Shown: piece after piece, positions 1 through 50,552 of the stretch
Position numbering within the stretch: the stretch's first letter is position 1
How the letters are laid out: each line of letters starts with the position of its first letter
Source of the DNA: Shigella phage SH6
Sequence record: KX828710
Length of the DNA stretch: 50,552 bases
Direction: 5' to 3' (one strand)
The notes under the pieces: generated by a model
What the model saw: only the letters and a program-made list of their open reading frames with translations
Databases searched by the model: none
Told to the model about the DNA's origin: nothing
Made by a program: the position numbers and the translations under genes

Positions 1-5
1 GACAA

Positions 6-581
6 ATGAAAACTCAGCTTAAAGAAGTAACGGAATTTGAACTCAATCTGCCGGACTACATTCGCAAGGCGATTGAGAAGCACCAATCAGGGAATCATTT
101 CGCAATCACCGGAAACCAGATGGTAGCAATCTACGTGCATGAGCAGGCCGAGATTGTAAAGGTCACTCAGAATGTTGAGCTAACCGAGGAACAGATTGAT
201 GATGCCATCGCTAACGAGTACATCTCGCGCTCAGCCTGGTTGCTTGAACGACTCACGGCGTCGTATGTGTCCAATATCATCAAGCGACACATGCTCAAGG
301 TTCACAATAAGGCCGTGTCGGTTCGAATCAATCGCGATCCAATTGAAGGTGTAATCATATCCATCACCGAACTTGAAGGAGAGGAAGCAGACAAGGTCAT
401 ATGCGAAGCAAAACAGGGCAAGAGAGGCCGGAAGCGCAAGAGCATAGCCGATGTGTTCAATGCGAAGGTTGAGGCGTTCAGAATCGATCTGAGAGAGTTT
501 GAAGGTAGCAATATCTCAGTATCGGATCTCAATAAACTGGTGGAGCAATTCCGCGCGCATTTACTGGATGAGGAGAAGTAA
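6..581 (+). CDS. hypothetical early protein (191 aa)
   Basis: ORF track; ATG at 6 with GAGG RBS at the window end (circular junction); no motif recognised. Confidence 0.55.
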   Translation: MKTQLKEVTEFELNLPDYIRKAIEKHQSGNHFAITGNQMVAIYVHEQAEIVKVTQNVELTEEQIDDAIANEYISRSAWLLERLTASYVSNIIKRHMLKVHNKAVSVRINRDPIEGVIISITELEGEEADKVICEAKQGKRGRKRKSIADVFNAKVEAFRIDLREFEGSNISVSDLNKLVEQFRAHLLDEEK

Positions 582-583
582 TT

Positions 584-823
584 ATGAGCAAGATTAAGCA
601 TGACGCCCTGAAAGGTATCTTGATGCGACTAAACCCAGGCGAAGCATTCCAGCTTAACCCCGAGACGTTTGGATTCAATGGTGATTATCGTACAACCTTC
701 GAATTTGTCCGGTATGTAAAGAAAGAGTTTGGATTCGAAGTTATTCACGCAGGTCTTATCAATGGCATTCAGACGTTCATCTTTAAGCCAAATGAGATTC
801 GCTGCTTCACGCTGATGAAATAG
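584..823 (+). CDS. hypothetical protein (79 aa)
   Basis: ORF track; starts 3 nt after previous stop; stop TAG is first triplet of cassette motif. Confidence 0.55.
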   Translation: MSKIKHDALKGILMRLNPGEAFQLNPETFGFNGDYRTTFEFVRYVKKEFGFEVIHAGLINGIQTFIFKPNEIRCFTLMK

Positions 824-863
824 CACTTTTTGTTAAAACCGGATCGGGATAACCTGGTATAGT
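821..863 (+). promoter_or_regulatory. intergenic cassette (palindrome + hairpin + TATAGT) upstream of 895..1089
   Basis: TAGCACTTTTTGTTAAAAC; TGgTATAGT 22 nt after TTGTTA inside hairpin GGGATAAC/GTTATCCC. Confidence 0.5.
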
Positions 864-894
864 TATCCCATCGACAACGAATGAGGAAACGAAG

Positions 895-1089
895 ATGGAA
901 ACGCAAATTGACGTAGTGGTTGTTCAGCGCGACTCAACTCATGAAAAGGGTCTATTCAAGAAAGGAACCGAAATTACAATCGATCTTGAGGATATGGTTG
1001 CGTATCACTCGGGTCTTACCTGGAACGTGGTGCGCGTTGGCAGCGACTACAAACTCAAAGGCTTTAACACTTACTTTGCGGAGGCTTAA
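895..1089 (+). CDS. hypothetical protein (64 aa)
   Basis: ORF track; preceded by cassette and GAGGAAACGAAG RBS. Confidence 0.55.
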   Translation: METQIDVVVVQRDSTHEKGLFKKGTEITIDLEDMVAYHSGLTWNVVRVGSDYKLKGFNTYFAEA

Positions 1090-1091
1090 TC

Positions 1092-1559
1092 ATGACGACC
1101 ATTACCGTATTTCTGGCTAAAGATGAATTGGACGGCGAAATGTCATTCTTCGCGTTCGAGCATAAAACAGGATCGCACTGGCACATGTACACTCATTACA
1201 CGGTCATCGCAATTGAGGCTTACGACGGCGATTTCACTAGCAAGCTGAGTAATTTTATTGAAGCCGTTAAGTCTAGCGAGGGCTGCGAGTGGAAAGAAGA
1301 TCATGAAGTTATGCGAATGTATGAGATGATCAATCCGGTTCGCCTTGAGTCTTTCGAGCTTGGTTCTGATGTGACCATTAAGGTGAGAAATGCGGGTGAG
1401 TTGTTGTCGGGGATGCGTGTGCTGACTGGTTACTCTGGCCGTAAAGTGTGGCGCACTGTATCTAAGATTCGCCAGCGATCGGCAACATGCTACAGCGTAT
1501 TCTTTGAAGATGGCTGGAATATGATGTCAGGAAGTGAAGTGAAGTATCTCACCAAATAG
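1092..1559 (+). CDS. hypothetical protein (155 aa)
   Basis: ORF track; ATGA overlap with upstream gene; ends at cassette motif. Confidence 0.55.
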   Translation: MTTITVFLAKDELDGEMSFFAFEHKTGSHWHMYTHYTVIAIEAYDGDFTSKLSNFIEAVKSSEGCEWKEDHEVMRMYEMINPVRLESFELGSDVTIKVRNAGELLSGMRVLTGYSGRKVWRTVSKIRQRSATCYSVFFEDGWNMMSGSEVKYLTK

Positions 1560-1599
1560 CACGAATTGTTAAAACAGGATCGGGGTATATTGCTATAGT
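1557..1599 (+). promoter_or_regulatory. intergenic cassette upstream of 1638..1868
   Basis: TAGCACGAATTGTTAAAAC; TGcTATAGT at +22; GGGG/CCCC hairpin. Confidence 0.5.
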
Positions 1600-1637
1600 T
1601 ACCCCATTGAAACGAGATACCAATCAGAGGATTCACC

Positions 1638-1868
1638 ATGTCAATCGTCAAGAACCAGCAAGCCATCGATTCAACCAATAACAACCGCTTTGCTATTTTT
1701 ATCACATCGATAGGTCGCCGCTTTGCAGTCAAAGCCGTACCGAGCGGATACAAAACATACATGGAAGATAACGGAAAGTGGGTATGGTGCGAAAACCTTG
1801 CAAACTTCCTGGTCTGGAACGCAGACCTCCAGGGCTTTGACGATATCAGCACTTTAATTGAGGAATAA
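1638..1868 (+). CDS. hypothetical protein (76 aa)
   Basis: ORF track; cassette plus CCAATCAGAGG RBS upstream. Confidence 0.55.
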   Translation: MSIVKNQQAIDSTNNNRFAIFITSIGRRFAVKAVPSGYKTYMEDNGKWVWCENLANFLVWNADLQGFDDISTLIEE

Positions 1869-1874
1869 ATAATC

Positions 1875-2102
1875 ATGCCACGTTACAGCAACCTAACTCA
1901 ACTAACCCGCGTCAACGGGCACATGATCCCGGCAAAATCCACTCACTACGCAATGGGCGCAAAACACGGAGTCTATTTCAAGTGGCGCGGTCAATGGAAC
2001 TTCACAGCTGTGAATAATTTCTACATGCGAGTTCCAGGTGATGACCCGCAATCTGTCGTAGAAAACTCAATCGGTGACAACAAGATCGAGGTACTAAAAT
2101 GA
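1875..2102 (+). CDS. hypothetical protein (75 aa)
   Basis: ORF track; RBS-like AGGAATAAATAATC upstream. Confidence 0.5.
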   Translation: MPRYSNLTQLTRVNGHMIPAKSTHYAMGAKHGVYFKWRGQWNFTAVNNFYMRVPGDDPQSVVENSIGDNKIEVLK

Positions 2103-2209
2103 ACTTTAATACAGTAGCGCTATGGTCTGCCGTCTGGTTCTTCTGCATGGGTCACGTCATGGTCGGCATCGTGGTAATGCTTCTCCTGTGTGCTGGGGCG
2201 TTCGAATGA
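2099..2209 (+). CDS. putative small hydrophobic membrane peptide (36 aa)
   Basis: Own translation MNFNTVALWSAVWFFCMGHVMVGIVVMLLLCAGAFE; ATGA overlap with upstream stop; below the ORF-track size cutoff. Confidence 0.25.
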   Translation: MNFNTVALWSAVWFFCMGHVMVGIVVMLLLCAGAFE

Positions 2210-2379
2210 TGCGCATTCTAATTTGCATGATGGCGGCAGTCGCCATAACTATCCTGGTTGTGTCCGTCTGTGGAGAGGTAAAAGAGCGATGCCATGAAAC
2301 CGGGAACCAGGTTACTACGTTCGTGATGGTCGGCAACGTATTGCTACCAATCACATCAAATGAAATCACTTGCGAATAG
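2206..2379 (+). CDS. putative small membrane protein (57 aa)
   Basis: Internal ATG of track ORF 2122..2379 (MMRILICMMAAVAITILVVSV...), one predicted TM helix; start uncertain. Confidence 0.35.
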   Translation: MMRILICMMAAVAITILVVSVCGEVKERCHETGNQVTTFVMVGNVLLPITSNEITCE

Positions 2380-2388
2380 GATTTAACA

Positions 2389-2580
2389 ATGGCTGATTTT
2401 ATGCACCAAATGATTGCAGTATTCAAAGGCAGCGATGACCATGAAGTAAAAGAGTGCTTTACTGTCAACAAGCCTTATAACGCATCGCTAACCAGCTTCG
2501 GGAATATCTCATTGCTTGATGATAACGGCGACCCCTGGGTATTCGACGAAGACACTGATTGCTTCGAAATTAAAGAATAG
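2389..2580 (+). CDS. hypothetical protein (63 aa)
   Basis: ORF track; ends at cassette motif TAG. Confidence 0.5.
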   Translation: MADFMHQMIAVFKGSDDHEVKECFTVNKPYNASLTSFGNISLLDDNGDPWVFDEDTDCFEIKE

Positions 2581-2620
2581 CACTTTTTGTTAAAACTCAA
2601 TTCCGGGGTTGCGATATAGT
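2578..2620 (+). promoter_or_regulatory. intergenic cassette upstream of 2652..3140
   Basis: TAGCACTTTTTGTTAAAAC; TATAGT at +22 inside GGGGTT/AACCCC hairpin. Confidence 0.5.
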
Positions 2621-2651
2621 AACCCCAACAACAACGAACGAGGACGATATA

Positions 2652-3140
2652 ATGAAAATCAAATTACTTTGCACTGGCGGTTACAAGGGATTTACCAGAG
2701 ATCTGGAAGCAGATCCTATCGTGGTTGACGCGGTGAAGTGTGATTCCAGTACTGGAGGATACCGTGTTAAGGTTGACGACCTGGTAAAAGCTGGCGTGTA
2801 CGATCTGGATTATGGACTTTCGGTTAGCTCGGTAGTCGGTCCGGCAGACTTCAACGAGAAGGACGGAACGATGTTCTTCTTCGAATGGGAAGTCCAGGCA
2901 AATCCTAAGCCGCGCAAGGTTCGACTTCTCAATAATGGCGGCTACCCGATGCGCTCGGGGTATGAGAACCGCACGTTCCCGGTTATCGTTGATTTTGAAG
3001 AAATCACCGCGCACTTAGCTTATATCAACGGTGAACATCTTAATGCTGTTGGATTCGTGGGAGGTATGAATCAAGAGGCGCTATGCTTCTTCCATTGTAA
3101 AGCCGAGCCGTTCGATATTGAGTGCGAGTTAGTCTACTAA
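2652..3140 (+). CDS. hypothetical protein (162 aa)
   Basis: ORF track; cassette upstream. Confidence 0.55.
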   Translation: MKIKLLCTGGYKGFTRDLEADPIVVDAVKCDSSTGGYRVKVDDLVKAGVYDLDYGLSVSSVVGPADFNEKDGTMFFFEWEVQANPKPRKVRLLNNGGYPMRSGYENRTFPVIVDFEEITAHLAYINGEHLNAVGFVGGMNQEALCFFHCKAEPFDIECELVY

Positions 3141-3181
3141 GCACGAATTGTTAAAAGGGGTTTTGGCCTGACTGGTATAAT
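3138..3181 (+). promoter_or_regulatory. intergenic cassette upstream of 3212..3718
   Basis: TAAGCACGAATTGTTAAAAG; TGgTATAAT at +22. Confidence 0.5.
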
Positions 3182-3211
3182 CCCCACATAAACCACTAAG
3201 AGGAAAGCATC

Positions 3212-3718
3212 ATGTTAAAATTAGAAGACGTAAAATTCCCGATTAAATTTATCAGCCTGGGTTGCGGTGAAATCACGTTCAACAATGAAGATAATGGTGT
3301 ATGGGCAACGGAAGAAGTATCACAACTTAAATTGGATTGGTTTATAAATCGGCACAATGAAGTAAATCCTGAAAACTCAGCTAAGAAGGATTGCCATTAC
3401 ATTATGAGTGGCAATAAGGATGTGTACGGCACGTATGATGCCTGGAAAACTGGTCGAGCCATCTTCAACGCCGCAAAGTCAGAAATTAAGCCTATGCTGC
3501 AATGCACTCAGATCGAGAACATGCCATTGAGCGCGACGCTAAAAGGTGTCCAGCTTGATGGTAAATCTTGGCTTGAAATCACCGCTACACCGAAGACGAT
3601 CGAGGTGCATGACGATATTATCACGTTGTTATTGCATTACGGCGGCTTTAAGCACAAGACGGTATCAGGTGAAATCAGCATTAAGCGCGGAACACTTGTA
3701 CGCTATGAGGTGAAATAA
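3212..3718 (+). CDS. hypothetical protein (168 aa)
   Basis: ORF track; cassette and AGAGGAAAG RBS upstream. Confidence 0.55.
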   Translation: MLKLEDVKFPIKFISLGCGEITFNNEDNGVWATEEVSQLKLDWFINRHNEVNPENSAKKDCHYIMSGNKDVYGTYDAWKTGRAIFNAAKSEIKPMLQCTQIENMPLSATLKGVQLDGKSWLEITATPKTIEVHDDIITLLLHYGGFKHKTVSGEISIKRGTLVRYEVK

Positions 3719-3867
3719 TGGCTGCATGGGTTTTGATTATCTTGATGAGTACCGGGCCGGATCACGTATACATGGAAAGTCAGCAATCATGCAATAAGGC
3801 TAGGGAAGCAATCGCAGAGAACAAGCCGTTCGGATATGAAGTAAAAACGATGTGCGTTAAACGATAG
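3718..3867 (+). CDS. putative small exported/membrane protein (49 aa)
   Basis: Own translation MAAWVLIILMSTGPDHVYMESQQSCNKAREAIAENKPFGYEVKTMCVKR; TAATG overlap; ends exactly at cassette motif. Confidence 0.35.
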   Translation: MAAWVLIILMSTGPDHVYMESQQSCNKAREAIAENKPFGYEVKTMCVKR

Positions 3868-3907
3868 CACGAATTGCTAAACCTTCCGCAAGGCCATTTG
3901 ATATAGT
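3865..3907 (+). promoter_or_regulatory. intergenic cassette upstream of 3948..4154
   Basis: TAGCACGAATTGCTAAACC; TGaTATAGT at +22 in hairpin AAGGCCA/TGGCCTT. Confidence 0.5.
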
Positions 3908-3947
3908 GGCCTTATTGAAGCAAGGCAACCAATCAGAGGAATCAGCT

Positions 3948-4154
3948 ATGGCTACACAACTCACTCAGTGGCAGATTTACGACAAGGCATCACGCCTACG
4001 CGAATCACTTCGCGGACTGACGCCGAACGACCGCATGGAGATTATCGGTCACGCATTGCACGAACTCACGCCGCCGGACGTAACCTATCATTCATGCGGC
4101 AATAAATTCTGGAACGTGACATTCGAGGTAAAGAAAGATGAGCAAAACTCATAA
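3948..4154 (+). CDS. hypothetical protein (68 aa)
   Basis: ATG at residue 15 of track ORF 3906..4154, preceded by CCAATCAGAGGAATC RBS. Confidence 0.5.
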   Translation: MATQLTQWQIYDKASRLRESLRGLTPNDRMEIIGHALHELTPPDVTYHSCGNKFWNVTFEVKKDEQNS

Positions 4155-4425
4155 GTTAAAAATCGCCCAGATACATTTCATCGGAGTAATGAATGGGACT
4201 AAAACGGCAGAGTTCCGCGTCAATGACCGAAACTTCCAGCCCGGCGATATCCTTGAGCTACGCGAGTTCGATCGTGACGAATTTACCGGGTGGGAAGTTC
4301 ACGCCAGGGTGTCCGATGTTACAGATGTGACACCATACATCAATCGCGGGTATGACGAGCAAGAATGCGACTTCACGCAATACGTGATGTTATCAATCAA
4401 ACCTTACAGGAAGGTTAGACCATGA
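4138..4425 (+). CDS. ASCH/DUF3850-like (PUA-fold) protein
   Basis: N-terminus KLKIAQIHFIGVMNGTKTAEFRVNDRNFQPGDILELREF matches the DUF3850/ASCH pattern as I recall it. Confidence 0.5.
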   Translation: MSKTHKLKIAQIHFIGVMNGTKTAEFRVNDRNFQPGDILELREFDRDEFTGWEVHARVSDVTDVTPYINRGYDEQECDFTQYVMLSIKPYRKVRP

Positions 4426-5060
4426 AATTTGAATGCGTATCAAGTATCGGATCTGGTTTTAAGTACGGCAAAATCTACGAAGGCGCTCGCGTCAATGACG
4501 ACAGCTTCGTTATAGTTGATGAGTACGGTAGTAACGTGAACGTTGTACGGCGTCACGAATATCAGGAAATTTTCCTGCCTTATGGCGGTAGCTCAAAATA
4601 TATCTTCCATCGAATCGTGGATGGTGTTAAATTTAACGACGTAATCGAAGCAATCAACCAACTGCATAATAAAGAGGTAAGATTTATGAAATTCGAATGT
4701 ATCAGTGATAACACCAAAAAATTTACCGTTGGCAAAATCTACGACGTGCCTACTGAGCACGCAAAGCACACTGTAGCGCTGACCGACGACACGGGCCGAC
4801 ACCGCATTGCAACCGTAACTCATAATGGCGAAGGCCTTCGTTGGAACAGTGGCGGCACTAAGTTCGCAACTTTCGGTAAGAAGCGCAATCGCACTTTCCG
4901 CGTCAACGGCAAGATCAACACCAGCAAGATTAGCAACGTCAAGCCTATTAATGTTGACCGCAAGCCAGCAATGAAGTTTGAAGAGAAAGCAGACTTGTCT
5001 GGCCTAGCTATCGCTCTTGTTCTCCTTGTCGCTTCGATTTCGCTGATGTTCATCATGTAA
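4422..5060 (+). CDS. membrane-anchored protein with two tandem MKFEC...GKIY repeats
   Basis: Internal duplication (MKFECVSS..FKYGKIYEG / MKFECISD..FTVGKIYDV); C-terminal hydrophobic helix LSGLAIALVLLVASISLMFIM. Confidence 0.55.
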   Translation: MKFECVSSIGSGFKYGKIYEGARVNDDSFVIVDEYGSNVNVVRRHEYQEIFLPYGGSSKYIFHRIVDGVKFNDVIEAINQLHNKEVRFMKFECISDNTKKFTVGKIYDVPTEHAKHTVALTDDTGRHRIATVTHNGEGLRWNSGGTKFATFGKKRNRTFRVNGKINTSKISNVKPINVDRKPAMKFEEKADLSGLAIALVLLVASISLMFIM

Positions 5061-5067
5061 TTTTAAC

Positions 5068-5100
5068 GGGGAATCGACTCTGAGCGGTTCCCCTTTCTTT
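5068..5100 (+). terminator. rho-independent terminator
   Basis: GGGGAA..TTCCCC hairpin followed by TTTCTTTT. Confidence 0.55.
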
Positions 5101-5113
5101 TGGAGAAAACACT

Positions 5114-5224
5114 ATGCCAGACTTTTCTAACTGGAATAACGAGCCGCCATCATTTCAGGAGTTGCTATTCTGCCTCCTAGTCCTGACATTATCTCTTAAG
5201 GGTGTTTTATGGCTACTATCATGA
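5114..5224 (+). CDS. possible small hydrophobic peptide (36 aa)
   Basis: Own translation MPDFSNWNNEPPSFQELLFCLLVLTLSLKGVLWLLS; GGAG RBS; after terminator; speculative. Confidence 0.2.
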   Translation: MPDFSNWNNEPPSFQELLFCLLVLTLSLKGVLWLLS

Positions 5225-5427
5225 CAGCAGAAGATGCAGCGCGTGACGCGGTGGAAGGAATGCGCCCAAACACCTCCAGAATCGCACACTACTACAAATC
5301 TGAGGTGTCGGCAGTGCAATTGGTCCACGAAATTTTAAGGCTCCCACAAGTCGATTCAGCGCGCGTGGTGACGTGCTTAAAAAATTATTTTTGCATCACT
5401 ATTAAAACGAATAGCACGAATTGCTAA
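5209..5427 (+). CDS. hypothetical protein (72 aa)
   Basis: ORF track; ends at cassette motif. Confidence 0.45.
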   Translation: MATIMTAEDAARDAVEGMRPNTSRIAHYYKSEVSAVQLVHEILRLPQVDSARVVTCLKNYFCITIKTNSTNC

Positions 5428-5454
5428 AACCTATCAAGGGGAACGCGCTATGAT
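5412..5454 (+). promoter_or_regulatory. intergenic cassette upstream of 5485..5931
   Basis: TAGCACGAATTGCTAAAAC; TATGAT at +22 in GGGGAA/TTCCCC hairpin. Confidence 0.5.
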
Positions 5455-5484
5455 TCCCCTACACTAAAAAACGAGGGAACACTC

Positions 5485-5931
5485 ATGAAACATTTGATTT
5501 GCATTGAAACACCTAACGACCAGTACACTCTTCATGGCCTGGGTGTGTTCAAAGGTCACTACATTACCGCAGGAATTTACGATGCTCGTCGCGGAGATGG
5601 CGATCTAATGATTACGTCAAAAGAAGTAAATCCGTACATTATGCAGAATCTTGGCAATAACGAATATATGGCCTACGGCTGCAACGCGGTGTATAAGCAT
5701 ATCAAGATCCGCAAGCGTGTTGTGCGTGCATTCAAGAAGATTGCAATGAAATACTGGAAAATGAGCAAGAAAGATGCCGGACGTTGGGCGCGCAACGTTG
5801 CAGATTCATACTTCTATCGTAACGGCGAATCCTGCTACTTTCTGATCGATGAACTTATGGAAAACTACGGTGGCGACTTCAGCCAGGATAGCTTTGATGG
5901 CTGGGCCGACTATGAGATCAGTTGCTGGTAA
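5485..5931 (+). CDS. hypothetical protein (148 aa)
   Basis: ORF track; cassette and RBS upstream. Confidence 0.55.
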   Translation: MKHLICIETPNDQYTLHGLGVFKGHYITAGIYDARRGDGDLMITSKEVNPYIMQNLGNNEYMAYGCNAVYKHIKIRKRVVRAFKKIAMKYWKMSKKDAGRWARNVADSYFYRNGESCYFLIDELMENYGGDFSQDSFDGWADYEISCW

Positions 5932-5932
5932 T

Positions 5933-5974
5933 AGCACGAATTGCTAAAACTTGCTCAAGGGCATTTGTTAGAAT
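5933..5974 (+). promoter_or_regulatory. intergenic cassette upstream of 6015..6548
   Basis: TAGCACGAATTGCTAAAAC; TGtTAGAAT at +22 in GGGCATT/AATGCCC hairpin. Confidence 0.5.
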
Positions 5975-6014
5975 GCCCTTCGTTGAGTTAAGCAACCAAT
6001 CAGAGGAATAAATC

Positions 6015-6548
6015 ATGGATAAAATTACCATTTGGGGCCAGACAATCAACCTGTTTCTCGGCACGCGCCGCGTAGCAATCTTTGACTTTGACGGAACACT
6101 TAGCGATGGATCTGGTCGACTTCACCTGCTACCTACAAAGGATTTGCACTTAACTGAAAGCTGGTCCGAGTTTAACCGCGCGGCAATATTTGACAACCCT
6201 ATCCAAAGCACGATCGATGTGATGAACTCTATGTTTGCCGCTGGATATCATGTAATAATTTTAACCGGGCGAAGTGATGAGGTGCGTTACGCATCTGAGT
6301 TATGGCTTAAGCATCACGGCGCTCGATATGATTACTTAGTCATGCGACCGCATACCGACAACCGCAAAGACACGGTAATGAAAGAAGAGGCGGTGCGCGC
6401 GATCGGCATTGATAACATTCTGGCGGCTTGGGATGACTCGCCGCAAATTATTCCATTATTCAGATCGCTTGGGATAACCACTTACGCTGTAGTTGACTAT
6501 GGCGATAACGTTCACAATCATTTAAAATCTCACGGGGTAGATGAATGA
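6015..6548 (+). CDS. HAD-superfamily phosphatase (nucleotidase / polynucleotide 3'-phosphatase-like)
   Basis: HAD motif I FDFDGTL, motif III-like ILTGRS, motif IV AAWDDSP. Confidence 0.6.
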   Translation: MDKITIWGQTINLFLGTRRVAIFDFDGTLSDGSGRLHLLPTKDLHLTESWSEFNRAAIFDNPIQSTIDVMNSMFAAGYHVIILTGRSDEVRYASELWLKHHGARYDYLVMRPHTDNRKDTVMKEEAVRAIGIDNILAAWDDSPQIIPLFRSLGITTYAVVDYGDNVHNHLKSHGVDE

Positions 6549-6656
6549 ACCTATACGAATTTATTGCAGCGCATCCGGTATTAACGGTTATCATTCTGCT
6601 AATCATCAATCACACCATCATCAATGTGGCAAAATTATTTTTAGGGAGATACTGAC

Positions 6657-7229
6657 ATGAAAACAGCTATCATTTTAAACGGTGCGCCTGGCGCGGGAAA
6701 AGACACTATAGGGTGCATCCTGGCTGACACTTACGATCATGTAGCGCTACGCAGCTTTAAAGCTCCAATGTTTGAGATTGCCCGAGCAATCTTGGGTGAG
6801 ACTAATTTCGAGTATTTCATGTTCTTGTATGAGGACCGTCGCTATAAAGAAGAGCCAGCATCAATCCTGAATGGTAAAAGCCCGCGCCAGTTTATGATCT
6901 GGATTAGCGAGGAGGTCATCAAGCCGCAGTTCGGAAATCGCTTCTTCGGTATGCGAGCGGAAAGCAAGGTGAAAGAGTCGCACTCCCTTTCGGTATTTAC
7001 TGACGGTGGATTCAAAGATGAGATCCTACAAATGATTGAGGGTGATATCCAGGTTAAGCTATGTCGAATCCATCGCAACGGTTGCAGCTTTGATAACGAC
7101 AGCCGAGACTATATCTATCTTGACGACATGATCGGGGTTAACGGTTATCAGGAATGTGACTTCTTTTCTGTCGAAGGTCATCCAGAAATTACCGCTCAGC
7201 ACATAGCCGCCACGTTCATCAATAAATAG
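6657..7229 (+). CDS. deoxynucleoside monophosphate kinase-like P-loop kinase
   Basis: Walker A GAPGAGKDT and NGKSP motif, both resembling T4 gp1-type dNMP kinase. Confidence 0.55.
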   Translation: MKTAIILNGAPGAGKDTIGCILADTYDHVALRSFKAPMFEIARAILGETNFEYFMFLYEDRRYKEEPASILNGKSPRQFMIWISEEVIKPQFGNRFFGMRAESKVKESHSLSVFTDGGFKDEILQMIEGDIQVKLCRIHRNGCSFDNDSRDYIYLDDMIGVNGYQECDFFSVEGHPEITAQHIAATFINK

Positions 7230-7269
7230 CACTAATTGCTAAAACGTCGGTGGGGTGATTTGATATAGT
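7227..7269 (+). promoter_or_regulatory. intergenic cassette upstream of 7302..7511
   Basis: TAGCACTAATTGCTAAAAC (perfect TAGCA-N5-TGCTA palindrome); TGaTATAGT at +22. Confidence 0.5.
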
Positions 7270-7301
7270 TACCTCATCGACAACGAAGAGAGAAAATCGA
7301 A

Positions 7302-7511
7302 ATGATGGTATCAACTGATAAGTTTTTCACTTGCACTAAAACTTCTGAAGTATTCGAACTGGCTCATACTGATAATGGTGACTTCATGCATGACGGTTGC
7401 GACGTTTTCATTGAAGTGAAAGAAAGCGACTATGACGACGGAGTTTATTATAACCCGGCAGTGAACACTCAGTTTTTTACCCCGATCGAAGAGGAAGGAG
7501 AAGAAGCATGA
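7302..7511 (+). CDS. hypothetical protein (69 aa)
   Basis: ORF track; cassette upstream. Confidence 0.5.
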   Translation: MMVSTDKFFTCTKTSEVFELAHTDNGDFMHDGCDVFIEVKESDYDDGVYYNPAVNTQFFTPIEEEGEEA

Positions 7512-7852
7512 TCACGATTAACCTGTCAGATAAACAAGCGCGTGAAATCCTCGACACTATCGGTGAACAACTTCACGTAAAAGGCGCTACCGCTGAGATT
7601 CTTAACCAGATCGAAAGACAGCTAACCCCGGCATCAACGAATCAATCTGAGTTTGCAGCCTGGAAGAGCGAGCGAATCCTGCCAAATATCATCAAGGCAT
7701 GGAAGCGCAAGCATAAAAAAGAAATTAACGTTGAGGATTTATTCACCGATGAATTAAGTCCTTCAAAGGTTGCTAAATATCAGTTGCGATACATGGAGTT
7801 GGTTTTCAATCAGGTTTTAGGTGTTAATTCTTCATTTGGGAGAGGTAAGTAA
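7508..7852 (+). CDS. hypothetical protein (114 aa)
   Basis: ORF track; ATGA overlap. Confidence 0.5.
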   Translation: MITINLSDKQAREILDTIGEQLHVKGATAEILNQIERQLTPASTNQSEFAAWKSERILPNIIKAWKRKHKKEINVEDLFTDELSPSKVAKYQLRYMELVFNQVLGVNSSFGRGK

Positions 7853-8082
7853 TGTTCGGTTTAAGCGAAGCGGAGTGGAATGTTGTAAAGCGTGCCGCGA
7901 AAGAATTAAACAAATTCGTCAGCGGAATGAAGAAAGAAGATCGGAAAAACGACAAGATTATGATTGACGTAATTTCGACTCACCATAAAAAGGTCGAGCT
8001 ACTCATTGACCGCTACAAATTTGTCTGGACTGCCGGGTATATTGCAGGGCGCGTAGGTAACAAAGAAGGGGATTACGAATAA
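7852..8082 (+). CDS. hypothetical protein (76 aa)
   Basis: ORF track; stop/start overlap. Confidence 0.5.
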   Translation: MFGLSEAEWNVVKRAAKELNKFVSGMKKEDRKNDKIMIDVISTHHKKVELLIDRYKFVWTAGYIAGRVGNKEGDYE

Positions 8083-8285
8083 TGGCTAATTTACCGAAGA
8101 AAGGCAATCAGGTTCGGTGTGTCACCTCACGCAATGGAGATGCTTTCTCAGCTGGGTGCGCGTACGACGTAGAAAAAGTCAGTAAGTCAAAGAGGCTTGT
8201 ATTCGTGTACGGCGACGATGGAAACCTGCATGAGATTGATTACCCACAGGATGTGACTAATGGTCAATTCGAAATTAATGATTGA
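8082..8285 (+). CDS. hypothetical protein (67 aa), possible member of KC..Y.V..DDxG small-domain family
   Basis: ORF track; VRCVTS..FSAGCAYDVEK..VFVYGDDGN resembles repeats in 4422..5060. Confidence 0.5.
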   Translation: MANLPKKGNQVRCVTSRNGDAFSAGCAYDVEKVSKSKRLVFVYGDDGNLHEIDYPQDVTNGQFEIND

Positions 8286-8449
8286 CCTAAATCCCTGAGC
8301 GGTGATAGTATTAATCCCGTAGACAGACGAGGCGCAGTTAGGCGCAACGCGTGAGACGATTCTCACACTTCCAGCTAACAAGCTCGGTTGCATAGTGGTT
8401 AAGCAACGCCGTAGACCCGTAAGCGGCAAAAATTCAAGAGGATTGCATA

Positions 8450-8611
8450 ATGCAAAACACTAAAGATGAATCAGTCAAAATTGAAATTAAAGTAACTCGC
8501 AACGGTGAAACAACTCGTTATAAAAAACGATTAAATCCTGGCGAGGCTGTTATTGGTCGCATTGCTGGCGTTATGATTAAGGCGCAGGAAGATGAAGCGA
8601 TTCAAAGTTAA
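8450..8611 (+). CDS. possible small protein (53 aa)
   Basis: Own translation MQNTKDESVKIEIKVTRNGETTRYKKRLNPGEAVIGRIAGVMIKAQEDEAIQS; AAGAGGATT RBS; below track cutoff. Confidence 0.35.
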   Translation: MQNTKDESVKIEIKVTRNGETTRYKKRLNPGEAVIGRIAGVMIKAQEDEAIQS

Positions 8612-8777
8612 ATTAATTATTCGAAAGATGGGTATGTTTTGCCAGTCGTGCAAACAATCTTTCGAAACCGAGTTATCGGCAACCAGTCAGACAGAAGCCA
8701 TCACGAAAGCGAAGAAACTTTCCGGCGCCAATCTTGACACACACAAAATAAACATTGAATTAATCAAGGAGATTTAA
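8592..8777 (+). CDS. hypothetical protein (61 aa; start uncertain)
   Basis: ORF track; overlaps end of 8450..8611 in another frame. Confidence 0.4.
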   Translation: MKRFKVKLIIRKMGMFCQSCKQSFETELSATSQTEAITKAKKLSGANLDTHKINIELIKEI

Positions 8778-8778
8778 C

Positions 8779-9006
8779 ATGACTATTTTTTTATTGATTC
8801 TTGCTGGTATCGTTATTTTTGGTGCTGGCTTGTTTGCTGGCTTCGTACTTATTGCGGCAATGATGGCGATGGAAGCGAAAGATAAAACTGGCGTATGGCT
8901 GACATACTCACCTAAGAAGGACCAATGGGAAATGATTGGCGACCTTGCGCACTGTTACTCTAAAGCACGATTGCACCACAAAGGCATTAAACGACGATTA
9001 TCGTGA
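8779..9006 (+). CDS. small membrane protein (75 aa)
   Basis: N-terminal hydrophobic stretch IFLLILAGIVIFGAGLFAGFVLIAAMMAM; followed by terminator. Confidence 0.5.
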   Translation: MTIFLLILAGIVIFGAGLFAGFVLIAAMMAMEAKDKTGVWLTYSPKKDQWEMIGDLAHCYSKARLHHKGIKRRLS

Positions 9007-9016
9007 TAAACACTAA

Positions 9017-9037
9017 CCCGCTTCGGCGGGTTTTTTT
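9017..9037 (+). terminator. rho-independent terminator ending early region
   Basis: CCCGCTTCGGCGGG hairpin + TTTTTTT. Confidence 0.7.
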
Positions 9038-9039
9038 AT

Positions 9040-9076
9040 GCCTGCAATATGGTAAAATAGCACTAAATGTTAAACG
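9040..9076 (+). promoter_or_regulatory. variant cassette / putative promoter of packaging operon
   Basis: TGgTAAAAT extended -10-like element followed by TAGCACTAAATGTTAAAC and terS RBS; just after terminator. Confidence 0.4.
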
Positions 9077-9090
9077 AAGAGGATGGATTT

Positions 9091-9615
9091 ATGAGTGAAC
9101 CTAAGAACGCTCCCGTAGTACAGGGAGGTAATTTCAAAGAGCTATACAAGAAAAAGTTTGGCACTGTACTCGCAAAAAACCGGGCGATGACGCCAGAGCA
9201 ACTATTCGATCTGTCAGTTAAGTATTTCGAATGGGCCGAGGACAACGCAATCAAGGCGTCAGAATCAGCCAGCTTTCAAGGTGGCGTTTATGAATCGCTT
9301 GTTCATAAGCCGCGCGTCTTCACCTGGACCGGATACCGACTGTTCATCGGTGCAAGCGAGGCCGCAATCATTAAGTGGAAGCGAGAGGAAGAATACAGTG
9401 AGGTTATGGAGTTTGTGGAATCGGTAATCAACGAGCAAAAATTCCAGCTTGCCGCCAACGGTGTTATTAATGCCTCCTTTATCGGTAAGGATCTCGGAAT
9501 CGATAAGCCAGCCTCAATCAATATCGAAAACTCGTCAGCTTCCGCATCGACAGTAGTCGCCACTACTGAGGATGCAATGAAGGACGCAGTAAATAGCATT
9601 CTTGACATGCTTTAA
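9091..9615 (+). CDS. terS: terminase small subunit (putative)
   Basis: Immediately upstream of large terminase; ~175 aa; ATG at residue 9 of track ORF with GAGGATGG RBS. Confidence 0.6.
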   Translation: MSEPKNAPVVQGGNFKELYKKKFGTVLAKNRAMTPEQLFDLSVKYFEWAEDNAIKASESASFQGGVYESLVHKPRVFTWTGYRLFIGASEAAIIKWKREEEYSEVMEFVESVINEQKFQLAANGVINASFIGKDLGIDKPASINIENSSASASTVVATTEDAMKDAVNSILDML

Positions 9616-9654
9616 CGTTACGGGCGCGCGAGCGCCCACATGGGAGACTTAATC

Positions 9655-11223
9655 ATGATTCAATGGGAAGACCTTAACGCAACGCAGAAGTTAGCGATCA
9701 AGAAAATGAGCGAGGCCAATTTCGAAAAAATGATTCGGATCTGGTTCCAGCTTATGCAGGCGCAGCAGTTCCAGCCTAACTGGCATCACCTTTACCTATG
9801 TCACGAAGTGGAGGAAATAATTGCAGGCCGACGCGGTAACACTATCTTTAACGTCACGCCAGGTTCCGGTAAAACTGAAGTGTTCTCAATTCACCTTCCG
9901 GTGTACGCAATGCTTAAGTGTAAAAAGGTGCGAAACCTTAACGTGTCGTTTGCCGACAGCTTGGTTAAGCGTAACAGTAAGCGTGTCCGTGAGATTATCA
10001 GCAGCAACGAATTTCAAGAGTTATGGCCTTGCAAGTTCGGTACATCGAAAGACGAGGAGATGCAGGTTCTTAACGAAGACGGAAAGGTTTGGTTTGAGTT
10101 GATATCAGCTGCGGCTGGAGGTCGTATTACAGGTTCTCGTGGTGGCTACATGATGCCGGGATTCTCCGGGATGGTAATGCTCGACGATATCGACAAGCCT
10201 GATGATATGTTCTCAAAGGTTAAGCGTGAGCGTACGCACATGCTATTGAAAAACACCATCCGTTCCCGTCGTATGCATAACGAGACTCCTATTATTGCAA
10301 TTCAGCAACGACTACATGCTCAGGATTCAACCTGGTTCATGATGAATGGCGGGATGGGTATTGAGTTTGACCAAATCTCAATACCGGCGCTGGTGACGGA
10401 AGAATACGGAAAGACACTTCCTGATTGGTTGCAGCCTTACTTTGAGCGTGATGTTTTATCGTCTGAGTATGTAGAATTGGATGGCGTTAAGCATTACTCT
10501 TTTTGGCCCAGCAAGGAAAGCGTTCACGACCTGTTAGCTCTTCGAGAAGCGGACCAGTATACCTTTGACTCTCAGTATCAGCAGAAGCCGATCGCGCTTG
10601 GTGGCTCCGTGTTCAATTCGGAGTGGTGGACTTATTACGGCAGCAGCCTTGACGCTGATGAGCCGGATCCGGGTAAATATGATTACCGTTTTATCACCGC
10701 TGATACCGCTCAGAAGACAGGTGAGCTAAACGACTACACAGTCTTTTGTTTATGGGGTAAGAAAAACGATAAGGTTTACTTTATCGACGGTATTCGCGGA
10801 AAGTGGGAAGCGCCGGATATGGAGAAGCAATTTACCGCTTTCGTCAACCAGGCATGGAGGCACAATAAATCAATGGGGGTGCTTCGTAAAATATATGTGG
10901 AAGATAAGGCGAGTGGTACGGGCTTAATCCAGAATCTAAGGAAAAAGACTCCGATATCCATCACTCCATTGCAGCGTAACAAAGACAAAGTTACCCGAGC
11001 TATGGATGCCCAGCCAGTTATTAAAGCCGGGCGCGTGGTTCTGCCAGAAGAGCACCCCATGCTTGCGGAAATTATCGCGGAACATAGCGCGTTCACTTAC
11101 GATGACACGCATCCGCACGACGATATTGTCGATAACTTCATGGACGCTGCAAACATTGAACTACTGACAATTGACGATCCTATCGAGAGAATGAAGCGAC
11201 TCGCCGGGATGGTTAAGCGGTAA
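9655..11223 (+). CDS. terL: terminase large subunit
   Basis: ~520 aa, Walker A TPGSGKTEV, directly upstream of portal. Confidence 0.8.
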   Translation: MIQWEDLNATQKLAIKKMSEANFEKMIRIWFQLMQAQQFQPNWHHLYLCHEVEEIIAGRRGNTIFNVTPGSGKTEVFSIHLPVYAMLKCKKVRNLNVSFADSLVKRNSKRVREIISSNEFQELWPCKFGTSKDEEMQVLNEDGKVWFELISAAAGGRITGSRGGYMMPGFSGMVMLDDIDKPDDMFSKVKRERTHMLLKNTIRSRRMHNETPIIAIQQRLHAQDSTWFMMNGGMGIEFDQISIPALVTEEYGKTLPDWLQPYFERDVLSSEYVELDGVKHYSFWPSKESVHDLLALREADQYTFDSQYQQKPIALGGSVFNSEWWTYYGSSLDADEPDPGKYDYRFITADTAQKTGELNDYTVFCLWGKKNDKVYFIDGIRGKWEAPDMEKQFTAFVNQAWRHNKSMGVLRKIYVEDKASGTGLIQNLRKKTPISITPLQRNKDKVTRAMDAQPVIKAGRVVLPEEHPMLAEIIAEHSAFTYDDTHPHDDIVDNFMDAANIELLTIDDPIERMKRLAGMVKR

Positions 11224-11277
11224 TAAATGAGATATAATCAGGGCTGTCAATTGACGGCCCTTTTTATTGGAGGAAAC

Positions 11278-12561
11278 ATGAAAATTGTTAAGCATGATGG
11301 ATATAACGATATTTTTAACGGCGGTGCAGACGGATCGCCTAAGCCATTCTTTATGTCTGATGCATCATATCACGTCGGTTCTTTCTACAACGACAACGCA
11401 ACCGCGAAGCGAATTGTGGATGTTATACCGGAAGAGATGGTGACGGCTGGTTTTAAAATGTCAGGCGTTAAGGATGAAAAAGAGTTCAAGTCTTTATGGG
11501 ATAGCTACAAACTTGATTCAAGTCTGGTGGATCTTCTTTGTTGGGCGCGACTTTACGGTGGCGCGGCGATGGTGGCAATCATCAAAGACAACCGGATGTT
11601 AACCAGTCAGGCAAAGCCTGGAGCCAAACTTGAAGGCGTCCGAGTTTACGATCGATTTGCTATCACTGTTGAAAAGCGAGTCACCAATGCAAGATCCCCT
11701 CGCTATGGTGAGCCTGAAATTTACAAGGTATCCCCTGGCGACAATATGCAGCCGTATCTGATTCATCACTCAAGAGTCTTTATTGCTGATGGTGAACGAG
11801 TAACGCAACAGGCAAGAAAGCAGAATCAAGGATGGGGAGCTTCGGTATTGAACAAGTCACTGATTGATGCAATCTGTGACTATGATTACTGTGAATCTCT
11901 TGCTACTCAGATCTTGCGACGTAAGCAACAGGCTGTATGGAAGGTCAAAGGTCTTGCTGAAATGTGTGATGATGATGATGCTCAGTATGCCGCGCGACTG
12001 CGACTTGCTCAGGTTGATGATAACTCCGGCGTAGGCCGTGCGATCGGTATCGATGCTGAGACTGAGGAATATGATGTTCTCAACTCTGATATCAGCGGAG
12101 TTCCTGAGTTCTTATCAAGCAAGATGGACCGCATCGTCTCCCTATCCGGGATTCATGAGATTATCATCAAGAATAAGAACGTAGGCGGCGTATCAGCGAG
12201 CCAAAACACAGCGCTTGAGACTTTCTATAAGCTAGTCGATCGCAAGCGCGAGGAAGATTACAGGCCGCTTCTTGAGTTCTTGTTGCCGTTCATTGTTGAT
12301 GAGGAAGAGTGGTCGATCGAGTTTGAGCCTTTGTCTGTTCCGAGTAAGAAAGAGGAATCAGAGATCACGAAGAATAACGTTGAGTCAGTCACGAAGGCTA
12401 TCACTGAGCAAATCATCGATCTGGAAGAAGCTCGCGACACGTTGCGATCCATTGCCCCTGAGTTCAAACTCAAGGATGGTAATAACATCAACATTCGCGA
12501 ACAGGAAGAAACAACCGAACCGGAGCCGGGATTAGGGGAGAAGTTAGAAGATGAAAATTAA
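11278..12561 (+). CDS. portal protein
   Basis: ~430 aa after terL; acidic C-terminus; GGAGGAAAC RBS before internal ATG. Confidence 0.75.
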   Translation: MKIVKHDGYNDIFNGGADGSPKPFFMSDASYHVGSFYNDNATAKRIVDVIPEEMVTAGFKMSGVKDEKEFKSLWDSYKLDSSLVDLLCWARLYGGAAMVAIIKDNRMLTSQAKPGAKLEGVRVYDRFAITVEKRVTNARSPRYGEPEIYKVSPGDNMQPYLIHHSRVFIADGERVTQQARKQNQGWGASVLNKSLIDAICDYDYCESLATQILRRKQQAVWKVKGLAEMCDDDDAQYAARLRLAQVDDNSGVGRAIGIDAETEEYDVLNSDISGVPEFLSSKMDRIVSLSGIHEIIIKNKNVGGVSASQNTALETFYKLVDRKREEDYRPLLEFLLPFIVDEEEWSIEFEPLSVPSKKEESEITKNNVESVTKAITEQIIDLEEARDTLRSIAPEFKLKDGNNINIREQEETTEPEPGLGEKLEDEN

Positions 12562-13312
12562 TGGCGTTGCAACACAGTGGCGCTATCCTGAAATGAGCGA
12601 GCGCGCAATGTCGCGCTCCCTACAGGATGTTGCAGCCAAACTAACTGAAAAAATGCGTGACGAATTAAAGCCGATGAAATTTGACGCTACCGACGAAGAG
12701 ATAGATCAGACAGAAAGGTCGTTGCTTGATTACGTCGAATCACTCATCGCTCCGATTATTGGTTCTCTATCATCCGTTGCGCTCACGATCTATAAATTCA
12801 ACTCTAAGCAGTGGCTGCGTATCGCTCGCAATGCTGGAGGTAAGAAGAATCAAGCTGTTATGCTACTTGCCCTGATTGGTCCTACCGCTGCCGAAAGCTG
12901 GTACTCGGGTCAATACAATCTGTGGCGATCGCAGGTGACTACTTCTATCAGGAAATTTGCCGCCAACATGGTTACTGATTTCACTGATAAACTTCGTGCG
13001 GCATCCGGTCAGGGTAAAAGCAAGGATTTTGTTGTTGAACTGGCTAAGGAGCGGTTTGGTATTTACCGAAGCTGGGCCAAAAACAGGGCGTCTGGAATTG
13101 TCGGAACATGGAACAGTAGACTGATGCGGCAGCGCATAAAAGACGCTGGTGTATCTTACTATTTCTGGCGCGGGGTGATGGATTTACGCGAACGTGAAAA
13201 ACATGTAAGATGGGAAGGTAAGCGCATAGCGGTAGATTCCGATCACGTATTCCCGGGTGAAGAATACAACTGCCGCTGTTGGGCTGTTCCAGACTTTTCT
13301 ACAGGAGATTAA
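12551..13312 (+). CDS. head morphogenesis protein (Mu F / SPP1 gp7-like)
   Basis: Position after portal; C-terminal PGEEYNCRCW motif. Confidence 0.65.
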   Translation: MKINGVATQWRYPEMSERAMSRSLQDVAAKLTEKMRDELKPMKFDATDEEIDQTERSLLDYVESLIAPIIGSLSSVALTIYKFNSKQWLRIARNAGGKKNQAVMLLALIGPTAAESWYSGQYNLWRSQVTTSIRKFAANMVTDFTDKLRAASGQGKSKDFVVELAKERFGIYRSWAKNRASGIVGTWNSRLMRQRIKDAGVSYYFWRGVMDLREREKHVRWEGKRIAVDSDHVFPGEEYNCRCWAVPDFSTGD

Positions 13313-13314
13313 AA

Positions 13315-14427
13315 ATGAAGGCAAAGCAAAGATTCGATTCAGTAAAAATCAAGGCGCACTTTGATGATAACGGTTTTTTAGTTGACCGCCCAATCGTGGC
13401 GCGAATCGGCGCTCAGGTTTACAAAACGCCGCACGGCGATCGAGTTGAGTTCCGTCCGGCGTCCGAAGTTTTCAAGCAAGATTCCTTGCAAAGTTTTGCA
13501 GGCAAGCCGATCACAGTCGGTCACGTAACGGTGACACCCCAAAATGCTAAGGACGTTGTTGTCGGATCGTGTGCTGGCGCTGGTATTGCTTCAGGGGTTG
13601 GCGTTGAAGTTCCTTTGAGTATTTACAGCGACTACGCGATCAGCAAAGCTAAAGCGAAGGAGGCCGGGGAATTATCTGTAGGGTATACGTCGGTAGATAT
13701 TGATAAGCCCGGCTGGGGTTCAAATGAGACTGGAGAATATATCTTCGAAGAGGATATGAAACAGGACGAAGCGCCGCCTGAAGGTTGGGTGAAATTCGAC
13801 GCGGTACAGACTAATATCAAGGTCAACCATATCGCCCTAGTTTTTAAAGGTCGTGCGGGAATTGCTAAATTAAATCTTGATGCCGAACAGGAGTTCCCGT
13901 ATGATAATAACGTTCAATTAACTAACGAGGACAAGCAAATGAAAAAAATTAAGATCGACTCAGTTGATGTGGAAGTAACCGAAGAAGTTGCAAACCATAT
14001 CGAAAAATTAACCGCGCAGATTGCCACCATTCAGGGTAAAGCTGATGGCTTTGAAGCTGAGCGCGATGCGCTTAAGGTTAAGATTGACTCTCTGCCGGAA
14101 CTTGTGAAGGCCGAGGTAGAGAAGCAAAAAGCCGATGCCGCCGCACGCGCAGAAGTTACCGCAGTAGCAGAAACCGCAGGCGTCAAACATGATGGTCTTG
14201 ATATCAAAGACGTCAAGATTGCCGTAGTTAAAGCCATGCTTGATAAAGATGTTAGTGAAAAATCAGACGCATATATCGACGCTATGTTTGATGTTGCTAA
14301 AGATTCTGATATCATGGCTATTCAGCGTAAAGCAGTAAAAGGCGACTCTATCGAAGGCGGTAAGCCGGAAGAGAAAAACGACGCCGCGCCTGTTACGCCA
14401 AATTCACGTTTAAGCAAAGTAATGTAA
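13315..14427 (+). CDS. putative prohead scaffolding protein (possibly fused protease)
   Basis: Position; Ala/Lys/Glu-rich predicted coiled-coil C-terminal half; ATG at 13315 with AGGAG RBS. Confidence 0.5.
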   Translation: MKAKQRFDSVKIKAHFDDNGFLVDRPIVARIGAQVYKTPHGDRVEFRPASEVFKQDSLQSFAGKPITVGHVTVTPQNAKDVVVGSCAGAGIASGVGVEVPLSIYSDYAISKAKAKEAGELSVGYTSVDIDKPGWGSNETGEYIFEEDMKQDEAPPEGWVKFDAVQTNIKVNHIALVFKGRAGIAKLNLDAEQEFPYDNNVQLTNEDKQMKKIKIDSVDVEVTEEVANHIEKLTAQIATIQGKADGFEAERDALKVKIDSLPELVKAEVEKQKADAAARAEVTAVAETAGVKHDGLDIKDVKIAVVKAMLDKDVSEKSDAYIDAMFDVAKDSDIMAIQRKAVKGDSIEGGKPEEKNDAAPVTPNSRLSKVM

Positions 14428-14438
14428 GGGGAAATATC

Positions 14439-14915
14439 ATGGCACAAATTAATGCATCTTATCAGCGAGATATGGCGATTGCGCTTCCGGGTATGGTTGC
14501 GGACACTTCAAAGTACAATATTGACGGCGCTTGTGTCGTTAATGAAGGTGATGTTCTTGTTGGCGCTGCCGTACAAGTTGTTCAAGCTCAGGCGGTTGAT
14601 GGTCATAAGTTGGTTAAGGCTCTTACTACCGGAACCACTCCTTACGGCGTGGCAATCCGATCTCACTGGCAGACTGTTAACGCTCAAAATCAGATGGTTT
14701 ACGAAGATGGCGGCGCTATCAACGTGATGACTTCAGGCCGAGTATGGATGCTTTCCAAATCCACCGATGCACCAACTTTCGGCTCTGCCGTTAAACTTGA
14801 TGTTGATGGTCAAGAGAAATCTGATGGCACAATCGAAACAACCTGGACCTACGCTGGTGGCTGGACTAAATACAAAGATATTCAGCTTGTTGAGGTTCAG
14901 TTGCATCAACTGTAA
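14439..14915 (+). CDS. putative head structural/decoration protein
   Basis: Paralogue of next gene (shared N-terminus ..DTSxYNIDGACV..G.AVQVV..); between scaffold and capsid genes. Confidence 0.5.
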   Translation: MAQINASYQRDMAIALPGMVADTSKYNIDGACVVNEGDVLVGAAVQVVQAQAVDGHKLVKALTTGTTPYGVAIRSHWQTVNAQNQMVYEDGGAINVMTSGRVWMLSKSTDAPTFGSAVKLDVDGQEKSDGTIETTWTYAGGWTKYKDIQLVEVQLHQL

Positions 14916-14931
14916 TTAGCGTTTAATATGG

Positions 14932-14964
14932 GGACTATCCTTTTTTTGGATAGTCCTTTTTTTA
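14932..14964 (+). terminator. rho-independent terminator
   Basis: GGACTATCC/GGATAGTCC hairpin + TTTTTTT. Confidence 0.6.
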
Positions 14965-14977
14965 TGGAGAAATCATT

Positions 14978-15745
14978 ATGGCTTACGAAAATTTGTTCTT
15001 GCGCCCCGCGTGTCCGGGAAATCTTTCTGATACTTCAACCTACAATATTGATGGCGCTTGTGTGGCTCAAGGTGACATTGATTTCGGCGCGGCGGTTCAG
15101 GTTGTCGGCATCGTTGATGGTGTAAAAGTCGTCAAAGTACTTTCAGATGGCGGGACTCCTTACGGTATCGCTTTCCGTTCTCAATATGAACACCTGAGCG
15201 GTAAAATTCTCGACGGCGAAGTTTGCAACGTCGTTTCTCACGGTCGCATGTGGGCGCTTACTTCTCTTGATGAGGCTCCCGGCTTGTTCTCAAAGTTGCA
15301 GTTTGGATCTGGTGGAGTTGTTACTGGTGGGTCTGGTTCCGCAGGATGGACCTTTGCTGGCGGCTTTGTTAAGCATGAAGATGGCTACATTATTGAGGTT
15401 CAGGTGAAACAAAATGCTTTCATCGTTCCACCGCCGCCGCCCCCTGTCGTTCTTGTTGAATCCGCTACAATCACCACTGACAAGGAAAGTCCTCAGCCAA
15501 ACAATGTTACGATCCAGTGTGTAGCTAATGTTATTCCAGCTAATGCAACTGATAAGACTGGCAAGTGGTCAATCGACGCTACCAATATCGCCACTGTCGA
15601 TCCTGACTCAGGTCTTGTAACTCCTGCTGGTGGAGAATCGGTCGGTGATTTCAATATCACCTGGACGGCTAATGATGCCAGCAAGACGACGGCAACCATT
15701 GCTTATCGCGTAGAAGCAGTGCCAACGCCAGAGGTTGATGTATAA
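14978..15745 (+). CDS. putative head structural/decoration protein with C-terminal Ig-like domain
   Basis: Paralogue of 14439..14915 plus PPPPPP linker and Big_2-like C-terminal domain. Confidence 0.5.
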   Translation: MAYENLFLRPACPGNLSDTSTYNIDGACVAQGDIDFGAAVQVVGIVDGVKVVKVLSDGGTPYGIAFRSQYEHLSGKILDGEVCNVVSHGRMWALTSLDEAPGLFSKLQFGSGGVVTGGSGSAGWTFAGGFVKHEDGYIIEVQVKQNAFIVPPPPPPVVLVESATITTDKESPQPNNVTIQCVANVIPANATDKTGKWSIDATNIATVDPDSGLVTPAGGESVGDFNITWTANDASKTTATIAYRVEAVPTPEVDV

Positions 15746-15757
15746 CATAAAAACACT

Positions 15758-15785
15758 TTGACGCTTTAACAAAAAGTGCTATTAT
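15758..15785 (+). promoter_or_regulatory. candidate sigma70 promoter upstream of major capsid gene (overlaps reverse-oriented cassette half-motif)
   Basis: TTGACG-N16-TATTAT; spacer contains TTAACAAAAAGTGCTAT, the reverse complement of the cassette motif. Confidence 0.4.
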
Positions 15786-15788
15786 TGA

Positions 15789-15817
15789 AGCCGTGAACAT
15801 AATCACGGCTTTTTTTA
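15789..15817 (+). terminator. hairpin + T-run upstream of major capsid gene (terminator or attenuator)
   Basis: GCCGTGA..TCACGGC hairpin + TTTTTTT. Confidence 0.5.
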
Positions 15818-15837
15818 TTAACTACGGAGAAGTAATC

Positions 15838-16797
15838 ATGACTACTAAAAAATTTGATGAAGCAGATAAAAGCAATGTTGAAATGTATCTGATCCAGGCT
15901 GGCGTAAAACAGGATGCAGCCGCAACGATGGGTATCTGGACCGCTCAGGAACTACACCGCATCAAAAGCCAGTCCTATGAAGAAGATTACCCAGTCGGGT
16001 CCGCTCTACGCGTATTCCCTGTTACAACCGATCTTTCTCCGACTGATAAGACGTTTGAATACATGACCTTTGACAAGGTTGGTACGGCTCAGATTATCGC
16101 AGACTACACCGACGATCTTCCGCTGGTTGACGCCCTGGGTACTTCTGAGTTTGGCAAGGTGTTCCGTCTTGGTAACGCGTATCTGATCTCAATCGACGAA
16201 ATCAAAGCAGGTCAGGCAACTGGTCGCCCACTGTCAACCCGTAAGGCAAGTGCGTGCCAGTTGGCGCATGATCAGCTTGTTAACCGCCTGGTGTTCAAAG
16301 GTTCCGCGCCGCACAAGATTGTATCCGTGTTCAATCATCCGAACATCACCAAAATTACCTCCGGTAAGTGGATGGATGGCGCAACTCAGAAACCGGAAAC
16401 GGCTGAAGCGGAATTGACTCAGGCAATCGAAACCATCGAGACGATTACTCGCGGCCAGCACCGAGCTACCAACATTCTGATCCCGCCGTCCATGCGTAAG
16501 GTGCTGGCGATTCGTATGCCTGAGACTACCATGTCTTATCTGGACTATTTCAAGTCTCAGAACTCCGGTATCGAAATCGACTCTATCGCAGAACTTGAAG
16601 ATATCGACGGCGCTGGAACTAAAGGTGTGCTGGTGTACGAAAAGAATCCGATGAACATGTCCATCGAGATCCCGGAAGCATTCAACATGCTGCCAGCGCA
16701 GCCGAAAGACTTGCACTTCAAAGTGCCTTGCACTTCCAAGTGCACTGGACTTACAATTTATCGCCCGATGACTATTGTCTTAATCACTGGCGTGTAA
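15838..16797 (+). CDS. major capsid protein
   Basis: ~320 aa, position in head module, strong ACGGAGAAG RBS; own terminator downstream. Confidence 0.7.
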   Translation: MTTKKFDEADKSNVEMYLIQAGVKQDAAATMGIWTAQELHRIKSQSYEEDYPVGSALRVFPVTTDLSPTDKTFEYMTFDKVGTAQIIADYTDDLPLVDALGTSEFGKVFRLGNAYLISIDEIKAGQATGRPLSTRKASACQLAHDQLVNRLVFKGSAPHKIVSVFNHPNITKITSGKWMDGATQKPETAEAELTQAIETIETITRGQHRATNILIPPSMRKVLAIRMPETTMSYLDYFKSQNSGIEIDSIAELEDIDGAGTKGVLVYEKNPMNMSIEIPEAFNMLPAQPKDLHFKVPCTSKCTGLTIYRPMTIVLITGV

Positions 16798-16804
16798 TAT
16801 TATA

Positions 16805-16832
16805 GGGGCTAACTTAGTTAGTCCCTTTTTTA
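16805..16832 (+). terminator. rho-independent terminator after major capsid gene
   Basis: GGGGCTAAC..GTTAGTCCC hairpin + TTTTTT. Confidence 0.6.
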
Positions 16833-16846
16833 TTGGAGAAATCAAA

Positions 16847-17134
16847 ATGGCTAAAGAAAAAACTGTTGTTATCGTAAACGTTGGTGTAGCTCTTCAGATG
16901 TTCCGTCTTGAAGATGGTTCCTTTGCTAAAGTTCTTCCAGATGAAGAGGTCACTCTTCCGGCGTCCGCTCTTGATTTACCTGGACTGCGTTGCTTAATTG
17001 CTCGCGAAGAAATCGAAGTTAAAGACGACAGTGCAACCAACCGCAAAATCCGAGATGAAATGGCTAAAATTAAAAAGCCCGATCCGTGGGATAAAATGAG
17101 CGTAAAAGAGCTTGAGGACGGCGGCGAATATTAA
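16847..17134 (+). CDS. hypothetical structural-module protein (95 aa)
   Basis: ORF track; flanked by terminators. Confidence 0.5.
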   Translation: MAKEKTVVIVNVGVALQMFRLEDGSFAKVLPDEEVTLPASALDLPGLRCLIAREEIEVKDDSATNRKIRDEMAKIKKPDPWDKMSVKELEDGGEY

Positions 17135-17139
17135 TCATC

Positions 17140-17166
17140 AAGGCGCTCATGTAGCGCCTTTTTTTA
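17140..17166 (+). terminator. rho-independent terminator
   Basis: AAGGCGCT..AGCGCCTT hairpin + TTTTTTT. Confidence 0.65.
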
Positions 17167-17178
17167 TGGGGGTAAATT

Positions 17179-17589
17179 ATGAATCAAGAAACTTTAATTG
17201 CAGTTATTGAGCAAATGCGAAAGCTGGTTCCGGCACTTCGTAAGGTTCCAGACGAAACGCTTTATTCGTGGGTAGAAATGGCTGAGCTATTTGTATGCCA
17301 GAAGACCTTTAAAGATGCATACGTCAAGGCGCTTGCTCTTTATGCATTGCACCTTGCTTTCCTTGATGGGGCGCTAAAAGGTGAAGATGAGGATCTTGAA
17401 TCGTACTCACGACGCGTTACGTCATTTTCCCTGAGCGGTGAATTTAGCCAGACTTTCGGAGAGGTGACGAAGAACCAGTCAGGAAACATGATGCTTTCGA
17501 CGCCGTGGGGTAAGATGTTCGAACAGCTTAAGGCGCGACGACGTGGTCGATTCGCATTAATGACAGGACTCCGTGGAGGATGCCACTAA
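17179..17589 (+). CDS. putative head-tail connector/adaptor
   Basis: Size and position between capsid and tail genes. Confidence 0.45.
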   Translation: MNQETLIAVIEQMRKLVPALRKVPDETLYSWVEMAELFVCQKTFKDAYVKALALYALHLAFLDGALKGEDEDLESYSRRVTSFSLSGEFSQTFGEVTKNQSGNMMLSTPWGKMFEQLKARRRGRFALMTGLRGGCH

Positions 17590-17960
17590 TGAACTACTCG
17601 CAGATTGAAAGGATGGCTCGCAAAGGCGTTGCTTTCTTCACCGATCCGTCAAGACCTATGAACCTGATAAAACAAGGTGAATACGGATATGATGAAAACG
17701 GATTTGAGATCCCACCAATGGAACAGGTTATTCCAATATCCGGCGCGACGCGAAGGCCGAACGCGCGTGAGATTGACGGTGAAACTATCCGCGCCTCAGA
17801 TATTTTGGGGATCTTCAATAATGATCATGAAATAAACGAAGGTGACTATATAGAGATTGATGGCATTCGTCATGTTGTCGTTGATGCTCGCCCGGTTCAG
17901 GCGTCACTGGAACCAGTCGCCTATCGTCCAGTATTGCGGAGGGTATCAGTCGGTGGCTAA
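17580..17960 (+). CDS. putative head-tail joining protein
   Basis: Size and position; overlapping start. Confidence 0.45.
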   Translation: MPLMNYSQIERMARKGVAFFTDPSRPMNLIKQGEYGYDENGFEIPPMEQVIPISGATRRPNAREIDGETIRASDILGIFNNDHEINEGDYIEIDGIRHVVVDARPVQASLEPVAYRPVLRRVSVGG

Positions 17961-18396
17961 TTATCAGATTCGTAGATTTCAAGGCGAGATTGATGCGTGG
18001 ATTAAGGCCGCTGAAAGCACGTTAGAACATGCCATTGAAATATTCGTAAGGGATGTTCACGACGCTCTTGTTAGCCGCTCCCCTGTTGATACAGGTCGAT
18101 TCAAGGGTAACTGGCAGATAACTTTTAACGAAATCCCTAACCACGCATTAAACCGATACGATAAAACTGGCGGCGTCGTCAGAGGTGAGGAACAGGCCAA
18201 AACTTATGGCATGTTCAGCCGTGGCGGCGCGATAACATCCGTTCACTTTTCAAACATGTTGATTTATGCAAACGCTCTTGAGTATGGTCATTCACAACAA
18301 GCGCCGAGCGGCGTTGTCGGCCTTGTGGCATTAAGGCTGAGATCATATATGGCTGACGCAATCAAGCAGGCAAGGAGACAGCAAAATGCACTATGA
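17953..18396 (+). CDS. putative neck/tail component
   Basis: GTG at 17953 with GGAGGG RBS overlapping upstream stop; track ORF 17857..18396 would otherwise overlap heavily. Confidence 0.45.
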   Translation: MANYQIRRFQGEIDAWIKAAESTLEHAIEIFVRDVHDALVSRSPVDTGRFKGNWQITFNEIPNHALNRYDKTGGVVRGEEQAKTYGMFSRGGAITSVHFSNMLIYANALEYGHSQQAPSGVVGLVALRLRSYMADAIKQARRQQNAL

Positions 18397-18784
18397 GTTA
18401 TCAGCGGCGGCGCGAGCCGCTTTTCTATCAAAGTACAGAGACTTTCCTCACTACATGGAAAACAGAAATTTCACACCGCCGAAGGATGGCGGGATGTGGC
18501 TGAGGTTCAACTACATTGAAGGGGATACGCTTTATCTATCCATTGACAGAAAGTGTAAATCTTACATCGCAATCGTTCAGATCGGCGTAGTGTTCCCGCC
18601 AGGATCAGGAGTTGATGAGGCAAGATTGAAAGCAAAAGAGATTGCTGATTTTTTCAAAGATGGTAAAATGCTTAACGTTGGTTATATTTTCGAGGGTGCA
18701 ATCGTGCATCAAATTGTTAAACATGAAAGCGGATGGATGATTCCGGTTCGCTTTACAGTACGAGTAGACACAAAGGAGACTTAA
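18386..18784 (+). CDS. putative tail completion/terminator protein
   Basis: Size and position immediately upstream of major tail protein. Confidence 0.45.
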   Translation: MHYELSAAARAAFLSKYRDFPHYMENRNFTPPKDGGMWLRFNYIEGDTLYLSIDRKCKSYIAIVQIGVVFPPGSGVDEARLKAKEIADFFKDGKMLNVGYIFEGAIVHQIVKHESGWMIPVRFTVRVDTKET

Positions 18785-18786
18785 TT

Positions 18787-19455
18787 ATGCACTTACCAAA
18801 TGGCGCACAAATTTTCGTGGAAACCTCTCGCGGGGTAGAGGTTGAGGCAACCGCTATCACTAACGCAGAAAATCCTGTTGCTACAGTTGCATCTAAGGGA
18901 GACTTGGTAAAAGGCGATTACGTTATTGTAACTCAGTCAACCTGGGCCAAGATGGTCAGTCGAGTGCTAATTGTTACTGACGCTCAGGAAACAAGCATCA
19001 CTCTAGCTGGGATTGACACCTCTGATACTCTTGTTTTCCCGGCTGGCGGTACGATGAGCTTTGCAAAAATTACTGGCTGGACTGAGATTCCTTGCGTACA
19101 GGAGATTGGTCAGGACGGCGGCGAGCAGCAGTATTACACTTATCAGTGTTTGTCCGACGATAAAGAGCAGCAGATCCCAACGTTTAAATCTGCGGTATCG
19201 CTAACGTACACTTTCGCGCACGAATTTGATAACCCGATCTACCCGATTCTGCGTAAGCTGGATTCGTCTGGTCAGGTAACAGCGGTTCGAATGTACGTGC
19301 CGAAAGCGAGCGAAATGCGTATGTGGGCTGGCATCTTGTCGTTTAACGATATCCCATCCACACAGGTTAACGAAATGGAAACGGTGGAACTCGCCGTATC
19401 CCTGAAAGGTGACTTTACTTTCATTTCCTCCACTCTGGCATCGCCTGGCGCTTAA
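18787..19455 (+). CDS. major tail protein
   Basis: ~220 aa, AAGGAGAC RBS, position upstream of G/G-T chaperone and tape measure; terminator downstream. Confidence 0.65.
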   Translation: MHLPNGAQIFVETSRGVEVEATAITNAENPVATVASKGDLVKGDYVIVTQSTWAKMVSRVLIVTDAQETSITLAGIDTSDTLVFPAGGTMSFAKITGWTEIPCVQEIGQDGGEQQYYTYQCLSDDKEQQIPTFKSAVSLTYTFAHEFDNPIYPILRKLDSSGQVTAVRMYVPKASEMRMWAGILSFNDIPSTQVNEMETVELAVSLKGDFTFISSTLASPGA

Positions 19456-19465
19456 ATACAATCCA

Positions 19466-19495
19466 TAGGGGGCTTGCGCCCCCTTATTCATTTCT
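19466..19495 (+). terminator. terminator-like hairpin after major tail gene
   Basis: GGGGGC TTGC GCCCCC hairpin; weak T-run. Confidence 0.45.
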
Positions 19496-19568
19496 GTAAA
19501 ATCATCCTATCAACTTTATTCGATTAACTTTTAACAAAAAGTGCTATCAACCAATCAGGAGAAACATC

Positions 19569-19886
19569 ATGGCTAAATTCAATTTCGTGTTGGGCCAGCT
19601 TCCAGACTTCAAACTCCCGGTGACGTTCACCATGCCAAACGGCGAGGATGCGACTATTATTTTTACAGTACGCCACCTTTCCAGTAAAGAAGTGCAAGAT
19701 ATGTATGCGAAGCAGGGCGAAATGAATGATAGCGATTTCATCACTAAGATCGCATCAGGATGGAATCTGGAAGAAGAATTTAACGAAGAGAATGCGCGTA
19801 AACTGGTACAGTATTATCCTTCCGCAGCGTACAATCTGACGGCAACTTACATCAAGGCGCTCGCCGGACACCGCGCAAAAAACTAA
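19569..19886 (+). CDS. tail assembly chaperone (lambda gpG-like)
   Basis: ~105 aa acidic protein immediately upstream of tape measure; slippery heptamer at its 3' end. Confidence 0.7.
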   Translation: MAKFNFVLGQLPDFKLPVTFTMPNGEDATIIFTVRHLSSKEVQDMYAKQGEMNDSDFITKIASGWNLEEEFNEENARKLVQYYPSAAYNLTATYIKALAGHRAKN

Positions 19887-20203
19887 AAAGGGCGGTTTAT
19901 CTGTTATATCAGAAACCGCCGACAGAAGAGCAATTGCGATCGGTTGGCCTCAGTCTTTCTGACTATGAAGATGAGGAACCGGAAACGATAATCGGCGATG
20001 CTGAAATGGTGAAGGCGTGGAATGTTTTTACGTCAATGCTCACTCAGTGGAGAAGTTCAGGCGCTGGAGCTTATGGTCTTGACTATAATGTTTTGCCTAT
20101 GTTGTTCAAAATCTATAAAATAGAAGATGAAGAACTGGCATTGCAGGACGTTAGGATCATGGAAGCGAAAGCGCTTGAAATGATTGCTAAGCAAAACAAC
20201 TAA
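19569..20203 (+). CDS. tail assembly chaperone G-T fusion (via programmed -1 frameshift at 19877-19883)
   Basis: -1 frame is open from the A_AAA_AAC heptamer to 20203 (track ORF 19934..20203); 8-bp hairpin 7 nt downstream. Confidence 0.6.
19877..19920 (+). other. programmed -1 ribosomal frameshift site (slippery heptamer A_AAA_AAC + stimulatory hairpin)
   Basis: Heptamer 19877-19883 just before G stop codon; 8-bp stem GGCGGTTT/AAACCGCC at 19891-19920. Confidence 0.6.
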
Positions 20204-20226
20204 GCCGCCGTTTGGCGGTTTTTTCG
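20204..20226 (+). terminator. rho-independent terminator after G-T
   Basis: GCCGCC GTTT GGCGGT hairpin + TTTTTT. Confidence 0.6.
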
Positions 20227-20241
20227 TATATAGGGGGTTAT

Positions 20242-23115
20242 ATGGTTGATAAGGTAGCAGGTCTGTCGCTTGACGTTGATGTGTCAACAGTGCAGCGCGC
20301 CGTCAAGTCACTGAAAGAGTTTTCAAAGGCCAACGACCAGGCCGCTGATTCTATGGGTTCTTTAATCAATGAGTCAGAGGTTGCAAAACAGAAGGCCAAA
20401 GAACACGCTGAACAACTAAAGCGCCAGAGAAAAGAGTATGAGGCCGTGGAGAAGGCAATCGATCCTACAGTATCAAAAATGGAAAGGTTGAAGATTGCAT
20501 CTCAGCAGCTTGATAAACTCTGGCAGCAGGGAGTCGTTCCAGATGAGACATTTTTCCGTTTGGGTGAAATGCTGGATCTGCAAAACGCAAAACTTGCTCG
20601 CAGCCGGGCCATGCTGACGGAAGAAGGTCAGGCAGCATTGCAGGAAGCGAAAGCAAAAGAGCAGGCGGCAGCACGCAGCAAGGCGTTCATGGATGCCCTG
20701 AATGGTCAAGTTAACGCGATCGGCAAGACTCATGCTGAATTGATGGAACTGAAAGCGGCTGAGCTTGGACTTTCGAATGAGGCAGCGCCACTGATCGCCA
20801 AACTGAAAGAGCAGGGACGAGCAATGAATGCCGCAGGTATTAGTGCAGGGCAATATAGGCAGGCAATGAGAATGCTTCCCGCACAGATTACCGACGTCGT
20901 TACATCTCTTGCGTCAGGTATGCCAGTTTGGATGGTTGCTATCCAGCAAGGTGGTCAAATAAAGGACTCGTTTGGCGGGATCGGGAATACGTTTAAGGTA
21001 TTGCTCAGCTATATTAATCCGGTCACAGTTGGTGTTGGTGTTCTTGTCGGATCTTTAGGTCTTCTGGCGAAAGCTGGTTATGACTCTTACAAGTCAATAA
21101 CTGACATTCAGAATGCGCTTATTGAGACTGGCGGTTATGCAGGTGTTACGGCTGAAGAGCTTGATTCAGTGTCTAAAAAGATCGCGCAGACAAGCAACTC
21201 AACCATTGGGAGTATTCGCGAGATTGTAACGGAGTTGGCGAGTTCTGGTAAGTACACCCGCGAGCAGATCCAGAACATCACTAAGGCTACCGCAGAGTGG
21301 TCAGCGTCAACAGGAAAATCAGCAAGTCAAATTATTTCTGAGTTCGACAAAATCGCAAGCGATCCGGTAAAAGGTCTGAAGAAGTTAAACGAGCAGTATA
21401 ATTTCCTTGAAAAAGGGCAGCTTACCTATATCGATACATTAAGCCGGACGAAAGGTGAAACTGAGGCAGTATCTGAAGCAACGAAATTATTCGCCGACGT
21501 AATGGAAAAGCGAATGAAGTTGATCGCGGATAATGCTACCCCTCTGGAAAAAATGTGGAACGATATTAAACAATGGGCTTCGGACGCGTGGGGATGGGTG
21601 GGTGATCATACACTTGGGGCGCTAAACCTGATTATCGACGTTGTTCAGGGTACAGTGATTCAGGTTAAAATGATTCTTGCGAAGGGTGATGAGTACATCT
21701 CAAACTTTATCGCCTCAGCCATAAAGGCAACTCAGTCACTGCCTGGAATGAGTGATTTCGGCGCTGATGTACTGAAGGAGCAGGAGAATATTGTAAAAAG
21801 TTCTCGCGACAACTACGATCAGTTAGCTTCAGAGCTTGACGCTATTAACGCTCGTGTAGAAAAAGGCGAGATGGGATACATTGAAGCAATGAGGCAGCGT
21901 CGCACCCTTGAAAAGCAGTACAGTGAGGAAACTAAGGAGGCAATAAGGAAAGAAGCAGAAGAGATCGAGAAGCGAAACCGAGAACGAAATAAGCAGTCGA
22001 AAATTGTACGCTCACCGACAGAGCAATTCGACAAGGAGTTAATTTCACTCAAGGCTCAACTTAAGGTATTGCAAGAGCACAAGGAGATCGGGCAAAAACT
22101 TTCCGCACAGAGAAAAGCGCTGTTTACGACCGAGGCGACGATTGCTGTTCTTCGTGAAGCCAGTTCCAAGCGTCAGTTGTCTGCGGAAGAAAAAGCATTG
22201 TTGGCAAGTCAGGAGAAGGTTGTAGAACTTGCTAAACAGAAGGCTGAGATTGGCGATCAGATTGTCAAGCAACAGCAGTTGAACGCACTTACCGACAAAT
22301 CACTGAAGTTTGTCAATGAGATGACGGCGGCGACGGAACAGCTTAACGCTTCACGAGGTCTTAGTACTCGCGAAATGGAACGACAAGCTGAACTAGCTAA
22401 AATCACCACTGATTACATCAACTCCGGCGGCAGCGAAGGAGACGAGAAGCTTCAGAACATGATTAAGGCGCAAAATGATTACTACGCTGCGGAAGATGCC
22501 AAGCGGGCTGACTGGTTGGCAGGTGCTGAAAGTGCTTTTGCTGATTACGGCGATTCTGCAATGGATATGTATGGTAACGTATATGATATCGCGTCAAGTT
22601 CACTTAACGGAATGAGTGATATGATGACTCAATTCCTGACTACAGGTAAGGCAAACTTTGAGGACTTTGCGAAAAACATCATTAGCATGATTATTAAGAT
22701 GATTGCTCAGATGGTAATATTCAATACGATCTCTGGCATGATGGGTGGTAAAACATGGAGTTTTGCAGGTGGATTGACTTCCGGCGCTTCTGCGGCATCA
22801 CAGACAACTCCTACGCCTGCCGCATCTGGTTTTAGGTCTTTATCTTCAGGTGTCGCCGTTACCTCGCTTGCTGCCGCTGCGGGTAGTGTTGCAACCTCTG
22901 GATTTAACGCATCTAAATCAGCACCGAAGGCAGTAAACCATTCAGGAGGTGGAACGGTCGTTGACGTTAGCGGAATGGAGGTGAAAGTTGACAACGGTTC
23001 AGATCCGAGGGGGATTTCTCAGGGTGTAGAAATGATGTTCAAAAAAATGATTCGTGAGTCTTGTTCGCAGGGCGGCGAGGTTTATAATTACATTCAGGAA
23101 AAAACAGGAGGTTAA
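20242..23115 (+). CDS. tail tape measure protein
   Basis: ~960 aa, coiled-coil-rich, hydrophobic/Gly-rich C-terminal segment; ATG at 20242 after terminator with AGGGGG RBS. Confidence 0.85.
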
Positions 23116-23117
23116 TA

Positions 23118-23471
23118 ATGGCGACACTTGACACTTTCGGTTGGTGTACGCAGGTTCAAGGGGGCGGCGGCTCCCTTACCACTACCAATAATGACCGCTC
23201 AATACAGTTTGGTAACGGCTACATGCAGCTTGCATCGTCTGGATTTAACACCACTCGACGCGAGTATTCAGTTGTCTATGCCGGGGAAGATTTCATGGCT
23301 GTTTACGACTTCTGTGACTCTCACCGCATTAAGCCGTTCGCATGGACGCCGCCGGACGGTAAGATCGGGATATGGGTAGTAAAGCCTAACAGTTTGGGAG
23401 CGAAGCCAGTATCGCGCGACGTGATGGAGATTAACGTAACGTTTATGGAGCAATTTACATCTATGGAGTAA
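23118..23471 (+). CDS. minor tail protein (lambda gpM-like)
   Basis: ~117 aa immediately after tape measure; conserved gene order M-L-K-I-J. Confidence 0.6.
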   Translation: MATLDTFGWCTQVQGGGGSLTTTNNDRSIQFGNGYMQLASSGFNTTRREYSVVYAGEDFMAVYDFCDSHRIKPFAWTPPDGKIGIWVVKPNSLGAKPVSRDVMEINVTFMEQFTSME

Positions 23472-23485
23472 CGCCATATAACAAA

Positions 23486-23509
23486 AGCCCGCCTTGCGCG
23501 GGTTTTTTT
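23486..23509 (+). terminator. rho-independent terminator
   Basis: CCCGCCTTGCGCGGG + TTTTTTT; identical hairpin at 25667. Confidence 0.65.
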
Positions 23510-23550
23510 GTAGCTGTAGAATGGTTGCAGACAAACAAGAGGAAAAATCA

Positions 23551-24333
23551 ATGAGCGAAAACAAAAAACTGTATGATGAAGAAAGCGGAAAGAGCCTGTT
23601 TCACAACTGCCTTCAATCACTATATCCGGGAGAGATAATCACTCTCATCGAAGTTGATGGTAGTAAGTTCGGCGCTCAGGTGTACCGATTCCACGGTGAG
23701 AATATCCAGTACACTCCAGAAGAAATCATGCAGGCCCAGCAAACTGGAACGCTACCGCCGAAGGAAATTACATTCCGTGGCGAGAAATACGGGGCGCGAC
23801 CTTTTGGTATATCCGGGATCTCGTTTGATAGTTCCGGAAAGGCAACAAAACCACAATTAACGGTGGCAAACATTGATAGTCGAGTATCTGCGATGATTCG
23901 TGCATATAACGGACTAATGCAAGCTAAGGTGACTATCTGGATAACTCAGCGTGAGCTTATTAACTCCGATGGCTCAATCGCTGATGGAGCTTACCGTAAA
24001 CTGGTATACTATATCGAGCGTCCGAACTATGTTGATAAAAGCGTTGCGCGATTCGATCTCACATCACCTTACGATATGGACGGCATCATGATCCCGTCTC
24101 GACTCACACAAAGCGTATGCTATTGGGCGCAAAGGGGGTGGTATAAAACAGGGAAAGGCTGCGGATACAACGGGCAAAATGGTTACTTCGATAAAGACAA
24201 TAATCCTGTAGACGATCCGTCGCTGGATTTTTGCCCGGGAACGGTAACGGCCTGCCGCCTGAGATTCGGCGCAAACAATGAATTGGATTTTGGCGGTTGC
24301 GCTGTCGCTTCATTACAGAGGAAAAATCAATGA
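23551..24333 (+). CDS. minor tail protein (lambda gpL-like)
   Basis: ~260 aa, position; Cys cluster near C-terminus; GAGGAAAAATCA RBS. Confidence 0.6.
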   Translation: MSENKKLYDEESGKSLFHNCLQSLYPGEIITLIEVDGSKFGAQVYRFHGENIQYTPEEIMQAQQTGTLPPKEITFRGEKYGARPFGISGISFDSSGKATKPQLTVANIDSRVSAMIRAYNGLMQAKVTIWITQRELINSDGSIADGAYRKLVYYIERPNYVDKSVARFDLTSPYDMDGIMIPSRLTQSVCYWAQRGWYKTGKGCGYNGQNGYFDKDNNPVDDPSLDFCPGTVTACRLRFGANNELDFGGCAVASLQRKNQ

Positions 24334-25064
24334 TTAGTGCAAAAATTAAACTTGAAATTATGACTCACGCTCAGGAGGAATACCCCCGCGAATGCTGCGG
24401 GGTAGTCACCCAAAAGGGCCGCGTGCAAAAATACCATCGCATTGATAATGTGCATCGTGATCCCGAGAATCATTTCATGATGGATGCTGTACAATACGCT
24501 TGCATTGAGGACGATGCGGAATCAACAACAATAGCAATTGTTCACAGCCACACAGGAGACGGGGCTACAACTCTACCAAGCGCTCACGATACGTGCATGT
24601 GCAACGAGATGGAAGTTACCTGGATTATTGTTAGCGTGCCGGAAGGGGATATGCGATTTGTGAAGCCGGAGAAATTGCCTCTGATTGGTCGTCCGTGGTC
24701 ATTAGGATCATTCGACTGTTACGGTCTTGTTATGGCGTGGCACAAAGAGCACGGCGTAGAATTGCGCGATCGCCGATTGAATTTTGAATGGTGGAAACCT
24801 GAGTACGGAATTAATCTCTATCAGGATTATTACAAGCAGGATGGCTTCGTTGAGATTCCAGATCAGAATAATCCGTCATTCGGTGATATGGTAATCATGC
24901 AGATAGGGCAAAACGTTCCGGTATGGAACCATGCAGGGATTTACCTGGGAGATAATCAGATCTTGCATCATGCCTTCGGCAAGCTATCTCGTCGTGATAT
25001 TTATTCCGGATGGTATCAGGATCATACTGTTTTAATCGTTCGCCATAAGGATCTTAAATTATGA
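24330..25064 (+). CDS. tail assembly protein K-like (MPN/JAMM + NlpC/P60)
   Basis: HSHTGDGATTLPSAHD (JAMM-like) and Cys-containing NlpC/P60-like C-terminal half; position. Confidence 0.65.
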   Translation: MISAKIKLEIMTHAQEEYPRECCGVVTQKGRVQKYHRIDNVHRDPENHFMMDAVQYACIEDDAESTTIAIVHSHTGDGATTLPSAHDTCMCNEMEVTWIIVSVPEGDMRFVKPEKLPLIGRPWSLGSFDCYGLVMAWHKEHGVELRDRRLNFEWWKPEYGINLYQDYYKQDGFVEIPDQNNPSFGDMVIMQIGQNVPVWNHAGIYLGDNQILHHAFGKLSRRDIYSGWYQDHTVLIVRHKDLKL

Positions 25065-25660
25065 ATGATGTAAAAGTAATTAAATTGTCAGGTTCACTTG
25101 GGAGACGCTTCGGCGTCTTTCACCGTTACGCTGTTGACTCTTACCCGGAAGCCATACGGGCGCTATCCAGTCAGGTGGACGGATTTAAAGAATACATGCA
25201 AAGCGAGGTAGGATCTCGTAGCAAGTTTGCAATATTTGTGGATGGCGTTAACGTGGGACACCATGAAGAGGAAAAATTCAAGTGCGCGAAAGAGATAAGA
25301 ATCGTACCGATCCCTACTGGCTCTAAGACGGGAGGTCTATTCCAGGTTGTATTGGGCGCGGCAATTATGGTTGCGGCATTCTATACTGGCGGCGCTTCTC
25401 TGGCTTTAATGGGCACAATGTCCTCGTCTCTGTTTATGATGGGCGGCGCTATGGTGCTGGGCGGTGTGATGCAGATGATTTCACCGCAGCCGGGTGGCGC
25501 AAACTTTGAAGTTCAATCAAGCAAGAATAAACCTTCGTACGCGTTCGGCGGTGCTGTCAATACGACGGCGGCGGGATACCCTCTCCCGGTCCCGTATGGA
25601 TATCGCGCCGGAGGTGGCGCAACTTTCTCAGCAGGTTCTTATGCTGAGGATATGAGTTAA
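25061..25660 (+). CDS. tail assembly protein I-like
   Basis: ~200 aa with Gly/Ala-rich hydrophobic C-terminal half; between K and J homologues. Confidence 0.55.
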   Translation: MNDVKVIKLSGSLGRRFGVFHRYAVDSYPEAIRALSSQVDGFKEYMQSEVGSRSKFAIFVDGVNVGHHEEEKFKCAKEIRIVPIPTGSKTGGLFQVVLGAAIMVAAFYTGGASLALMGTMSSSLFMMGGAMVLGGVMQMISPQPGGANFEVQSSKNKPSYAFGGAVNTTAAGYPLPVPYGYRAGGGATFSAGSYAEDMS

Positions 25661-25666
25661 AATTAA

Positions 25667-25689
25667 CCCGCCTTGCGCGGGTTTTTTTT
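25667..25689 (+). terminator. rho-independent terminator
   Basis: CCCGCCTTGCGCGGG + TTTTTTTT. Confidence 0.65.
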
Positions 25690-25693
25690 CGAC

Positions 25694-25704
25694 TGTATAA
25701 TGGG
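25694..25704 (+). promoter_or_regulatory. candidate -10 element (TGTATAATGG) downstream of terminator, upstream of J gene
   Basis: TATAAT hexamer; similar TGTAGAATGG after the identical terminator at 23511..23521. Confidence 0.3.
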
Positions 25705-25737
25705 TCCACCGATAAATAGCACAAAAAGGTAAACATC

Positions 25738-28700
25738 ATGATTCAAAAAGTGATAAGCGGATCTAAAGGTGGGTCACAGAAGCCTCATAACCCAGTTGAG
25801 ATGGAAGACAATCTAATCTCAATCAACAAAATCAAGATCCTGTTGGCTGTATCTGATGGTGAAATTGACGAAACATTCAGCCTAAAGCAGTTGATGTTTA
25901 ACTCAGTCCCGGTGCAAAACGAGGATGGATCGTTCAACTTCGAAGGGGTAAATGCTGAGTTCAGGCCGGGAACTCAGACGCAGGAATACATCAAGGGCAT
26001 GGAAGATAGCTCCAGTGAGGTAACTGTAAATCGTGAGGTTACTACCGATAACCCATACACGATCTCAGTAACCAACAAAACGCTGTCGGCAATCCGTATC
26101 AAAATGTTCATGCCTCGCGGCGTGCGAATTGAAAGTAACGGCGATAAAAACGGCGTTCGCGTTGAGTACGAAGTGCAACAAGCGGTTGATGGCGGTTCGT
26201 TTGAGACTGTTCTTACTGACGTAATCGAAGGCAAAACAATGTCAGGTTATGATCGAAGCCGTCGCGTAAACCTTCCGAACTTCAACAATCAGGTAATATT
26301 CAGAGTTGTTCGAAAGACTCCTGACTCCAGTGACTCGAATGTAGTTGATGCAATTCAGGTGAAAAGCTATGCCGAGGTGATTGATGCCAAATTCCGATAC
26401 CCTCTGACTGGTCTTCTTTTCGTAGAGTTCGATTCGAAGATGTTCCCCAACCAGTTACCTACGATCTCAATTCGTAAGCGTTGGAAGATTGTAAACGTTC
26501 CGTCGAACTACGATCCAGAATCGCGAACATACAACGGCAATTGGGATGGCACTTTCAAAAAAGCATGGACGAATAATCCGGCGTGGGTTCTTTATGACCT
26601 GATGATTAATCAGCGTTACGGCCTGGATCAGAAAGAGCTTGGTATCGCTGTCGATAAATGGGCGCTCTACGAGGCTGCGCAATATTGCGATCAGATGGTT
26701 CCTGATGGGAAGGGCGGGACGGAGCCTCGATACCTTTGCGACGTGATAATCCAGTCTCAGACTGACGCTTACAAGGTTATTCGAGATATTTGCTCAATCT
26801 TTCGAGGTATGAGTTTTTGGAATGGCGAAAGCATTTCGGTAATCATAGACAGGCCGCGCGAACCTGCGTACATCTTCACTAACGACAACGTTGTTAATGG
26901 TGACTTCTCCTACACGTTCGCAAGCGAAAAGAGCATGTACACGACGTGTAATGTGATGTTTGATGATGAACAAAACATGTATCAACAGGACGTTGAGCCA
27001 GTATTCGATCGTGAGGCTACTCTACGGTTCGGGAACAACGTAACGAGCATTACAGCGATCGGGTGCACTCGACGCAGCGAGGCTAACCGACGTGGGCGAT
27101 GGATTCTGAAAACGAACCTCCGCAGCACTACGGTAAACTTCGCTACCGGACTGGAAGGGATGATTCCGACAATCGGAGACGTGGTGGCAATATCTGATAA
27201 CTTCTGGTCAAGTAACTTGACGATGAACCTGTCAGGGCGATTGCTCGAAGTGTCAGGTAGTCAGATTTTCCTGCCGTTCCGCGTTGATGCTCGCGCAGGT
27301 GACTTTATTATCGTAAATAAGCCAGATGGCAAGCCCGTGAAGCGCACAATCTCAAGTGTTAGTGCGGATGGTAAGACCATAGAGATTAACATCGGCTTTG
27401 GCTTTCCTGTGAAGCCTAACACGGTATTCGCAATCGACCGCACCGACCTTGCGTTGCAGCAGTACGTAGTGACAAAAATCGACAAGGGCGATGATGATGA
27501 GGAATTTACCTACAAAATCACGGCGGTGGAGTACGATCCTAACAAGTACGATGAGATTGATTACGGAGTTAACATCGACGACAGACCGACGAGCATCGTT
27601 GAGCCAGATCAGATCCCTAGACCGGAAAACGTGCAAGTGTCCTCAGAGTCGAGAATCGTCCAGGGGATGAGCGTAGAAACGATGATTGTTAGCTGGGATA
27701 AAGTGCCGTACGCAGTTTTCTACGATGTCCAGTGGCGAAAGGATAACGGCAACTGGCAAAATGTACCGCAGACAGCAAACAAAGAGGTATACGTTGAAGG
27801 TATTTATGCTGGCAACTATCAGGTTCGCGTGCGCTCCGTCGCTGGTTCGGGCACGACTTCAGGATGGTCAAATATCGTCGCGGCAACGTTGACGGGTAAA
27901 CAGGGTGAACCGGGCAGACCGATTAACCTCACAGCTACGGATGATGTTGTTTTTGGTATCCGTACAAAATGGGGGTTCTCTGATGGTTCTGGAGATACAG
28001 CCTATACAGAGTTGCAACAGTCACCGGATGGAACAGTGGATAACGCAAGTTTGCTTTCTTTGATTCCGTATCCGCAGCACGAGTATTATCACTCACCGAT
28101 GCCTGGAGGGAATATTGTGTGGTATCGGGTAAGGACGGTTGACAGGATCGGTAACGTGTCTCAGTGGACTGATTTTGTCAGAGGTATGGCATCAACAAAC
28201 GTTGACGATATCATTGGGGAGATTTCTGTCGATATCGAAAACTCGCCGGGTTACGAGTGGCTTGTTGATAAAGCAACCGACAACGCGGCGCAGAACGCAG
28301 CTAACGCAGAGGCAGCAATAGAAAACGCACTCGCCAATGACAAAGACGCGATCTACATGAAGAAGGAGAACGGAAAACGAAAAGCTGAGTACACGAAATC
28401 ACTGAAACTTATTGCTGATGAGACGCAGGCACGAGTGACGGCGATCGAGCAATTGAAGGCAAGTTTTGGCGATCAGATTAGCGCTAGCAACAGCGAATTG
28501 CGTGAAGTTATCGCAACTGAGACTGGAGCGCTATCGCGTGAAATTGACCAACTCAAGGCAGAGATTGGTGATGATATCCAGGCAAGTTTGACCGATATCA
28601 GAGAGGCTATAGCAAACGAGACTGAGGCGAGAACGCAAGCTGACTTGTCGTTAAGCTCGAGGCTTGGGAATAATGAGGCGGCACTTTCTCAAAAACTTGA

Positions 28701-29187
28701 TTCGTGGAGCAATGCGGATTCGACTGGTGCAATGTACGGCGTCAAGCTCGGTCTGAAGTATAACGGCCAAGAATACAGTGCAGGCATGGCTATGTCTCTG
28801 ATTGGTTCCGGAGCTGCGGTTAAGGCGCAGATTTTGTTTGAGGCATCACGATTTGCCATCATGACTGGAATGAATGGTCAGACTCAGTACCCATTCGTTG
28901 TTGAGAATGGCCAGGTTATTCTAAGTAGCGCGATCATCAAGGATGGATTTATTACTAACGCCATGATTGGTAACGCGATTCAGTCTAACAATTGGGATGG
29001 AAATCAAGGGTGGCATATTAACAAGAATGGTGCAGCTTACTTCATGAACGCAACCGTAAGGGGTGCTTTGTATGCAGATAACGGATCGTTTGCATTCAAC
29101 GGGACAAACAATACGGTTCAGATAAACAATAACGGGATCACGGTTAACCTACCTAACGGGGGCCGAGTGGTTGTTGGTGTCTGGTAA
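25738..29187 (+). CDS. central tail fibre / host specificity protein (lambda gpJ-like)
   Basis: 1149 aa, fibronectin-III-like region (VQWRKDNGNWQ..YQVRVRSV), position after I; terminator downstream. Confidence 0.8.
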   Translation: MIQKVISGSKGGSQKPHNPVEMEDNLISINKIKILLAVSDGEIDETFSLKQLMFNSVPVQNEDGSFNFEGVNAEFRPGTQTQEYIKGMEDSSSEVTVNREVTTDNPYTISVTNKTLSAIRIKMFMPRGVRIESNGDKNGVRVEYEVQQAVDGGSFETVLTDVIEGKTMSGYDRSRRVNLPNFNNQVIFRVVRKTPDSSDSNVVDAIQVKSYAEVIDAKFRYPLTGLLFVEFDSKMFPNQLPTISIRKRWKIVNVPSNYDPESRTYNGNWDGTFKKAWTNNPAWVLYDLMINQRYGLDQKELGIAVDKWALYEAAQYCDQMVPDGKGGTEPRYLCDVIIQSQTDAYKVIRDICSIFRGMSFWNGESISVIIDRPREPAYIFTNDNVVNGDFSYTFASEKSMYTTCNVMFDDEQNMYQQDVEPVFDREATLRFGNNVTSITAIGCTRRSEANRRGRWILKTNLRSTTVNFATGLEGMIPTIGDVVAISDNFWSSNLTMNLSGRLLEVSGSQIFLPFRVDARAGDFIIVNKPDGKPVKRTISSVSADGKTIEINIGFGFPVKPNTVFAIDRTDLALQQYVVTKIDKGDDDEEFTYKITAVEYDPNKYDEIDYGVNIDDRPTSIVEPDQIPRPENVQVSSESRIVQGMSVETMIVSWDKVPYAVFYDVQWRKDNGNWQNVPQTANKEVYVEGIYAGNYQVRVRSVAGSGTTSGWSNIVAATLTGKQGEPGRPINLTATDDVVFGIRTKWGFSDGSGDTAYTELQQSPDGTVDNASLLSLIPYPQHEYYHSPMPGGNIVWYRVRTVDRIGNVSQWTDFVRGMASTNVDDIIGEISVDIENSPGYEWLVDKATDNAAQNAANAEAAIENALANDKDAIYMKKENGKRKAEYTKSLKLIADETQARVTAIEQLKASFGDQISASNSELREVIATETGALSREIDQLKAEIGDDIQASLTDIREAIANETEARTQADLSLSSRLGNNEAALSQKLDSWSNADSTGAMYGVKLGLKYNGQEYSAGMAMSLIGSGAAVKAQILFEASRFAIMTGMNGQTQYPFVVENGQVILSSAIIKDGFITNAMIGNAIQSNNWDGNQGWHINKNGAAYFMNATVRGALYADNGSFAFNGTNNTVQINNNGITVNLPNGGRVVVGVW

Positions 29188-29189
29188 CA

Positions 29190-29217
29190 GAAAGGGGCCG
29201 ATTGGCCCCTTTTTTTA
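29190..29217. terminator. bidirectional terminator between J (+) and RBP (-)
   Basis: AGGGGCC GATT GGCCCCT hairpin flanked by A-run and T-run. Confidence 0.65.
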
Positions 29218-30171
29218 ATACATGTTCGGAGTGAAAGGGATTGGCATTGAAATGTTTATATTGAAGGGGAATCGCGCTCCGCTTTTGGTGGAATAGTTAC
29301 CAACTCTTGTTCCGGGGGCGCTTCTCACGTTACCGCCGCTCATACACACGCCCTTGTATCGAATGTTATTATATCCACCTGTAACTCTGCATATTGTACC
29401 CGTTCTAAGTATTGGGAAAAATCCACCACACCACTGCCACCCGTCATTTATCGCCATAGTCCCACCGAGAACAAAAGGACGTCGAACGCTTGAGAAAACG
29501 ATCTGACCAGCAGGATTGCTCATAGTGATTCCCGGTCCGGGAGGTGGTGGGGTGTTATTAAATATTACGAGTTGAACGTATACGCTCGCGCCAACGTCAT
29601 CAATACCGTTATAGTTTGCGTCTCTGCACCATATTGTATTCCCGTCAGATTCCAGTGTTACATTTGGGTTATCCCACATACCGAAAGGAACACCCTGGAC
29701 TGGCAACTGAGCCTGACCGTTAACTTGGATACCTCCAACAAATGCCGCGCTCATCAACCTGGCGTTATTCGGTATCGCCGCGAAGTTCGTTGAATCGCTA
29801 ACAAGTATCCCCTGATTTCCAGACTGAGCGGGGAGAATTTCGTAACAGTTGCCATAAAACCTCATCCTTCTTCCACCATGACCGTTAAAATTACCTACCG
29901 TTATTCTCCCGGTTGAATCATTAACCTTCTGAAAGCTGGTTAAATAATACACCTCCGGGATGTAATCCATATCGTCTATGTAGATAGCCTGAGACGGAAG
30001 GCAAAAAGCGGTAGACCCTGGACTCATTTGCAGACCAAAATCAAAAACCGATCCAGATGAATCAACCCCGTCCGCTTGTATTGGTCCGCACCATGACGGG
30101 GCGCGAAGTCCCGAGGTTATCTCCATTGCCGGACGACCGTCATTTAGATTTATGTATATTCCTTGTCCCAT
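29215..30171 (-). CDS. putative receptor-binding protein
   Basis: Leftward gene just downstream of J locus, co-transcribed with lipoprotein gene; Gly/Asn-rich; assignment by synteny only. Confidence 0.45.
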   Translation of the reverse strand: MGQGIYINLNDGRPAMEITSGLRAPSWCGPIQADGVDSSGSVFDFGLQMSPGSTAFCLPSQAIYIDDMDYIPEVYYLTSFQKVNDSTGRITVGNFNGHGGRRMRFYGNCYEILPAQSGNQGILVSDSTNFAAIPNNARLMSAAFVGGIQVNGQAQLPVQGVPFGMWDNPNVTLESDGNTIWCRDANYNGIDDVGASVYVQLVIFNNTPPPPGPGITMSNPAGQIVFSSVRRPFVLGGTMAINDGWQWCGGFFPILRTGTICRVTGGYNNIRYKGVCMSGGNVRSAPGTRVGNYSTKSGARFPFNINISMPIPFTPNMY

Positions 30172-30173
30172 AA

Positions 30174-30404
30174 TTACCACTCTTTAGTTTTGATTGATAC
30201 TTTTCCGCTGAAGTTACCCTGATCGTCGTCGGATGACAGACCTTTGAATCGCATATCGATTTCGCCAGCCGGAACCTTCTTACCGTCAACGAATCGCATC
30301 ATGCAAGATCCGTAAGCGTAAGTAACGCAGTCTCCATTTTTAAGATTCTGAGCGCAACCAGTCAGGATAAATGCAGCAGCGATAATGGTGATTAACTTTT
30401 TCAT
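30174..30404 (-). CDS. lipoprotein, putative superinfection-exclusion protein (Cor/Llp-like)
   Basis: Signal peptide MKKLITIIAAAFILTGC with lipobox; 76 aa; immediately upstream of putative RBP. Confidence 0.6.
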   Translation of the reverse strand: MKKLITIIAAAFILTGCAQNLKNGDCVTYAYGSCMMRFVDGKKVPAGEIDMRFKGLSSDDDQGNFSGKVSIKTKEW

Positions 30405-30433
30405 TTGTATGTCCTCGTCGTTAGTGTGATTGC

Positions 30434-30462
30434 ATTGTATGTCGCATTTACTTTTATTGCAA
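30434..30462 (-). promoter_or_regulatory. sigma70-type promoter for lipoprotein/RBP operon
   Basis: Minus strand TTGCAA-N17-TACAAT about 25 nt upstream of lipoprotein start. Confidence 0.5.
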
Positions 30463-30514
30463 TAGCACGATTACAATTTTTCGTGTAACGGGTGTCTATT
30501 TTTGTAACCGGAGC

Positions 30515-30625
30515 GGGTGTTACAAAATCCACCCCATACGACCGCAGAAGGATATGATAAAAACTCTATATAATATATATAGATAGATAATATTTAATTT
30601 TAGCTTTATATATATAATTATTGTT
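30515..30625. repeat. AT-rich repeat element copy A (GGGTGTTACAAAAT ... AGATAGATAATAT) with GTTACA/TGTAAC iterons nearby
   Basis: Same two core blocks 66 nt apart as in copy B; lies in divergent intergenic region 30405..30929. Confidence 0.6.
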
Positions 30626-30929
30626 GTGTAACAGTTGTCTATCGTGTAACTGGTGATTTGATTGATTCGTCAAATTTCTATCATATATGTTCAAAATTTA
30701 ATCAATATGGATTCTACTTGTAGCTATCTCTGTATTTCTAAGAAAAATCGGTTACAAGTATTACACAGTAGACATCACATAAAAATAGACTTAAGTCATT
30801 GATTCCGTTAATGCTGGTTGTAACTTGAGCGATATAGACACGCTATTACACACCAATTACATGTATCCGATTGACTAAACGCTGTTAATGGCTATAATGG
30901 ATTCATCGTAAACGAAGGAGATAAACGCA

Positions 30930-31994
30930 ATGTTCCAAGTATTCACATCAAGTCAGCTTTCTAATGACGAGTATCATAGCAACGAAGGTTGGGCGGCAGA
31001 GTATGTAAGCGGTTCTAGCCTTGCAGAAATTTATCAGACTTGCCCGGCTAACTGGCGATTCAAGAAGAACGAGACGACTAAAGCGCTGGAGTTTGGTACT
31101 CAGTCGCACACCAACTTTGAGAGCCGAGATCTGTTTACTGCATCGTATGCTCGTTGTCCGGCTCAGGCAGAGTTTAAAGATCTCATTACTTCGCAGGCGG
31201 CGCTGGCAGCAAAATTAAAATCTTTTGGCCTGAAAGGTACATCCGGTAAGCAGTACCCGGACCTCATCAAAATGATGGTTGATTGTGGCGAAGACCTTAA
31301 CGTTCAATACCTGATTGAACTGATCGCAGAGGCTGAGGCGCGCGCTGAAGGAAAGAAACTCGTCGACGCTGATAAATACGACGCCTGCATGAAGATGAGA
31401 GCTATACTTGAACAGAACCCCGATCATGAAGCGTGCATCAACAGCGAAACAGCGCAGCGTGAAATCTCAATCTTCGGTGAAATATCCGGCGTCAAGGTTA
31501 AGGTTCGACTAGATCATCTTGACTACAAAGAGAATGTACCAGGTCGTGTCCTGACTGGTTATGATGAGAATGGAGATCCGGTATTCGAAGATGTTATTTT
31601 CCCTGAAGCACTGATTATCACTGACTTCAAAACAACAATGAGCGCCAACCCGTTAGAGTTCCCGAGACTGGCATACAATCACGGCTATTACCTGAAGATG
31701 GCATTGCAGCATGACCTGCTACGACGCGCAATCCAGGCTGGAGCCTTTGAAGGTAACTTCCCGGAAGATATTCCGATCGTGGTTCGATTGCTTGCGCAGG
31801 AGAAAAAAGAGCCTTATATCGCACTGGCTTACCGTATGACCATGGAGCAAATCAGGATCGGTCGCAACCAGTACATTAGCGTAGTACACACTTACAAGGC
31901 TTGTTCTGAAATGGATGTTTGGCCTGGGTACGCTGGCGACGCAAGCGAGATCGAACTTGAAACGCCATCATGGGTGCGTTACCAAAATAAGTAA
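30930..31994 (+). CDS. PD-(D/E)xK recombination exonuclease (YqaJ/RecE-like)
   Basis: RLDHLD ... IITDFKTT nuclease motifs; upstream of Erf and SSB. Confidence 0.6.
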   Translation: MFQVFTSSQLSNDEYHSNEGWAAEYVSGSSLAEIYQTCPANWRFKKNETTKALEFGTQSHTNFESRDLFTASYARCPAQAEFKDLITSQAALAAKLKSFGLKGTSGKQYPDLIKMMVDCGEDLNVQYLIELIAEAEARAEGKKLVDADKYDACMKMRAILEQNPDHEACINSETAQREISIFGEISGVKVKVRLDHLDYKENVPGRVLTGYDENGDPVFEDVIFPEALIITDFKTTMSANPLEFPRLAYNHGYYLKMALQHDLLRRAIQAGAFEGNFPEDIPIVVRLLAQEKKEPYIALAYRMTMEQIRIGRNQYISVVHTYKACSEMDVWPGYAGDASEIELETPSWVRYQNK

Positions 31995-32068
31995 ACGGCA
32001 CAAATAGCTAAACAAATAATTAATGAGGTGTTATAATGCACCTCATACACCAATCAGGAGAAGCTAAG

Positions 32069-32716
32069 ATGCAATTATCACCAGAAACAAACGAAATCCT
32101 TCCGGCACTGTTCAATGCTCGAAATAAATTCGCAAAAGCAAAGAAAGACGCAAAAAACAATCACCTGAAAAATTCATACGCAACTCTTGATGCAATGATG
32201 GCAGCTGTTAGCCCGGCGCTAACCGACAACGATATTATGATCCTGCAATCAATGCTTGATACAAGCACGGAAACGACCTTCCATCTTGAGACAATGTTGA
32301 TTCATAAATCCGGGCAGTGGGCCAAATTCTTCATGATGATGCCGATTGCAAAACGCGATCCGCAAGGCGTAGGTTCCGCAATGACGTATGCTCGACGTTA
32401 CTCACTCGCTGCGGCGCTGGGGATTAGCCAGAGTGATGACGATGCTCAGCTTGCAGTGAAATCTGTCAAGGACTGGAAAAAAGAACTTGATGCGTGTGAA
32501 GATATCGAATCACTGAAAGAGGTATGGGCTAACGCTTACCGCCAGACGGATACGGCAAGCAAGTCAATAATTCAGGATCACTACAACGCACTTAAGGCTA
32601 AGTTTGAGATCGGTAAAGCTCGTGGTATTCGCCCGGCGCAACCGGAACAGAAAAAACAGGTTGAAGCAACGAGCGCGAAGCCTGTACAATCTCAATCAAT
32701 CACCAACTTCGAATAA
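32069..32716 (+). CDS. erf: Erf-family single-strand annealing protein
   Basis: GSAMTYARRYSLAAALGI core typical of Erf; ATG with AGGAGAAGC RBS. Confidence 0.7.
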   Translation: MQLSPETNEILPALFNARNKFAKAKKDAKNNHLKNSYATLDAMMAAVSPALTDNDIMILQSMLDTSTETTFHLETMLIHKSGQWAKFFMMMPIAKRDPQGVGSAMTYARRYSLAAALGISQSDDDAQLAVKSVKDWKKELDACEDIESLKEVWANAYRQTDTASKSIIQDHYNALKAKFEIGKARGIRPAQPEQKKQVEATSAKPVQSQSITNFE

Positions 32717-32762
32717 TCATCAGGGCGGCTTCGGTCGCCCATAAAATTTAGGAGAGAAAAAC

Positions 32763-33188
32763 ATGCATATTATCACTGGCGAGATCCGTAAAGAACCAAA
32801 GATTCTGGAACGTAACGGAGGAAATACTTATATCATCGAACTGGCAGAAAGCTACAAACCGCGTGATGGCGATCGAGAATACACCAACTACACATTCTTT
32901 TTTAGCGATGGTGGAAAGCCTGGTCTTGCTGACTGGTATCGTGAGGCTTTTCAAGTTGGGCGAGTCGTGTCGGTATCATGCGAAACATTGAAGATCTCAT
33001 CCCGCGAGCATAACGGAACGGTTTACAATTCATTGCAGGCAGCTGACTTCCCTAGACTGGTATTCAGTCAACGTGGTCAAAGTAACCAGCAACAACTAGC
33101 GCATCAGCAACAAAATCAACGATCTCAACATCAACCACAACCGCAACCAAATCCACAATCAACATTTGACGACGATATCCCATTCTAA
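32763..33188 (+). CDS. ssb: single-stranded DNA-binding protein
   Basis: OB-fold-sized N-terminus, Gln/Pro-rich linker and canonical acidic tip FDDDIPF. Confidence 0.75.
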   Translation: MHIITGEIRKEPKILERNGGNTYIIELAESYKPRDGDREYTNYTFFFSDGGKPGLADWYREAFQVGRVVSVSCETLKISSREHNGTVYNSLQAADFPRLVFSQRGQSNQQQLAHQQQNQRSQHQPQPQPNPQSTFDDDIPF

Positions 33189-33193
33189 TTTTC

Positions 33194-33224
33194 AAAAATA
33201 AGGAGCCTTGCGGCTCCTTTTTTA
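33194..33224. terminator. bidirectional terminator between ssb (+) and tail fibre (-)
   Basis: GGAGCC TTGC GGCTCC hairpin flanked by A-run and T-run. Confidence 0.65.
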
Positions 33225-34901
33225 TTTGCTAATCAATTCTGAAACGATAGTTTTAAGCTCCTCCACTTCCTTTTCAAGAGCTGATACCTTATTTGATTTG
33301 TAAACGAATGCGGCGCATAGGTCCATCAACAGTACGTTACTATCAAGAGAAAGTACATCGTCTGTATACCCGATTTCCTTTCGGTCGACTACAACTTCGT
33401 TCCCTTCCTCGTCCACCCCCTTGATGTCCTCATAAATGGCATGACCAGGCAGCAAGTGCACATATTCTGGGTCAATCATCGCAAGATCCTGTGCAATAAG
33501 GCCGTATCGCTGCACGTCAGAATCTTTATACTTAAACATTGCTGGAAGCCATTGACGAACGCGGTTGTAGCTTTCCTCGCCGTCAGTGTATTGGATTTCT
33601 TTCTTAAGGTCGCGGTCAGATAGCGGCGCTTTCTGGAACTCGTTAACCGAAGGGTTGCCGCTGTTACCGCTAATCAGCCTGCCGTCCGGCAGGAAGCGGA
33701 ATAGCGATTCAGTCATACCATTTTTCCACACGTGGATGCGGTAGTCTGACAAGTGGGTGTCCCCTGCACGAACAATTCCTGCGCGGGTCCAGTCTGCATA
33801 CCACCGATGCATTGTCATCCCCACCCAGTTATCTATCCCATACAGCGCGTTTGACAGACTGGTAGAGTTAGCCTCTAAGGCATTTAACACTACTGACTCG
33901 CCGCCATTCAGGTGCAGCGCACCCAACTTAACCAAACTATCATCACCAACTCCAAGATTAGCGCGCGCCGCCGCTGCCGTTGTTGCTGCCGTGCCGCCTT
34001 TTTCGATGGGTACGGTGTTCTCCGTAGATACAGATCCCAGATCAAGATTAGCACGTGCCTCCGATTTATTTTCCAGCCCTGCAAGATTACCATCCTTAGT
34101 TAAAAGATTATCGGCATTAATGCTATTTGCTGCGTCTTTCGCTTCCTGAGCACTTACCGCCGCCGCATCTTTTGAGCTAACCGCATCATTACGCGCCAAC
34201 TGAGCATCGTTTTTTGCAGAGGTTGCTGTTTGCGCTGCCGCTTGAGCGTCGTTAACGTAAACCGACAAATCTCCCTTTGCGTCATTAATTGCCTGAATAG
34301 CCGACGCCTCTTCCGTGTCGATGTGAGAGATGACAGATGATTCCTTAGAGCCGATATCAGTGATAGCCTGATCTTTTGCGGCATTAATGCCACCGATAGC
34401 CCCGTCAACAATATTCTGTGTCTGATTCTTGATTGAGTTAGTTTCATCGCGTGCAGCGTTGGCGGCGTCACGCGCTAATTCAGCCTGATTTTGCGCAGCT
34501 TGAGAATCAGATTTCGCCTGGTTCACATCAGCAACTATTTGCTCAAGTTTATTCATATCAAGCTGATTTATCAGGTCTATAGCTGCCGCGATCTCAGTCT
34601 CTTTGCTTTGATAGTATCGAAGCGTCTCAGCAACGTTTTGCGCAAGCCCGTTAACGGTTAGTGAATCGCTAAGCAAGATCACATACTTTCCGTCAGCTGC
34701 GGTCTGACCATCCGTAGAGATAGCCTTCATTTCCGTATCGCTCACAATATCGCTGATTACCGCCAGCTTAATCGGTTGCTCCAGGAATACGATAGTTGCA
34801 CCGACTCGAATCAAAGCAAGCTGATCTTTCCATTTTGTGTCTGTTCCGTGAACCGTGCCGTCTGCATCCATTGATGCTGTACCGCGTCTATATAAAGCCA
34901 T
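33222..34901 (-). CDS. tail fibre with C-terminal intramolecular chaperone (S74-like) domain
   Basis: Ala/Asp/Asn-rich shaft; C-terminal SDRDLKKEI..GLIAQD.. chaperone-type domain. Confidence 0.7.
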   Translation of the reverse strand: MALYRRGTASMDADGTVHGTDTKWKDQLALIRVGATIVFLEQPIKLAVISDIVSDTEMKAISTDGQTAADGKYVILLSDSLTVNGLAQNVAETLRYYQSKETEIAAAIDLINQLDMNKLEQIVADVNQAKSDSQAAQNQAELARDAANAARDETNSIKNQTQNIVDGAIGGINAAKDQAITDIGSKESSVISHIDTEEASAIQAINDAKGDLSVYVNDAQAAAQTATSAKNDAQLARNDAVSSKDAAAVSAQEAKDAANSINADNLLTKDGNLAGLENKSEARANLDLGSVSTENTVPIEKGGTAATTAAAARANLGVGDDSLVKLGALHLNGGESVVLNALEANSTSLSNALYGIDNWVGMTMHRWYADWTRAGIVRAGDTHLSDYRIHVWKNGMTESLFRFLPDGRLISGNSGNPSVNEFQKAPLSDRDLKKEIQYTDGEESYNRVRQWLPAMFKYKDSDVQRYGLIAQDLAMIDPEYVHLLPGHAIYEDIKGVDEEGNEVVVDRKEIGYTDDVLSLDSNVLLMDLCAAFVYKSNKVSALEKEVEELKTIVSELISK

Positions 34902-34914
34902 AGTATAAACTCCT

Positions 34915-34966
34915 TAAGTAAATAGCACTAATTGCTAAGCACTGATTTTATCATTGTGCTATGAGT
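34915..34966 (-). promoter_or_regulatory. variant cassette upstream of tail fibre gene
   Basis: Minus strand TAGCACAATGATAAAATC then palindrome GTGCTTAGCAATTAGTGCTA; TAAGGAG RBS. Confidence 0.4.
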
Positions 34967-34979
34967 CTTGCAATGGTCA

Positions 34980-35003
34980 ATAAAAAACCGCCCGAAGGCG
35001 GTT
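34980..35003 (-). terminator. rho-independent terminator after primase gene (minus strand)
   Basis: ACCGCC CGAA GGCGGT hairpin preceded on plus strand by A-run. Confidence 0.55.
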
Positions 35004-35937
35004 AGAGTAGGTCGCTTGCTGAGAATAATTTGGCTTGCATTCCTGAGCGGTATCCTCCGGGGTTCGGTATGATTATTTTTAATTGTCTGTCGTCTGCCAT
35101 GTACAAGGTATCCTTGTCTGAAGGTTCGCACGCTACCCTTACCTCTCGATCACCTTTATACCTGTATGCAACAATTTCGAGGTTTTCAGGGGTGAAGCAG
35201 GCCCATACCTCTTGCTTTGTGTGAAATGCAATATGCTGAGCATCAATCCAGTTAAGGCATAAGTAGATCGCCTTTTCAGTTTTACCAGTCACGGCAACCG
35301 AGCAACTCGTGTATTTCTTCGCATAAAATGACTCTCTTCCTTCTTCATCAATAATCAAAATATTGCAAAACTCATCATCAAGCCCATCCTCGTGCACAAG
35401 TTGACACGGTATAGTGTGAAATACACTCTCTCTTCCATCCTCGCTACGCTTTATACCGACATCGAATGATTCGGTGGGTAGTGACTCAAACACGCTCAAC
35501 GGCGTATTTATACGTTTCTCTGTACGCTCCATAACCTTCATCACCGCCTCATGTTCAGCCATCATGACATTGACACCTGACACCGGAGTCCGGCGCGCTT
35601 TCTTGTTTGCCTTGACGATGTATTCCTGCGGAACCTTTCCGAGAAATCTTCCCAAGATGTTTACGCATTCGCTGTACGGCATACCAGTCAACTTCATCAG
35701 CCAGCCAATACCAGAGTCGTTACCGCATGAGTTGCAGATCGCGCCGCCGTCGCCCGGAGTGTTCAGGTTATCAGTCCAGCGAAAACGGTCTTTACCTCCG
35801 CAGTTGGGGCAAGGTTGGTGCTTCTTATTAAAAACATCATTCGGCAATCCGCAGATTGATTGGAAAGCCTCGCGCCATAACCCCTTCATGTACGGTAAAA
35901 CGTCCTCTTTCTGAAACATCATAAATTCTTCGTTCAC
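35002..35937 (-). CDS. DNA primase (zinc-ribbon type, putative)
   Basis: CPNCGG...CNSCG zinc ribbon near N-terminus; replication module context; GTG start. Confidence 0.55.
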   Translation of the reverse strand: MNEEFMMFQKEDVLPYMKGLWREAFQSICGLPNDVFNKKHQPCPNCGGKDRFRWTDNLNTPGDGGAICNSCGNDSGIGWLMKLTGMPYSECVNILGRFLGKVPQEYIVKANKKARRTPVSGVNVMMAEHEAVMKVMERTEKRINTPLSVFESLPTESFDVGIKRSEDGRESVFHTIPCQLVHEDGLDDEFCNILIIDEEGRESFYAKKYTSCSVAVTGKTEKAIYLCLNWIDAQHIAFHTKQEVWACFTPENLEIVAYRYKGDREVRVACEPSDKDTLYMADDRQLKIIIPNPGGYRSGMQAKLFSASDLL

Positions 35938-35949
35938 TTCCAGATCTCC

Positions 35950-35990
35950 AAAATAAAAAACGCGTAGAAGGATGTTAACCCGCTACGCGT
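35950..35990 (-). terminator. terminator-like hairpin after Cro-like gene (minus strand)
   Basis: ACGCGTAG...CTACGCGT inverted repeat with A-run on plus strand. Confidence 0.45.
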
Positions 35991-35998
35991 CGTTTGTT

Positions 35999-36451
35999 TT
36001 AACTAAAAATGCTATTGGTCGTTCCGATATCTTCCTTCTTCACGACGCGCATAAATTTCTTGTTCTTGCATCGCTTCTCAAGGCACTTGCCGTTACCGTC
36101 AAACTTCAGGTCGAATCGCAACCATGCGGCGCGAAATCCTTTGCACCCCTGTCGGCGGTAAGCACGATGCGCAGCTTCAGCACCTTGCCATGAAATCATA
36201 TTGCGTTCTTTCCAGCCCTGCACCGTCTGATTGCTAACCTTCAGAGCCTTTGCGCAGGCCGCCGGGCCGCCGTAATATTCGATAAGGGCATCAAGTCGCG
36301 CTCGCAGTCCGGCGCGCGTTTCTTCTTTATGAATATAGAAGCCGCAGCGCTGTCGTGGCTTTTTGTCTTTACCGCGTCGTGTTCCGTTGTTACCATTGAT
36401 GTGACGTTTATCGATTTCACCAGTTGACTCCGCGATACGTTGAATACTCAT
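35999..36451 (-). CDS. Cro/YdaS-like HTH DNA-binding protein
   Basis: ACAKALKVSNQTVQGWKERNMISWQGAEAAHRA..LRFD matches YdaS/Cro-type HTH; divergent from helicase gene. Confidence 0.55.
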   Translation of the reverse strand: MSIQRIAESTGEIDKRHINGNNGTRRGKDKKPRQRCGFYIHKEETRAGLRARLDALIEYYGGPAACAKALKVSNQTVQGWKERNMISWQGAEAAHRAYRRQGCKGFRAAWLRFDLKFDGNGKCLEKRCKNKKFMRVVKKEDIGTTNSIFS

Positions 36452-36464
36452 CTTGATTCTCCTA

Positions 36465-36507
36465 TAGCACTTTTTGCTAAAAACGTTTACTGTATGCCGT
36501 GTATTAT
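36465..36507 (+). promoter_or_regulatory. intergenic cassette upstream of helicase gene
   Basis: TAGCACTTTTTGCTAAAAAC; TATTAT at +22 in hairpin CGTTTAC/GTAAACG. Confidence 0.5.
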
Positions 36508-36516
36508 AGCGTAAAC
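36484..36516. promoter_or_regulatory. divergent overlapping -10 elements in hairpin between Cro-like gene and helicase gene
   Basis: Inverted repeat CGTTTAC..GTAAACG with central TATTATA: TATTAT on plus, TATAAT on minus. Confidence 0.45.
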
Positions 36517-36544
36517 GTTACAACGATTCAAAGGATTAATAGAC

Positions 36545-38563
36545 GTGACAATGAACATTAAAAAGCAGATTGCATTACTTGGCGAGGACTACATAAAGCG
36601 AACTCAGGAGCGATTTACTGTTGGTGAGGTTATTCCTTATCCGTACCAGGTTGTTGCTTATGCTGAGATCGCGAAACGCCTATCAAATTACGAGCATCCA
36701 TTCTTTGTTAAAGCGTCGGTGTCTGCGGGTAAGACCATCATTTTTGCTATGGTTGCAAAGCAGTGTCAGAAAATGGGCTTAAAAATGCTTGTGCTGGCCC
36801 GTCAGGGTGAGATTGTCGATCAGGATAGCGAAGAGATCGACAACTTCGGCGTTACTAACTCAATATTCTCAGCCTCATTAGGTATTAAGTCCTGCTATTT
36901 TCCGATCGTGGTAGGCTCCGAGGGTACGGTTGCAAATGGCCTCGACAATGAGCTTGCTGATTTCGTCCCGCATGTAATTGGGATCGACGAATGTCACCAG
37001 GTGGATTGGGAAGACCTTGCGCAAGCCATTGAGGGCAAGGAAACAATGGAACAAATGAGGGGCGAGAAGGGAAAAATCATCATGGATGGAGATATTCCCA
37101 TGATTGGTAATGATGGAAAACCTTTGTTTGGGACTAAGCGCAGTCAGTACACGATCGTAATCATGGAAATGATGCGGCGCTGTAAAAAGGTTCACGGTCA
37201 CGATCTCAGAATATTTGGTATGACTGGATCTGAATTTCGTGGCGTAGTTCCTATTCTGGTAGAGAATCCGAAAGCATTGGGATTCTGGCGTGAGCGAGTA
37301 ACTGATATCGACACAAACTATCTGATTGAGTTCGGTTCTGTTGTGCCGACAATATTCGGTTCAACAGACGGAGTTCATTACGATCTGGATAAGTTCAAGG
37401 CGTCGAGCGAGGACGGAGTGCAGGACTTTACAGAGAAAGACATGAAGGCTATGGAAGATGAGATCCTTCATGATAAATCTCTTACTCAGCGAATCATGCA
37501 AATGGTTGCCAAAAAGGCTGAAGAGCGTAACGCGGTACTGATTACATGTGCTGGTGTGCGCCACTGCAAAGAGGCAGCGGCAGCACTTCCTCCGGGAAGC
37601 ACCTATGCAATTATTACTGGCGACACAGACAACAAAACGCGCAAGAAGATTCTTGACGATGTAAGGGCCGGAAAAATTAAATACACCTTTCAGGTAATGG
37701 CGCTCACTACTGGCGTTAACGTTCCAAATTGGGATTTCAGTGTCATACTCCGCAAGATAGGGTCGCTCACGCTGTTGATTCAACTCTTGGGTAGGGGTAT
37801 GCGTCTGCTTAAATCCTGGCAGGTTGCTGAGGGAATGGTTAAGCAGGACCATCTGGTATGGGATTTCGCAGGTACGATGGATGAGTTGGGTCAGCTTTAT
37901 TTCGATCCGATACTTGAGCAGGCGCAATTCCAAAAGCGTTTCGAAAACGGCAAAGATCCGAAAACATGTCCGAAATGCGGTTGCGTAAATAGCTTCTATG
38001 CTCGACGATGCGTTAATGTCATTGATGGTGAGCGTTGCGATCATTTCTGGACTTCTCAGATTTGTGAGGACCAGGTTGACGAGCGCACCGGAAAAATCCT
38101 TGTTAAAGGATGCGGCGCAGAGAATGACGTTGTGGCCCGAGTCTGTCGTTGCTGTGATGTTTCGCTTGTCGATCCTAACCTGAAGTTATCCGGTAAGGCG
38201 TACACTAAGAATGACTGGTATGAAGTAAAGAATTTTGAGGTTACGCTAACCAAAAACCAGAAAGGCATAATATACAAATACACTCTTATTAACGATGATG
38301 GTGATGAGTTCAAGGCGTATGAAAAATTCTTCCCCGAGTCTGACTCTAAGATTTGCGGTACGCTATGGAAAACTAAAGGTGTATTGCCACACGTATCAGA
38401 TCCTAAAATGCGCCGATACTTTATCGGAATGAAGAGCGCCATCAAGATTTTGCAATACTCACATCATATTGCTCACCCGGTGCGCGTAACTCATCGTCGC
38501 AACCAGAAGAAAGAAGATATTATCTCACGAAAAGACTTTGGTATGGAGGATATCCCGGAATGA
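36545..38563 (+). CDS. ATP-dependent DNA helicase (DEAD/DEAH-box superfamily 2) with C-terminal zinc ribbons
   Basis: Walker A SAGKTIIF, DECH box, CPKCGC..C..C and CGAEN..CRCC clusters. Confidence 0.75.
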   Translation: MTMNIKKQIALLGEDYIKRTQERFTVGEVIPYPYQVVAYAEIAKRLSNYEHPFFVKASVSAGKTIIFAMVAKQCQKMGLKMLVLARQGEIVDQDSEEIDNFGVTNSIFSASLGIKSCYFPIVVGSEGTVANGLDNELADFVPHVIGIDECHQVDWEDLAQAIEGKETMEQMRGEKGKIIMDGDIPMIGNDGKPLFGTKRSQYTIVIMEMMRRCKKVHGHDLRIFGMTGSEFRGVVPILVENPKALGFWRERVTDIDTNYLIEFGSVVPTIFGSTDGVHYDLDKFKASSEDGVQDFTEKDMKAMEDEILHDKSLTQRIMQMVAKKAEERNAVLITCAGVRHCKEAAAALPPGSTYAIITGDTDNKTRKKILDDVRAGKIKYTFQVMALTTGVNVPNWDFSVILRKIGSLTLLIQLLGRGMRLLKSWQVAEGMVKQDHLVWDFAGTMDELGQLYFDPILEQAQFQKRFENGKDPKTCPKCGCVNSFYARRCVNVIDGERCDHFWTSQICEDQVDERTGKILVKGCGAENDVVARVCRCCDVSLVDPNLKLSGKAYTKNDWYEVKNFEVTLTKNQKGIIYKYTLINDDGDEFKAYEKFFPESDSKICGTLWKTKGVLPHVSDPKMRRYFIGMKSAIKILQYSHHIAHPVRVTHRRNQKKEDIISRKDFGMEDIPE

Positions 38564-38976
38564 TTACAGACAAAGGTGATTATTTAGAATTTTACGAGAG
38601 AGATCCGAGCGACACTCGAAAGGAGGACGCTCATCAGGTGGATTGTGTATCTTGGCTGAAATACAATTTTCCTCACCTTCTATTTTGGCACACCGTCAAT
38701 GAGGGTGAAAAAACAATCACATCGGCGCTCAGGGATGAGCAGTCCGGATTACTTAAAGGTGTGTCAGACTTCGTTATCCTGATTGGTATTAACTCACGCT
38801 ACCCGTTCGCAGCTATCGAACTCAAGCGGGTTAATAAGTCAGGCAAAGGAAAGGCGTCACCAGTCAGTGATAAGCAGAAGGAGTTTCTCCGAAAGGTCCG
38901 AGAACGTGGCGGCTTCCCTGCTGTCGCATACGGATTCGAACAGTTCAAAGTCGCAATTTACGAATTGATGAAATAG
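38560..38976 (+). CDS. VRR-NUC domain nuclease
   Basis: VSDFVILI..AAIELKR..S..Q pattern of VRR-NUC (PD-(D/E)xK). Confidence 0.65.
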   Translation: MITDKGDYLEFYERDPSDTRKEDAHQVDCVSWLKYNFPHLLFWHTVNEGEKTITSALRDEQSGLLKGVSDFVILIGINSRYPFAAIELKRVNKSGKGKASPVSDKQKEFLRKVRERGGFPAVAYGFEQFKVAIYELMK

Positions 38977-39016
38977 CACTTTTTGTTAAAACTGCCGGAA
39001 TGGAATCTGGCATTAT
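38974..39016 (+). promoter_or_regulatory. intergenic cassette upstream of dam
   Basis: TAGCACTTTTTGTTAAAAC; TGgCATTAT at +22; near-identical inverted copy at 48640..48711. Confidence 0.5.
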
Positions 39017-39043
39017 TACCTCACCGAAACGAGAGGACTAAAG

Positions 39044-39757
39044 ATGAAAGACTTTAATGATATTGAAACCATCGACTTTGCAGAGACTGGGTGCTCATTC
39101 ACTCGCGAAGCAATAGCATCAGGCGGTTATTATCAGGCGTTAAAAACGCCAACATGCAAAGAGATTTCAGGTCGTCGATATAAGGGTACAAACACACCTG
39201 ACGCAGTTCGTGATTTATGGTCAACTCCACGAGAGGTTATTGCATACCTTGAGGGTCGGTACGGAAAATACGATCTCGACGCTGCGGCAAGCGAAGAAAA
39301 TAAAGTTTGCGATAAGTTCTACTCCCAAGAAACAAACTGCTTAAAACGTTGGTGGGGTAAGAATAAGCACGTTTGGTTAAACCCTCCTTATAGCCGACCT
39401 GATATATTCGTCAAGAAGGCTATTGAGCAAATGGAGCACAACAACCAGATCGATATACTGTTACCAGCCGATAACTCTACGGCGTGGTTTACTGAGGCGC
39501 GGCAGAACGCAGCTGAAATCATCTGGATTGAAGCGGACTTGACTGAGGATGTTGACGGAAATGAATACGCACGATCCGGTCGTCTGGCCTTCATATCCGG
39601 TGAAACTGGAAAGGCCGTAGATGGCAATAACAAAGGTTCGGTAATTTTTATTATGCGCGAACTTAAAGAAGGTGAGGTGCAACAGACTCACTACATCCCA
39701 ATCACAAGCATTTGCCCTTCGGTGAAAAACAAACGAGCAAAGGTGAGAAAAGTATGA
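39044..39757 (+). CDS. dam: DNA N6-adenine methyltransferase (phage Dam type)
   Basis: DLDAAAS and WLNPPYS motifs. Confidence 0.8.
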   Translation: MKDFNDIETIDFAETGCSFTREAIASGGYYQALKTPTCKEISGRRYKGTNTPDAVRDLWSTPREVIAYLEGRYGKYDLDAAASEENKVCDKFYSQETNCLKRWWGKNKHVWLNPPYSRPDIFVKKAIEQMEHNNQIDILLPADNSTAWFTEARQNAAEIIWIEADLTEDVDGNEYARSGRLAFISGETGKAVDGNNKGSVIFIMRELKEGEVQQTHYIPITSICPSVKNKRAKVRKV

Positions 39758-40005
39758 TGAGCGAAAAAATTGTTCCTGTTAAATTAACTGAGCAAGGTTT
39801 ATGGCTTCTTTATCGCGCTACGTGCTGCGAGATTATGGAGCGAAACGGATTGACTCAGGATGTTATTGGTTGCGATCTGTGGGAGTTCACTAGCTCTCTT
39901 GATATGTCTTTCGAAGAGATAAAGAATGAATACATTGAGAATTGGCCCTCAATCATCCAAAAAGACGTAGAAGAACTTTCTTCTGAGATAATCACACAGC
40001 ACTAA
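39754..40005 (+). CDS. hypothetical protein (83 aa)
   Basis: ATG at residue 15 of track ORF 39712..40005; ATGA overlap with dam. Confidence 0.5.
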   Translation: MMSEKIVPVKLTEQGLWLLYRATCCEIMERNGLTQDVIGCDLWEFTSSLDMSFEEIKNEYIENWPSIIQKDVEELSSEIITQH

Positions 40006-40039
40006 TTGCTAAAACTACCCGGCGAAAGTCGGGTATAGT
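39996..40039 (+). promoter_or_regulatory. intergenic cassette upstream of 40072..40281
   Basis: AGCACTAATTGCTAAAAC; TATAGT at +22 in hairpin. Confidence 0.5.
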
Positions 40040-40071
40040 TATTTCATAGAAACAAAATGAGGAATCAGAAG

Positions 40072-40281
40072 ATGGCACGCATTAACGCAAACTTTTTCAA
40101 TATCGCTCAACAGTCCGCAAAAATGGCTGTTCATATCACTGACAAGAAAGGCGGCAACTTTGATTGGGATATTGCTATGAACTTCCTTAAAATGGCTTAT
40201 TACCTCTGCTCAGTCAAAGATGTTGAATGTTTTATTGAAAGCGTGGAGAAATTAACTAATGCTGATAAAAAAACAAGGTAA
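40072..40281 (+). CDS. hypothetical protein (69 aa)
   Basis: Internal ATG of track ORF 40057..40281 with GAGGAATCAGAAG RBS; cassette upstream. Confidence 0.5.
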   Translation: MARINANFFNIAQQSAKMAVHITDKKGGNFDWDIAMNFLKMAYYLCSVKDVECFIESVEKLTNADKKTR

Positions 40282-40531
40282 GCGCGAGGTTTGGGAGCAC
40301 GCAAAGGAATGCGGCATCTCAGACGATATAGCATTAATTGCTAAATACTTTGATATAAAGGATGTTAGCATTATCTCAAACGGCAAGATTTCATTTATGG
40401 AAGATATGCCGAGAAAAATGCACAGAGTTCCAGCAACTCCATCACTTGAGTTTTATCGTGAAGAAGGAAAGAGAATTGAACGAGAACGAAAGGCAACAAA
40501 AAACAGTAAGTCTTCCTGGCTTAAACATTAA
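40259..40531 (+). CDS. hypothetical protein (90 aa)
   Basis: ORF track; overlaps next frame. Confidence 0.45.
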   Translation: MLIKKQGKREVWEHAKECGISDDIALIAKYFDIKDVSIISNGKISFMEDMPRKMHRVPATPSLEFYREEGKRIERERKATKNSKSSWLKH

Positions 40532-40763
40532 CTCAGATAACTACCAGACCATATGGATCGGAAAGAAGCAGGTTAAGAAAATCCCTTTCTCTGATTGGTT
40601 GCCTCCTGACTTCGTTAACGTGCTTTGCACTATTGGGATCGAGCAAGAGTTGCATATAGGTTATTACTCACCAGGTAGAAACAGTATGATGCTTGAGGTT
40701 GATGGAAAACTGGTTGAGTTTAAATCTTCAGATCTAGGATTCTGGTTAAAGGCTGTGGCATGA
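40362..40763 (+). CDS. hypothetical reading frame (protein-like only from ~40540); possible continuation of 40259..40531 by +1 frameshift or sequencing indel
   Basis: Track ORF; no canonical start codon after 40531 in this frame. Confidence 0.3.
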   Translation: MLALSQTARFHLWKICREKCTEFQQLHHLSFIVKKERELNENERQQKTVSLPGLNINSDNYQTIWIGKKQVKKIPFSDWLPPDFVNVLCTIGIEQELHIGYYSPGRNSMMLEVDGKLVEFKSSDLGFWLKAVA

Positions 40764-40841
40764 TACTTTATTTTGCTGTAGTATTAACACCGCTAATTTC
40801 ATTTTCAGTAATGTATTTCATTATCATGTAAGGATTAAAAT

Positions 40842-41993
40842 ATGTCACAAGCTAAAATCACTACCGAGCAACTTATCGAAGAACGTATGAACGGACTTAC
40901 ACTTCGCGAGATCGCGGAAAAGTACGGTATGCACATTCGCACTGTCGAGGCGCGTCACGCAAAACTTGCAAAAGAAGGCCACTTCCACGGTAACGAGCAT
41001 GTTGCTAAAAACGTGCCGGAAGGCTTCATGGTAAAAGGCACTTCTACGATGATTCGCGGCGATGGGACTGAGGTAGTTCGCTGGGTTAAGACCGATCAGG
41101 ACCGTGAGAAGATTGCGGCAATGATGGAAGCTGCGCGTATTGCATTCTGTGAAGACCTGCCGCGAGCAAAGCCAACCGAGCTACTAACCTCGCAAGGGCT
41201 TACGACAGCGATGGGTAAGCTGGCACTCTATCCGGTATTCGATCTCCATATTGGCGCGCTTGCTCATAAGCATGAATGCGGTGAGAACTATTCCACCGAC
41301 GTAGCGGAAAAAGTGCTTAGCGACTTCTTTAATTACGCGATCGATATTGCGCCGAACGCAGAGAAGGCTGTTCTGTTAATCGGCGGCGACTTCCTTCACT
41401 CTGACGGCCTTGACGCTGTTACCCCGGCAAGTGGTCACGTTCTAGATCAGGATTCACGATATGCGAAATTGGTGCATGTAGCGATTCGTTCGGTGCGTCG
41501 CGCCATCGACAAAATGCTTATGAAACACAAAGAAGTCGAGGTCCAAGTTATCGAAGGGAACCACGATCAGTCTGGGATGATTTGGCTGCGAGCTGCAATG
41601 TCGGCATATTATGAAGACGAGCCGCGAGTATTCGTTGACGTTAGTCCTATGATTCTGCATAAGACTCGTTGGGGAAATACCTTGTTGGGATACACTCACG
41701 GGCACACTATGAAAAAGGCAGACACGCGACTTGCAGCAATGGCGGCAGATTTCCGATCAGACTTCGGCGAGAGCAAGTATGTGTATACTCATAGTGGTCA
41801 CTGGCATCACCAGACAATCACTGAGCACTCGCTTGGTATTGATGAAGTACACGGTCAGTTAGGCGCGAAAGACGCATACGCAGCACGCGGAGGGTGGCGC
41901 TCATATCGCCAGGCGGCTGTAATTGTTTACGATAAGCAGTTTGGGGAAATCGGTCGATTCATCTACCGTCCAGAAATGACAGGATCGCACTAA
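40842..41993 (+). CDS. calcineurin-like metallophosphoesterase (Mre11/SbcD-like motifs) with N-terminal HTH
   Basis: Motifs DLHIG, GGDFLH, GNHD, plus His-rich C-terminus; N-terminal LTLREIAEKYGMHIRTVEARHAKL HTH. Confidence 0.6.
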   Translation: MSQAKITTEQLIEERMNGLTLREIAEKYGMHIRTVEARHAKLAKEGHFHGNEHVAKNVPEGFMVKGTSTMIRGDGTEVVRWVKTDQDREKIAAMMEAARIAFCEDLPRAKPTELLTSQGLTTAMGKLALYPVFDLHIGALAHKHECGENYSTDVAEKVLSDFFNYAIDIAPNAEKAVLLIGGDFLHSDGLDAVTPASGHVLDQDSRYAKLVHVAIRSVRRAIDKMLMKHKEVEVQVIEGNHDQSGMIWLRAAMSAYYEDEPRVFVDVSPMILHKTRWGNTLLGYTHGHTMKKADTRLAAMAADFRSDFGESKYVYTHSGHWHHQTITEHSLGIDEVHGQLGAKDAYAARGGWRSYRQAAVIVYDKQFGEIGRFIYRPEMTGSH

Positions 41994-42027
41994 TTGATAA
42001 AAATGCCCGAAGGGATTCGGGTATAGT
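41985..42027 (+). promoter_or_regulatory. intergenic cassette (variant) upstream of 42057..42233
   Basis: GCACTAATTGATAAAAA variant; TATAGT at +22 in CCCGAA/TTCGGG hairpin. Confidence 0.45.
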
Positions 42028-42056
42028 AACCACATCGAAAACAAAGAGGCTATATC

Positions 42057-42233
42057 ATGAAGCTAGTTAAGTGCATCCGAAATGACTCCAAAACACTTCC
42101 ATTCCGTGTAAATCAGATCTATAGTGTTGGTTATGATTTCGGTGGGGGATTATTTGAGATTTACGACGGGAGAGGTTCAGCAATCCAGACTCCTCTGAAC
42201 GGTAGCTATCTGGAATTTATTGCGATAGATTAA
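42057..42233 (+). CDS. small protein (58 aa), member of KC..F.V..IY..DG domain family
   Basis: Own translation MKLVKCIRNDSKTLPFRVNQIYSVGYDFGGGLFEIYDGRGS...; cassette and AAGAGG RBS upstream. Confidence 0.45.
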   Translation: MKLVKCIRNDSKTLPFRVNQIYSVGYDFGGGLFEIYDGRGSAIQTPLNGSYLEFIAID

Positions 42234-42255
42234 CAATATCATTCATCACCTTACA

Positions 42256-42286
42256 GGCTGGCATGGTTTACATGCTGGCCTTTTTG
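42256..42286 (+). terminator. terminator-like hairpin before lysis cassette
   Basis: Imperfect GGCTGGCATG..CATGCTGGCC hairpin + TTTTT. Confidence 0.4.
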
Positions 42287-42351
42287 CGTTGTATCAAGTA
42301 AATTTGAAGGTTAAAATCGACTCACTTGTTCAAAAAATATATGGTGAGATT

Positions 42352-42567
42352 ATGAAAGAGTTTTTAACGGCTGCCACGTCAAGCACTGGCGGTGCTTCGT
42401 TGGTAGGGGCGGCGACAGGGCAACTTTATATTGCTGGCGCTACATTCATTTGCTTTCTGCTTTTTGGTGCCTGGGGAGCGTACTGGAAGTATCGTGATAG
42501 TAAGGCAATTCAGGAAGCGTTAAACGATGGCGATCTAAATAAGGCGCTTAAGATCAGGGGGAGATAA
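42352..42567 (+). CDS. holin
   Basis: 71 aa with hydrophobic TM segment and charged C-terminus; directly upstream of endolysin; ATG at residue 22 of track ORF. Confidence 0.65.
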
Positions 42568-43055
42568 TGAGTTTAAAAAATAACGTTATAGGCGCATCGA
42601 TCGGGGCCGCTTTGACGTTGACACCTACCCTACTGGAACGAATCGAAGGTATAGAATACGAGGTTTATTACGATATCGCCGGAGTCCCTACCGTATGCAG
42701 CGGAATAACCGGGCCGGACGTAATACCCGGTAAGAAATACACTAAGCGAGAATGCGATGCATTGCTGATAAAACATATCGGCGTCGCTCAGCGATACGTC
42801 GACAAGAAGGTAAAGGTTGACATCCCGGTAACTATGCGAGCATCACTGTATAGCTTCACTTTCAACGTCGGGACTGGCGCGTTCGGATCTTCTACAATGC
42901 TTAAGCTAATAAATCAGAGTAAGCACAAGGAAGCGTGCAATCAGTTATGGCGATGGGTGTACTACTACAACCCAAAAACCAAAAAGCGCGAAGTGTCTAG
43001 AGGACTCAAGAACCGACGCGCTGAAGAATACGCGTATTGCGTTAAGGAATTATGA
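42567..43055 (+). CDS. endolysin (phage lysozyme, GH24-like)
   Basis: N-terminal [22 protein letters not shown] lysozyme signature; 162 aa. Confidence 0.8.
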
Positions 43056-43456
43056 TGAAACTGGAGAAAACGTGCATTGCGATTGCAGTGGCTGTTGGTG
43101 TTATTTCCCTATCAGGTTGCTCGACGGCATCTGCCCTGAGCGGTTTAATCGGATCTAAACCTGAAGTTACAGCGCAAATCGGAGAGGAGAACACAAAGCA
43201 ATTAGCAGGAGTAACCGCAAAATCCGAAGATAAACGAGATGTTAAAGTTGAAAAGTCCAATGTAGGAAAGGTTGACTCTTCCGTGAAGAAGTCAATTGAA
43301 GTGTCAACCATTCAGGCCAACACGGTTAACGCTGAAAGCATCACAGTAACAAAACCGGAAAGCTGGTACGATACTATCGTTGGCTGGACTCTCGTTTTTA
43401 TTGGTCTATTGCTTGTTTGTTTTTCACTTCGTAAGTACGAAAAAAAGGAGGCGTAA
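43052..43456 (+). CDS. unimolecular spanin (T1 gp11-type)
   Basis: Lipoprotein signal with lipobox LSGC and C-terminal TM helix [13 protein letters not shown] in one polypeptide. Confidence 0.7.
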
Positions 43457-43470
43457 GCCTCCTTTCTTTT
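43439..43470. terminator. bidirectional terminator between spanin (+) and leftward gene block (-)
   Basis: AGGAGGC GTAA GCCTCCT hairpin flanked by AAAAAA and TTTCTTTT. Confidence 0.65.
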
Positions 43471-43684
43471 ATGCATCAGCCCACATGTAACTTTCGTTCG
43501 TGAGTTTTGCGTATTCGCGAACTTCAATCTCGCAGGTGTCGCCGTACATCTCAGCGACCTTCTTCTCGTTCGCTACCGCCGTTTCTTCATTCCATCCATC
43601 AGCCTTGTTGTAAAGGGTAGGAATCTCACTGCTAGTGCCGTTAGAGTGGTTGTAAACGCGAACTACTAAAAATTTGTTAGCCAT
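43469..43684 (-). CDS. hypothetical protein (71 aa)
   Basis: Internal ATG of track ORF 43469..43810 with GAAGGAAAGC RBS and cassette upstream. Confidence 0.5.
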   Translation of the reverse strand: MANKFLVVRVYNHSNGTSSEIPTLYNKADGWNEETAVANEKKVAEMYGDTCEIEVREYAKLTNESYMWADA

Positions 43685-43721
43685 GATGCTTTCCTTCAGG
43701 TCGTTTCGTTTCGATGAAACA

Positions 43722-43765
43722 AATATACCCGATACGAGATCGGGTGTTTTAACAAAAAGTGCTAT
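43722..43765 (-). promoter_or_regulatory. intergenic cassette (minus orientation) upstream of 43469..43684
   Basis: Minus strand ATAGCACTTTTTGTTAAAAC; TATATT at +22; CATCGAAACGA leader. Confidence 0.5.
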
Positions 43766-43873
43766 TTGTATCTTTTGACATGGAGAAGCAACTCCCCCTC
43801 CTGGTCGCAAAGATTATGCTCACTGTCGCCGCTGGCCCTCATTGAAGTGAGCAGCAGGCTCAACAATCCTTGT

Positions 43874-44281
43874 TCAAATTCTTCTTTCGTAAGCTGGAGT
43901 CTTGCGCACAATTCGACGTTCCGATCTATCAACGTTTCTACGTTCGCCAAACAAGTCTTCATCACTCATTTCTCCAATGTGCATCATTTCCCACGTATAT
44001 CGATTGTTGTAGCCATCAATACACATCAGCTTCATCATTACCGGGCGCTTGATCTTTCCCTTGCACCAGTAAAACCCATCCCTGCAATCAAGATAACCCT
44101 CAGTTACACAGCGTGAGCAAAACTCCTTAGATAGCGCGCTTGTAAATTCACGGCGAGTCATTCCGGCGGCCTTAGCAAATCGCTCACTTTCCTTGTGGGC
44201 GTATATAAATTTCGCTATGTGCTGTCGCGTGTATTTGTCGTAACCTTCGCAGAACCTGAAAAGATCTAAAAGAAGAAGCAT
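43874..44281 (-). CDS. hypothetical Cys-rich protein (135 aa)
   Basis: ORF track; CSRCVTEGYLDCRDGFYWC cluster; coupled to upstream gene. Confidence 0.5.
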   Translation of the reverse strand: MLLLLDLFRFCEGYDKYTRQHIAKFIYAHKESERFAKAAGMTRREFTSALSKEFCSRCVTEGYLDCRDGFYWCKGKIKRPVMMKLMCIDGYNNRYTWEMMHIGEMSDEDLFGERRNVDRSERRIVRKTPAYERRI

Positions 44282-44285
44282 ATCA

Positions 44286-45857
44286 TTAACCCATCAGTCG
44301 AGGATTGATGAAAACAATATCATCAATACGGCAAGTGTAGTTCATCTCTTCGAGCGTGATCAGCAGGCTGTCGATTCGCTCAGATACTTTCTGCTGACCG
44401 TTGAACGGCGTAACGTTCCGGCACTTTGCAACAATACTATGAATAGGTGCGCGGCCTTTGTTCTTCTTCGCGATCTCAGTGATAACATCAATCAGCTTAC
44501 GAGATTCAGCCTCATCACCAGCATACCCGGCAGCGCTGGCAGACGACAGATAAGTCCTGGAAAGCTCATTGAAAATCATGATTGCTTCCTGCATTGTTTC
44601 AAGGTCAATCTCACGGTTGGAACGGTTCGGTGATTCACCCTCCCAATTCTTGATCGTGTGGAGAACTGAAGCAATACGCAAGGCATGCTTATCGAACTTG
44701 CCTAGATGACCGCGTAGCATTGAGTGAGAGTATTTTCCCCCGGCTGCGAAATCCGGCTCCATCGCCTGACGCGCAAGGTTTAATTCACGCATAGCATTGC
44801 GGCTTACAGAGAGAACAATGTTATCCTCCTTCATAATGTTGTGCACGAGTCGATAATATTTACTCACCAACCCTCGATCGACTTCCTTATACAGCGCATC
44901 ACCATTTTCATCGCAAAGAATACGAGTACCTAAAAGCGGTTCCTCGCGAACCAGGAGGAAACGCTCAGATACACCGATGCCGCGCTGGCCTGCGTCCATG
45001 ATACCCTTGATTGTTTCATCCTGCGCAATGACGCAGATCGAACCGACTGGGCAAAGAGATAAGTTGTTGTCCTGATTTGAACGCGCAACCTCCATATGGT
45101 TTTTATCCCACGCCTTGAGGATAAGCTCGCTGTTTGATTTCTTATCAGAGCCGCCATAAGTCAGGCCAAGCAATGTATTTATTGCCGTTGCCTCATCAGA
45201 GATTACTGAGAAATGACCTTGAACAGCGGCTACTTTCGCAAGACCTTCCGGTGTAGGATCTGATACCGCAAAAACAATATCAGCCATCTTCTTGATCTTC
45301 TCTTCAAGTTTTTCCTTGTCCTCGTAGAGCGCCGCCGTCGTGTTACCCTTCGGATCGTTTTTGATTTCCTTCTCGACCTGACGTAGCTGACTGGTTAAAC
45401 GGATGCGCTCCTTTTTTCGCTCTTCATTCAGCCGCTGAATCTCCGCACGCATAGGTGTAATCGCCGCTGAGTTAATCGCCGATTTACCTGTTGAAGGTGG
45501 CTGGCTAATCACCATATAAAGAGCGGTCGGCTGCTCTTCTCCGTGATATTGCACCCAAAACTTCCCGAGCATCGCGGCTGAGATGCACCCAATGAAATGA
45601 GCGTACGCAGACGAAACAGGGAACTGTACAGACTCAGCCTTTGCTTTTGCATATTCGAATACCAGGTTATCGCCACCTAACGAAATCAGCGGGAACTTAT
45701 CGTTTCCACTGTTGATATCGATCGGATCTTGCCAAAACGAAACTGAATCCCCATAGCTGTTTTCACGAATTGCGATCGCCACCGGATTAACTCCAGTGCT
45801 ATTTGCGATCTCAATAATCTGTTGGTAATTCAGTTTTGGCTTAATATTAAACATCAC
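44286..45857 (-). CDS. P-loop NTPase, putative replication-associated protein
   Basis: Walker A-like QPPSTGKSA; 523 aa; cassette upstream. Confidence 0.5.
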   Translation of the reverse strand: MMFNIKPKLNYQQIIEIANSTGVNPVAIAIRENSYGDSVSFWQDPIDINSGNDKFPLISLGGDNLVFEYAKAKAESVQFPVSSAYAHFIGCISAAMLGKFWVQYHGEEQPTALYMVISQPPSTGKSAINSAAITPMRAEIQRLNEERKKERIRLTSQLRQVEKEIKNDPKGNTTAALYEDKEKLEEKIKKMADIVFAVSDPTPEGLAKVAAVQGHFSVISDEATAINTLLGLTYGGSDKKSNSELILKAWDKNHMEVARSNQDNNLSLCPVGSICVIAQDETIKGIMDAGQRGIGVSERFLLVREEPLLGTRILCDENGDALYKEVDRGLVSKYYRLVHNIMKEDNIVLSVSRNAMRELNLARQAMEPDFAAGGKYSHSMLRGHLGKFDKHALRIASVLHTIKNWEGESPNRSNREIDLETMQEAIMIFNELSRTYLSSASAAGYAGDEAESRKLIDVITEIAKKNKGRAPIHSIVAKCRNVTPFNGQQKVSERIDSLLITLEEMNYTCRIDDIVFINPRLMG

Positions 45858-45884
45858 AATAAACTCCTTAGTTGACGGTGTGAA

Positions 45885-45927
45885 TGATACACCGCCAATG
45901 GTACACGCGTTTTACAAAAAGTGCTAT
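45885..45927 (-). promoter_or_regulatory. intergenic cassette (minus) upstream of 44286..45857
   Basis: Minus strand ATAGCACTTTTTGTAAAAC; TATCAT at +22; AAGGAG RBS. Confidence 0.5.
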
Positions 45928-45930
45928 TGG

Positions 45931-46356
45931 TTATAAGTATTTGGCCTCAAAGGTTGTGCCGTCTGCGATACTAAAACCCACCTCTTCGCGGAATAAGGTC
46001 CAGCGGCATCCGTCCTCATCAAAGATGTAACCAGCTACGCCGCCAAGAGCGCGACCGCTTTCTACCTGGTAACGCTTTCCAACCTTGAATGATTTTTTCA
46101 TCGGGTTGCGATGGTCAAGTCCGGTGCACTTGAGCGTCTTTGTTTTCAACTCGGTGAACTTCGCGAAGAAGATTTCATCAGATCCGTGAATATGTAATTC
46201 ATCATGCTTTTCAAGTTTTAAATACTTCCCGCACTTTAACTTTACTTCGCGAGTACCATCATAGCGCTCACGACCTTTATACAGATTGTTTACTTCGAAT
46301 CCTGTGATTTTGTCTGCGGAAGTGCATTTCAGTTTGATTGATTTCATTGCATTCAC
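45931..46356 (-). CDS. hypothetical protein with two KC..F.V..Y repeats
   Basis: IKLKCTSADKITGFEVNNLY and KTLKCTGL..FKVGKRYQV repeats. Confidence 0.5.
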   Translation of the reverse strand: MNAMKSIKLKCTSADKITGFEVNNLYKGRERYDGTREVKLKCGKYLKLEKHDELHIHGSDEIFFAKFTELKTKTLKCTGLDHRNPMKKSFKVGKRYQVESGRALGGVAGYIFDEDGCRWTLFREEVGFSIADGTTFEAKYL

Positions 46357-46383
46357 TCCTGATTGGTTATCTTGAATAAGGCC

Positions 46384-46427
46384 ACTTTATCAAATGACCT
46401 TACGGCAATATTAACAAATCGTGCTAT
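46384..46427 (-). promoter_or_regulatory. intergenic cassette (minus) upstream of 45931..46356
   Basis: Minus strand ATAGCACGATTTGTTAA; TGaTAAAGT at +22; CCAATCAGGAG RBS. Confidence 0.5.
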
Positions 46428-46637
46428 TTACCAGGGAATGTAATCGTCGTCATTATCATCAATATCATCGCCGGGCATCTCAAAGTTAGGATCGTACTCG
46501 CTTTCAGTATCCATATCCATATCACCAAGAGCCTCATCAAGTGTTATTTCTTTATATGCGACCTTGATGCACCACTCGGCACTAAGCCCGGCATCAAGTG
46601 CTGCAAAATAACGAGTCCAGAAATTATCTTGTTCCAT
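46428..46637 (-). CDS. small highly acidic protein with SSB-tail-like C-terminus
   Basis: 69 aa, C-terminus ..DDIDDNDDDYIPW resembling SSB tip DDDIPF. Confidence 0.5.
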   Translation of the reverse strand: MEQDNFWTRYFAALDAGLSAEWCIKVAYKEITLDEALGDMDMDTESEYDPNFEMPGDDIDDNDDDYIPW

Positions 46638-46640
46638 TAA

Positions 46641-46865
46641 TTAGCTCCACGAATTAATGTAAATCGAGTTAGCCTCAAGCGTTGCACGAACATCCGCATC
46701 TGTTGCATTTATCAGTAGAGAGCCTGGCACGCTTCCGATAACACTATTTCCGTTACGTGTCTTAGTTACCGTCATTGAAATAAAGCCTGAAGACTTATCC
46801 ATCTTGATAACGACGCGGCCTTTCGCGTTCAGGTGCTTGATGATATTCTCAACTTTAATGCTCAT
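46641..46865 (-). CDS. hypothetical protein (74 aa)
   Basis: Internal ATG of track ORF 46641..46910; cassette upstream. Confidence 0.5.
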   Translation of the reverse strand: MSIKVENIIKHLNAKGRVVIKMDKSSGFISMTVTKTRNGNSVIGSVPGSLLINATDADVRATLEANSIYINSWS

Positions 46866-46899
46866 TTTTAATTCCTTTATTTCGTTTGGTGTGGGAGTA

Positions 46900-46946
46900 A
46901 TATATATCACTCCCGATCGTATGTCTTTAGCAATTCGTGCTATTAG
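46900..46946 (-). promoter_or_regulatory. intergenic cassette (minus) upstream of 46641..46865
   Basis: Minus strand TAGCACGAATTGCTAAAG; A/T-rich -10-like TATATA at about +22. Confidence 0.45.
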
Positions 46947-47086
46947 TACTCAGAAATTACCTTGCACTCCTTGATAGTGCCGCCGAGAACTACCTTTTGC
47001 ATCATTGCTTTTTGATGGCTATCGTAAACACGAACATTTTTTACACTGTTAAATTTACCCGTATAGAAAGTGTGAATATAAATCAT
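46943..47086 (-). CDS. possible small protein (47 aa)
   Basis: Own translation MIYIHTFYTGKFNSVKNVRVYDSHQKAMMQKVVLGGTIKECKVISEY; ATGA overlap with upstream gene. Confidence 0.3.
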   Translation of the reverse strand: MIYIHTFYTGKFNSVKNVRVYDSHQKAMMQKVVLGGTIKECKVISEY

Positions 47087-47403
47087 TTTTTGCCGTCCCA
47101 AGTTTGATACGCCGTCACCAGGTTAATACTATGATTGAACTCATCAATGCTAAGAGATCCGATTCGAACCAGTTCTTTGTTATGCTTGATATCAATCATC
47201 CGGCTATATGGATGGCCTGGCAAATACTTGAACAGTCGCTTGCTGTCGGCAATATCTGCGTTGATTCCGTAGAATCGACCCACCGCCGCCTTAACGCGCT
47301 CCATGATGTTTTTTTCGTGGATTGCTGCCGCGTTATTCAGTGCCACAACCGTGCTTCCGTTAATCTTCGGTGACTTCGTTGTGATTTTGTAAGTGTGGTT
47401 CAT
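47083..47403 (-). CDS. hypothetical protein (106 aa)
   Basis: ORF track; GGAGGA RBS. Confidence 0.5.
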   Translation of the reverse strand: MNHTYKITTKSPKINGSTVVALNNAAAIHEKNIMERVKAAVGRFYGINADIADSKRLFKYLPGHPYSRMIDIKHNKELVRIGSLSIDEFNHSINLVTAYQTWDGKK

Positions 47404-47418
47404 TATTCCTCCAACCAG

Positions 47419-47619
47419 TCAGGATAGCTTTCTCGCTTCATCAATGATAACAGGCTCGAGACGCTCAAGTCGAACGCGGAATGTGTTCATAAATCCCTCG
47501 TTGTTCTTAAGTAGTTCGAATGCGTCTGTAGCTTCAATGGCGCTACCACCCATATAGGCAATTACTTTTTTCTGAGTCTTACGTGAGATCGCCACTACGC
47601 GGTAAATATTATCACTCAT
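47419..47619 (-). CDS. hypothetical protein (66 aa)
   Basis: Internal ATG of track ORF 47419..47637 with AGAGG RBS. Confidence 0.5.
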   Translation of the reverse strand: MSDNIYRVVAISRKTQKKVIAYMGGSAIEATDAFELLKNNEGFMNTFRVRLERLEPVIIDEARKLS

Positions 47620-47983
47620 ACAATGCCTCTTTAACACGATCCGCTACACATGAGTTAACGGTGATTGAATAGTTAGCCACGCCCCATAATGCAATATTGC
47701 CAAGCTCGGTACGCATTGATGGATTGTTTAGCTGAATGATTGTCTCGCCAGTATCTTTATCGACGAAGCGAGACACGCCAGAATGGTCAACCACGCGCGT
47801 TACGCGGTTAACACACTCCATTGCATCACTTACACCGTAATAAGCGCTTAGGGCGGCTCTCACAGCCTTCTCTTGCTTGTTGTAAATCTTGCGCGCGATG
47901 CTCTCGATCGCAACGTGCTCTTTCTCGTCAGTCTGAATTGCAGTGCTGGCTGAGAAGTCCAGGTCAGTGAACTGATTAAGCAT
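47612..47983 (-). CDS. hypothetical protein (123 aa)
   Basis: Internal ATG of track ORF 47612..48007 with GAGGG RBS. Confidence 0.5.
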   Translation of the reverse strand: MLNQFTDLDFSASTAIQTDEKEHVAIESIARKIYNKQEKAVRAALSAYYGVSDAMECVNRVTRVVDHSGVSRFVDKDTGETIIQLNNPSMRTELGNIALWGVANYSITVNSCVADRVKEALYE

Positions 47984-47987
47984 ATAA

Positions 47988-48218
47988 TTACCCTCTGAAA
48001 CTATCAATAGTGTCGTTGATGTATTTCACTTGCGCCTCTACGTCAGACGTGGCGATGTACTGGAATGTATCGTAATCCTCCCGCAAGTCCACAAGCTCGA
48101 CCTTAGTATGATGCTCTTTAAGCCCTCCCATGTGACCGTAATGTGTGCGGTAGACAATGAATCCCTCGTCATTGGCGCGCTGGATTGCTTTCTTTAATCC
48201 AGGGTGTTTGATTGCCAT
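47988..48218 (-). CDS. hypothetical protein (76 aa)
   Basis: ORF track; cassette and CAGGAG RBS upstream. Confidence 0.5.
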   Translation of the reverse strand: MAIKHPGLKKAIQRANDEGFIVYRTHYGHMGGLKEHHTKVELVDLREDYDTFQYIATSDVEAQVKYINDTIDSFRG

Positions 48219-48250
48219 ATGGTGATTCTCCTGATTGGTTGATGTTGTTT

Positions 48251-48296
48251 ACTATACCCCGATTCCCTTCGGGGCGTTTAGCAATTCGTGCTATTA
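48251..48296 (-). promoter_or_regulatory. intergenic cassette (minus) upstream of 47988..48218
   Basis: Minus strand TAGCACGAATTGCTAAAC; TATAGT at +22 in CCCCGAAGGG hairpin. Confidence 0.5.
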
Positions 48297-48629
48297 ATCG
48301 ATATCGAACTCAGCGGCATATGCTTTCTTGAAGCCAGCTTCACGCATGGTGCGCTTGCTGATTTTTCGCGGGAATTTGTAATGACTGTTAGGTTTAACCC
48401 ACCAGAAGCAGGCAGTCTCGCGAACAATTTCATATTTACCGTAACGGGTGAAGATGTCACGTTCATCGTCAGGCTGGTTAACACAGGTAAGGAATTTAGC
48501 TGCTTTGTCTTCAGTTTTGATTTCTTCCCATACGAAAGAATCCATACCGTTAACCTTGCAAGCTACCATGATGTACTCAACGCCGTTTTCGATTTTGATG
48601 ATTTCGTTACCGCGATTTTCGTATTTCAT
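48294..48629 (-). CDS. hypothetical protein (111 aa)
   Basis: Internal ATG of track ORF 48294..48701 with CAGGAG RBS; cassette upstream. Confidence 0.5.
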   Translation of the reverse strand: MKYENRGNEIIKIENGVEYIMVACKVNGMDSFVWEEIKTEDKAAKFLTCVNQPDDERDIFTRYGKYEIVRETACFWWVKPNSHYKFPRKISKRTMREAGFKKAYAAEFDID

Positions 48630-48667
48630 TTCCCTACTCCTGATGTGTATCTCGTTTCGATGAAGTA

Positions 48668-48711
48668 ATAATGCCAGATTCCATTCCGGCAGTTTTAACA
48701 AAAAGTGCTAT
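48668..48711 (-). promoter_or_regulatory. intergenic cassette (minus) upstream of 48294..48629
   Basis: ~60 nt near-identical to plus-strand cassette at 38974..39035. Confidence 0.5.
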
Positions 48712-48897
48712 TTAGAATTTTACTTCCTCAACAAGCTCAACCTTTTTGCACCCCAGGCGATAGGAGTCGCCGAACAACAATAACCCCATAAATTCATCTT
48801 TGGTTATTGACTCCTTACCAACTGTTCTAAGCTCTCCGTTGTGAACTACAGTATCGCCGATCTTGATTTCTGATTTATGCACTAATTTCGTTTTCAT
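48712..48897 (-). CDS. hypothetical protein (61 aa)
   Basis: ORF track; coupled to upstream gene. Confidence 0.45.
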   Translation of the reverse strand: MKTKLVHKSEIKIGDTVVHNGELRTVGKESITKDEFMGLLLFGDSYRLGCKKVELVEEVKF

Positions 48898-48912
48898 TTG
48901 CTAGCCCGTTAA

Positions 48913-49098
48913 TTAAAAGAATGCTACATAGTTTGCAATGCCTTTGGCGTCGTCGTTAGGCATTGCTTTGACAGCAAGGTCGTAACCCGCTTCTACCTTT
49001 TGCTTTGCTGATTCTTCGTTGTACCCACAAATAACCAGAATTTTAACTACGTTTTCTTTGTTCAGAACTTTAAGGTCTTTAGTGATGCGACGTGCCAT
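48913..49098 (-). CDS. hypothetical protein (61 aa)
   Basis: Internal ATG of track ORF 48913..49113; cassette upstream. Confidence 0.45.
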   Translation of the reverse strand: MARRITKDLKVLNKENVVKILVICGYNEESAKQKVEAGYDLAVKAMPNDDAKGIANYVAFF

Positions 49099-49131
49099 TT
49101 TGTTTTTCCTCAATCTCGTTTCGATGAGGTA

Positions 49132-49175
49132 ATTATGCCAAATCGCACCGATCTGGTTTTAACAAAAAGTGCTAT
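49132..49175 (-). promoter_or_regulatory. intergenic cassette (minus) upstream of 48913..49098
   Basis: Minus strand ATAGCACTTTTTGTTAAAAC; CATAAT at +22; CATCGAAACGAGA leader. Confidence 0.5.
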
Positions 49176-49863
49176 TTGCGATCGCTTTGAAAAATCCACG
49201 CGGCGACAGGGATCGTATCAGCTTCGTTTTGGCAGACTTGCCGCCTAACTTGCTGTGCTGCGCAGAGTACCCGTCAGGCAGGTTTACAGGTTTTCTTTCC
49301 GGCATAACGAAGTCGTCAGAGGTCCACAGACAAGTTTTCTTAGGGTAAGCATCGCGCGGCGCAATATACATCGGGAACCAGGGATGAGCGTCATTCTCCG
49401 GAAGATAGCCGCCATACTCCCAGGGATTGAAGGAGTGATTTGGTTTTCTCCATGCAGACGACAGGACGCTCACCGGATTCTCAATGATGTAAGTCACGCC
49501 CAGTGCGTCGCCAATGTTCGCAGCAATCCTTGCGGTGGCAACAGCCTTCTCCTGGAATAACGGATCGCGCTCACGCTTACTTGCAAAGTGACTAGCACCA
49601 CTAACAGCCAGGTCAGTGCATGGAGGAAAGGCCATGATGAAATCCGGCTTGCCATACACACCAGCGATAGCATCACGTTCGAACTTCTCATCAATGAAGA
49701 CGTTCACATACTCAATGTTCGGATGCTCTACCCTGGCGTTATACTTCGCATAATCTCCGTGATCGGCTCCGTCAAAGTTGAAGCACATCACCTTATGACC
49801 TTGCCTTGCCAGTTCATGACCAGCAAGACCGGAACCGTCGAATAGCGACCAAATTAATTTCAT
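49159..49863 (-). CDS. compact DNA (cytosine-5)-methyltransferase-like protein
   Basis: Motif I LFDGSG, motif IV FPPCTD, motif VI IIENPV in canonical order; only 234 aa. Confidence 0.5.
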   Translation of the reverse strand: MKLIWSLFDGSGLAGHELARQGHKVMCFNFDGADHGDYAKYNARVEHPNIEYVNVFIDEKFERDAIAGVYGKPDFIMAFPPCTDLAVSGASHFASKRERDPLFQEKAVATARIAANIGDALGVTYIIENPVSVLSSAWRKPNHSFNPWEYGGYLPENDAHPWFPMYIAPRDAYPKKTCLWTSDDFVMPERKPVNLPDGYSAQHSKLGGKSAKTKLIRSLSPRGFFKAIANSTFC

Positions 49864-49897
49864 CGTGACTCCCTCTTCTGATTGGTTTATGGCCCGA

Positions 49898-49941
49898 ACT
49901 ATACCCTGACAACTTGGTCAAGTCGTTAGCAAAAAATGCTA
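49898..49941 (-). promoter_or_regulatory. intergenic cassette (minus) upstream of C5-MTase-like gene
   Basis: Minus strand TAGCATTTTTTGCTAACGAC (perfect palindrome); TATAGT ~23 nt downstream. Confidence 0.5.
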
Positions 49942-50192
49942 TTCCAATAATTGCTCATTATTCCATCAATAATGGAATAGGTGGAATAATTTTGATTGCG
50001 ATTGATTGCAAATGATGAAACGTGATTATTGCATGATGTGCAACGGTTGGTTGATTTGTTGCTGAGAATGCAATGATTGCGAGAGGGGGGATCTAGTGTT
50101 ACCCGGTTCGCCTGGTGGTCATCTCCATTCTTAGCAAAACGTGCTATTCGTCTATGCGGTAGTTGTAATTGTCGTAATAGTTGTATACCATC

Positions 50193-50300
50193 AGGGGTGT
50201 TACAAAATGGCCCGAGAATCGATAGGCCTATAGATAATAAAATATCTATATATAATAATAAGATAGATAATATATATTTATTTATTTATTATATTATATA
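50193..50300. repeat. AT-rich repeat element copy B (GGGTGTTACAAAAT ... AGATAGATAATAT)
   Basis: Direct repeat of copy A; lies in divergent region between leftward block and early region. Confidence 0.6.
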
Positions 50301-50552
50301 TTGGCATGTAATCGGCGTAATAGGTGCAACCGCATTTTTGGAGGGTGGCATATATTTCAGGGTGCATAGTATAGAAAACATACTATTCCGCGCGCAAAAA
50401 TAGATGTGCGTACTTTTTTAGAAAAAGTCGGTTGCATCGGTTGCACTGGTTACAAAAATAAAAAATGCAGCTATAGACATTGACAGCTCTAGCCTGGTAG
50501 CTGTAACATGTTTTTCGAGGTGGCAAGTTACGCCCATAGACAACGAGGTATA

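Follow-up and report, generated by a model that had tools for sequence, protein, structure and literature searches.

In Shigella phage SH6 (sequence record KX828710), analyzed here as a single window of 50,552 nucleotides, a short gene just ahead of the tape measure gene ends in a run of six adenines, a cytosine and a stop codon, and a second reading frame runs past this stop codon in the -1 frame. This raises the question of whether the second frame is a gene of its own or an extension of the first that is reached by frameshifting. Several lines of evidence point to an extension: the anatomy of the locus, the homologies of its products, synteny, conservation throughout the family, a -1 frame that evolves as coding sequence, and RNA that folds more stably than the encoded protein demands. 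The locus very probably represents a G/G-T programmed -1 ribosomal frameshift by which this T1-like siphophage makes two forms of its tail assembly (tape measure) chaperone. The features concerned are the following.

18787..19455, + strand: major tail (tube) protein gene, the upstream neighbor (PF08813 Phage_tail_3 at 18787-19452, E = 1.2e-70, and T1 annotation)
19569..19886, + strand: gene G, tail assembly (tape measure) chaperone, 105 aa, 11.9 kDa (PF08748 Phage_TAC_4)
19877..19883, + strand: slippery heptamer A_AAA_AAC in X_XXY_YYZ register, at the last two sense codons of G
19884..19886, + strand: stop codon TAA of G, immediately 3' of the heptamer and overlapping the first -1-frame codons, CTA AAA
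19883..20203, + strand: T segment, 106 codons plus a stop in the -1 frame, DUF1799 domain (PF08809)
19569..20203, + strand: predicted G-T fusion, 211 aa, 24.1 kDa, with two alternative joins
20242..23115, + strand: tape measure protein gene, the downstream neighbor (PF06791 TMP_2, E = 5e-75, and T1 annotation)

Gene G starts at ATG 19569 behind a good SD sequence (AGGAG) and ends in GGA CAC CGC GCA AAA AAC TAA; the placement of AAAAAAC at 19877-19883, in X_XXY_YYZ register before the stop codon, had been proposed by a sequence-only reading of this DNA and was confirmed. In a Pfam scan the product of G matched Phage_TAC_4 over its full length (residues 1-105, E = 2.6e-37), and the -1 extension matched DUF1799 (E = 2.7e-12). 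A single PHROG profile of 213 positions, phrog_17368, covers the G and T halves together. The pair lies between the Phage_tail_3 gene and a gene that matches both TMP_2 and Tape_meas_lam_C (PF09718, 20242-23112, E = 7e-25), so the location just ahead of the tape measure gene, on which the same reading had relied, holds. The order of genes is tail terminator, tail tube, G, T, tape measure and minor tail (lambda-M-like). Tunavirus phages, T1, JMPW2 and SH2 among them, match this region at 97-99% identity. Identity to the same region of Escherichia phage ADB-2 (JX912252.1) is 97.0% with coordinates 4,265 bases apart, which indicates that the SH6 genome differs from ADB-2 and is another Tunavirus genome or arrangement.

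Two hairpins with T tails that resemble intrinsic terminators flank the G/T pair, one 3' of the tail tube gene (19467-19484, + strand) and the other between T and the tape measure gene (20202-20221, + strand), where a terminator is annotated in T1. These may step down transcription over the tube, chaperone and tape measure genes.

The -1 frame, described earlier as open from the heptamer to 20203, is indeed open to that point, yet it opens earlier, at 19802; the last upstream stop is TAA 19799, the terminal stop is at 20201-20203, and the open stretch includes the ORF 19934..20203. Joining 19569..19883 to 19883..20203 gives a fusion with the junction ..AKN-LKR, while joining 19569..19880 to 19880..20203 gives ..AKK-LKR. 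The calculated mass of the fusion is 24,088 Da with Asn at the junction (position 105) and about 14 Da more with Lys, and the previous estimate of about 23 kDa was too low. A count over both strands of the window, limited to ORFs of 80 aa or more, gave 33 in-frame heptamers of the type X_XXY_YYZ (Y = A or T). Only at the end of G does a heptamer lead into a long -1 extension, which reaches 105 codons beyond the 0-frame stop; the runner-up reaches 20. Since this is the sole such case among 33, the combination of heptamer and long -1 ORF is more than chance.

Another ORF in the window, 43052..43456 (134 aa), contains A_AAA_AAG, the heptamer most prone to shifting in E. coli, in frame at 43441-43447 (+ strand), two codons before its stop. 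This ORF lies 3' of a likely endolysin gene, and with its lipoprotein-type signal (LSGCS) and C-terminal hydrophobic segment the predicted product looks spanin-like. A -1 slip at this heptamer would swap the last two residues for an 18-residue tail, and the heptamer may be incidental.

The frameshift of SH6 is already known in the sense that it is annotated in T1, and it is an ordinary textbook case of the G/G-T arrangement. GenBank entry AY216660.1 of T1 contains a 635-nt coding sequence joined from two pieces (CPTT1_039 / AAP50000.2, "tape measure chaperone, frameshift product") that shares its ATG with the 105-aa chaperone CPTT1_038 (AAP49960.1, 'tape measure chaperone'). The locus is the same in the two phages, with 97.7% DNA identity and an identical heptamer, stop codon and hairpin, and under the same join the 211-aa fusions differ by one residue (A76T). 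The deposited T1 fusion has Lys and not Asn at the junction, and T1 has TTA where SH6 has TTG 19934. By exact database look-up of the SH6 fusion, neither junction version was found to be deposited; only the K version of T1 is. Genome papers on T1-like phages mention a "conserved translational frameshift" of tape measure chaperones, citing Xu, Hendrix and Duda 2004. In the literature, the original T1 genome paper not being among the papers covered, we found no experimental evidence for the G-T product in T1-like phages.

Comparison was extended to 35 and then to about 80 related loci from viral contigs, whose G products are 44-100% identical. In all intact relatives the final sense codon of G is followed at once by a stop codon, which is TGA in two loci and otherwise TAA, and there is a -1 ORF of about 104-110 codons. 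The claim of a conserved G/G-T arrangement was thus borne out, with Phage_TAC_4 and DUF1799 as its two domains and with shift site, stop codon and -1 ORF kept down to 44% identity in G. In two viral contigs (L034:1501-1811 and L036:1501-1808) the G homolog is cut short by an early stop and resumes in a different frame; these interruptions are probably assembly indels and not biology.

The heptamer itself is less uniform than the arrangement. A_AAA_AAC and the following stop are invariant in most genera, as expected of the slippery heptamer proposed earlier, while two lineages allow a slip on the Lys codon only: L073-L077 have GCA AAG GTC TAA (A_AAG_GTC) in its place, and in Webervirus, the Klebsiella-phage lineage, the site reads GCA AAA GTC/GTT/GCC TAA. 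The only shift element found throughout the family is A_AAR, at the penultimate sense codon (A_AAA in SH6, 19877-19880). In relatives with GCA AAG GTC or GCA AAA GTY, re-pairing is possible only by a single tRNA-Lys slip on A_AAR.

This suggests that in SH6, too, only tRNA-Lys might slip on A_AAA (19877-19880), with the next -1 codon, AAA, being read to give ..AKK-LKR.. instead of the ..AKN-LKR.. of a tandem slip. Besides A_AAR being the sole element common to all lineages and the inability of the L073-L077 and Klebsiella-phage sites to re-pair in a tandem slip, A_AAG and A_AAA are recognized tetramer motifs in E. coli, and the T1 fusion AAP50000.2 is deposited as the K version. The K in that record is the annotator's choice, however, and not a measurement. 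Furthermore, A_AAA_AAC is invariant in most genera including its final C, even though AAT also codes for Asn, and this suggests selection on all seven bases. We regard the single-tRNA slip in SH6 as quite possible and hold it tentatively alongside the tandem slip.

The heptamer is expected to be a weak one. A_AAA_AAC is rated as low-efficiency in E. coli, although IS elements use it nonetheless, and a low efficiency fits the low level of frameshifting expected for G-T. No SD-like stimulator of the dnaX / IS911 subtype was found at 6-17 nt upstream of the motif; the upstream anti-SD duplex of -3.2 kcal/mol is no better than that of recoded controls, in the window and in most lineages.

Downstream of the stop codon, one further feature was identified.

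19891..19920, + strand: RNA hairpin, candidate frameshift stimulator, starting 7 nt after the heptamer

The sequences GGCGGTTT (19891-19898) and AAACCGCC (19913-19920) are exact reverse complements of one another; the spacer ahead of the first is 7 nt and the loop between them 14 nt. The two arms of the perfect 8-bp stem described before are therefore real, yet the minimum-energy fold is a bulged hairpin of 11 bp, in which 19891-19897/19914-19920 form a lower stem and 19900-19903/19910-19913 an upper stem, separated by a UA bulge (19898-19899) and closed by a 6-nt loop (19904-19909). Its minimum free energy is -16.1 kcal/mol (z = -5.3), a stability reached by 0 of 200 dinucleotide shuffles; the 30-nt hairpin has -14.5 kcal/mol alone and -16.1 kcal/mol in context. 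Empirical limits for stimulators are 4-10 nt for the spacer, G-C for the closing pair and at least 7.6 kcal/mol for the unfolding energy (Sharma et al. 2014, PMC4066793), and the SH6 hairpin falls within them on all three counts. It was also considered as an intrinsic terminator and rejected, as it was not called on either strand by a scan that found only the two flanking terminators.

The hairpin shares both of its arm sequences with the terminator that follows T: GGCGGTTT occurs at 19891 (19891-19898) and at 20214 (20214-20221), and CCGCCG occurs at 19916 (19916-19921) and at 20205 (20205-20210). An alternative long-range pairing between the two structures, about 300 nt apart, is possible on paper.

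A hairpin in coding sequence need not be a stimulator; it could be a by-product of the R-A-V...K-P-P peptide and its codon choice or have some other purpose, for example mRNA stability. The stem lies in sequence that codes for T only, and its native fold was compared with synonymous recodings of the same peptide. With window-wide codon usage none of 2000 recodings reached -16.1 kcal/mol (mean -5.9 +/- 2.7), and with the codon usage of the locus 2 of 500 were as stable (fraction 0.004). Lineages that encode RAVYL.YQKPPT, T1-like and neighboring, have folds of -13 to -19 kcal/mol (fraction at most 0.007 versus recodings), and in every T1-like lineage tested the native fold was 10-13 kcal/mol better than synonymous recodings. 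The stem needs the rare Arg codons AGG or CGG, plus GCG and CCG, and these are used where the stem needs G. All of this, together with a 7-nt spacer and a stability that resemble those of known stimulators, argues against a by-product.

Other observations point the opposite way. L072 and L081 encode the identical peptide via CGC GCC GTC and do so without such a hairpin (-2.7 kcal/mol), and a hairpin of the SH6 type is likewise missing from several further lineages that have the same heptamer. Strong downstream structure is not known to be needed for the lambda G-T frameshift. No compensatory changes in paired positions were found in 25 distinct sequences, which were chosen by peptide and not by fold; 86% of cells were paired over these 25 relatives, a value equaled by shuffles. 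The covariation test favors neither view, however, because the protein fixes one partner of most pairs. Low entropy at four-fold sites of the stem (GCG and CCG invariant in 36/36) was discounted, since that set had been chosen by hairpin stability and the argument would be circular. Weighing these points, we consider it rather unlikely that the hairpin is no stimulator.

Some of the lineages that lack the hairpin have different, longer structures 3-7 nt after the motif, and these are likewise stabler than their recodings, which also speaks against a by-product. In L087 (L087/L097 lineage) a 70-nt structure has -34.2 kcal/mol versus -16.8 +/- 3.7 kcal/mol for recoded sequences, and in Webervirus a 122-nt structure has -55.7 versus -35.7 +/- 4.8 kcal/mol. 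Structures of L097, L072 and L078 are also stabler than their recodings; for all of these longer structures the segment lengths were picked after the best hairpins had been seen, and the p-values are somewhat optimistic. A local 7-bp hairpin in the Klebsiella lineage was considered as a conserved counterpart of the SH6 hairpin and rejected, being not significant versus recoding (0.11-0.19). L063, L073, L086, L110 and L051 yielded no significant structure at all.

Since it is missing in some lineages, and others are without structure, the hairpin is not required for the G/T arrangement. Of the frameshift signal proposed earlier, a heptamer followed by a hairpin, both parts are present in SH6 and the hairpin stands as a candidate stimulator; across the loci compared, the hairpin is lineage-specific and not family-wide. 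The most economical reading of these comparisons is that the downstream structure would be a dispensable tuner that varies by lineage and not a core signal.

The same fusion might also arise without any ribosomal slip. RNA polymerase slippage on the A6 run would add one A to some transcripts, and standard translation of these would yield G-T with the junction ..AKK-LKR... The run of six adenines is rightly placed and insertion of one A gives the correct frame. Productive transcriptional slippage in bacteria usually takes longer homopolymer runs, though, and AAAAAAC is present 14 times on the + strand of the window. In addition, relatives in which the run is shortened to A4 (GCAAAAGTC) or A3 (GCAAAGGTC) keep the arrangement of G and -1-frame T, so an A-run of slippage length is not the conserved feature. 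We consider transcriptional slippage highly improbable, and ribosomal frameshifting at the end of G remains the preferred explanation.

Finally, G and T could be separate proteins, with T starting at TTG 19934 or at ATG 20006; TTG is a permitted bacterial start codon, and an ORF of 89 or 65 aa is annotated here in many records. The earlier judgment that the ORF 19934..20203 has no plausible start is upheld by several lines of evidence. There is no ATG, GTG or TTG in the -1 frame at 19802-19933. TTG 19934 has no usable SD, with only GAAGAG 3 nt away, and ATG 20006 has none, unlike G and the tape measure gene, which have clear SDs. The codon homologous to 19934 is CTT in 34 relatives, TTG in 22, TTA in 15, CTG in 8 and CTA in 1, and TTG 19934 is by this comparison an ordinary, non-conserved Leu codon. 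Over the 48 nt from the stop of G to 19934, summed entropy in 45 distinct relatives is 7.1/7.1/20.5 at -1-frame codon positions 1/2/3, and the -1 frame is interrupted by a stop in 0 of the 45 sequences, the other two frames in 5 and 22. From third-position variation and the lack of -1-frame stops we conclude that this stretch evolves as -1-frame coding sequence. At the protein level, the 17 codons 5' of 19934 are conserved from the first post-shift codon, with a peptide L-[KR]-[RK]-A-V-Y-L that begins at the very first -1 codon, overlapping the stop of G. Given coding in the -1 frame from the shift site onward, no earlier start or SD and a TTG that is not conserved, independent initiation of T is hardly credible, and the T segment is predicted to be expressed only as the C-terminal half of G-T.

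The closest functional comparison is phage lambda. Conserved frameshifting in tail chaperones was described by Levin et al. 1993 and by Xu, Hendrix and Duda 2004, 2013, 2014 (as summarized in PMC5009743); in lambda, gpG and gpGT are made at about 30:1, G binds the tape measure protein and T recruits the tube protein (PMC5009743). Lambda and SH6 both have two overlapping ORFs between the major tail and tape measure genes, the second in the -1 frame and without its own start, with a slippery site at the end of the first. The slip site of lambda is G_GGA_AAG, whereas that of SH6 is A_AAA_AAC with the stop directly after it, and the SH6 lineage, unlike lambda, has a stable hairpin 7 nt downstream. 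In lambda-type systems short and long chaperone forms are made, while those of SH6 are predicted from sequence. The SH6 proteins, with Phage_TAC_4 and DUF1799, fall outside the lambda G/T sequence families. No other Pfam family was matched by G or T at E <= 1, homology to lambda G/T was not detected, there was no NCBIfam model for either, and a search for PDB relatives by sequence returned only noise (E around 0.08). The SH6 pair is best described as a functional analog of lambda G/T, or at best a very distant homolog. Five features that characterize G/G-T pairs of long-tailed phages (Xu et al. 2004) were nonetheless found: position, -1 overlap without a start, a conserved slip site, coding in the new frame after the shift site and a first ORF that belongs to a chaperone family. 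In a pair of this kind the fusion would also be made at a low, fixed ratio, be required for tail assembly and be missing from virions.

At the RNA level the signal resembles those of IS1, the IS3 family and dnaX, which use A_AAA_AAC or A_AAA_AAG, of the same class as the SH6 heptamer, and share with SH6 a G-C-closed hairpin that starts 4-10 nt downstream. Hairpin energy per nucleotide is also similar, at 0.48 kcal/mol/nt in SH6 versus 0.45 +/- 0.12 in IS3 members. The differences are that dnaX and IS911 have an upstream SD-like element and SH6 has none, that the SH6 product is a structural-assembly chaperone and those of the IS elements and dnaX are a transposase or polymerase subunit, and that the SH6 hairpin is a candidate stimulator.

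We infer the following course of events, including slippage and its frequency, the tRNA or tRNAs that slip, stimulation by the hairpin and the roles of G and T. Most ribosomes would translate G and terminate at TAA 19884, yielding the 105-aa chaperone. A minority would slip back by one base on the A-run (19877-19883) and read on in the -1 frame as far as 20203, yielding the 211-aa G-T with the DUF1799 domain as its C-terminal half. If these proteins act as gpG and gpGT do in lambda, the tape measure protein would be coated by G and by the G part of G-T, the tail tube protein would be brought in by the T part, and the frequency of frameshifting would fix the ratio of G to G-T. With a heptamer that is intrinsically weak in E. 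coli, the adjacent stop codon and the hairpin at 19891-19920 likely raise or tune slippage in this lineage.

The main value of these observations is for annotation, as most deposited T1-like genomes split a chaperone gene that should be given as one, with a second form extended by frameshifting. The label 'tail length tape measure protein' is widely and wrongly attached to G and T, in RefSeq records and in phrog_569, phrog_680 and phrog_17368; other records split them into two 'hypothetical' ORFs, and FairDinkum (Webervirus) has two overlapping chaperone coding sequences annotated with no join. G and T are chaperones, distinct from the tape measure protein itself. The tail assembly chaperone core is a target of the bacterial Avs17 immune sensors (PMC13581612), which makes both chaperone isoforms relevant to work on phage defense.

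The new detail is modest and consists of a weak heptamer beside a stop codon and of downstream structures that differ by lineage. It is conceivable, although we would put it forward only as a conjecture on the doubtful side, that throughout Drexlerviridae the mechanism is a single tRNA-Lys slip on A_AAR beside the stop codon of G, with the downstream structures as interchangeable, lineage-specific tuners. If so, the junction residue in T1-like phages would be Lys and not Asn, and the 30-nt, 70-nt (L087/L097) and 122-nt (Webervirus) structures would have arisen or been remodeled independently, setting the ratio of G to G-T. The phage family offers a convenient natural series for how stimulators tune the ratio of structural proteins.

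Follow-up and report, generated by a model that had tools for sequence, protein, structure and literature searches.

Which outer-membrane receptor do the two small minus-strand genes behind the central tail fiber gene J of Shigella phage SH6 address, and do both act on the same one? The window that we analyzed is the whole 50,552-nt stretch of record KX828710. An initial annotation of this DNA had proposed the T1/T5-like arrangement of a receptor-binding protein (RBP) together with a lipoprotein that shuts off the receptor used by the RBP, and left that receptor unnamed. Homology to two solved LptDE complexes strongly supports the pairing, published work on the region downstream of gpJ agrees with it, and sequence comparison points to LptD as the receptor. 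We consider it probable (roughly 0.85) that these genes form an RBP locus of LptD type in a Tunavirus (T1-like, Shfl1 group) and encode an RBP and its cognate exclusion lipoprotein. The RBP/exclusion module as such is already published (Maffei 2021; Dunbar 2025); our addition is a modest one, limited to the boundaries of the cassette and its mosaic make-up.

The cassette consists of two minus-strand genes with the J terminator on one side and an AT-rich divergent promoter region on the other. Its features are as follows.

25738..29187, plus strand: J (central tail fiber) CDS; its 3' end (28990..29187) encodes a tip of predicted LptD type
29191..29212, both strands: bidirectional intrinsic-terminator hairpin, AAAGGGGCC-GATT-GGCCCCTTT, common to J (plus) and the RBP operon (minus)
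29215..30171, minus strand: RBP gene, predicted to be LptD-specific; 318 aa, DUF6453
30174..30404, minus strand: lipoprotein ORF, 76 aa; MKKLITIIAAAFILTG followed by Cys, lipobox LTGC, Ala at +2
30174..30353, minus strand: putative mature exclusion lipoprotein, 59 residues following the lipidated Cys; by homology in the Oekolampad/Rtp45 family
30354..30404, minus strand: codons 1-17, for signal peptide plus lipobox (MKKLITIIAAAFILTGC), at the cassette's right edge and common to T1 cor
30416..30412, minus strand: Shine-Dalgarno GAGGA read from the sequence, 7 nt before the lipoprotein ATG
30434..30462, minus strand: candidate sigma-70 promoter of the lipoprotein/RBP operon, TTGCAA (30462..30457), 17-nt spacer, TACAAT (30439..30434)
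30498..30470, minus strand: second candidate promoter, TAGACA-N17-TGTAAT, the one annotated in SA32RD
30871..30898, plus strand: promoter TTGACT-16-TATAAT from a consensus scan
30405..30929, no strand: AT-rich divergent regulatory region from the operon to the exonuclease gene, 32.6% GC, with a cluster of GTTACA repeats

Both ORFs are, on the sequence evidence, real genes, since their Pfam scores lie far over threshold (DUF6453, 423 bits; PF24052, 87 bits). The 76-aa LTGC lipoprotein and the 318-aa Gly/Asn-rich protein thus stand as first described, the latter with 13.2% Gly and 8.5% Asn against 7.3% and 4.9% in the long ORFs of the window. They had also been called overlapping; the genes are in fact separated by 2 nt (TAA-TT-ATG), with no terminator between them, and only a mechanical GTG start at 30180 would make the RBP gene overlap the lipoprotein gene. 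Homologs of the RBP start at this ATG (MGQGI.. in SH6, MGAGI.. from residue 1 in the solved protein). The locus is 98.6% identical in SA32RD, and the GAGGA Shine-Dalgarno sequence is conserved in both SA32RD and T1.

The 318-aa protein belongs to DUF6453 (E = 5.8e-127; there is no NCBIfam family for it) and has homologs in 335 phage records. It aligns over residues 1-318 with chain C of PDB 9rpt (E = 6.7e-67), the cryo-EM structure of the RBP of Oekolampad (Bas18, Dhillonvirus) on LptDE (Dunbar et al., PNAS 2025, PMC12685063), and alignment with a solved chain from end to end, at 42% identity, fixes its predicted fold. Identity is 68% to the “LptD-receptor binding protein” of OzMSK, a phage whose dependence on LptD is known from LptD loop mutants (PMC13035648), 42% to Bas18 and ~39-41% to Bas01, each at 100% coverage. 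All three comparisons fall inside the published limits of the LptD RBP family, set against known members at >30% identity and >99% coverage (2026 preprint). The protein has no similarity to ST31 of the T1 FhuA-type locus. In an eight-member alignment conservation is concentrated N-terminally, with 13 of the first 23 columns invariant as compared to 55 of 318 overall.

Family membership could mislead if the RBP had drifted away from LptD to a different receptor or had added a second one, so that LptD was not the sole terminal receptor. The closest experimentally characterized RBP is just 68% identical, and Gln299 of the Oekolampad protein, the sole LptD contact named in the accessible text, aligns to Lys in SH6; because this residue is not conserved, we take specificity from family membership rather than from contact residues. 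Dual-receptor Drexlerviridae are also known, with Bas01 and CPL00221 using NupG via a J domain (2026 preprint), and adsorption of the related phage Sfin-1 is periodate-sensitive and proteinase K-insensitive, which indicates LPS. Dependence on LPS is expected from the lateral fibers, and the Sfin-1 adsorption data are uninformative on LptD. All characterized members of the family target LptD, down to 33% identity, and both the partner lipoprotein and the J tip of SH6 are likewise of LptD type. We therefore regard a drifted or additional receptor as improbable.

A further reading, which we rate as the least probable of those considered here, is that the 318-aa product is a non-virion membrane protein or moron and that J itself binds the receptor. 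It draws on existing labels (“membrane protein, moron” for phrog_1265; “membrane protein” in RefSeq) and on the LC-MS/MS table of Sfin-1 virions, from which the 98.7%-identical ortholog CDS66 is missing. That table also includes non-structural proteins, so the proteome is a weak negative of low specificity. The protein has no transmembrane-like or other hydrophobic segment (maximum Kyte-Doolittle score 0.99) and a soluble homolog has been solved, on which grounds we rejected the label “membrane protein”; the PHROG/RefSeq assignment for DUF6453 looks mistaken and ought to be changed to receptor-binding protein. In prophage-type relatives the DUF6453 gene resides inside the tail operon, directly after J, and this position supports a role of the RBP in the virion. 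The co-variation of the RBP gene type with the tip of J also speaks against this reading.

The J and RBP genes converge on a common terminator. The 27 nt between their stop codons (29187 and 29215) contain a GGGGCC-N4-GGCCCC hairpin bordered by runs of A and of T, with folding energies of -20.1 kcal/mol (z = -3.0) on the plus strand and -17.9 kcal/mol (z = -3.8) on the minus strand. A consensus terminator scan missed this hairpin; the SA32RD annotation places a terminator on both strands there. J and its T1 counterpart share 93% identity as far as approximately residue 1085 and diverge beyond (protein comparison and DNA identity profile). The last ~45 residues of its tip (...RGALYADNGSFAFNGTNNTVQINNNGITVNLPNGGRVVVGVW) are near-identical to those of AugustePiccard (Bas01), similar to those of Oekolampad and unlike those of the FhuA phage T1. 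By sequence, then, the last ~65 residues of J are of LptD type, and J tips have been described as receptor-associated (2026 preprint).

The lipoprotein belongs to PF24052 (Phage_lipoprotein; 87.3 bits, cut-off 27) and also has a weak match to LPAM_1. Its gene lies directly upstream of that of its predicted cognate RBP. It is 66% identical to bas18_0026, the exclusion protein of Oekolampad, and its mature part alone matches Rtp45 in the Rtp45-LptDE(M) structure (PDB 9rps, chain D; E = 9.7e-6). The disulfide pair Cys30/Cys38 of Rtp45 has its counterparts here in Cys26 and Cys34, and the hairpin motif VPAGExDxR is conserved (VPAGEIDMRF here, VPAGEVDVRY in Rtp45). Binding to LptD on its periplasmic face has been seen structurally for Rtp45 only; Dunbar et al. 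did not succeed in expressing the Oekolampad-type protein, which is the closest relative of the SH6 lipoprotein (PMC12685063).

Similarity searches also link the protein to Cor of T1, through a weak match to phrog_1119 (E = 6.4e-6) and a BLASTP match to T1 Cor itself (E = 1e-10), and it has its promoter and 5' end in common with cor. If it were a Cor-like blocker of FhuA, the pair would not have one common receptor. These matches rest on the N-terminus (residues 1-33 in the case of PHROG, and a signal peptide of 17 aa that is identical in both proteins): similarity to T1 Cor ends a few residues after the signal peptide, and past the Cys both DNA and protein are unrelated. T1 Cor also falls below the PF24052 threshold, at 17.7 bits, which the SH6 protein clears, and the mature domain on its own matches Rtp45. 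We rejected a Cor-like identity, which appears very unlikely, and attribute the PHROG and BLAST similarity to the common signal peptide; an exclusion lipoprotein of the Oekolampad/Rtp45 family is the reading that we retain.

The signal peptide marks one edge of a mosaic. At the DNA level it is nearly the same as in T1 cor, and in each of the 28 listed cor-type Tunavirus records homology to the window breaks off at query position 206/207, where the Cys codon has its last base. The other edge lies within the last ~65 codons of J, at an approximate boundary of 28980-29000. By sequence comparison the cassette is thus a mosaic, with promoter, 5'UTR and signal-peptide codons in common with T1 cor. 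The first 25 kb of the genome are ~93-94% identical to ADB-2, phi2013 and JMPW1, and ADB-2 has a cor allele. SH6 combines a mature lipoprotein of Oekolampad type with an RBP of OzMSK/ESCO41 type, which elsewhere is paired with a lipoprotein of Rtp45 type. We lean slightly towards the view that Tunavirus phages switch receptors via two fixed recombination hinges, and that the RBP and exclusion genes are independently exchangeable. If general, lipoprotein-plus-RBP cassettes could be swapped by homologous recombination with expression signals untouched, and the two LptD-binding partners would have no need for mutual co-adaptation.

The T1 FhuA-type locus (ST32, ST31, cor) occupies the same genomic position with the same flanks as the SH6 cassette. 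It differs in having two genes co-directional with J and cor on the opposite strand, in encoding proteins unrelated to those of SH6 and in its receptor, FhuA. The order of the SH6 genes, with the exclusion gene first, had been considered unusual, yet the lipoprotein precedes the RBP, convergent with J, in all six annotated LptD-type loci that we examined (Oekolampad, AugustePiccard, AHP42, TR2, OzMSK and ESCO41, from several genera). Order and orientation are the same across these six reference loci, with spacing of 0-2 nt, and the lipoprotein-then-RBP order recurs in 12 of 14 IMG/VR loci of lytic, non-prophage type.

Among these systems, Oekolampad (bas18_0025/bas18_0026) resembles SH6 in its two-gene operon, gene order, 2-nt gap, convergence with J and similar J tip. 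Its RBP is just 42% identical, with different receptor-facing variable regions, its upstream neighbor is a lateral tail fiber gene instead of the exonuclease region, and signal peptide and promoter differ. Rtp44/Rtp45 and the near-identical AugustePiccard pair have PF24052, the cysteines, VPAGExDxR, the locus architecture and a near-identical J tip in common with SH6, but identity is limited to 38-39% for the lipoprotein and 39-41% for the RBP, the two genes overlap by 1 nt and the upstream genes are co-directional. OzMSK/MSK, AHP42 (Rogunavirus) and ESCO41 (Nouzillyvirus) have the closest RBP subtype (68-75% identity over the full length) and the same architecture, while their partner lipoproteins, of Rtp45 type, are 34-40% identical to the Oekolampad-type protein of SH6. 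The likeness to pb5 (oad) and Llp of T5 is functional: a monomeric RBP at the tip of the central fiber and a small outer-membrane lipoprotein on the periplasmic side that puts the same receptor out of action. The sequences are unrelated, FhuA serves as receptor and the genes occupy another genome location. The mode of exclusion also differs, with Llp acting by long-range allostery in a TonB-dependent transporter and Rtp45 by steric displacement of LptD loop 4.

Arguing from these homologues for LptD binding, exclusion, virion location, and the identity and timing of the promoter, we propose the following model. Host RNA polymerase would transcribe a leftward bicistronic operon from the AT-rich region common to the divergent exonuclease gene, ending at the hairpin common to J. 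The first product would be a pre-lipoprotein, lipid-modified at Cys17 and freed of its signal peptide, which, having Ala at +2, would be sorted to the outer membrane's inner leaflet. Judging from its homolog Rtp45, it may bind the LptD barrel on the periplasmic side, between LptE and LptM, with its beta-hairpin pushed up the LptD lumen to displace extracellular loop 4 (mechanism of exclusion from Dunbar et al. 2025, PMC12685063). LptD-dependent virions, of this and other phages, would then be unable to bind infected cells or debris. The second product, probably made by translational coupling across the 2-nt gap, would be a soluble RBP that attaches non-covalently to J at its matching C-terminal tip and inserts into LptD from the extracellular mouth (loops 3-5 and 11), leading to irreversible adsorption and DNA ejection. 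In vitro, formation of the RBP-LptDE complex was slow and partial, reaching 15-35% after 48 h, and computed models of complexes of this kind proved inaccurate (Dunbar et al., PMC12685063).

The essential LPS translocon LptD would thus be the probable terminal receptor of the Shfl1/Sfin/pSf-2 group of T1-like phages of Shigella and E. coli, in which the deposited annotations of these genes read “hypothetical”, “membrane protein” or “lipoprotein”. A receptor prediction is useful for assembling cocktails of phages without a common receptor and for forecasting cross-exclusion among LptD phages. Resistant production strains may also be possible by engineering LptD loops, as done for OzMSK. LptD alleles that are known to block phages of this receptor class include delta(L394-Y396)::Y, delta(Y658-Y678)::Y, the loop-11 deletion, D352Y and Y671N.

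The operon had been assigned a strong sigma-70 promoter of its own, taken as a sign of early expression of the exclusion function. The motif TTGCAA-N17-TACAAT is present, but it matches the consensus at 9 of 12 positions (-35, 4/6; -10, 5/6), so “moderate” describes it better than “strong”. Sites of this quality are not enriched in 28900..31100, where 7 were found as compared to 5.8±2.3 in shuffles. An identical motif lies upstream of T1 cor, but the conservation of the promoter in T1 and SA32RD is uninformative because the entire 525-nt intergenic region is ~97% identical to that of T1. In Bas18, Bas01, AHP42 and TR2, too, promoter-like elements precede the lipoprotein start by 30-42 nt; the elements of these other LptD loci are unrelated in sequence and similar in placement. 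The promoter type is no guide to timing, since sigma-70-like promoters are annotated ahead of both tail and replication genes in SA32RD, and no time-course transcriptome was found in the literature on T1-like phages. That the candidate promoter is common to T1 cor fits a promoter of an exclusion gene and carries no information on timing. The same AT-rich region (30405..30929) carries three copies of a ~22-nt repeat, and 7 of the 25 GTTACA hexamers of the window fall within it, against 0.26 expected.

The window belongs to a T1-like Tunavirus phage. In a megablast search, 29000..30700 matched 67 records of phages, for the most part Tunavirus of Shigella and Escherichia, with vB_EcoS_SA32RD as the top match (98.6%); identity to ISF001 at the receptor-binding protein (RBP) locus is 89.8%. 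The features of the locus are as follows.

25738..29187, plus strand: J homologue (central tail fibre), 1149 aa, the ORF upstream of the two minus-strand genes
29215..30171, minus strand: RBP ORF, 318 aa
30174..30404, minus strand: lipoprotein ORF, 76 aa, starting MKKLITIIAAAFILTGC, with lipobox LTGC, Ala at +2 and GAGGA 5' of it
30405..30929: AT-rich divergent intergenic region, 32.6% GC, ~97% identical in T1
30478-30499, 30621-30642 and 30639-30660: three copies of a ~22-nt repeat, ATAGACAnCnGTTACACnAnAA (minus-strand reading)

The minus-strand genes were initially described as overlapping. Their junction reads TAA-TT-ATG, so they are separated by 2 nt; an overlap arises only with a mechanical GTG start at 30180, and homologues begin at the ATG. 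The 318-aa protein is Gly/Asn-rich, as had been noted (13.2% Gly and 8.5% Asn vs. 7.3% and 4.9% in the long ORFs of the window).

The RBP is a DUF6453 protein (E=5.8e-127). Its alignment to PDB 9rpt chain C (E=6.7e-67) runs from end to end; this chain is the Oekolampad (Bas18) RBP, whose cryo-EM structure shows it bound at the extracellular side of the LptDE lipopolysaccharide translocon (Dunbar et al. 2025, PMC12685063). OzMSK, a phage whose LptD dependence was demonstrated with LptD loop mutants (PMC13035648), has a ‘putative LptD-receptor binding protein’ with 68% full-length identity to the window RBP, and the RBPs of the LptD-dependent phages AugustePiccard (Bas01) and Oekolampad show 39-42% identity to it. 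In a 2026 preprint, >30% identity together with >99% coverage delimits the LptD RBP family, which has no relationship to those for FhuA, BtuB and YncD; the window RBP falls within these limits, and no similarity was found between it and the T1 FhuA-type locus protein. Public labels of DUF6453 proteins are inconsistent and probably wrong: ‘membrane protein’ (RefSeq; phrog_1265, category moron), ‘exonuclease’ (Klebsiella phage Domnhall_N97) and, in Vibrio phage Vc1, ‘tail fiber protein’. The PHROG/RefSeq ‘membrane protein’ label looks like an annotation artefact, since the 318-aa protein has no transmembrane-like segment.

The lipoprotein scores 87 bits on Pfam PF24052 (cut-off 27). It also matches Rtp45 of phage Rtp (PDB 9rps chain D), a superinfection-exclusion lipoprotein whose structure was determined in place on the periplasmic side of LptD (Dunbar et al. 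2025, PMC12685063). The match persists for the mature protein without its signal peptide (E=9.7e-6), Cys26/Cys34 align with the Rtp45 disulfide Cys30/Cys38, and a VPAGExDxR hairpin segment is conserved between the two. The Oekolampad exclusion protein, bas18_0026, is 66% identical. Membership of the Cor family was rejected by sequence comparison; one cor-position lipoprotein, that of phage Chapo, is labelled ‘u-spanin’. Judged by all sequence-level criteria tested, the 318-aa protein belongs to the LptD-type RBP family and the lipoprotein to the Rtp45-type family.

The proposed pairing of an RBP with a lipoprotein directed at the same receptor is thus borne out at its core by homology to the solved RBP-LptDE and Rtp45-LptD complexes. 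T5 pb5/Llp follows the same working logic but has no sequence relationship to this locus, and its blocking is allosteric, whereas that of the window locus would, by homology, be steric. The locus is real and ordinary, because proteins at least 94% identical to its RBP and lipoprotein occur in about thirty deposited phage records and the function of the module is already published.

In Drexlerviridae and related small siphoviruses, the position just downstream of gpJ is known from the literature as the ‘bona fide RBP locus’, which encodes an RBP and its cognate exclusion factor, with alleles that follow terminal-receptor use (Maffei et al. 2021; van den Berg et al. 2022; 2026 preprint). The order with the exclusion gene first had been called unusual; it is instead the rule, since 6/6 annotated loci (Oekolampad, AugustePiccard, AHP42, TR2, OzMSK, ESCO41) have lipoprotein-then-RBP, convergent with J and spaced by -1 to +2 nt, and the same order occurs in 12 of 14 lytic-type IMG/VR loci. 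A second architecture for the DUF6453 family is a tail operon: in 66/80 IMG/VR loci and in Salmonella phage S107 (L008, 1501..2460), the gene lies co-directionally between a long J-like gene and an Stf-like fibre gene, a placement that argues for the protein being a tail component. These genes encode proteins 43-48% identical to the window RBP and have no lipoprotein gene upstream or adjacent; most of the 66 loci are apparently prophages in isolate genomes.

The tip of J (its last ~45 residues) is near-identical to that of AugustePiccard, similar to that of Oekolampad and unlike that of T1. J tips are associated with receptor type (2026 preprint), and by sequence the window tip fits this association. 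Around residue 921, the window J is missing a 33-aa unit, REVIATETEALSREIDQLKAQIGDDIQASLTDI, which occurs as a tandem duplication in T1 J; this is a copy-number difference within the coiled-coil section of the central tail fibre.

J and its T1 counterpart are 93% identical up to about residue 1085; further on, within the last ~65 codons, the identity breaks down. On the other side, the 525-nt intergenic region is ~97% identical to T1, including the promoter, the Shine-Dalgarno sequence and the first 17 lipoprotein codons; behind these, T1 carries cor, encoding an FhuA-blocking lipoprotein, whereas the window carries the LptD-type gene. Megablast with 30340..30560 matched 62 Tunavirus records. 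In 32 of the 60 listed, the match runs on into the LptD-type gene; the other 28 are all cor-type, and in 28/28 of these homology ends at query position 206/207, the final base of the Cys codon in the lipobox (30354). Given these two limits, the exchangeable cassette spans about 28990..30353, and LptD-type and FhuA-type cassettes have one promoter, 5'UTR and signal peptide in common. This boundary and mosaic detail may be new. ADB-2, phi2013 and JMPW1 share ~93-94% identity with the window over the first 25 kb, and a cor allele is present in ADB-2.

The two genes have incongruent partner types (29215..30404 compared with L002, L003, L006, L007, L009 and L010). The RBP has its closest matches in the ESCO41, AHP42 and OzMSK type (68-75%), while the lipoprotein is Oekolampad-type (66-70%; mature part 70%) and only 33-40% identical (mature part 33-37%) to the Rtp45-type partners of those RBPs. 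This implies recombination between the RBP and lipoprotein genes, and agrees with a model of independent binding, each protein contacting its own face of LptD with no mutual co-adaptation needed. Shigella phage vB_SsoS_008 (L005, 1201..2785) is an 81%-identical relative whose RBP region carries no annotation beyond two short hypothetical ORFs, and the tblastn match (68%) begins at residue 5; the gene may be disrupted, divergent or mis-annotated.

Alongside the homologies, synteny and J-tip match observed here, we infer LptD binding, exclusion, virion location and timing. Host RNA polymerase would transcribe both genes leftward from the AT-rich region, stopping at a shared hairpin. The lipoprotein would be processed at Cys17, sorted to the outer membrane and, by analogy with Rtp45, wedged between LptE and LptM beneath the LptD barrel, pushing its hairpin up the LptD lumen and displacing extracellular loop 4, as described for Rtp45 (Dunbar et al. 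2025, PMC12685063), so that RBPs could not bind. The RBP would attach to the J tip and insert into the extracellular mouth of LptD, where the Oekolampad RBP contacts loops 3-5 and 11 (Dunbar et al. 2025, PMC12685063); insertion should commit the virion to DNA ejection. Evidence against this reading is thin: the Sfin-1 virion proteome listed no RBP orthologue, Sfin-1 adsorption looked LPS-dependent, Gln299, the single contact residue named for the solved Oekolampad RBP, is Lys in the window, and in vitro the RBP-LptDE complex formed slowly and in part (Dunbar et al. 2025, PMC12685063).

Between the convergent J and RBP stops, a 27-nt stretch contains a GC hairpin, flanked by A and T runs, that folds well on both strands; SA32RD has it annotated as a terminator in both directions, and a consensus terminator scan did not call it. 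The candidate promoter TTGCAA-N17-TACAAT is present at 30462..30434, where the initial annotation placed it, with a 9/12 consensus match; sites of this quality showed no enrichment over shuffled sequence. The SA32RD authors annotated another candidate, TAGACA-N17-TGTAAT (window 30498..30470). Early expression had been proposed partly from the promoter type, which is uninformative on this point because the SA32RD annotation has sigma-70-type promoters in front of tail genes too; no T1-like phage transcriptome was found in the literature. Seven of the window's 25 GTTACA hexamers fall inside 30405..30929 (0.26 expected, Poisson about 1e-8), and one copy of the ~22-nt repeat ends about 15 nt upstream of the -35 of TTGCAA-N17-TACAAT, overlapping the SA32RD-annotated promoter. 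The hexamers and repeats may be operator sites for a regulator.

Follow-up and report, generated by a model that had tools for sequence, protein, structure and literature searches.

Paired repeat-and-AT-rich modules in the two long non-coding regions of a T1-like phage: candidate replication origins

Two long non-coding regions of a T1-like phage each contain one oriented module of about 290 bp, in which phased 6-bp repeats lie on both sides of a very AT-rich core. The preferred reading, held at a probability of roughly 0.45, is that the two modules are iteron/AT-rich replication origins that may also control the adjacent early promoters. The published T1-family genome descriptions consulted that looked for an origin report finding none, and the pair is a plausible candidate for the unmapped replication origins of this family. 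The observation that first drew attention to these regions is confirmed, and the pattern is more regular than first described.

The two non-coding regions

The window, i.e., the whole stretch of 50,552 nucleotides that was analysed, is a complete Tunavirus (T1-like) genome. As originally stated, its only long non-coding stretches are regA (30405-30929, 525 nt) and regB (49864-50552, 689 nt); all other gaps are 164 nt or shorter. The description of both as very AT-rich also holds, since the window has just two 60-nt stretches that reach 83% A+T, and these lie here. regA is flanked by a cor-type lipoprotein gene (- strand) and recE/exoVIII (+ strand), and regB by a Dam-like methylase gene (- strand) and the first + strand gene. 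Both regions of the window do separate divergent genes, but this is not a general rule: in phage TLS the recE-side copy sits between two same-strand genes, so the module is not bound to divergent transcription. A third, short divergent gap (36452-36544, 93 nt) is also found in the window.

Two shared words had been noted 66 nt apart. GGGTGTTACAAAAT (30515 and 50195) and AGATAGATAATAT (30581 and 50261) each occur only at these positions in the window, and the start-to-start distance is 66 nt in both regions. The hexamer GTTACA/TGTAAC is at chance level over the window as a whole (25 copies) and is enriched in regA (7 in 525 nt, Poisson P 1.3e-8) and in regB (3, P 0.005). The original description of GTTACA iterons was too narrow, the repeat being not GTTACA alone but a degenerate family in three phased triplets. 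For the set TGTAAC, TGTCTA, TGTAAT, CGTAAT, TGCAAC, TGTATA and complements, regA has 15 sites where 1.6 are expected (P 1.5e-10) and regB 14 where 2.1 are expected (P 4e-8); these figures are overstated, since the motif set was picked after inspection of the two regions. The tandem repeat noted at 50158-50184 is real and has three units with a 9-bp period (50164, 50173 and 50182).

Module anatomy

The order of elements is the same in both copies (Table 1). Three direct 6-mers 9-10 bp apart are followed by the GGGTGTTACAAAAT box, the AT core with its TATAAT, and three more direct 6-mers; three inverted 6-mers, directly upstream of a strong predicted sigma-70 promoter, complete the module. The distal array starts 124 bp past the right array in regA and regB alike. 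Repeat offsets are equal in the two copies (0, 9, 18-19, 35, 143, 152, 161, 267, 276 and 285), while identity is about 59% over the full length and the stretches between right and distal arrays appear essentially unalignable. The module is strongly non-random.

Table 1. Elements of the two modules and their neighbouring promoters
Feature	Position	Strand	Details
regA left array	30484..30508	+	direct iterons TGTAAC 30484, TGTCTA 30493, TGTAAC 30503; spacing 9 and 10 bp
regA box GGGTGTTACAAAAT	30515..30528	+	one inverted iteron GTTACA 30519-30524 inside
regA AT core	30552..30620	+	TATAAT 30569-30574; AGATAGATAATAT 30581-30593
regA right array	30627..30650	+	TGTAAC 30627, TGTCTA 30636, TGTAAC 30645; start 143 bp past left array
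regA distal array	30740..30774	-	AAGAAAAATC, then inverted GTTACA 30751, ATTACA 30760, TAGACA 30769
regA extra iteron-like sites, directly upstream of recE promoter	30819..30861	.	TGTAAC 30819, TAGACA 30835, ATTACA 30845 and 30856
Predicted sigma-70 promoter, recE-erf-ssb operon	30871..30898	+	TTGACT, 16-nt spacer, TATAAT (11/12)
regB left array	50164..50187	+	TGTAAT 50164, CGTAAT 50173, TGTATA 50182; spacing 9 and 9 bp
regB box GGGTGTTACAAAAT	50195..50208	+	inverted iteron GTTACA 50199-50204
regB AT core	50229..50302	+	TATAAT 50251-50256; AGATAGATAATAT 50261-50273
regB right array	50307..50330	+	TGTAAT 50307, CGTAAT 50316, TGCAAC 50325; start 143 bp past left array
regB distal array	50420..50454	-	AGAAAAAGTC, then inverted GTTGCA 50431, GTTGCA 50440, GTTACA 50449
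Iteron-like sites around gp1 promoter, regB	50474..50542	.	TAGACA 50474, TGTAAC 50502, TAGACA 50537
Predicted sigma-70 promoter, gp1	50480-50509		TTGACA, 18-nt spacer, TAACAT (10/12)

Two features count against an origin: there are no exact DnaA boxes, and GATC is depleted instead of clustered, with none in regA and one in regB at a genome-wide density of 4.7 per kb. GC skew tracks gene orientation only and is therefore uninformative on origins. Reading by eye, no IHF consensus was seen in either copy of the window.

Elements outside the repeat module are also present in regB. The 21-nt intergenic direct repeat of T1-like phages, aaATAGCACnnnTTGnTAAAA (PMC11447400), has a copy at 50129-50147 (- strand) that abuts the regB module. 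Like the module, this repeat is intergenic and widespread in T1-like phages. In contrast to the module, it occurs as 26 scattered single copies in the window, keeps its sequence across genera, forms no arrays and does not flank AT cores.

Recurrence in the T1 family

The same layout is found at the same two sites, upstream of recE-erf-ssb and upstream of a fast-evolving first gene, in T1, in TLS and in contigs of related phages, which supply about 90 distinct elements. T1 and TLS each possess both copies; T1 has a third 60-nt stretch of at least 83% A+T, at 8046. The recE-side core (at least 83% A+T) lies at -328 to -389 of the recE start codon in 43 of 45 loci whose exoVIII proteins are 42-100% identical, the exceptions being one weaker core (77%) and one core at -162. 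In 21-kb loci around the DUF3987 helicase gene, the regB core is usually the sole such AT peak. A TTGACT...TATAAT-type pair at the recE promoter position was also seen by eye in other genera, and the regA box has its counterpart in an ...ACAAAAT / GGCGTAAAAT box in other lineages.

The repeat itself varies by lineage while the layout is kept: TGTAAC/TGTCTA, TGTAAT, TGTTCAC, CGTTTC, TGTTAT, and TGTGG plus GGTAAGATT have been detected. Lineage-specific repeats at two syntenic sites are the pattern that would be expected for binding sites of a phage-encoded protein. In three comparisons (0.59-0.64 identity) copies are slightly closer to their own genome or lineage partner than to other lineages; for the regA copy of the window, the single best match is another lineage's copy. 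Left-to-right array spacing is about 134 or about 143-144 bp in most elements, values roughly one repeat unit apart, and several elements fall outside them.

Across 13 tunaviruses no part of regA varies less than the AT core, which has 0-4% variable columns versus 64% in the neighbouring spacer. Of the 90 distinct elements, 58 have TATAAT on the + strand (27 expected; the - strand is at chance level) and 20 have the IHF consensus, on the + strand only (1.4 expected); these elements share a phylogeny and are not independent samples.

A possible origin mechanism

If the modules are origins, a phage-encoded sequence-specific protein would coat the phased 6-bp repeats that flank the AT core, and in many lineages the core would be bent by IHF. 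The core would then melt, and the DUF3987 (MCM-like, SF6) helicase and the P4-alpha-type primase could be loaded there. The inverted triplet 124 bp downstream, by the sigma-70 promoter, may couple binding of this protein to how recE-erf-ssb is expressed at regA and the first rightward gene at regB. Protein binding, melting, helicase loading and any replication role at the modules are what we infer from the arrangement. Strict oriented conservation of the core is not in itself required by a simple unwinding element, and the + strand bias of TATAAT would be explained no less well by a promoter or a specific binding site.

The primase shows homology to the primase domain of P4 alpha (tblastn 4e-10 and 6e-12). 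The helicase is encoded in the window (Pfam 1e-42), 4 kb from regB and 13 kb from regA, and neither copy adjoins its gene. DUF3987 proteins are described as MCM-related replicative helicases with a C-terminal winged helix (PMC4889955), and that winged helix is one candidate for the repeat-binding protein. The others are a predicted winged-helix protein (43874-44281; fold predicted for residues 1-75, pLDDT 80-91) whose ORF starts 4 nt past the end of the helicase gene, a 141-aa protein (45931-46356) and a Cro-like protein (35999-36451). All four are conserved, 96-99% identical between T1 and Shigella phage SH6, so covariation cannot separate them. The promoter region of the Cro-like protein has the family-wide 21-nt ATAGCAC...TTGnTAAAA element; no lineage-specific iterons were found in that region, and nothing in this analysis links the Cro-like protein to the repeats.

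Alternative readings

A replication origin or a regulator-bound control region had been proposed; all results fit that pair, and no computed result separates the two options. The main rival, somewhat less likely than the origin reading, is that the modules are purely transcriptional control hubs without a replication role. A phage repressor or activator would then use the arrays as multiple operators, possibly with looping between direct and inverted arrays, and so set the timing of the strong early recE-erf-ssb and gp1 promoters; the AT core would serve as an upstream element, bent or bound by IHF, or as a weak -10-only promoter. Module orientation is indeed constant relative to a strong rightward sigma-70 promoter that lies about 300 bp downstream, and the inverted triplet and extra iteron-like sites reach its -35 hexamer; IHF sites are common in complex promoters. 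Conservation of the core as sequence, beyond composition, and of TATAAT on the + strand only and at a fixed position points the same way. However, sigma-70-like hexamer pairs are at shuffle level in the two regions (4 vs 4.1 and 3 vs 3.3), the core TATAAT lacks a -35 hexamer in the elements inspected by eye, and the downstream operons already own near-consensus promoters. An AT-richest core between phased direct repeats is the classic layout of an origin, not of an operator.

The remaining readings are far less probable. P1 pac and lambda cosB likewise have repeats around a bent, IHF-type core, and the T1 and TLS GenBank records both begin inside the regB-equivalent region, as might be the case if the modules were pac or other DNA-end processing sites with the small terminase subunit bound to the repeats. 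This is quite improbable: T1 and this phage have different regB repeats, yet their small terminase subunits are 98% identical, and a better candidate is the separate conserved stretch left of the regB module (about 49980-50095) where the T1/TLS records open. T1 packages from a single pac site. So does TLS (PMC11447400), whereas the modules are two, about 20 kb apart. There is a slight prospect that the modules encode a small RNA or peptide, e.g., the 46-aa ORF annotated as CPTT1_049 at the homologous place in T1 (AY216660). That ORF remains open in 13 tunaviruses, but its changes are mostly non-synonymous, it has a TTG start and overlaps the inverted repeats, and an informal look saw no equivalent in other genera. 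A terminator-like hairpin is present at 50390-50411; against an RNA, no Rfam family was matched and neither strand has a better RNA folding energy than shuffled sequence (z -0.1 to +0.3). That the modules are a duplication without function, or a chance resemblance within AT-rich spacer DNA, has almost negligible probability. AT-rich DNAs easily have words in common: in 2000 simulated regA/regB pairs (Markov-1) the longest averaged 9.7 nt and reached at least 13 nt in 1.2%, a figure obtained before a second word at equal spacing is demanded. Such an explanation is already contradicted by the comparative data, with a ten-point geometry equal in both copies, both sites recurring in the family members examined, lineage-specific repeats and a strongly conserved core.

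Comparison with known systems

In the T4 origins oriF and oriG and the T7 primary origin, a promoter is followed by an AT-rich unwinding element, and oriF lies at uvsY. The modules are similar in having a conserved -10 hexamer at the upstream edge of the AT core, and regA, like oriF, is associated with recombination genes, which it precedes. Any cognate promoter class or transcript is hypothetical here, and flanking repeat arrays are not a known feature of the T4 and T7 origins.

In the SaPI/PICI origins an AT-rich region is flanked by repeats, and looser parallels are provided by lambda ori and the iteron plasmids pSC101 and R6K. Such iteron-type origins share with the modules phased short direct repeats around the most AT-rich DNA of the replicon, inverted copies that adjoin a promoter, as in Rep autoregulation, lineage-specific repeat sequences and, for many lineages, an IHF-type site in or near the AT stretch. 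The modules, as putative origins, differ in occurring twice per genome, neither inside nor beside an identified initiator gene, and in their short (6 bp), degenerate repeats, their lack of DnaA boxes and their oriented, conserved TATAAT in the core.

Two dispersed copies do have precedents. SPP1, a virulent Bacillus siphophage with pac-type headful packaging, has two dispersed repeat-plus-AT-rich origins, oriL and oriR. It has no sequence or protein kinship with this phage, oriL is inside the initiator gene, and G38P binding has been shown experimentally. In the satellite phage P4, ori and crr are two separated cis sites bound by the alpha primase-helicase. The P4 record shows phased arrays around AT-rich DNA in which, as in the modules, one short repeat is used both directly and inverted. 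Unlike P4, the T1 family encodes its primase and helicase in separate genes; homology of the DUF3987 helicase to alpha covers only the Walker A motif (hhalign probability 0.2), and no match to the C-terminal DNA-binding domain of alpha was found. The window has TGTAAC/TGTCTA in place of TGTTCAC. The T1-family primase, in contrast, is homologous to the alpha primase domain, and the P4 type-1 repeat TGTTCACC and the repeat of the TLS-type relatives have the 7-mer TGTTCAC in common.

Location and Context of the Two Regions

The window corresponds to a complete, circularly permuted T1-like genome (Tunavirus, Drexlerviridae) that is collinear with T1 (AY216660). Its closest relative is phage DELF2; in the 20.5-kb segment compared, the two are ~93% identical over 90% of the length. 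Two non-coding regions, regA and regB, are the sole gaps of more than 164 nt in the window. The original prediction described two AT-rich elements with GTTACA iterons at divergent control regions, a combination classic of replication origins or regulator-bound regions. The divergent arrangement is confirmed at both, with the cor-type and recE genes on either side of regA and the Dam-like methylase and gp1 genes on either side of regB. The AT-rich elements stand as well: in a scan of the window, 60-nt windows with at least 83% A+T were found only in the regA and regB cores.

The gene cassettes on both flanks of regB, the left one including a second, Dam-like methylase, are without a detectable T1 counterpart; regB thus lies where the genome is most mosaic. 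The gp1 family is syntenic, family-wide and very fast-evolving, with a Lys/Arg-rich patch and no known function. Homologues of gp1 include T1 orf77 (539-1114 in the T1 locus, L004) and TLS gp01 (589-1038 in the TLS locus, L050). The gp1 proteins of T1 and the window phage are 28% identical, compared to 96-99% for the replication proteins of the same pair.

Anatomy of the Repeat Module

This feature is real, strongly non-random and conserved. A 14-mer and a 13-mer are each found once in regA, once in regB and nowhere else in the window, spaced 66 nt apart in both regions, as predicted. GTTACA/TGTAAC is present at chance level genome-wide (25 copies in the window) but in local excess in both regions: regA holds seven of the copies (P 1.3e-8) and regB three (P 0.005). 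The regA 6-mer family consists of TGTAAC and TGTCTA, that of regB of TGTAAT, CGTAAT, TGTATA and TGCAAC. In each module the repeats form three triplets with a period of 9-10 bp (left direct, right direct and distal inverted), and one extra inverted copy lies inside the 14-mer box. At least three direct repeats in helical phase, a criterion for iteron origins, are found in regA and regB, with equivalent arrays in other genera. The two modules are ~59% identical overall and parts cannot be aligned, yet the repeat offsets are kept: counted from the first repeat, these are 0, 9, 18-19, 35, 143, 152, 161, 267, 276 and 285 in both regions. Further scattered repeat copies occur beyond the distal triplet, followed by a strong sigma-70 promoter. 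In regB, a terminator-like hairpin and a T run after it are found between the right array and the distal one; the hairpin has no regA counterpart and appears weaker by eye in DELF2.

Positions of the repeat modules and associated features in the window
Feature	Position	Strand	Remarks
regA	30405-30929		left, cor-type lipoprotein gene (-); right, recE(exoVIII)-erf-ssb operon (+)
regB	49864-50552 and 1-5		left, Dam-like methylase gene (-); right, gp1, first + strand gene
regA left direct triplet	30484/30493/30503		
regA right direct triplet	30627/30636/30645		
regB left direct triplet	50164/50173/50182		
regB right direct triplet	50307/50316/50325		
recE promoter			TTGACT-16-TATAAT, 11/12 consensus match
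gp1 promoter			TTGACA-18-TAACAT, 10/12 consensus match
Terminator-like hairpin	50390-50411	+	
gp1	6-581	+	
regB flanking cassettes	6-1559 and 47988-49863		
Second, Dam-like methylase	49159-49863	-	
CPTT1_049 equivalent	~30662-30802		30110-30250 in L004
135-aa protein	43874-44281	-	
Annotated 'DNA helicase'	36545-38563	+	next to primase
19-nt core, examples	820-838	+	
	36464-36482	+	
	49157-49175	-	
	50129-50147	-	
19-nt core, exceptions in orientation	15764-15782	-	
	19529-19547	-	
Left regB stretch	49864-50147		especially 49980-50095

Recurrence in Related Phages

The regA core is more than 90% identical in all ~62 tunavirus records, and within the tunaviruses it is the least variable part of regA. 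The window's version of regB was found in just four other phages, DELF2, Chapo, AV106 and phiL. T1 and the common tunavirus type have an equivalent AT core at the regB site, flanked by their own repeat variants. TLS, a member of a different subfamily, has both copies of the module. Two sites are present in every complete genome examined (window, T1 and TLS), and each site recurs in loci on partial contigs. The IMG/VR loci compared were 45 around exoVIII homologues (42-100% identical) and 77 around the DUF3987 helicase. Of the 45 exoVIII loci, 43 have a core with at least 83% A+T at -328 to -389 relative to the recE start codon; the remaining two have a weaker core (77%) and a core at -162. Helicase loci that reach far enough usually have a single AT peak 3.6-6.2 kb upstream of the helicase, before the gp1 homologue, while three sufficiently long ones showed no AT peak at the threshold. 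In L045, a distant relative, the AT core upstream of exoVIII (~2140-2235) lies between the C-rich and G-rich halves of an inverted repeat, CCTCCCCTCCCCC ... GGGGAGGGG, that was seen at no other locus compared.

Nearly all elements share one order: phased direct repeats, a box ending in AAAAT, an AT core starting with TATAAT, and phased direct repeats again. Downstream of these come ~100 bp that are G+T-rich on the + strand, a GAAAAAT-type box, inverted repeats and the promoter. Only the repeat sequence changes with lineage, for example to TGTAAC/TGTCTA, TGTAAT, TGTTCAC, CGTTTC, TGTTAT, or TGTGG with GGTAAGATT. The spacing between left and right arrays is ~134 or ~143-144 bp in most elements. 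Copies from the same genome or lineage were slightly more alike than copies from elsewhere in three comparisons, by a small margin. The 90 distinct elements are related by descent and counts over them are therefore not independent trials, with TATAAT on the + strand in 58 (27 expected, shuffle maximum 38) and at the chance level of 27 on the - strand, and the IHF consensus WATCAANNNNTTR in 20 (1.4 expected), always on the + strand.

Outside the phages, searches of 5,426 E. coli genomes and of PLSDB plasmids gave no match to regA, and a search of GTDB genomes none to a 25-mer core pattern. A 16-mer core pattern run against IMG/VR gave mostly chance matches.

Candidate Binding Proteins

The conserved layout, the lineage-specific repeats, their helical phasing and the fixed geometry point to a putative site that would be bound cooperatively by a phage-encoded, sequence-specific protein. 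Covariation neither contradicted nor told apart four conserved candidates, the Cro-like, 135-aa and 141-aa proteins and the DUF3987 helicase. T1 and the window share 96-99% identity in these proteins, which are near-identical also in genome pairs with differing regB repeats. The fast-evolving gp1 does track regB type, yet loci with different gp1 (L033/L034 versus L124/L081) have the same regA, so gp1 is ruled out as the regA binder and its covariation with regB is explained by physical linkage. The promoter region of the Cro-like gene itself has no lineage-specific repeats.

The reading frame of the 135-aa protein opens 4 nt past the DUF3987 helicase stop codon. Residues 1-75 of the protein have a predicted winged-helix fold (pLDDT 80-91); the model as a whole has a mean pLDDT of 66.6, with an unreliable C-terminal half and a shallow alignment of 11 sequences. 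The fold matches generic winged-helix proteins only (IclR, MarR and Sso10a types, E at least 0.2).

Replication Origin or Control Region

As in the textbook layout of an iteron origin, phased repeats here flank the most AT-rich DNA on both sides. Judged from sequence, the most likely reading of the module pair, to which a probability of about 45% can be given, is that they may be origin-type modules that also control the adjacent early promoters. The cores are rich in A+T by composition while their sequence is strictly conserved, and this strictness suggests that they may be more than passive unwinding elements. Matching enzymes are present in the genome, including the DUF3987 helicase and a primase homologous to the P4 alpha primase domain, and SSB and recombination proteins are encoded directly downstream of regA. 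In the literature (PMC4889955), the DUF3987 helicase is a replicative enzyme related to MCM that has a winged helix at its C-terminus. The protein annotated 'DNA helicase' next to the primase scores best with the RadD/YejH repair helicase model (2e-59, well below the model's curated cut-off of 720 bits); since it appears RadD-like (repair-type), the DUF3987 protein is the more likely replicative helicase. DnaA boxes, a feature of some iteron origins only, have no exact match in regA or regB. Clusters of GATC were not found in either region (none in regA and one in regB, versus 4.7 per kb genome-wide). GC skew was rejected as an origin indicator, as it tracks only gene orientation and transcription.

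The modules could instead be purely regulatory, a hub for transcriptional control of the neighboring genes, and this is the main alternative, though less likely than the origin reading. The orientation of the cores and their conservation at the level of sequence fit such a hub about as well as an origin, and so do the inverted repeats, which reach the -35 of a strong promoter. A sigma-70 promoter inside the AT core is not favored by the counts, since pairs of -35 and -10 hexamers with 16-18 bp spacing number four and three in the two regions, versus 4.1 and 3.3 in shuffles. The strong sigma-70 matches are the separate recE and gp1 promoters, and the core keeps a lone TATAAT. Origin and promoter-control roles are mutually compatible rather than exclusive. 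The modules are unlikely to be packaging (pac) sites, because there are two of them where a headful-packaging phage has a single pac per genome, and because T1 and the window have different regB repeats despite small terminase subunits that are 98% identical.

Several other identities were rejected. A cruciform or hairpin in the AT core is not indicated, as DNA folding was no better than in shuffles (z -0.8 to +1.0, for a sample of cores other than that of L045). Structured RNA gave a folding z of ~0 on both strands, with no Rfam match at gathering score in the whole window. The 46-aa T1 small ORF CPTT1_049 is open in 13 tunaviruses, yet its substitutions, mostly non-synonymous, look unlike coding ones. 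With a TTG start and a position across the inverted repeats, this ORF is unlikely to be a gene.

A stronger form of the origin reading, in which the two modules are a bipartite, Drexlerviridae-wide origin system with one phage winged-helix protein acting cooperatively on both, is improbable at present. The modules would pair across 20 kb as, for example, P4 ori and crr do. Such cooperation would fire replication and switch the early recE-erf-ssb and gp1 promoters together.

The 21-nt Repeat and a Candidate Packaging Stretch

A different repeat is also common in these genomes. The T1-like 21-nt direct repeat ATAGCACnnnTTGnTAAAA has been described in the TLS paper (PMC11447400). Its 19-nt core ATAGCACNNNTTGNTAAAA has 26 copies in the window (0.15 expected), and none of the 26 matches to this consensus is in the repeat arrays or AT cores, the nearest being the copy within left regB. 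Nearly all copies are oriented along the direction of transcription; the exceptions are two that run against the late + strand region. In the gap between the Cro-like and helicase genes of the genera examined, the repeat precedes a conserved TATTATA by ~22 nt, an arrangement that suggests a non-canonical promoter.

The left stretch of regB, which is non-coding, has many TGCAA/GATTG repeats. Most other tunaviruses have no other part of regB in common with the window: many records match query bases 1-284 only, at 84-93% identity. The query with all of regB matched 188 records somewhere along its length, 125 of them Klebsiella phage records. The T1 and TLS GenBank records both open within the equivalent of this stretch. 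For a pac site, this stretch is a stronger candidate than the repeat module.

Significance

T1 belongs to the original set of T phages, and the Drexlerviridae are common contaminants as well as phage therapy candidates. In the searched literature no replication origin is defined for the family, and two genome papers looked for one without success. The TLS reannotation reported no iterons anywhere in that genome and no origin (PMC11447400), and an oriC-like sequence was sought but not found in the SU57 genome paper (PMC7718038). Beyond these two papers, the searched literature contained nothing on T1-family origins, iterons or transcription start sites. It also contained no description of these modules, although an earlier mention is possible in the 2004 T1 genome paper, which was outside that search. 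The element belongs to a familiar kind; what appears new is its identification in the Drexlerviridae, as two syntenic copies of fixed geometry.

If the bipartite reading is true, the classical phage T1 and its relatives would have their first defined origin in these modules, and the direct-core-direct-inverted triplet layout at fixed spacing would be one not described for other origins. If they are regulatory instead, they would be the control sites of the family's early promoters and would point to a DNA-binding protein with lineage-dependent specificity. The modules account for the persistence of two intergenic regions in an otherwise tightly packed genome. As two short, precisely bounded and conserved targets, they make the origin question directly testable.

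Comparison with P4 ori and crr

P4 has two cis sites, ori and crr, each with phased TGTTCACC arrays around AT-rich DNA (P4 record). In contrast, the repeats of the window are TGTAAC, TGTCTA and TGTAAT, without arrays of the type-1 octamer TGTTCACC. P4 alpha is a primase-helicase with a C-terminal, origin-binding winged helix, whereas in the window the homology to it is limited to the primase domain. The DUF3987 helicase was rejected as an alpha homologue, since its profile aligned with alpha at the Walker A motif only. Because the helicase is not homologous to alpha and the window repeat differs, the P4 precedent serves as an analogy only. The TLS-type relatives alone share a 7-mer, TGTTCAC, with the type-1 repeat of P4.

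Follow-up and report, generated by a model that had tools for sequence, protein, structure and literature searches.

Bidirectional sigma-70 promoters in which the two orientations share a -10 element were reportedly described by Warman et al. in 2021. Class-II activator sites serve promoters that carry a -10 element and lack a -35 element, and familiar examples are those of CRP or FNR at -41.5, of lambda cI at OR2 for PRM at -42, and of Mu Mor at Pm at -43.5. The same lambda cI protein also represses the divergent promoter, and repression from a site at -42 can occur as well. A further type of repeated phage site is the stoperator of mycobacteriophage L5, an oriented site in transcribed intergenic regions at which the phage repressor binds and blocks elongation, said to have been described by Brown et al. 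in 1997. Bacteriophage T1, in whose family a 21-nt direct repeat is found, belongs to the original seven T phages.

According to the Grainger and Wade laboratories (NAR 2026), bidirectional promoters arise from the symmetry of the -10 element and account for 19% of E. coli RNAs, and their commonest geometry is a shared -10 element with start sites 18 bp apart, the other start spacings being 10 or 23 bp (PMC12825309). Only one orientation is bound at a time, so that activating one direction represses the other; among the E. coli examples tested, there was little interference at basal activity, and competition was seen only at high activity (PMC12825309). With respect to the repeat, phage TLS harbors 18 intergenic copies that are co-oriented with transcription and lie approximately 76 nt before start codons, and the authors suggested stoperators, enhancer sites, or UP elements, listing the function as an open question (PMC11447400). 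The same 2024 re-annotation accepted only three sigma-70-like promoters in TLS, among them P57, and in its Table S1 the repeat DR11 (plus strand) adjoins P57 (minus strand), an overlap that is not discussed (PMC11447400).

Here we compare these systems with a divergent intergenic gap of Shigella phage SH6 (KX828710). The window, by which we mean the whole stretch of DNA analyzed (50,552 nt), is the genome of a T1-like phage (Tunavirus, Drexlerviridae), and a sequence comparison of its region 35900-36700 gave approximately 97% identity to T1 and to Shigella phage pSf-2. The SH6 gap is the orthologue of DR11 plus P57 of TLS. The leftward promoter, the 21-nt repeat, and the class of promoters with a shared -10 element are thus already on record, whereas the fixed coupling of the repeat to a -10 hexamer, the fusion of the resulting cassette with the promoter of the regulator, and the conservation of this arrangement throughout the family are new as far as the searchable literature extends. 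A search of that literature for transcription start mapping in T1-like phages found none.

Divergent genes and a shared -10 element

The gap (36452-36544, 93 bp) separates a regulator ORF on the minus strand from a helicase ORF on the plus strand. The regulator gene (35999..36451, minus strand) encodes 150 aa, and its T1 counterpart, CPTT1_056, is annotated as "transcriptional regulator." The helicase gene (36545..38563, plus strand) starts with GTG and encodes a protein of 672 aa that matches Pfam Helicase_C and ResIII; it is annotated in T1. The regulator, primase, and tail fiber genes to the left of the gap are oriented leftward, and the helicase, VRR-NUC nuclease, and Dam methylase genes to the right, together with those that follow up to approximately 43.4 kb, are oriented rightward. 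As the helicase gene heads this plus-strand block and its neighbor is divergent, it needs a promoter of its own. At the far end of the regulator gene, a repeat-like copy (TAGCATTTTTAGTTA, 36014..36000, minus strand) overlaps the stop codon. A true terminator hairpin and its T-run come next, so that the unit occupies 35950..36014 (minus strand), 77 nt before the primase start; a terminator is annotated in T1 at the position equivalent to this one. A replication origin proposed from GC skew was rejected, since the skew merely tracks gene orientation. Direct reading of the sequence located every feature that a first-pass annotation had placed in the gap, each where it had been placed.

The promoter of the regulator consists of a -35 element, TTGAAT (36526..36531, minus strand), which overlaps the Shine-Dalgarno region of the helicase by 2 nt, a 17-bp spacer, and a -10 element, TATAAT (36503..36508, minus strand). 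With 10 of 12 consensus positions in our scan, it is a canonical sigma-70 promoter. Across the whole window, canonical matches numbered 88 (30, 38, and 20), against approximately 82 (31.3, 31.4, and 19.7) expected from shuffles of the window, and only a handful in 50 kb, this promoter among them, reached at least 10 of 12. Because the whole-window count is at chance level, the reality of the regulator promoter rests on its conservation and on prior annotation: it has been annotated in T1, SA32RD, and Chapo, and its orthologue in TLS is P57 on the minus strand (PMC11447400). The quality of its -35 element differs by genus, from TTGACT to TTAAAA, and is poor in several genera of a 16-phage alignment. 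We took transcription to start 7 nt downstream of each -10 hexamer, and both starts discussed here are predictions of this kind. The leftward start would fall at approximately 36496 (+/-1), giving an mRNA leader of 36452..36496 (minus strand) with the Shine-Dalgarno sequence AGGAG at 36463..36459; this leader displayed no unusual RNA structure (z = 0.01).

On the opposite strand, TATTAT (36502-36507) precedes the helicase gene and has 5 bp in common with TATAAT (36508..36503), so that the perfect minus-strand hexamer and the -10 of the cassette overlap just as the first-pass annotation had described. The predicted starts, approximately 36496 leftward and 36514 rightward, lie 18 bp apart and diverge, and with its -10 hexamers on opposite strands the gap has the sequence layout of the shared -10 class. 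The two promoters had been called "face-to-face," which we consider incorrect, because the predicted leftward transcript covers positions up to 36496 and the rightward transcript positions from 36514 onward, and the two do not overlap. That they are mutually exclusive agrees with what has been established for bidirectional promoters, where RNA polymerase cannot occupy both orientations (PMC12825309). The SH6 gap resembles members of this class such as PacrA/acrR in its opposite-strand -10 elements offset by 1 bp and its predicted divergent starts 18 bp apart, and also in that one arm encodes a regulator (PMC12825309). The SH6 gap differs in belonging to a virulent phage, in that one of its arms lacks a -35 element and is a copy of a cassette present approximately 26 times, and in that the upstream element of this cassette lies in the predicted leader of the other arm.

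The arrangement is conserved well beyond Tunavirus. The columns that stay invariant across the 16-phage alignment, which spans several genera, are those of the repeat core GCAyTTTyTGyTAAA together with T36502, A36503, A36506, and T36507, and A36508 is nearly invariant. The conserved bases of the shared -10 correspond to positions -12, -11, -8, and -7 of the plus-strand promoter and to -7, -10, -11, and -12 of the minus-strand promoter. A repeat in the orientation of the helicase gene, within the regulator leader and at a spacing of 21-23 bp, is present in all 57 distinct relatives, and the dual 7-mer TAnnATA is kept in 51 of the 57. Among loci with consistent start codon annotation, the gap measures 85-93 bp. 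Judged by these features, the 93-bp gap is a compact, putatively bidirectional promoter region that is conserved throughout the T1-like phages.

The helicase cassette and its family

The rightward arm begins with a copy of the T1-family direct repeat, ctATAGCACTTTTTGCTAAAA (36463..36483, plus strand), whose core is the pseudo-palindrome TAGCACTTTTTGCTA (36465-36479, plus strand), with the structure TAGCAC-TTT-TTGCTA. The copy fits the published consensus, aaATAGCACnnnTTGnTAAAA, is intergenic, and shares the plus orientation of the helicase gene, whose GTG lies 80 nt downstream of position 36465, where the 15-mer core begins. In sequence, orientation, and distance to the start codon (approximately 76 nt published, 80 nt in SH6), the locus is therefore like the TLS repeats; the TLS paper does not contain the 22-bp link to a -10 element, the overlap with P57, the hairpin, or the conservation of a start and a leader box (PMC11447400). 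TATTAT lies exactly 22 bp after TTGCTA. The predicted helicase mRNA leader (36514..36544, plus strand) would start at A36514; it carries the Shine-Dalgarno sequence AAGGA at 36531-36535 and the motif ACAACGA, which corresponds to a box shared by the cassettes, and it displayed no unusual RNA structure (z = -0.04).

On the plus strand, the consensus scan found no canonical promoter within the gap or close to it. TTGCTA was rejected as a -35 element for the helicase gene, as its 22-bp distance from TATTAT compares with the 16-19 bp needed. The combination of TTGAAT (36440), a 17-bp spacer, and TATAGC was rejected as a plus-strand promoter because its hexamer has no T in the sixth position and the combination is not conserved. 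The helicase copy has neither a -35 element nor a TGn motif, and the position 17 bp upstream of its -10 reads AAAAC. This suggests that the promoter should be weak by itself and should rely on whatever works via the repeat. The center of the palindrome (36472) is at -42 relative to the predicted start at 36514, that is, at the position of a class-II activator. In the opposite direction, the palindrome is situated between the predicted leftward start (approximately 36496) and the AGGAG of the regulator (36463..36459), with the center of the repeat at +24 of the leftward transcript and the repeat 1 nt from this Shine-Dalgarno sequence. The first-pass annotation had placed the palindrome over the 5' untranslated region of the regulator gene, which holds for the leader as predicted here.

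That annotation had also recognized a repeated, plus-oriented cassette, and indeed the helicase copy is one of 26 in the window, with its -10 in the register of the family. Searching for TAGCAC-N3-TTGYTA with at most one mismatch returned 26 oriented copies. A -10-like hexamer, defined by A at position 2, T at position 6, and at least four of six matches (background, 2% per position), is found exactly 22 bp after TTGYTA in 20 of them, every other offset accounting for fewer than 3 copies (binomial P, approximately 4e-29 for 26 cassettes). The consensus of the cassettes in this region is tGgTATAgT, in which A2 and T6 are most conserved, the signature of sigma-70. G occupies -14 in 23 of 26 cassettes, TG is present in 15, and 11, including the helicase copy, harbor neither a -35 element nor TGn. 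The seventh nucleotide after the hexamer is A in 20 of 26 cassettes; at this conserved A starts the box cAtCGAAACGA, which is followed by a ribosome-binding site. A Shine-Dalgarno sequence and a start codon follow 69-83 nt downstream on the same strand in 21 of the 26. The central triplet of the repeat occurs in three variants, TTT, GAA, and TAA, and its G and C positions (GCAC, TTG) are invariant. The register extends beyond SH6: among 359 distinct repeat contexts taken from 80 loci of other T1-like phages, 314 have the hexamer at an offset of 21-23, and the cassette layout of a Vibrio T1-like phage is identical.

Given this rigid 22-bp link between the repeat and a downstream -10 hexamer, the repeats can be read as the upstream halves of the promoters that had been missing. 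When the hexamer is set at -12 to -7, TTGYTA falls at -40 to -35, which is 5 bp too far upstream for a -35 element. By the usual features of sigma-70 promoters, the cassettes have a -10 with A2 and T6 and a purine at the predicted start, and they lack the -35. Taken together, they look like -35-less sigma-70 promoters with a fixed upstream element at the position of a class-II activator. Like class-II promoters, the helicase cassette has a putative activator site centered at approximately -42 (here a 15-bp pseudo-palindrome), has a -10, and is devoid of a -35; it differs in that the repeat is directional, with A-rich flanks on one strand.

Some copies of the repeat are placed differently. One, at a 10/12 promoter (15758-15785), occupies the spacer and overlaps the -10, one upstream of 19569 has a similar context at a late-gene sigma-70-like promoter, and one at 34923-34937 lies just downstream of the tail fiber promoter, within the leader. 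Copies at late-gene sigma-70-like promoters fit an operator that binds a protein better than they fit a passive UP element. The L5 stoperators are comparable in that both sites are short and asymmetric and recur approximately 20-30 times, in oriented form, between genes, with some copies found within leaders (here those of the regulator and tail fiber genes). Unlike L5, T1 is virulent, and most of the repeats precede a -10 by a fixed distance rather than lying inside transcribed regions. The repeat was also considered as a site for a host factor and rejected as such: a scan of 185,579 genomes gave more than 120 mostly single matches, which is approximately the chance estimate. The scan also returned one orthologous enterobacterial site.

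The hairpin and the regulator protein

The inverted repeat at the locus, AACGTTTAC (36482-36490) and GTAAACGTT (36511-36519), pairs over 9 of 9 bp around a 20-nt loop. It had first been noted as CGTTTAC..GTAAACG enclosing both -10 elements; the arms extend further than that, and both hexamers do lie in the loop. As RNA, the hairpin has a folding energy of -11.3 kcal/mol (z, -2.8). As DNA, the value is merely -6.4 kcal/mol (z, -1.84) with a 20-nt loop, and cruciform extrusion is therefore unlikely. Neither of the predicted transcripts carries both arms. Directly after the repeat, a hairpin with z below -2 is present in 19 of 26 cassettes, or in 20 if the copy at 49174 (z, -1.88) is included, against 6.5% of control 42-mers. 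These hairpins differ in sequence from copy to copy and enclose or precede the hexamer. A co-directional gene ends at the repeat in at least 17 of the 20 copies with a hairpin versus at most 1 of the 6 without one, which suggests a role in the 3' end of read-through RNA and not in the promoter. The helicase cassette is an exception in that it has a hairpin and no co-directional gene upstream.

The description of the two promoters as sharing one hairpin is correct as to the presence of the hairpin in the sequence, but the hairpin is not the feature that selection maintains. We rejected the hairpin as a conserved core of the locus: its arms occupy non-conserved columns of the 16-phage alignment, it is kept in Tunavirus without compensatory changes, and z below -2 is found at this locus in only 10 of 57 distinct relatives, the hairpin being absent from most genera. 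The hairpin is, to judge from these comparisons, a lineage-specific accessory of cassette copies that is generic in most of them, and the logic proposed below would not require it. We also considered AACGTTTAC as a repeated operator half-site and rejected it, with 18 matches at no more than one mismatch compared with 11.7 +/- 3.6 expected; its remaining exact copies fall within coding sequence.

The first-pass annotation had called the regulator Cro/YdaS-like. This stands with respect to fold, but not with respect to membership in these sequence families, as the Pfam scores are below gathering (P22_Cro, 23.6 bits versus 30.2; YdaS, 19.5 versus 30). Among PDB sequences, P22 Cro was matched at an E value of 0.83, and the protein belongs to PHROG 2856, "transcriptional regulator" (E value, 1e-76). 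In an AlphaFold2 model with a pLDDT of 81, the core of approximately residues 40-105 is modeled confidently, and Foldseek aligned this core with the Xfaso1 and N15 Cro proteins at a TM score of 0.71-0.73 and an rmsd of 2.3 A (probability, 1.0; E value, approximately 1e-2). The protein can thus be described as an all-alpha Cro-like helix-turn-helix (HTH) core at approximately residues 40-105, preceded in the alignment by a basic and hyper-conserved N-terminal tail (residues 5-33) and followed by a C-terminal extension. The all-alpha Cro proteins of P22, N15, and Xfaso1 have in common with it the core fold and the position of the gene beside divergent early promoters. They differ in length (approximately 60-70 aa, compared with 150 aa) and in having neither the basic tail nor the extension, and unlike the Cro systems, the regulator locus includes no gene for a partner repressor.

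The pseudo-palindrome, 15 bp long and with its half-sites 10 bp apart, is of a kind that suits a dimeric HTH protein, and the regulator is the leading candidate for the protein that would bind the repeat. Two further candidates are weakly HTH-like proteins that are annotated in T1, have no Pfam support, and correspond to 43874-44281 and 45931-46356 of the window. Every relative of the regulator that we found is encoded by a T1-like phage carrying the same repeat.

A proposed mechanism and its alternatives

Our analysis demonstrates the sequence geometry of the gap, its conservation across the family, and the membership of its rightward arm in the cassette family. On this basis, we rather favor, as a probable reading, that the gap is a bidirectional promoter at which a protein on the repeat would recruit polymerase rightward and thereby lower synthesis of the regulator. 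Host polymerase would first fire leftward from the canonical sigma-70 promoter, leading to production of the regulator. A sequence-specific protein, the existence of which we infer, would then bind the repeat and recruit polymerase rightward into the helicase block, and competition for polymerase at the shared -10, together with the protein bound in the leader, would turn down synthesis of the regulator. A switch by RNA polymerase competition is plausible for a gap of this layout. According to the published rule, such competition becomes important only if one of the directions is strongly activated (PMC12825309). A switch controlling entry into replication, as had been proposed from the overlap, is not supported: the primase gene belongs to the regulator arm, where a terminator and a repeat-like copy precede it, and the helicase gene belongs to the other arm.

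If the cassettes were constitutive early promoters read by unmodified host polymerase and the repeat were only an operator, in the manner of Cro or of stoperators, the phage regulator bound there would turn down early transcription, its own included through the leader copy, and there would be neither activation nor a competition switch. We regard this as rather unlikely, even though the regulator has a Cro fold, the TLS authors suggested stoperators (PMC11447400), and the 15 of 26 cassettes with an extended -10 (TGn) are able to function without a -35. The copies that overlap or follow late-gene promoters, and the one that occupies the regulator leader, are also in positions typical of repression. 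However, a rigid 22-bp register is typical of elements that contact polymerase and not of repressor sites, the 11 of 26 cassettes with neither -35 nor TGn would need a positive upstream contact, and one protein repressing both early and late promoters provides no obvious temporal order. In another reading no dedicated protein participates, the shared -10 being a by-product of symmetry in a tight gap and the repeat acting on polymerase like an UP element, so that two independent promoters, each firing at modest levels, overlap without regulation and without a switch. Bidirectional promoters are abundant, accounting for 19% of E. coli RNAs, and do not interfere at basal activity (PMC12825309), and the TLS authors noted the likeness of the T variant of the repeat to an A/T-rich UP element (PMC11447400). 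The repeat is nevertheless unlike UP elements in its invariant G and C bases (GCAC, TTG) and in the three variants of its central triplet, and the dual 7-mer and the repeat in the leader are kept in essentially all relatives; we consider this reading quite improbable.

It is also conceivable that the repeat acts at the RNA level, in processing, stability, or anti-termination, being read in long transcripts, in which case only the leftward promoter would be real and the helicase gene would be transcribed by read-through from further upstream. The repeats share the orientation of the genes, the majority of copies come immediately after a stop codon and have a hairpin of variable sequence, the association of hairpin copies with a preceding co-directional ORF (at least 17 of 20, versus at most 1 of 6) is as described above, and TAGCA and TGTTA could still pair as G-U in sense RNA. 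Yet nothing co-directional lies upstream of the helicase repeat, and there both the repeat and the hexamer are fully conserved. The sole upstream source of plus-strand RNA would be an antisense transcript through the primase and regulator genes. In addition, across the cassettes the hexamer bears the A2 and T6 signature of sigma-70, with TG and an A at the start, and a comparison with Rfam matched no known RNA family. Together, these points make an RNA-level element highly improbable.

The preferred reading, in which a protein on the repeat recruits polymerase rightward, can be extended to the whole phage, and we offer this extension only tentatively, as a possibility that we consider doubtful. 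The approximately 26 cassettes may form a phage-wide regulon of -35-less promoters activated by the Cro-fold regulator, with the helicase arm limiting the regulator itself and so serving as a pulse generator. Synthesis of the activator would come first and would use a canonical host-type promoter, of which there are few; activation of the helicase arm, the first cassette to be switched on, would then shut it off automatically via the shared -10 and the site in the leader, while the copies of the repeat that overlap late-gene promoters would hold those promoters back. Since this 93-bp gap joins a cassette back-to-back to the promoter of the gene that is the best regulator candidate, the idea would most naturally be tested here. 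Should the regulatory idea be wrong, the locus would still be a clean and deeply conserved phage example of the bidirectional promoter class. Should the tentative regulon be real, it would answer the question of what the 21-nt repeat of T1 does.

Hairpins associated with the cassettes

Over the full set of 26 cassettes in the window, the presence of a hairpin after the 21-nt repeat is associated with a co-directional gene that ends at the repeat, and the TAG of the repeat is often the stop codon of that gene. Cassette copies at the heads of operons mostly lack a hairpin. This pattern suggests that the cassette hairpin marks the 3' end of the upstream RNA, rather than belonging to the promoter. 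At the 3' end of the regulator gene (35950-36014, minus strand), a repeat-like copy overlaps the stop codon; the hairpin that comes after it is a genuine terminator, complete with a T-run, and lies 77 nt upstream of the primase start. This is a cassette with a full terminator as its hairpin.

Repeat copies in the tail-fibre leader and the late block

The stretch from the primase terminator to the start codon of the tail-fibre gene (34901, minus strand) contains a perfectly palindromic copy of the repeat, TAGCACTAATTGCTA (34923-34937). Weak minus-strand promoter matches are found at 34980..34945, with the repeat just downstream of them and 7 nt ahead of the AAGGAG. The regulator gene, with a repeat in its own leader, is laid out in the same way.

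A late structural gene is preceded by a plus-strand sigma-70 promoter match (15758-15785; TTGACG, 16 bp, TATTAT, with TG; 10/12) that harbors an antisense-oriented repeat copy (15767-15781, minus strand) within its spacer, overlapping the -10. Judged from its position, a protein bound at this copy would block the promoter. A second antisense copy in the late block (19532-19546, minus strand) is located upstream of the ATG at 19569, about 25 nt from the start codon, in a context (TTAACT-ttt-repeat-TCAA) identical to that of the 15767 copy.

The regulator and alternative candidate binders

Conservation in the regulator family is highest not in the HTH but in the N-terminal motif STGEIDKRxxNGNNGTRRGKDKKPR. 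The motif occupies residues 5-33 (36353-36439, minus strand), which are modeled with low confidence in the structure model. Alternative candidates for binding the repeat are the two proteins encoded at 43874-44281 and 45931-46356 of the window (both minus strand), which are annotated in the T1 record as weakly HTH-like (HHpred 88% to RipR) but have no support from Pfam.

Related sequences in other genomes

In Citrobacter phage HCF1, about 113 bp of the regulator-helicase gap (9701-10001) is duplicated in tandem; the duplicated unit includes the shared -10 region, and a 68-aa ORF is called inside the enlarged gap. Typical T1-type cassettes are present on a 46.7-kb contig in the Nitratidesulfovibrio liaohensis assembly (L110), where the repeat occurs in two exact copies and the ATCGAAACGA box follows one of them; this is probably a T1-like phage contig within a bacterial assembly. 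Exact ATAGCACTATTTGCTAAAAC also occurs in chromosomes of Kluyvera, Pseudocitrobacter, Citrobacter amalonaticus, and Pseudescherichia (loci L047-L113) at an orthologous site, which is flanked by the 3' end of yeeZ on one side and by a putative amino-acid permease gene on the other. These chromosomal occurrences may reflect chance plus orthology, or the site may be that of a host factor, imitated by the phage repeat.

Follow-up and report, generated by a model that had tools for sequence, protein, structure and literature searches.

Do the two near-identical, inverted sequences in the genome of Shigella phage SH6 (sequence record KX828710; 50,552 nucleotides, hereafter the window) constitute an invertible switch, or do they owe their likeness to something else? 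A repeat search of the window confirmed the inverted cassettes that the initial annotation had placed ~9.7 kb apart, returning 64-nt arms of 97% complementarity separated by 9615 nt. Arm 1 (38971-39034, plus strand) and arm 2 (48650-48713, minus strand) are identical at 62 of 64 positions, a match that far exceeds chance; with both strands read, an exact run of 49 nt, in which 38971-39019 is the reverse complement of 48665-48713, is followed by two C/T differences. The earlier coordinates were off by no more than a few bases, and the exact run had been given as about 48 nt. The pair is real but not an isolated repeat: the initial annotation missed its membership of a genome-wide family of predicted promoters, in which the arms are the most similar pair among about 28 intergenic cassettes of this T1-like (Tunavirus) genome. 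Our analysis indicates that they are very probably two copies of the promoter/terminator cassette that stands ahead of most early genes in T1-like phages, and that they owe their likeness to a past recombination and do not form an inversion switch.

Anatomy of the two arms

Arm 1, recovered by both the repeat search and the box search described below, is a regulatory cassette 5' of dam (39044..39757, plus strand), the DNA adenine methyltransferase gene that heads the rightward block predicted to be driven from this arm. It comprises the box ATAGCACTTTTTGTTAAAAC (38973-38992), within which the VRR-NUC gene upstream of it ends with its stop codon (38560-38976), the hairpin TGCCGGA-ATGGAA-TCTGGCA (38993-39012), the -10 hexamer CATTAT (39011-39016) and the leader CCTCACCGAAACGAGAGGAC, followed by the dam ATG at 39044. 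Arm 2, recovered by the repeat search, presents the same elements on the minus strand 5' of gX (48294..48629, minus strand), a 111-aa ORF of phrog_29431 for which a Pfam search gave no match: the box at 48711-48692, a hairpin scored as terminator-like at 48691-48672, the -10 hexamer CATTAT at 48673-48668 and the leader TTCATCGAAACGAGATACACATCAGGAG, with the gX ATG at 48629. In both arms the box reads AAATAGCACTTTTTGTTAAAA, and it lies 71 nt from the ATG of dam in arm 1 and 82 nt from that of gX in arm 2. The inverted arrangement of the arms reflects only the convergence of the dam-lysis block with the leftward early block, and the inverted pair taken alone is ordinary.

A genome-wide cassette family

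Searching the window for the box ATAGCACNWWTTGNTAAA with up to two mismatches revealed 28 copies, against 0.24 expected, spanning 820..50147, with starts at 820, 1556, 2577, 3138, 3864, 5411, 5931, 7226, 9057, 25716, 34922, 36464, 38973, 39996, 40328 and 41984 on the plus strand and at 15782, 19547, 36015, 43765, 45927, 46427, 46943, 48294, 48711, 49175, 49942 and 50147 on the minus strand. About 20 of these form canonical cassettes of box, 18 bp and -10 hexamer, located 70-84 nt 5' of a start codon and pointing the same way as the downstream ORF; box copies also occur in the 5'UTRs of late genes. The order of elements is upstream stop codon, 20-bp box, 18-bp variable hairpin spacer, -10 hexamer, conserved leader, RBS and start codon. 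The conserved box, ATAGCACnnnTTGyTAAAAC (20 bp), occupies the place of the -35 element, and its nnn positions distinguish T, G and A subtypes. The box-to--10 offset is 38 nt in 20/28 copies in the window and in 130/186 unique cassettes of distant Drexlerviridae. The -10 hexamer is CATTAT in both arms and TATAGT in the majority of copies, and a TGn often stands before it. No -35 hexamer is recognizable in the cassettes, the -35 position reading TAAAAC/AAAACN, and a generic -35/-10 promoter scan flagged none of them. The cassettes are nevertheless predicted to act as promoters.

A hairpin is present in all 20 canonical cassettes (mean z -3.2) and is more stable in the sense than in the antisense RNA (-12.8 vs -10.0 kcal/mol; Wilcoxon p=0.0012). 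Across nine orthologues of the dam hairpin, 93.7% of the pairs are kept, with two compensatory pairs. In the T1 annotation (NC_005833) hairpins of this kind are labelled as terminators, and the orthologue of the arm 1 hairpin is entered there as a rho-independent one. In RNA, the cassette hairpin is probably a terminator or attenuator of upstream transcripts.

Origin of the pair

The two spacers are identical (18/18), compared with a mean spacer identity of 6.2 (sd 2.8) over 190 cassette pairs and of 15/18 in the next best pair. Arm 2 is chimeric: its box, spacer and -10 hexamer are those of the dam cassette, while its leader is the one that accompanies gX in other phages. The identity of the arms stops at the point where the leaders part, which is the pattern that a promoter swap would leave.

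The dam spacer is kept in T1, IME18, Sfin-3, Shfl1, JMPW1 and others of the Tunavirus relatives examined, and the 64-mer is matched by 43 phage records. A dam-type spacer upstream of gX was found only in the window, CLB_P3, EF3-1 and SA12KD among the phages examined. Since megablast missed diverged second copies, reporting one place in CLB_P3 where a closer look shows two, the pair may occur in more than these four genomes. The gX of Shfl1, Eco_BIFF and UP30 is preceded by the spacer TCGATCGGTGTGATTTGG with CATAAT, while its leader still ends in CGAAACGAGATACACATCAGG. This gX driver is the allele found in the window in the cassette neighbouring arm 2 (49113..49177, minus strand; box 49175-49156, spacer CAGATCGGTGCGATTTGG, -10 CATAAT).

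The surroundings of gX vary in a similar modular fashion. Between the methylase-proximal cassette and arm 2 lies a two-gene module, orf66 (DUF7421) and orf61 (48712..49113, minus strand), which occurs or is missing as one unit among relatives, and in which the orf61 stop codon overlaps or abuts the arm 2 box. gX follows orf61 in the window, CLB_P3 and EF3-1, and directly follows the methylase gene in Shfl1, Eco_BIFF, UP30 and SA12KD, the last of which has the dam-type gX module immediately 3' of that gene. Among the relatives compared, gX is missing from Sfin-3, DELF2, IME18 and JMPW1; judging from these sequences, it is a mobile small-gene module. The next cassette 3' of gX (48230..48294, minus strand) has the G-type box ATAGCACGAATTGCTAAACG; Sfin-3 and DELF2, both without gX, have a hybrid T-type/ACG box at this site, which marks a crossover within the box. 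The boundaries of indels between the window and UP30 likewise fall at cassettes (43465/43760, 47983/48274 and 48713/49113).

We propose that, in a common ancestor of the window phage, CLB_P3, EF3-1 and SA12KD, the gX promoter acquired a copy of the dam promoter spacer and -10 hexamer through homologous recombination or short-patch conversion, with the common box as homology on one side and the common leader TACCTCAYCGAAACGAGA on the other. The direction of copying, from dam to gX, would follow by parsimony within a limited genome set. The machinery was probably the RecE/Erf system of the phage: three plus-strand ORFs, identified from their annotated counterparts in collinear UP30, encode a RecE-like exonuclease (30930-31994), an Erf-like annealing protein (32036-32716) and an SSB (32763-33188), which could recombine cassettes through their short stretches of homology. 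Box and leader are also the junctions at which small gene modules come, go and change place among relatives. The suggestion of a recent cassette transposition was therefore essentially right, if understood as homologous exchange or gene conversion between cassettes, with the dam-type allele occurring in four phages, and the pair is in all likelihood a relic or by-product of cassette shuffling.

Inversion, convergence and artefact

The competing proposal, that the pair is a working substrate by which the phage Erf/RecE system inverts the 9.6-kb segment to give two genome isomers, had been advanced for the region from 39 to 48.7 kb and has several points in its favour: the arms offer 49 nt of perfect and 64 nt of 97% inverted homology, the phage does encode a RecE-like exonuclease, Erf and SSB, and inversion would plausibly be viable, as both promoters face into the segment, so that every gene would keep a promoter and the blocks would stay convergent. 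However, comparison of gene order gave inversion no support. CLB_P3, EF3-1 and SA12KD agree with T1, Shfl1 and UP30 in gene order and orientation, collinearity between the window and UP30 extends from end to end, and the four pair-bearing phages are thus arranged like relatives without the pair. When both orientations of the segment were sought, a single one was found in the consensus assemblies of the window, CLB_P3, EF3-1, SA12KD and all relatives; none of 53 Dam-anchored loci has the methylase block on the opposite strand; and neither the annotation of collinear UP30 nor Pfam scans of small ORFs contain an invertase or integrase. Together with the swap-like end of arm identity, this makes an inversion substrate very unlikely, while rare inversion isomers within a population may exist. 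Still less probable is that the identical spacers reflect convergent selection, for example through one factor that binds both hairpins or through joint regulation of dam and gX, with no copying at all. Both spacers do form the same 7-bp hairpin with the loop ATGGAA, which is conserved in dam orthologues, but identity at 18/18 spacer and 6/6 -10 nucleotides, including a G.T wobble and the loop bases, would be unexpected under convergence, gX has an unrelated spacer in other phages, and the hairpin sequences of all other cassettes are unrelated. Lastly, repeats carry a general risk of confusing assemblers, but the same pair in the same context in the independently sequenced CLB_P3 (two records), EF3-1 and SA12KD rules out an assembly artefact and leaves an artefact of assembly or annotation with a negligible probability.

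A marbox-like element in place of the -35 hexamer

The more useful outcome of this analysis is a by-product, namely the near-perfect marbox in these cassettes and its exact micF class II spacing. Comparison of the box with the marbox consensus AYNGCACNNWNNRYYAAAY gave 23 matches with at most one mismatch (1.0 expected), and with GCAHWWWWTGYYAAA 27 matches (1.3 expected), 13 of them exact; exact copies of the ChIP-seq marbox consensus gcactaattgctaaa are also found among the boxes. Both arms conform to the marbox consensus in the forms AYNGCACNNWNNRYYAAAYN and GCAHWWWWTGYYAAA, match GCACTTTTTGTTAAA at 15/15 positions and agree with the 19-mer consensus at 18/19, the exception being A for Y at position 19, as in micF. 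The box is in forward orientation and overlaps the -35 position, with its centre at about -41 on an assumed phage TSS. The class II promoter of E. coli micF, ACAGCACTGAATGTCAAAAC-18-TAGAAT, has exactly this arrangement of a 20-bp box, an 18-bp gap and a 6-nt -10 hexamer (box 334-353, -10 372-377, TSS 385 in L059), its TSS being 8 nt past the last base of the -10 hexamer, with 7 nt intervening. As in class II MarA/SoxS/Rob promoters generally, a forward box covers the -35 position, no -35 match is present, and the -10 hexamer is of the sigma-70 type. Host marboxes are degenerate, in contrast to the phage boxes, which stay close to consensus in about 25 copies per 50 kb.

These matches suggest that the box is activated by host MarA/SoxS/Rob, and the marbox match may account for what these repeats do. 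Pfam scans of small ORFs found no AraC-type protein encoded by the phage, so any MarA/SoxS/Rob-like factor would have to come from the host, with Rob, which is constitutively abundant, as the most plausible one; the same factor could repress late genes and the HTH regulator gene discussed below, which have boxes in their 5'UTRs. Taken as a whole, the proposal that the 21-nt repeats of Drexlerviridae are consensus marboxes in class II position, that most early and middle promoters use host MarA/SoxS/Rob in place of a -35 element, and that the PeSL-like terminator cassettes are crossovers for shuffling is put forward tentatively, at somewhat short of even chances.

The box could instead be the operator of a phage protein, with MarA/SoxS/Rob uninvolved and the pair still a pair of promoter cassettes, a reading that we consider unlikely, if much less so than inversion. 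The candidate is a 150-aa HTH 'transcriptional regulator' (35999..36451, minus strand; phrog_2856, with a weak P22_Cro HTH), which might be an activator analogous to T4 MotA or effect a stoperator-like shut-off. It is classed as a transcriptional regulator by PHROGs and is a core gene, present in 51/53 loci at 52-100% identity; this gene is preceded by a good canonical sigma-70 promoter, of which there are few (TTGAAT-17-TATAAT, 36531-36503, minus strand), and the box in its own 5'UTR, beside the RBS, is a typical autoregulatory layout. The box also contains the dyad TAGCA-N5-TGCTA, but C and T are about equally frequent at position 14, so that half of the copies do not keep the dyad, and the conserved positions are asymmetric, the near-invariant A1, C7, A17 and A18 not being self-complementary, which is what a monomeric marbox consensus specifies. 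The orientation of the box relative to the -10 hexamer is moreover fixed, and, with almost all early promoters dependent on a phage protein, early expression would need to start from very few other promoters.

A literature search found no paper linking marboxes to T1-like phages. If the marbox reading is true, the gene expression of a whole phage family would be tied to the multidrug- and oxidative-stress regulon of its host, with relevance to phage-antibiotic interactions and to transcription programming in phages that encode neither a polymerase nor a sigma factor. Phage TLS enters via TolC, which is induced by the same MarA/SoxS/Rob regulators.

Comparison with known systems

Inverted repeats surround the DNA of Gin/Hin/Cin-type or homology-driven flip-flop segments, and here too two inverted repeats bound a multi-kb segment. 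Here, however, no invertase was found, none of the relatives has the alternative orientation, and the arms belong to a set of ordinary predicted promoters present in 28 copies in both orientations. In T4 middle promoters, a MotA box takes the place of the -35 element through sigma appropriation, and the cassettes resemble them in having a conserved box for the -35 element at a fixed distance from a sigma-70 -10 hexamer in many phage promoters. They differ in the sequence and position of the box (the MotA box lies at about -30) and in that the box is found on almost all early-region promoters, not on a middle class only.

The box family itself was published in 2024 in phage TLS, as 21-nt intergenic direct repeats of the T1-like phages TLS, T1, Rtp and Rogue1 with the consensus aaATAGCACnnnTTGnTAAAA, located ~76 nt 5' of start codons and oriented along transcription; their function was left open, a stoperator, enhancer site or UP element being suggested, and they were not called promoters (PMC11447400). 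The cassettes share that consensus, the co-orientation with transcription and the T/G/A subtypes, at a similar distance from the start codon (70-84 nt here, about 76 nt in TLS), and both arms belong to the family. The fixed 18-bp link to the -10 hexamer, the embedded hairpins, the marbox match and a role in module shuffling are absent from that paper (PMC11447400).

The PeSL (promoter-early stem-loop) cassettes of T4-type phages are modular shuffling mediators for which mini-circles and promoter and terminator activity have been demonstrated (PMC2839356, PMC4122927). The present cassettes likewise place a predicted promoter and a stem-loop with G-T pairs, lying between the -35 and -10 positions or over the -10, between an upstream stop codon and a downstream SD/ATG; they number in the tens in regions of small genes without known function, and bound indels and replacements between close relatives. 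PeSLs have consensus sigma-70 -35/-10 elements and AT-rich upstream sequence, whereas here a marbox-like box replaces a consensus -35, and the phages are Drexlerviridae siphoviruses. The cassette works like a PeSL without being a member of the T4 family, and the pair indicates that recombination between repeated promoter/terminator cassettes reshuffles the small genes of T1-like phages, much as PeSLs allow in T4-type phages.

Results

A search of the window for repeats, together with a reading of both strands, confirmed the near-identical inverted cassettes that the initial annotation had placed 9.7 kb apart. The two arms, at 38971-39034 (+) and 48650-48713 (-), are 64 nt long, 97% complementary and separated by 9615 nt. 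They share an exact run of 49 nt, AAATAGCACTTTTTGTTAAAACTGCCGGAATGGAATCTGGCATTATTAC, past which the leaders show two C/T differences and then diverge, ending in ...GAGAGGACTAAAGATG before dam and in ...GAGATACACATCAGGAGTAGGGAAATG before the leftward 111-aa open reading frame that we call gX. Arm 1 lies 5' of dam (39044-39757, +) and arm 2 lies 5' of gX (48629-48294, -), and at both the 20-bp box that opens the cassette overlaps or adjoins the stop codon of the preceding gene. The dam-lysis block runs rightward and meets the leftward block at ~43.5 kb, hence the inverted orientation of the two predicted promoters.

The annotation had further proposed that recombination between the arms might invert the 39-48.7 kb segment. 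We found no sign of such an inversion, nor that the pair serves as an inversion device, in consensus assemblies, where rare isomers stay invisible. Comparison of gene order with relatives revealed only the usual order and orientation, including in phages that carry the pair: the window is collinear with UP30 end to end on one strand, CLB_P3 aligns to it as a single piece with 100% coverage, and EF3-1 and SA12KD align at 95-96% on one strand, spanning both junctions. In the CLB_P3, EF3-1 and SA12KD loci the dam copy is on the plus strand and the gX copy on the minus strand, with genes ordered as usual, and the cytosine-methylase gene, wherever it was detected in a locus, is a minus-strand gene downstream of dam. 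The annotation of the collinear UP30 lists no invertase. An inversion, if it occurred, would probably be viable, because both promoters would fire into the segment.

The box, ATAGCACNWWTTGNTAAA, which makes up the first 20 nt of the arms, occurs in 28 copies in the window at up to two mismatches, against 0.24 expected from shuffles. Aligned copies follow a fixed order: the box (ATAGCACnnnTTGyTAAAAC), a variable stretch of exactly 18 bp, a hexamer resembling a -10, a leader (for example CATCGAAACGA), an RBS and the start codon. The hexamer is TATAGT in the majority of copies and CATTAT or CATAAT in the dam/gX subfamily, and is often preceded by TGn. The offset from box to -10 is 38 nt in 20 of the 28 window copies and in 130 of 186 unique cassettes of distant relatives; the start codon follows the box at 70-84 nt in the 20 canonical copies. 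Conservation within the box is asymmetric, with A1, G4, C5, A6, C7, G13, A16 and A17 invariant or nearly so and A18 close behind, positions 8-10 variable (position 10 being A or T only), and position 14 about equally C or T. A 2024 re-annotation of phage TLS described 18 intergenic 21-nt repeats with the consensus aaATAGCACnnnTTGnTAAAA, running with transcription ~76 nt upstream of start codons and present also in T1, Rtp and Rogue1, and counted their function among the open questions (PMC11447400). Judged by sequence, both arms belong to this family, and since it is already published the novelty of the pair as such is low. A CRISPR-like or tandem array was rejected, since the copies lie scattered and every one is associated with a gene. 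An Rfam search found no family anywhere in the window, and a generic sigma-70 -35/-10 scan of the window gave 26 sites against 24.9 in shuffles, no excess over chance, a puzzle noted for TLS as well.

A hairpin lies within or around the spacer in all 20 canonical cassettes (mean z = -3.2 against shuffles), its sequence differing between cassettes without evident relationship. With G.U pairs on the sense strand, the RNA from that strand folds more stably than its antisense counterpart (-12.8 vs -10.0 kcal/mol, Wilcoxon p = 0.0012). In the dam cassette, 93.7% of pairs are kept in nine orthologues, with compensatory changes at two pairs, both from one orthologous sequence (L052). The T1 RefSeq record annotates the cassette hairpins, that of dam included, as rho-independent terminators, and a simple terminator scan flags the arm 2 hairpin. 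RNase III sites were ruled out, as the stems are just 7-10 bp. We infer that each cassette would end or attenuate the upstream transcript and then restart transcription.

The window belongs to Tunavirus (T1-like, Drexlerviridae). It matches CLB_P3 best, at 93.7% identity across 11.5 kb, and then Sfin, Shfl1, T1 and others; ADB-2 (JX912252 / NC_019725), with a 98% identical Dam at another coordinate, is neither the same sequence nor a permutation of the window. The distribution of the cassettes was sampled in 53 Dam-anchored IMG/VR loci and in GenBank phage genomes. Megablast with the 64-mer needs a 28-nt exact word and therefore under-counts second copies (one reported in CLB_P3, where two exist); copy numbers were taken by direct reading of the loci. 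In IMG/VR, where the allele is rare, no exact match to a 28-mer from the shared spacer was found. The spacers of the pair are identical at 18 of 18 positions, against an average of 6.2 (sd 2.8) over 190 cassette pairs and 15/18 for the runner-up. Across the Tunavirus clade (T1, IME18, Sfin-3, Shfl1, JMPW1 and others) the cassette before dam keeps the spacer TGCCGGAATGGAATCTGG-CATTAT; among the loci and genomes examined, a second copy of this spacer was seen in just four: the window, CLB_P3, EF3-1 and SA12KD.

Arm 2 lies in a shuffling zone that extends from the cytosine-methylase gene (49159-49863) to orf76 (47988-48218). With P denoting a cassette, the arrangement is methylase-P-orf66-orf61-P(dam-type)-gX-P-... 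in the window, CLB_P3 and EF3-1, methylase-P(dam-type)-gX in SA12KD, methylase-P(TCGATCGGTGTGATTTGG/CATAAT)-gX in Shfl1, Eco_BIFF and UP30, and methylase-P-orf66-orf61-P-orf76, with gX absent, in Sfin-3 and DELF2. At the deletion point of the last two stands a hybrid box, ATAGCACTTTTTGyTAAACG, which marks a crossover within the box itself. Likewise, indels that distinguish the window from UP30 have their boundaries at cassettes (43465/43760, 47983/48274 and 48713/49113). gX is always accompanied by the leader ...CGAAACGAGATACACATCAGG; arm 2 is therefore a chimera, taken from the dam promoter through box, spacer and -10 and fused within TACYTCA to the gX leader. Since the examined Tunavirus relatives share the dam allele and the gX allele is confined to four phages, dam to gX is the parsimonious direction of copying, which would have preceded the divergence of the window phage, CLB_P3, EF3-1 and SA12KD. 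The phage encodes a RecE-like exonuclease, Erf and SSB, which could act on the short homologies of the cassettes. Another cassette subfamily, at 3864-3954 and 5931-6021 (+) and 46360-46427 (-), spans 68-91 nt at 78% similarity and shares the hairpin AAGGCCATTTGATATAGTGGCCTT and a ACCAATCAG leader, with one pair likewise inverted, 42 kb apart, which shows that cassettes were copied more than once.

The conservation pattern of the box fits the published binding site (marbox) of the host activators MarA, SoxS and Rob. Their consensus AYNGCACNNWNNRYYAAAYN (PMC2064960) has 23 matches in the window at up to one mismatch against 1.0 expected, the alternative consensus GCAHWWWWTGYYAAA (PMC6900184) has 27 against 1.3 expected, 13 of them exact, and the ChIP-seq consensus gcactaattgctaaa (PMC5684230) occurs exactly within the boxes starting at 7226 and 39996. 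In class II marbox promoters a forward box, centred at about -41, overlaps the -35 position without a recognisable -35 hexamer (PMC10268841, PMC12052159). Their prototype, micF of E. coli K-12, has the marbox ACAGCACTGAATGTCAAAAC, an 18-bp gap and the -10 hexamer TAGAAT, with the annotated RNA 5' end 8 nt past the last base of the hexamer (7 nt intervening). The phage cassettes have the identical 20+18+6 layout, and the box at 39996 (ACAGCACTAATTGCTAAAAC) matches the micF marbox at 17 of 20 positions.

Several further elements were observed in the window. A second repeat, ACCAATCAGRRG, lies directly 5' of start codons, at 1619, 3928, 5995, 19550 and 32049 (+), at 24689, 46367, 48239 and 49886 (-) and at other sites (18 matches at up to one mismatch against 0.78 expected, 10 exact); it resembles an extended RBS leader and may be a translational enhancer. 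A late-type promoter class, at 9007-9076 (TGCAATATGG), 23479-23529 (TGTAGAATGG) and 25658-25735 (TGTATAATGG), combines a strong GC-rich terminator and its T-run with a following TGn-extended -10. Two of the three carry a forward marbox-like box (9057, 25716) just 3' of the -10, in the 5'UTR adjoining the RBS, a position that suits repression rather than activation. Boxes at 19529-19547 (-) and 34922-34939 (+) oppose late genes, one starting at 19568 (+) and the other the tail-fibre gene starting at 34901 (-), and abut their RBSs. In their own orientation these boxes have a -10-like hexamer and a bidirectional terminator within ~30-50 nt (for example GGGGGCGCAAGCCCCC at 19483-19468 for the box at 19547, a copy kept in UP30), and could give short antisense or divergent RNAs or act as roadblocks. 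Lastly, a box-like ATAGCATTAATTGCTAAA at 40328-40345 (+) lies in coding sequence (ORFs 40259-40531 and 40362-40763) without a canonical -10 at +38; it is kept in CLB_P3, UP30, EF3-1 and SA12KD, and may be an internal promoter of the downstream overlapping ORF or a relic.

Discussion

The inverted pair is two ordinary promoter/terminator cassettes, their activity predicted, that owe their identity to an earlier recombination in which a mobile small gene acquired the promoter allele of dam. As to what reads the box, it is quite possible, at close to even chances, that host Rob, MarA or SoxS acts on the cassettes as class II marbox promoters. Of the three, Rob would be the likely factor, given its constitutive abundance (PMC5684230). 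For an AraC-type protein in the phage, tblastn with MarA, SoxS and Rob-N returned nothing better than E>2, none of the 49 small ORFs scanned against Pfam had an HTH_18/AraC match, and we found no paper linking marboxes to T1-like phages or Drexlerviridae to Rob. The host-factor reading offers a concrete, testable explanation for repeats of hitherto open function.

We regard it as rather unlikely that the box is instead read by a phage protein of 150 aa with a single Cro-type HTH (35999-36451, -), acting as a MotA-like activator or a shut-off repressor. Such a role would suit a core gene present in 51 of 53 loci and classed by PHROGs as a transcriptional regulator, whose promoter, TTGAAT-17-TATAAT at 36531-36503 (-), is among the few good canonical sigma-70 promoters and whose 5'UTR holds a reverse-complement box adjoining the RBS, an autoregulatory-looking arrangement. 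The dyad TAGCA-N5-TGCTA within the box also favours this protein, but the asymmetric conservation and the half-broken dyad speak against a symmetric dimer site, and since the host marbox consensus has the same pseudo-dyad, the dyad cannot separate the two models. The asymmetric conservation was also the ground for rejecting a palindromic operator as the box's primary reading. Searched against PDB sequences, the regulator had no more than a marginal match, to Cro (E=0.83). Possibilities other than a host factor or this regulator account for the remaining probability. The divergent control region at 36451-36545 has overlapping back-to-back -10 elements, one belonging to the helicase cassette (box 36464-36483, -10 TATTAT 36502-36507, +) and the other to the sigma-70 promoter of the regulator.

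Among known systems, PeSLs of T4-type phages are promoter and stem-loop cassettes between a stop codon and SD/ATG, with the stem-loop, containing G-T pairs, between -35 and -10 or overlapping the -10; they number ~50 copies per genome and mediate modular shuffling by homologous recombination (PMC2839356, PMC4122927). Unlike PeSLs, the T1-type cassettes lack a consensus -35 and come from an unrelated phage family, and are therefore not PeSL members. In layout and in evolutionary behaviour, known here from sequence, it is nevertheless PeSLs that they most closely resemble, and by analogy the T1-type cassettes may work like them.
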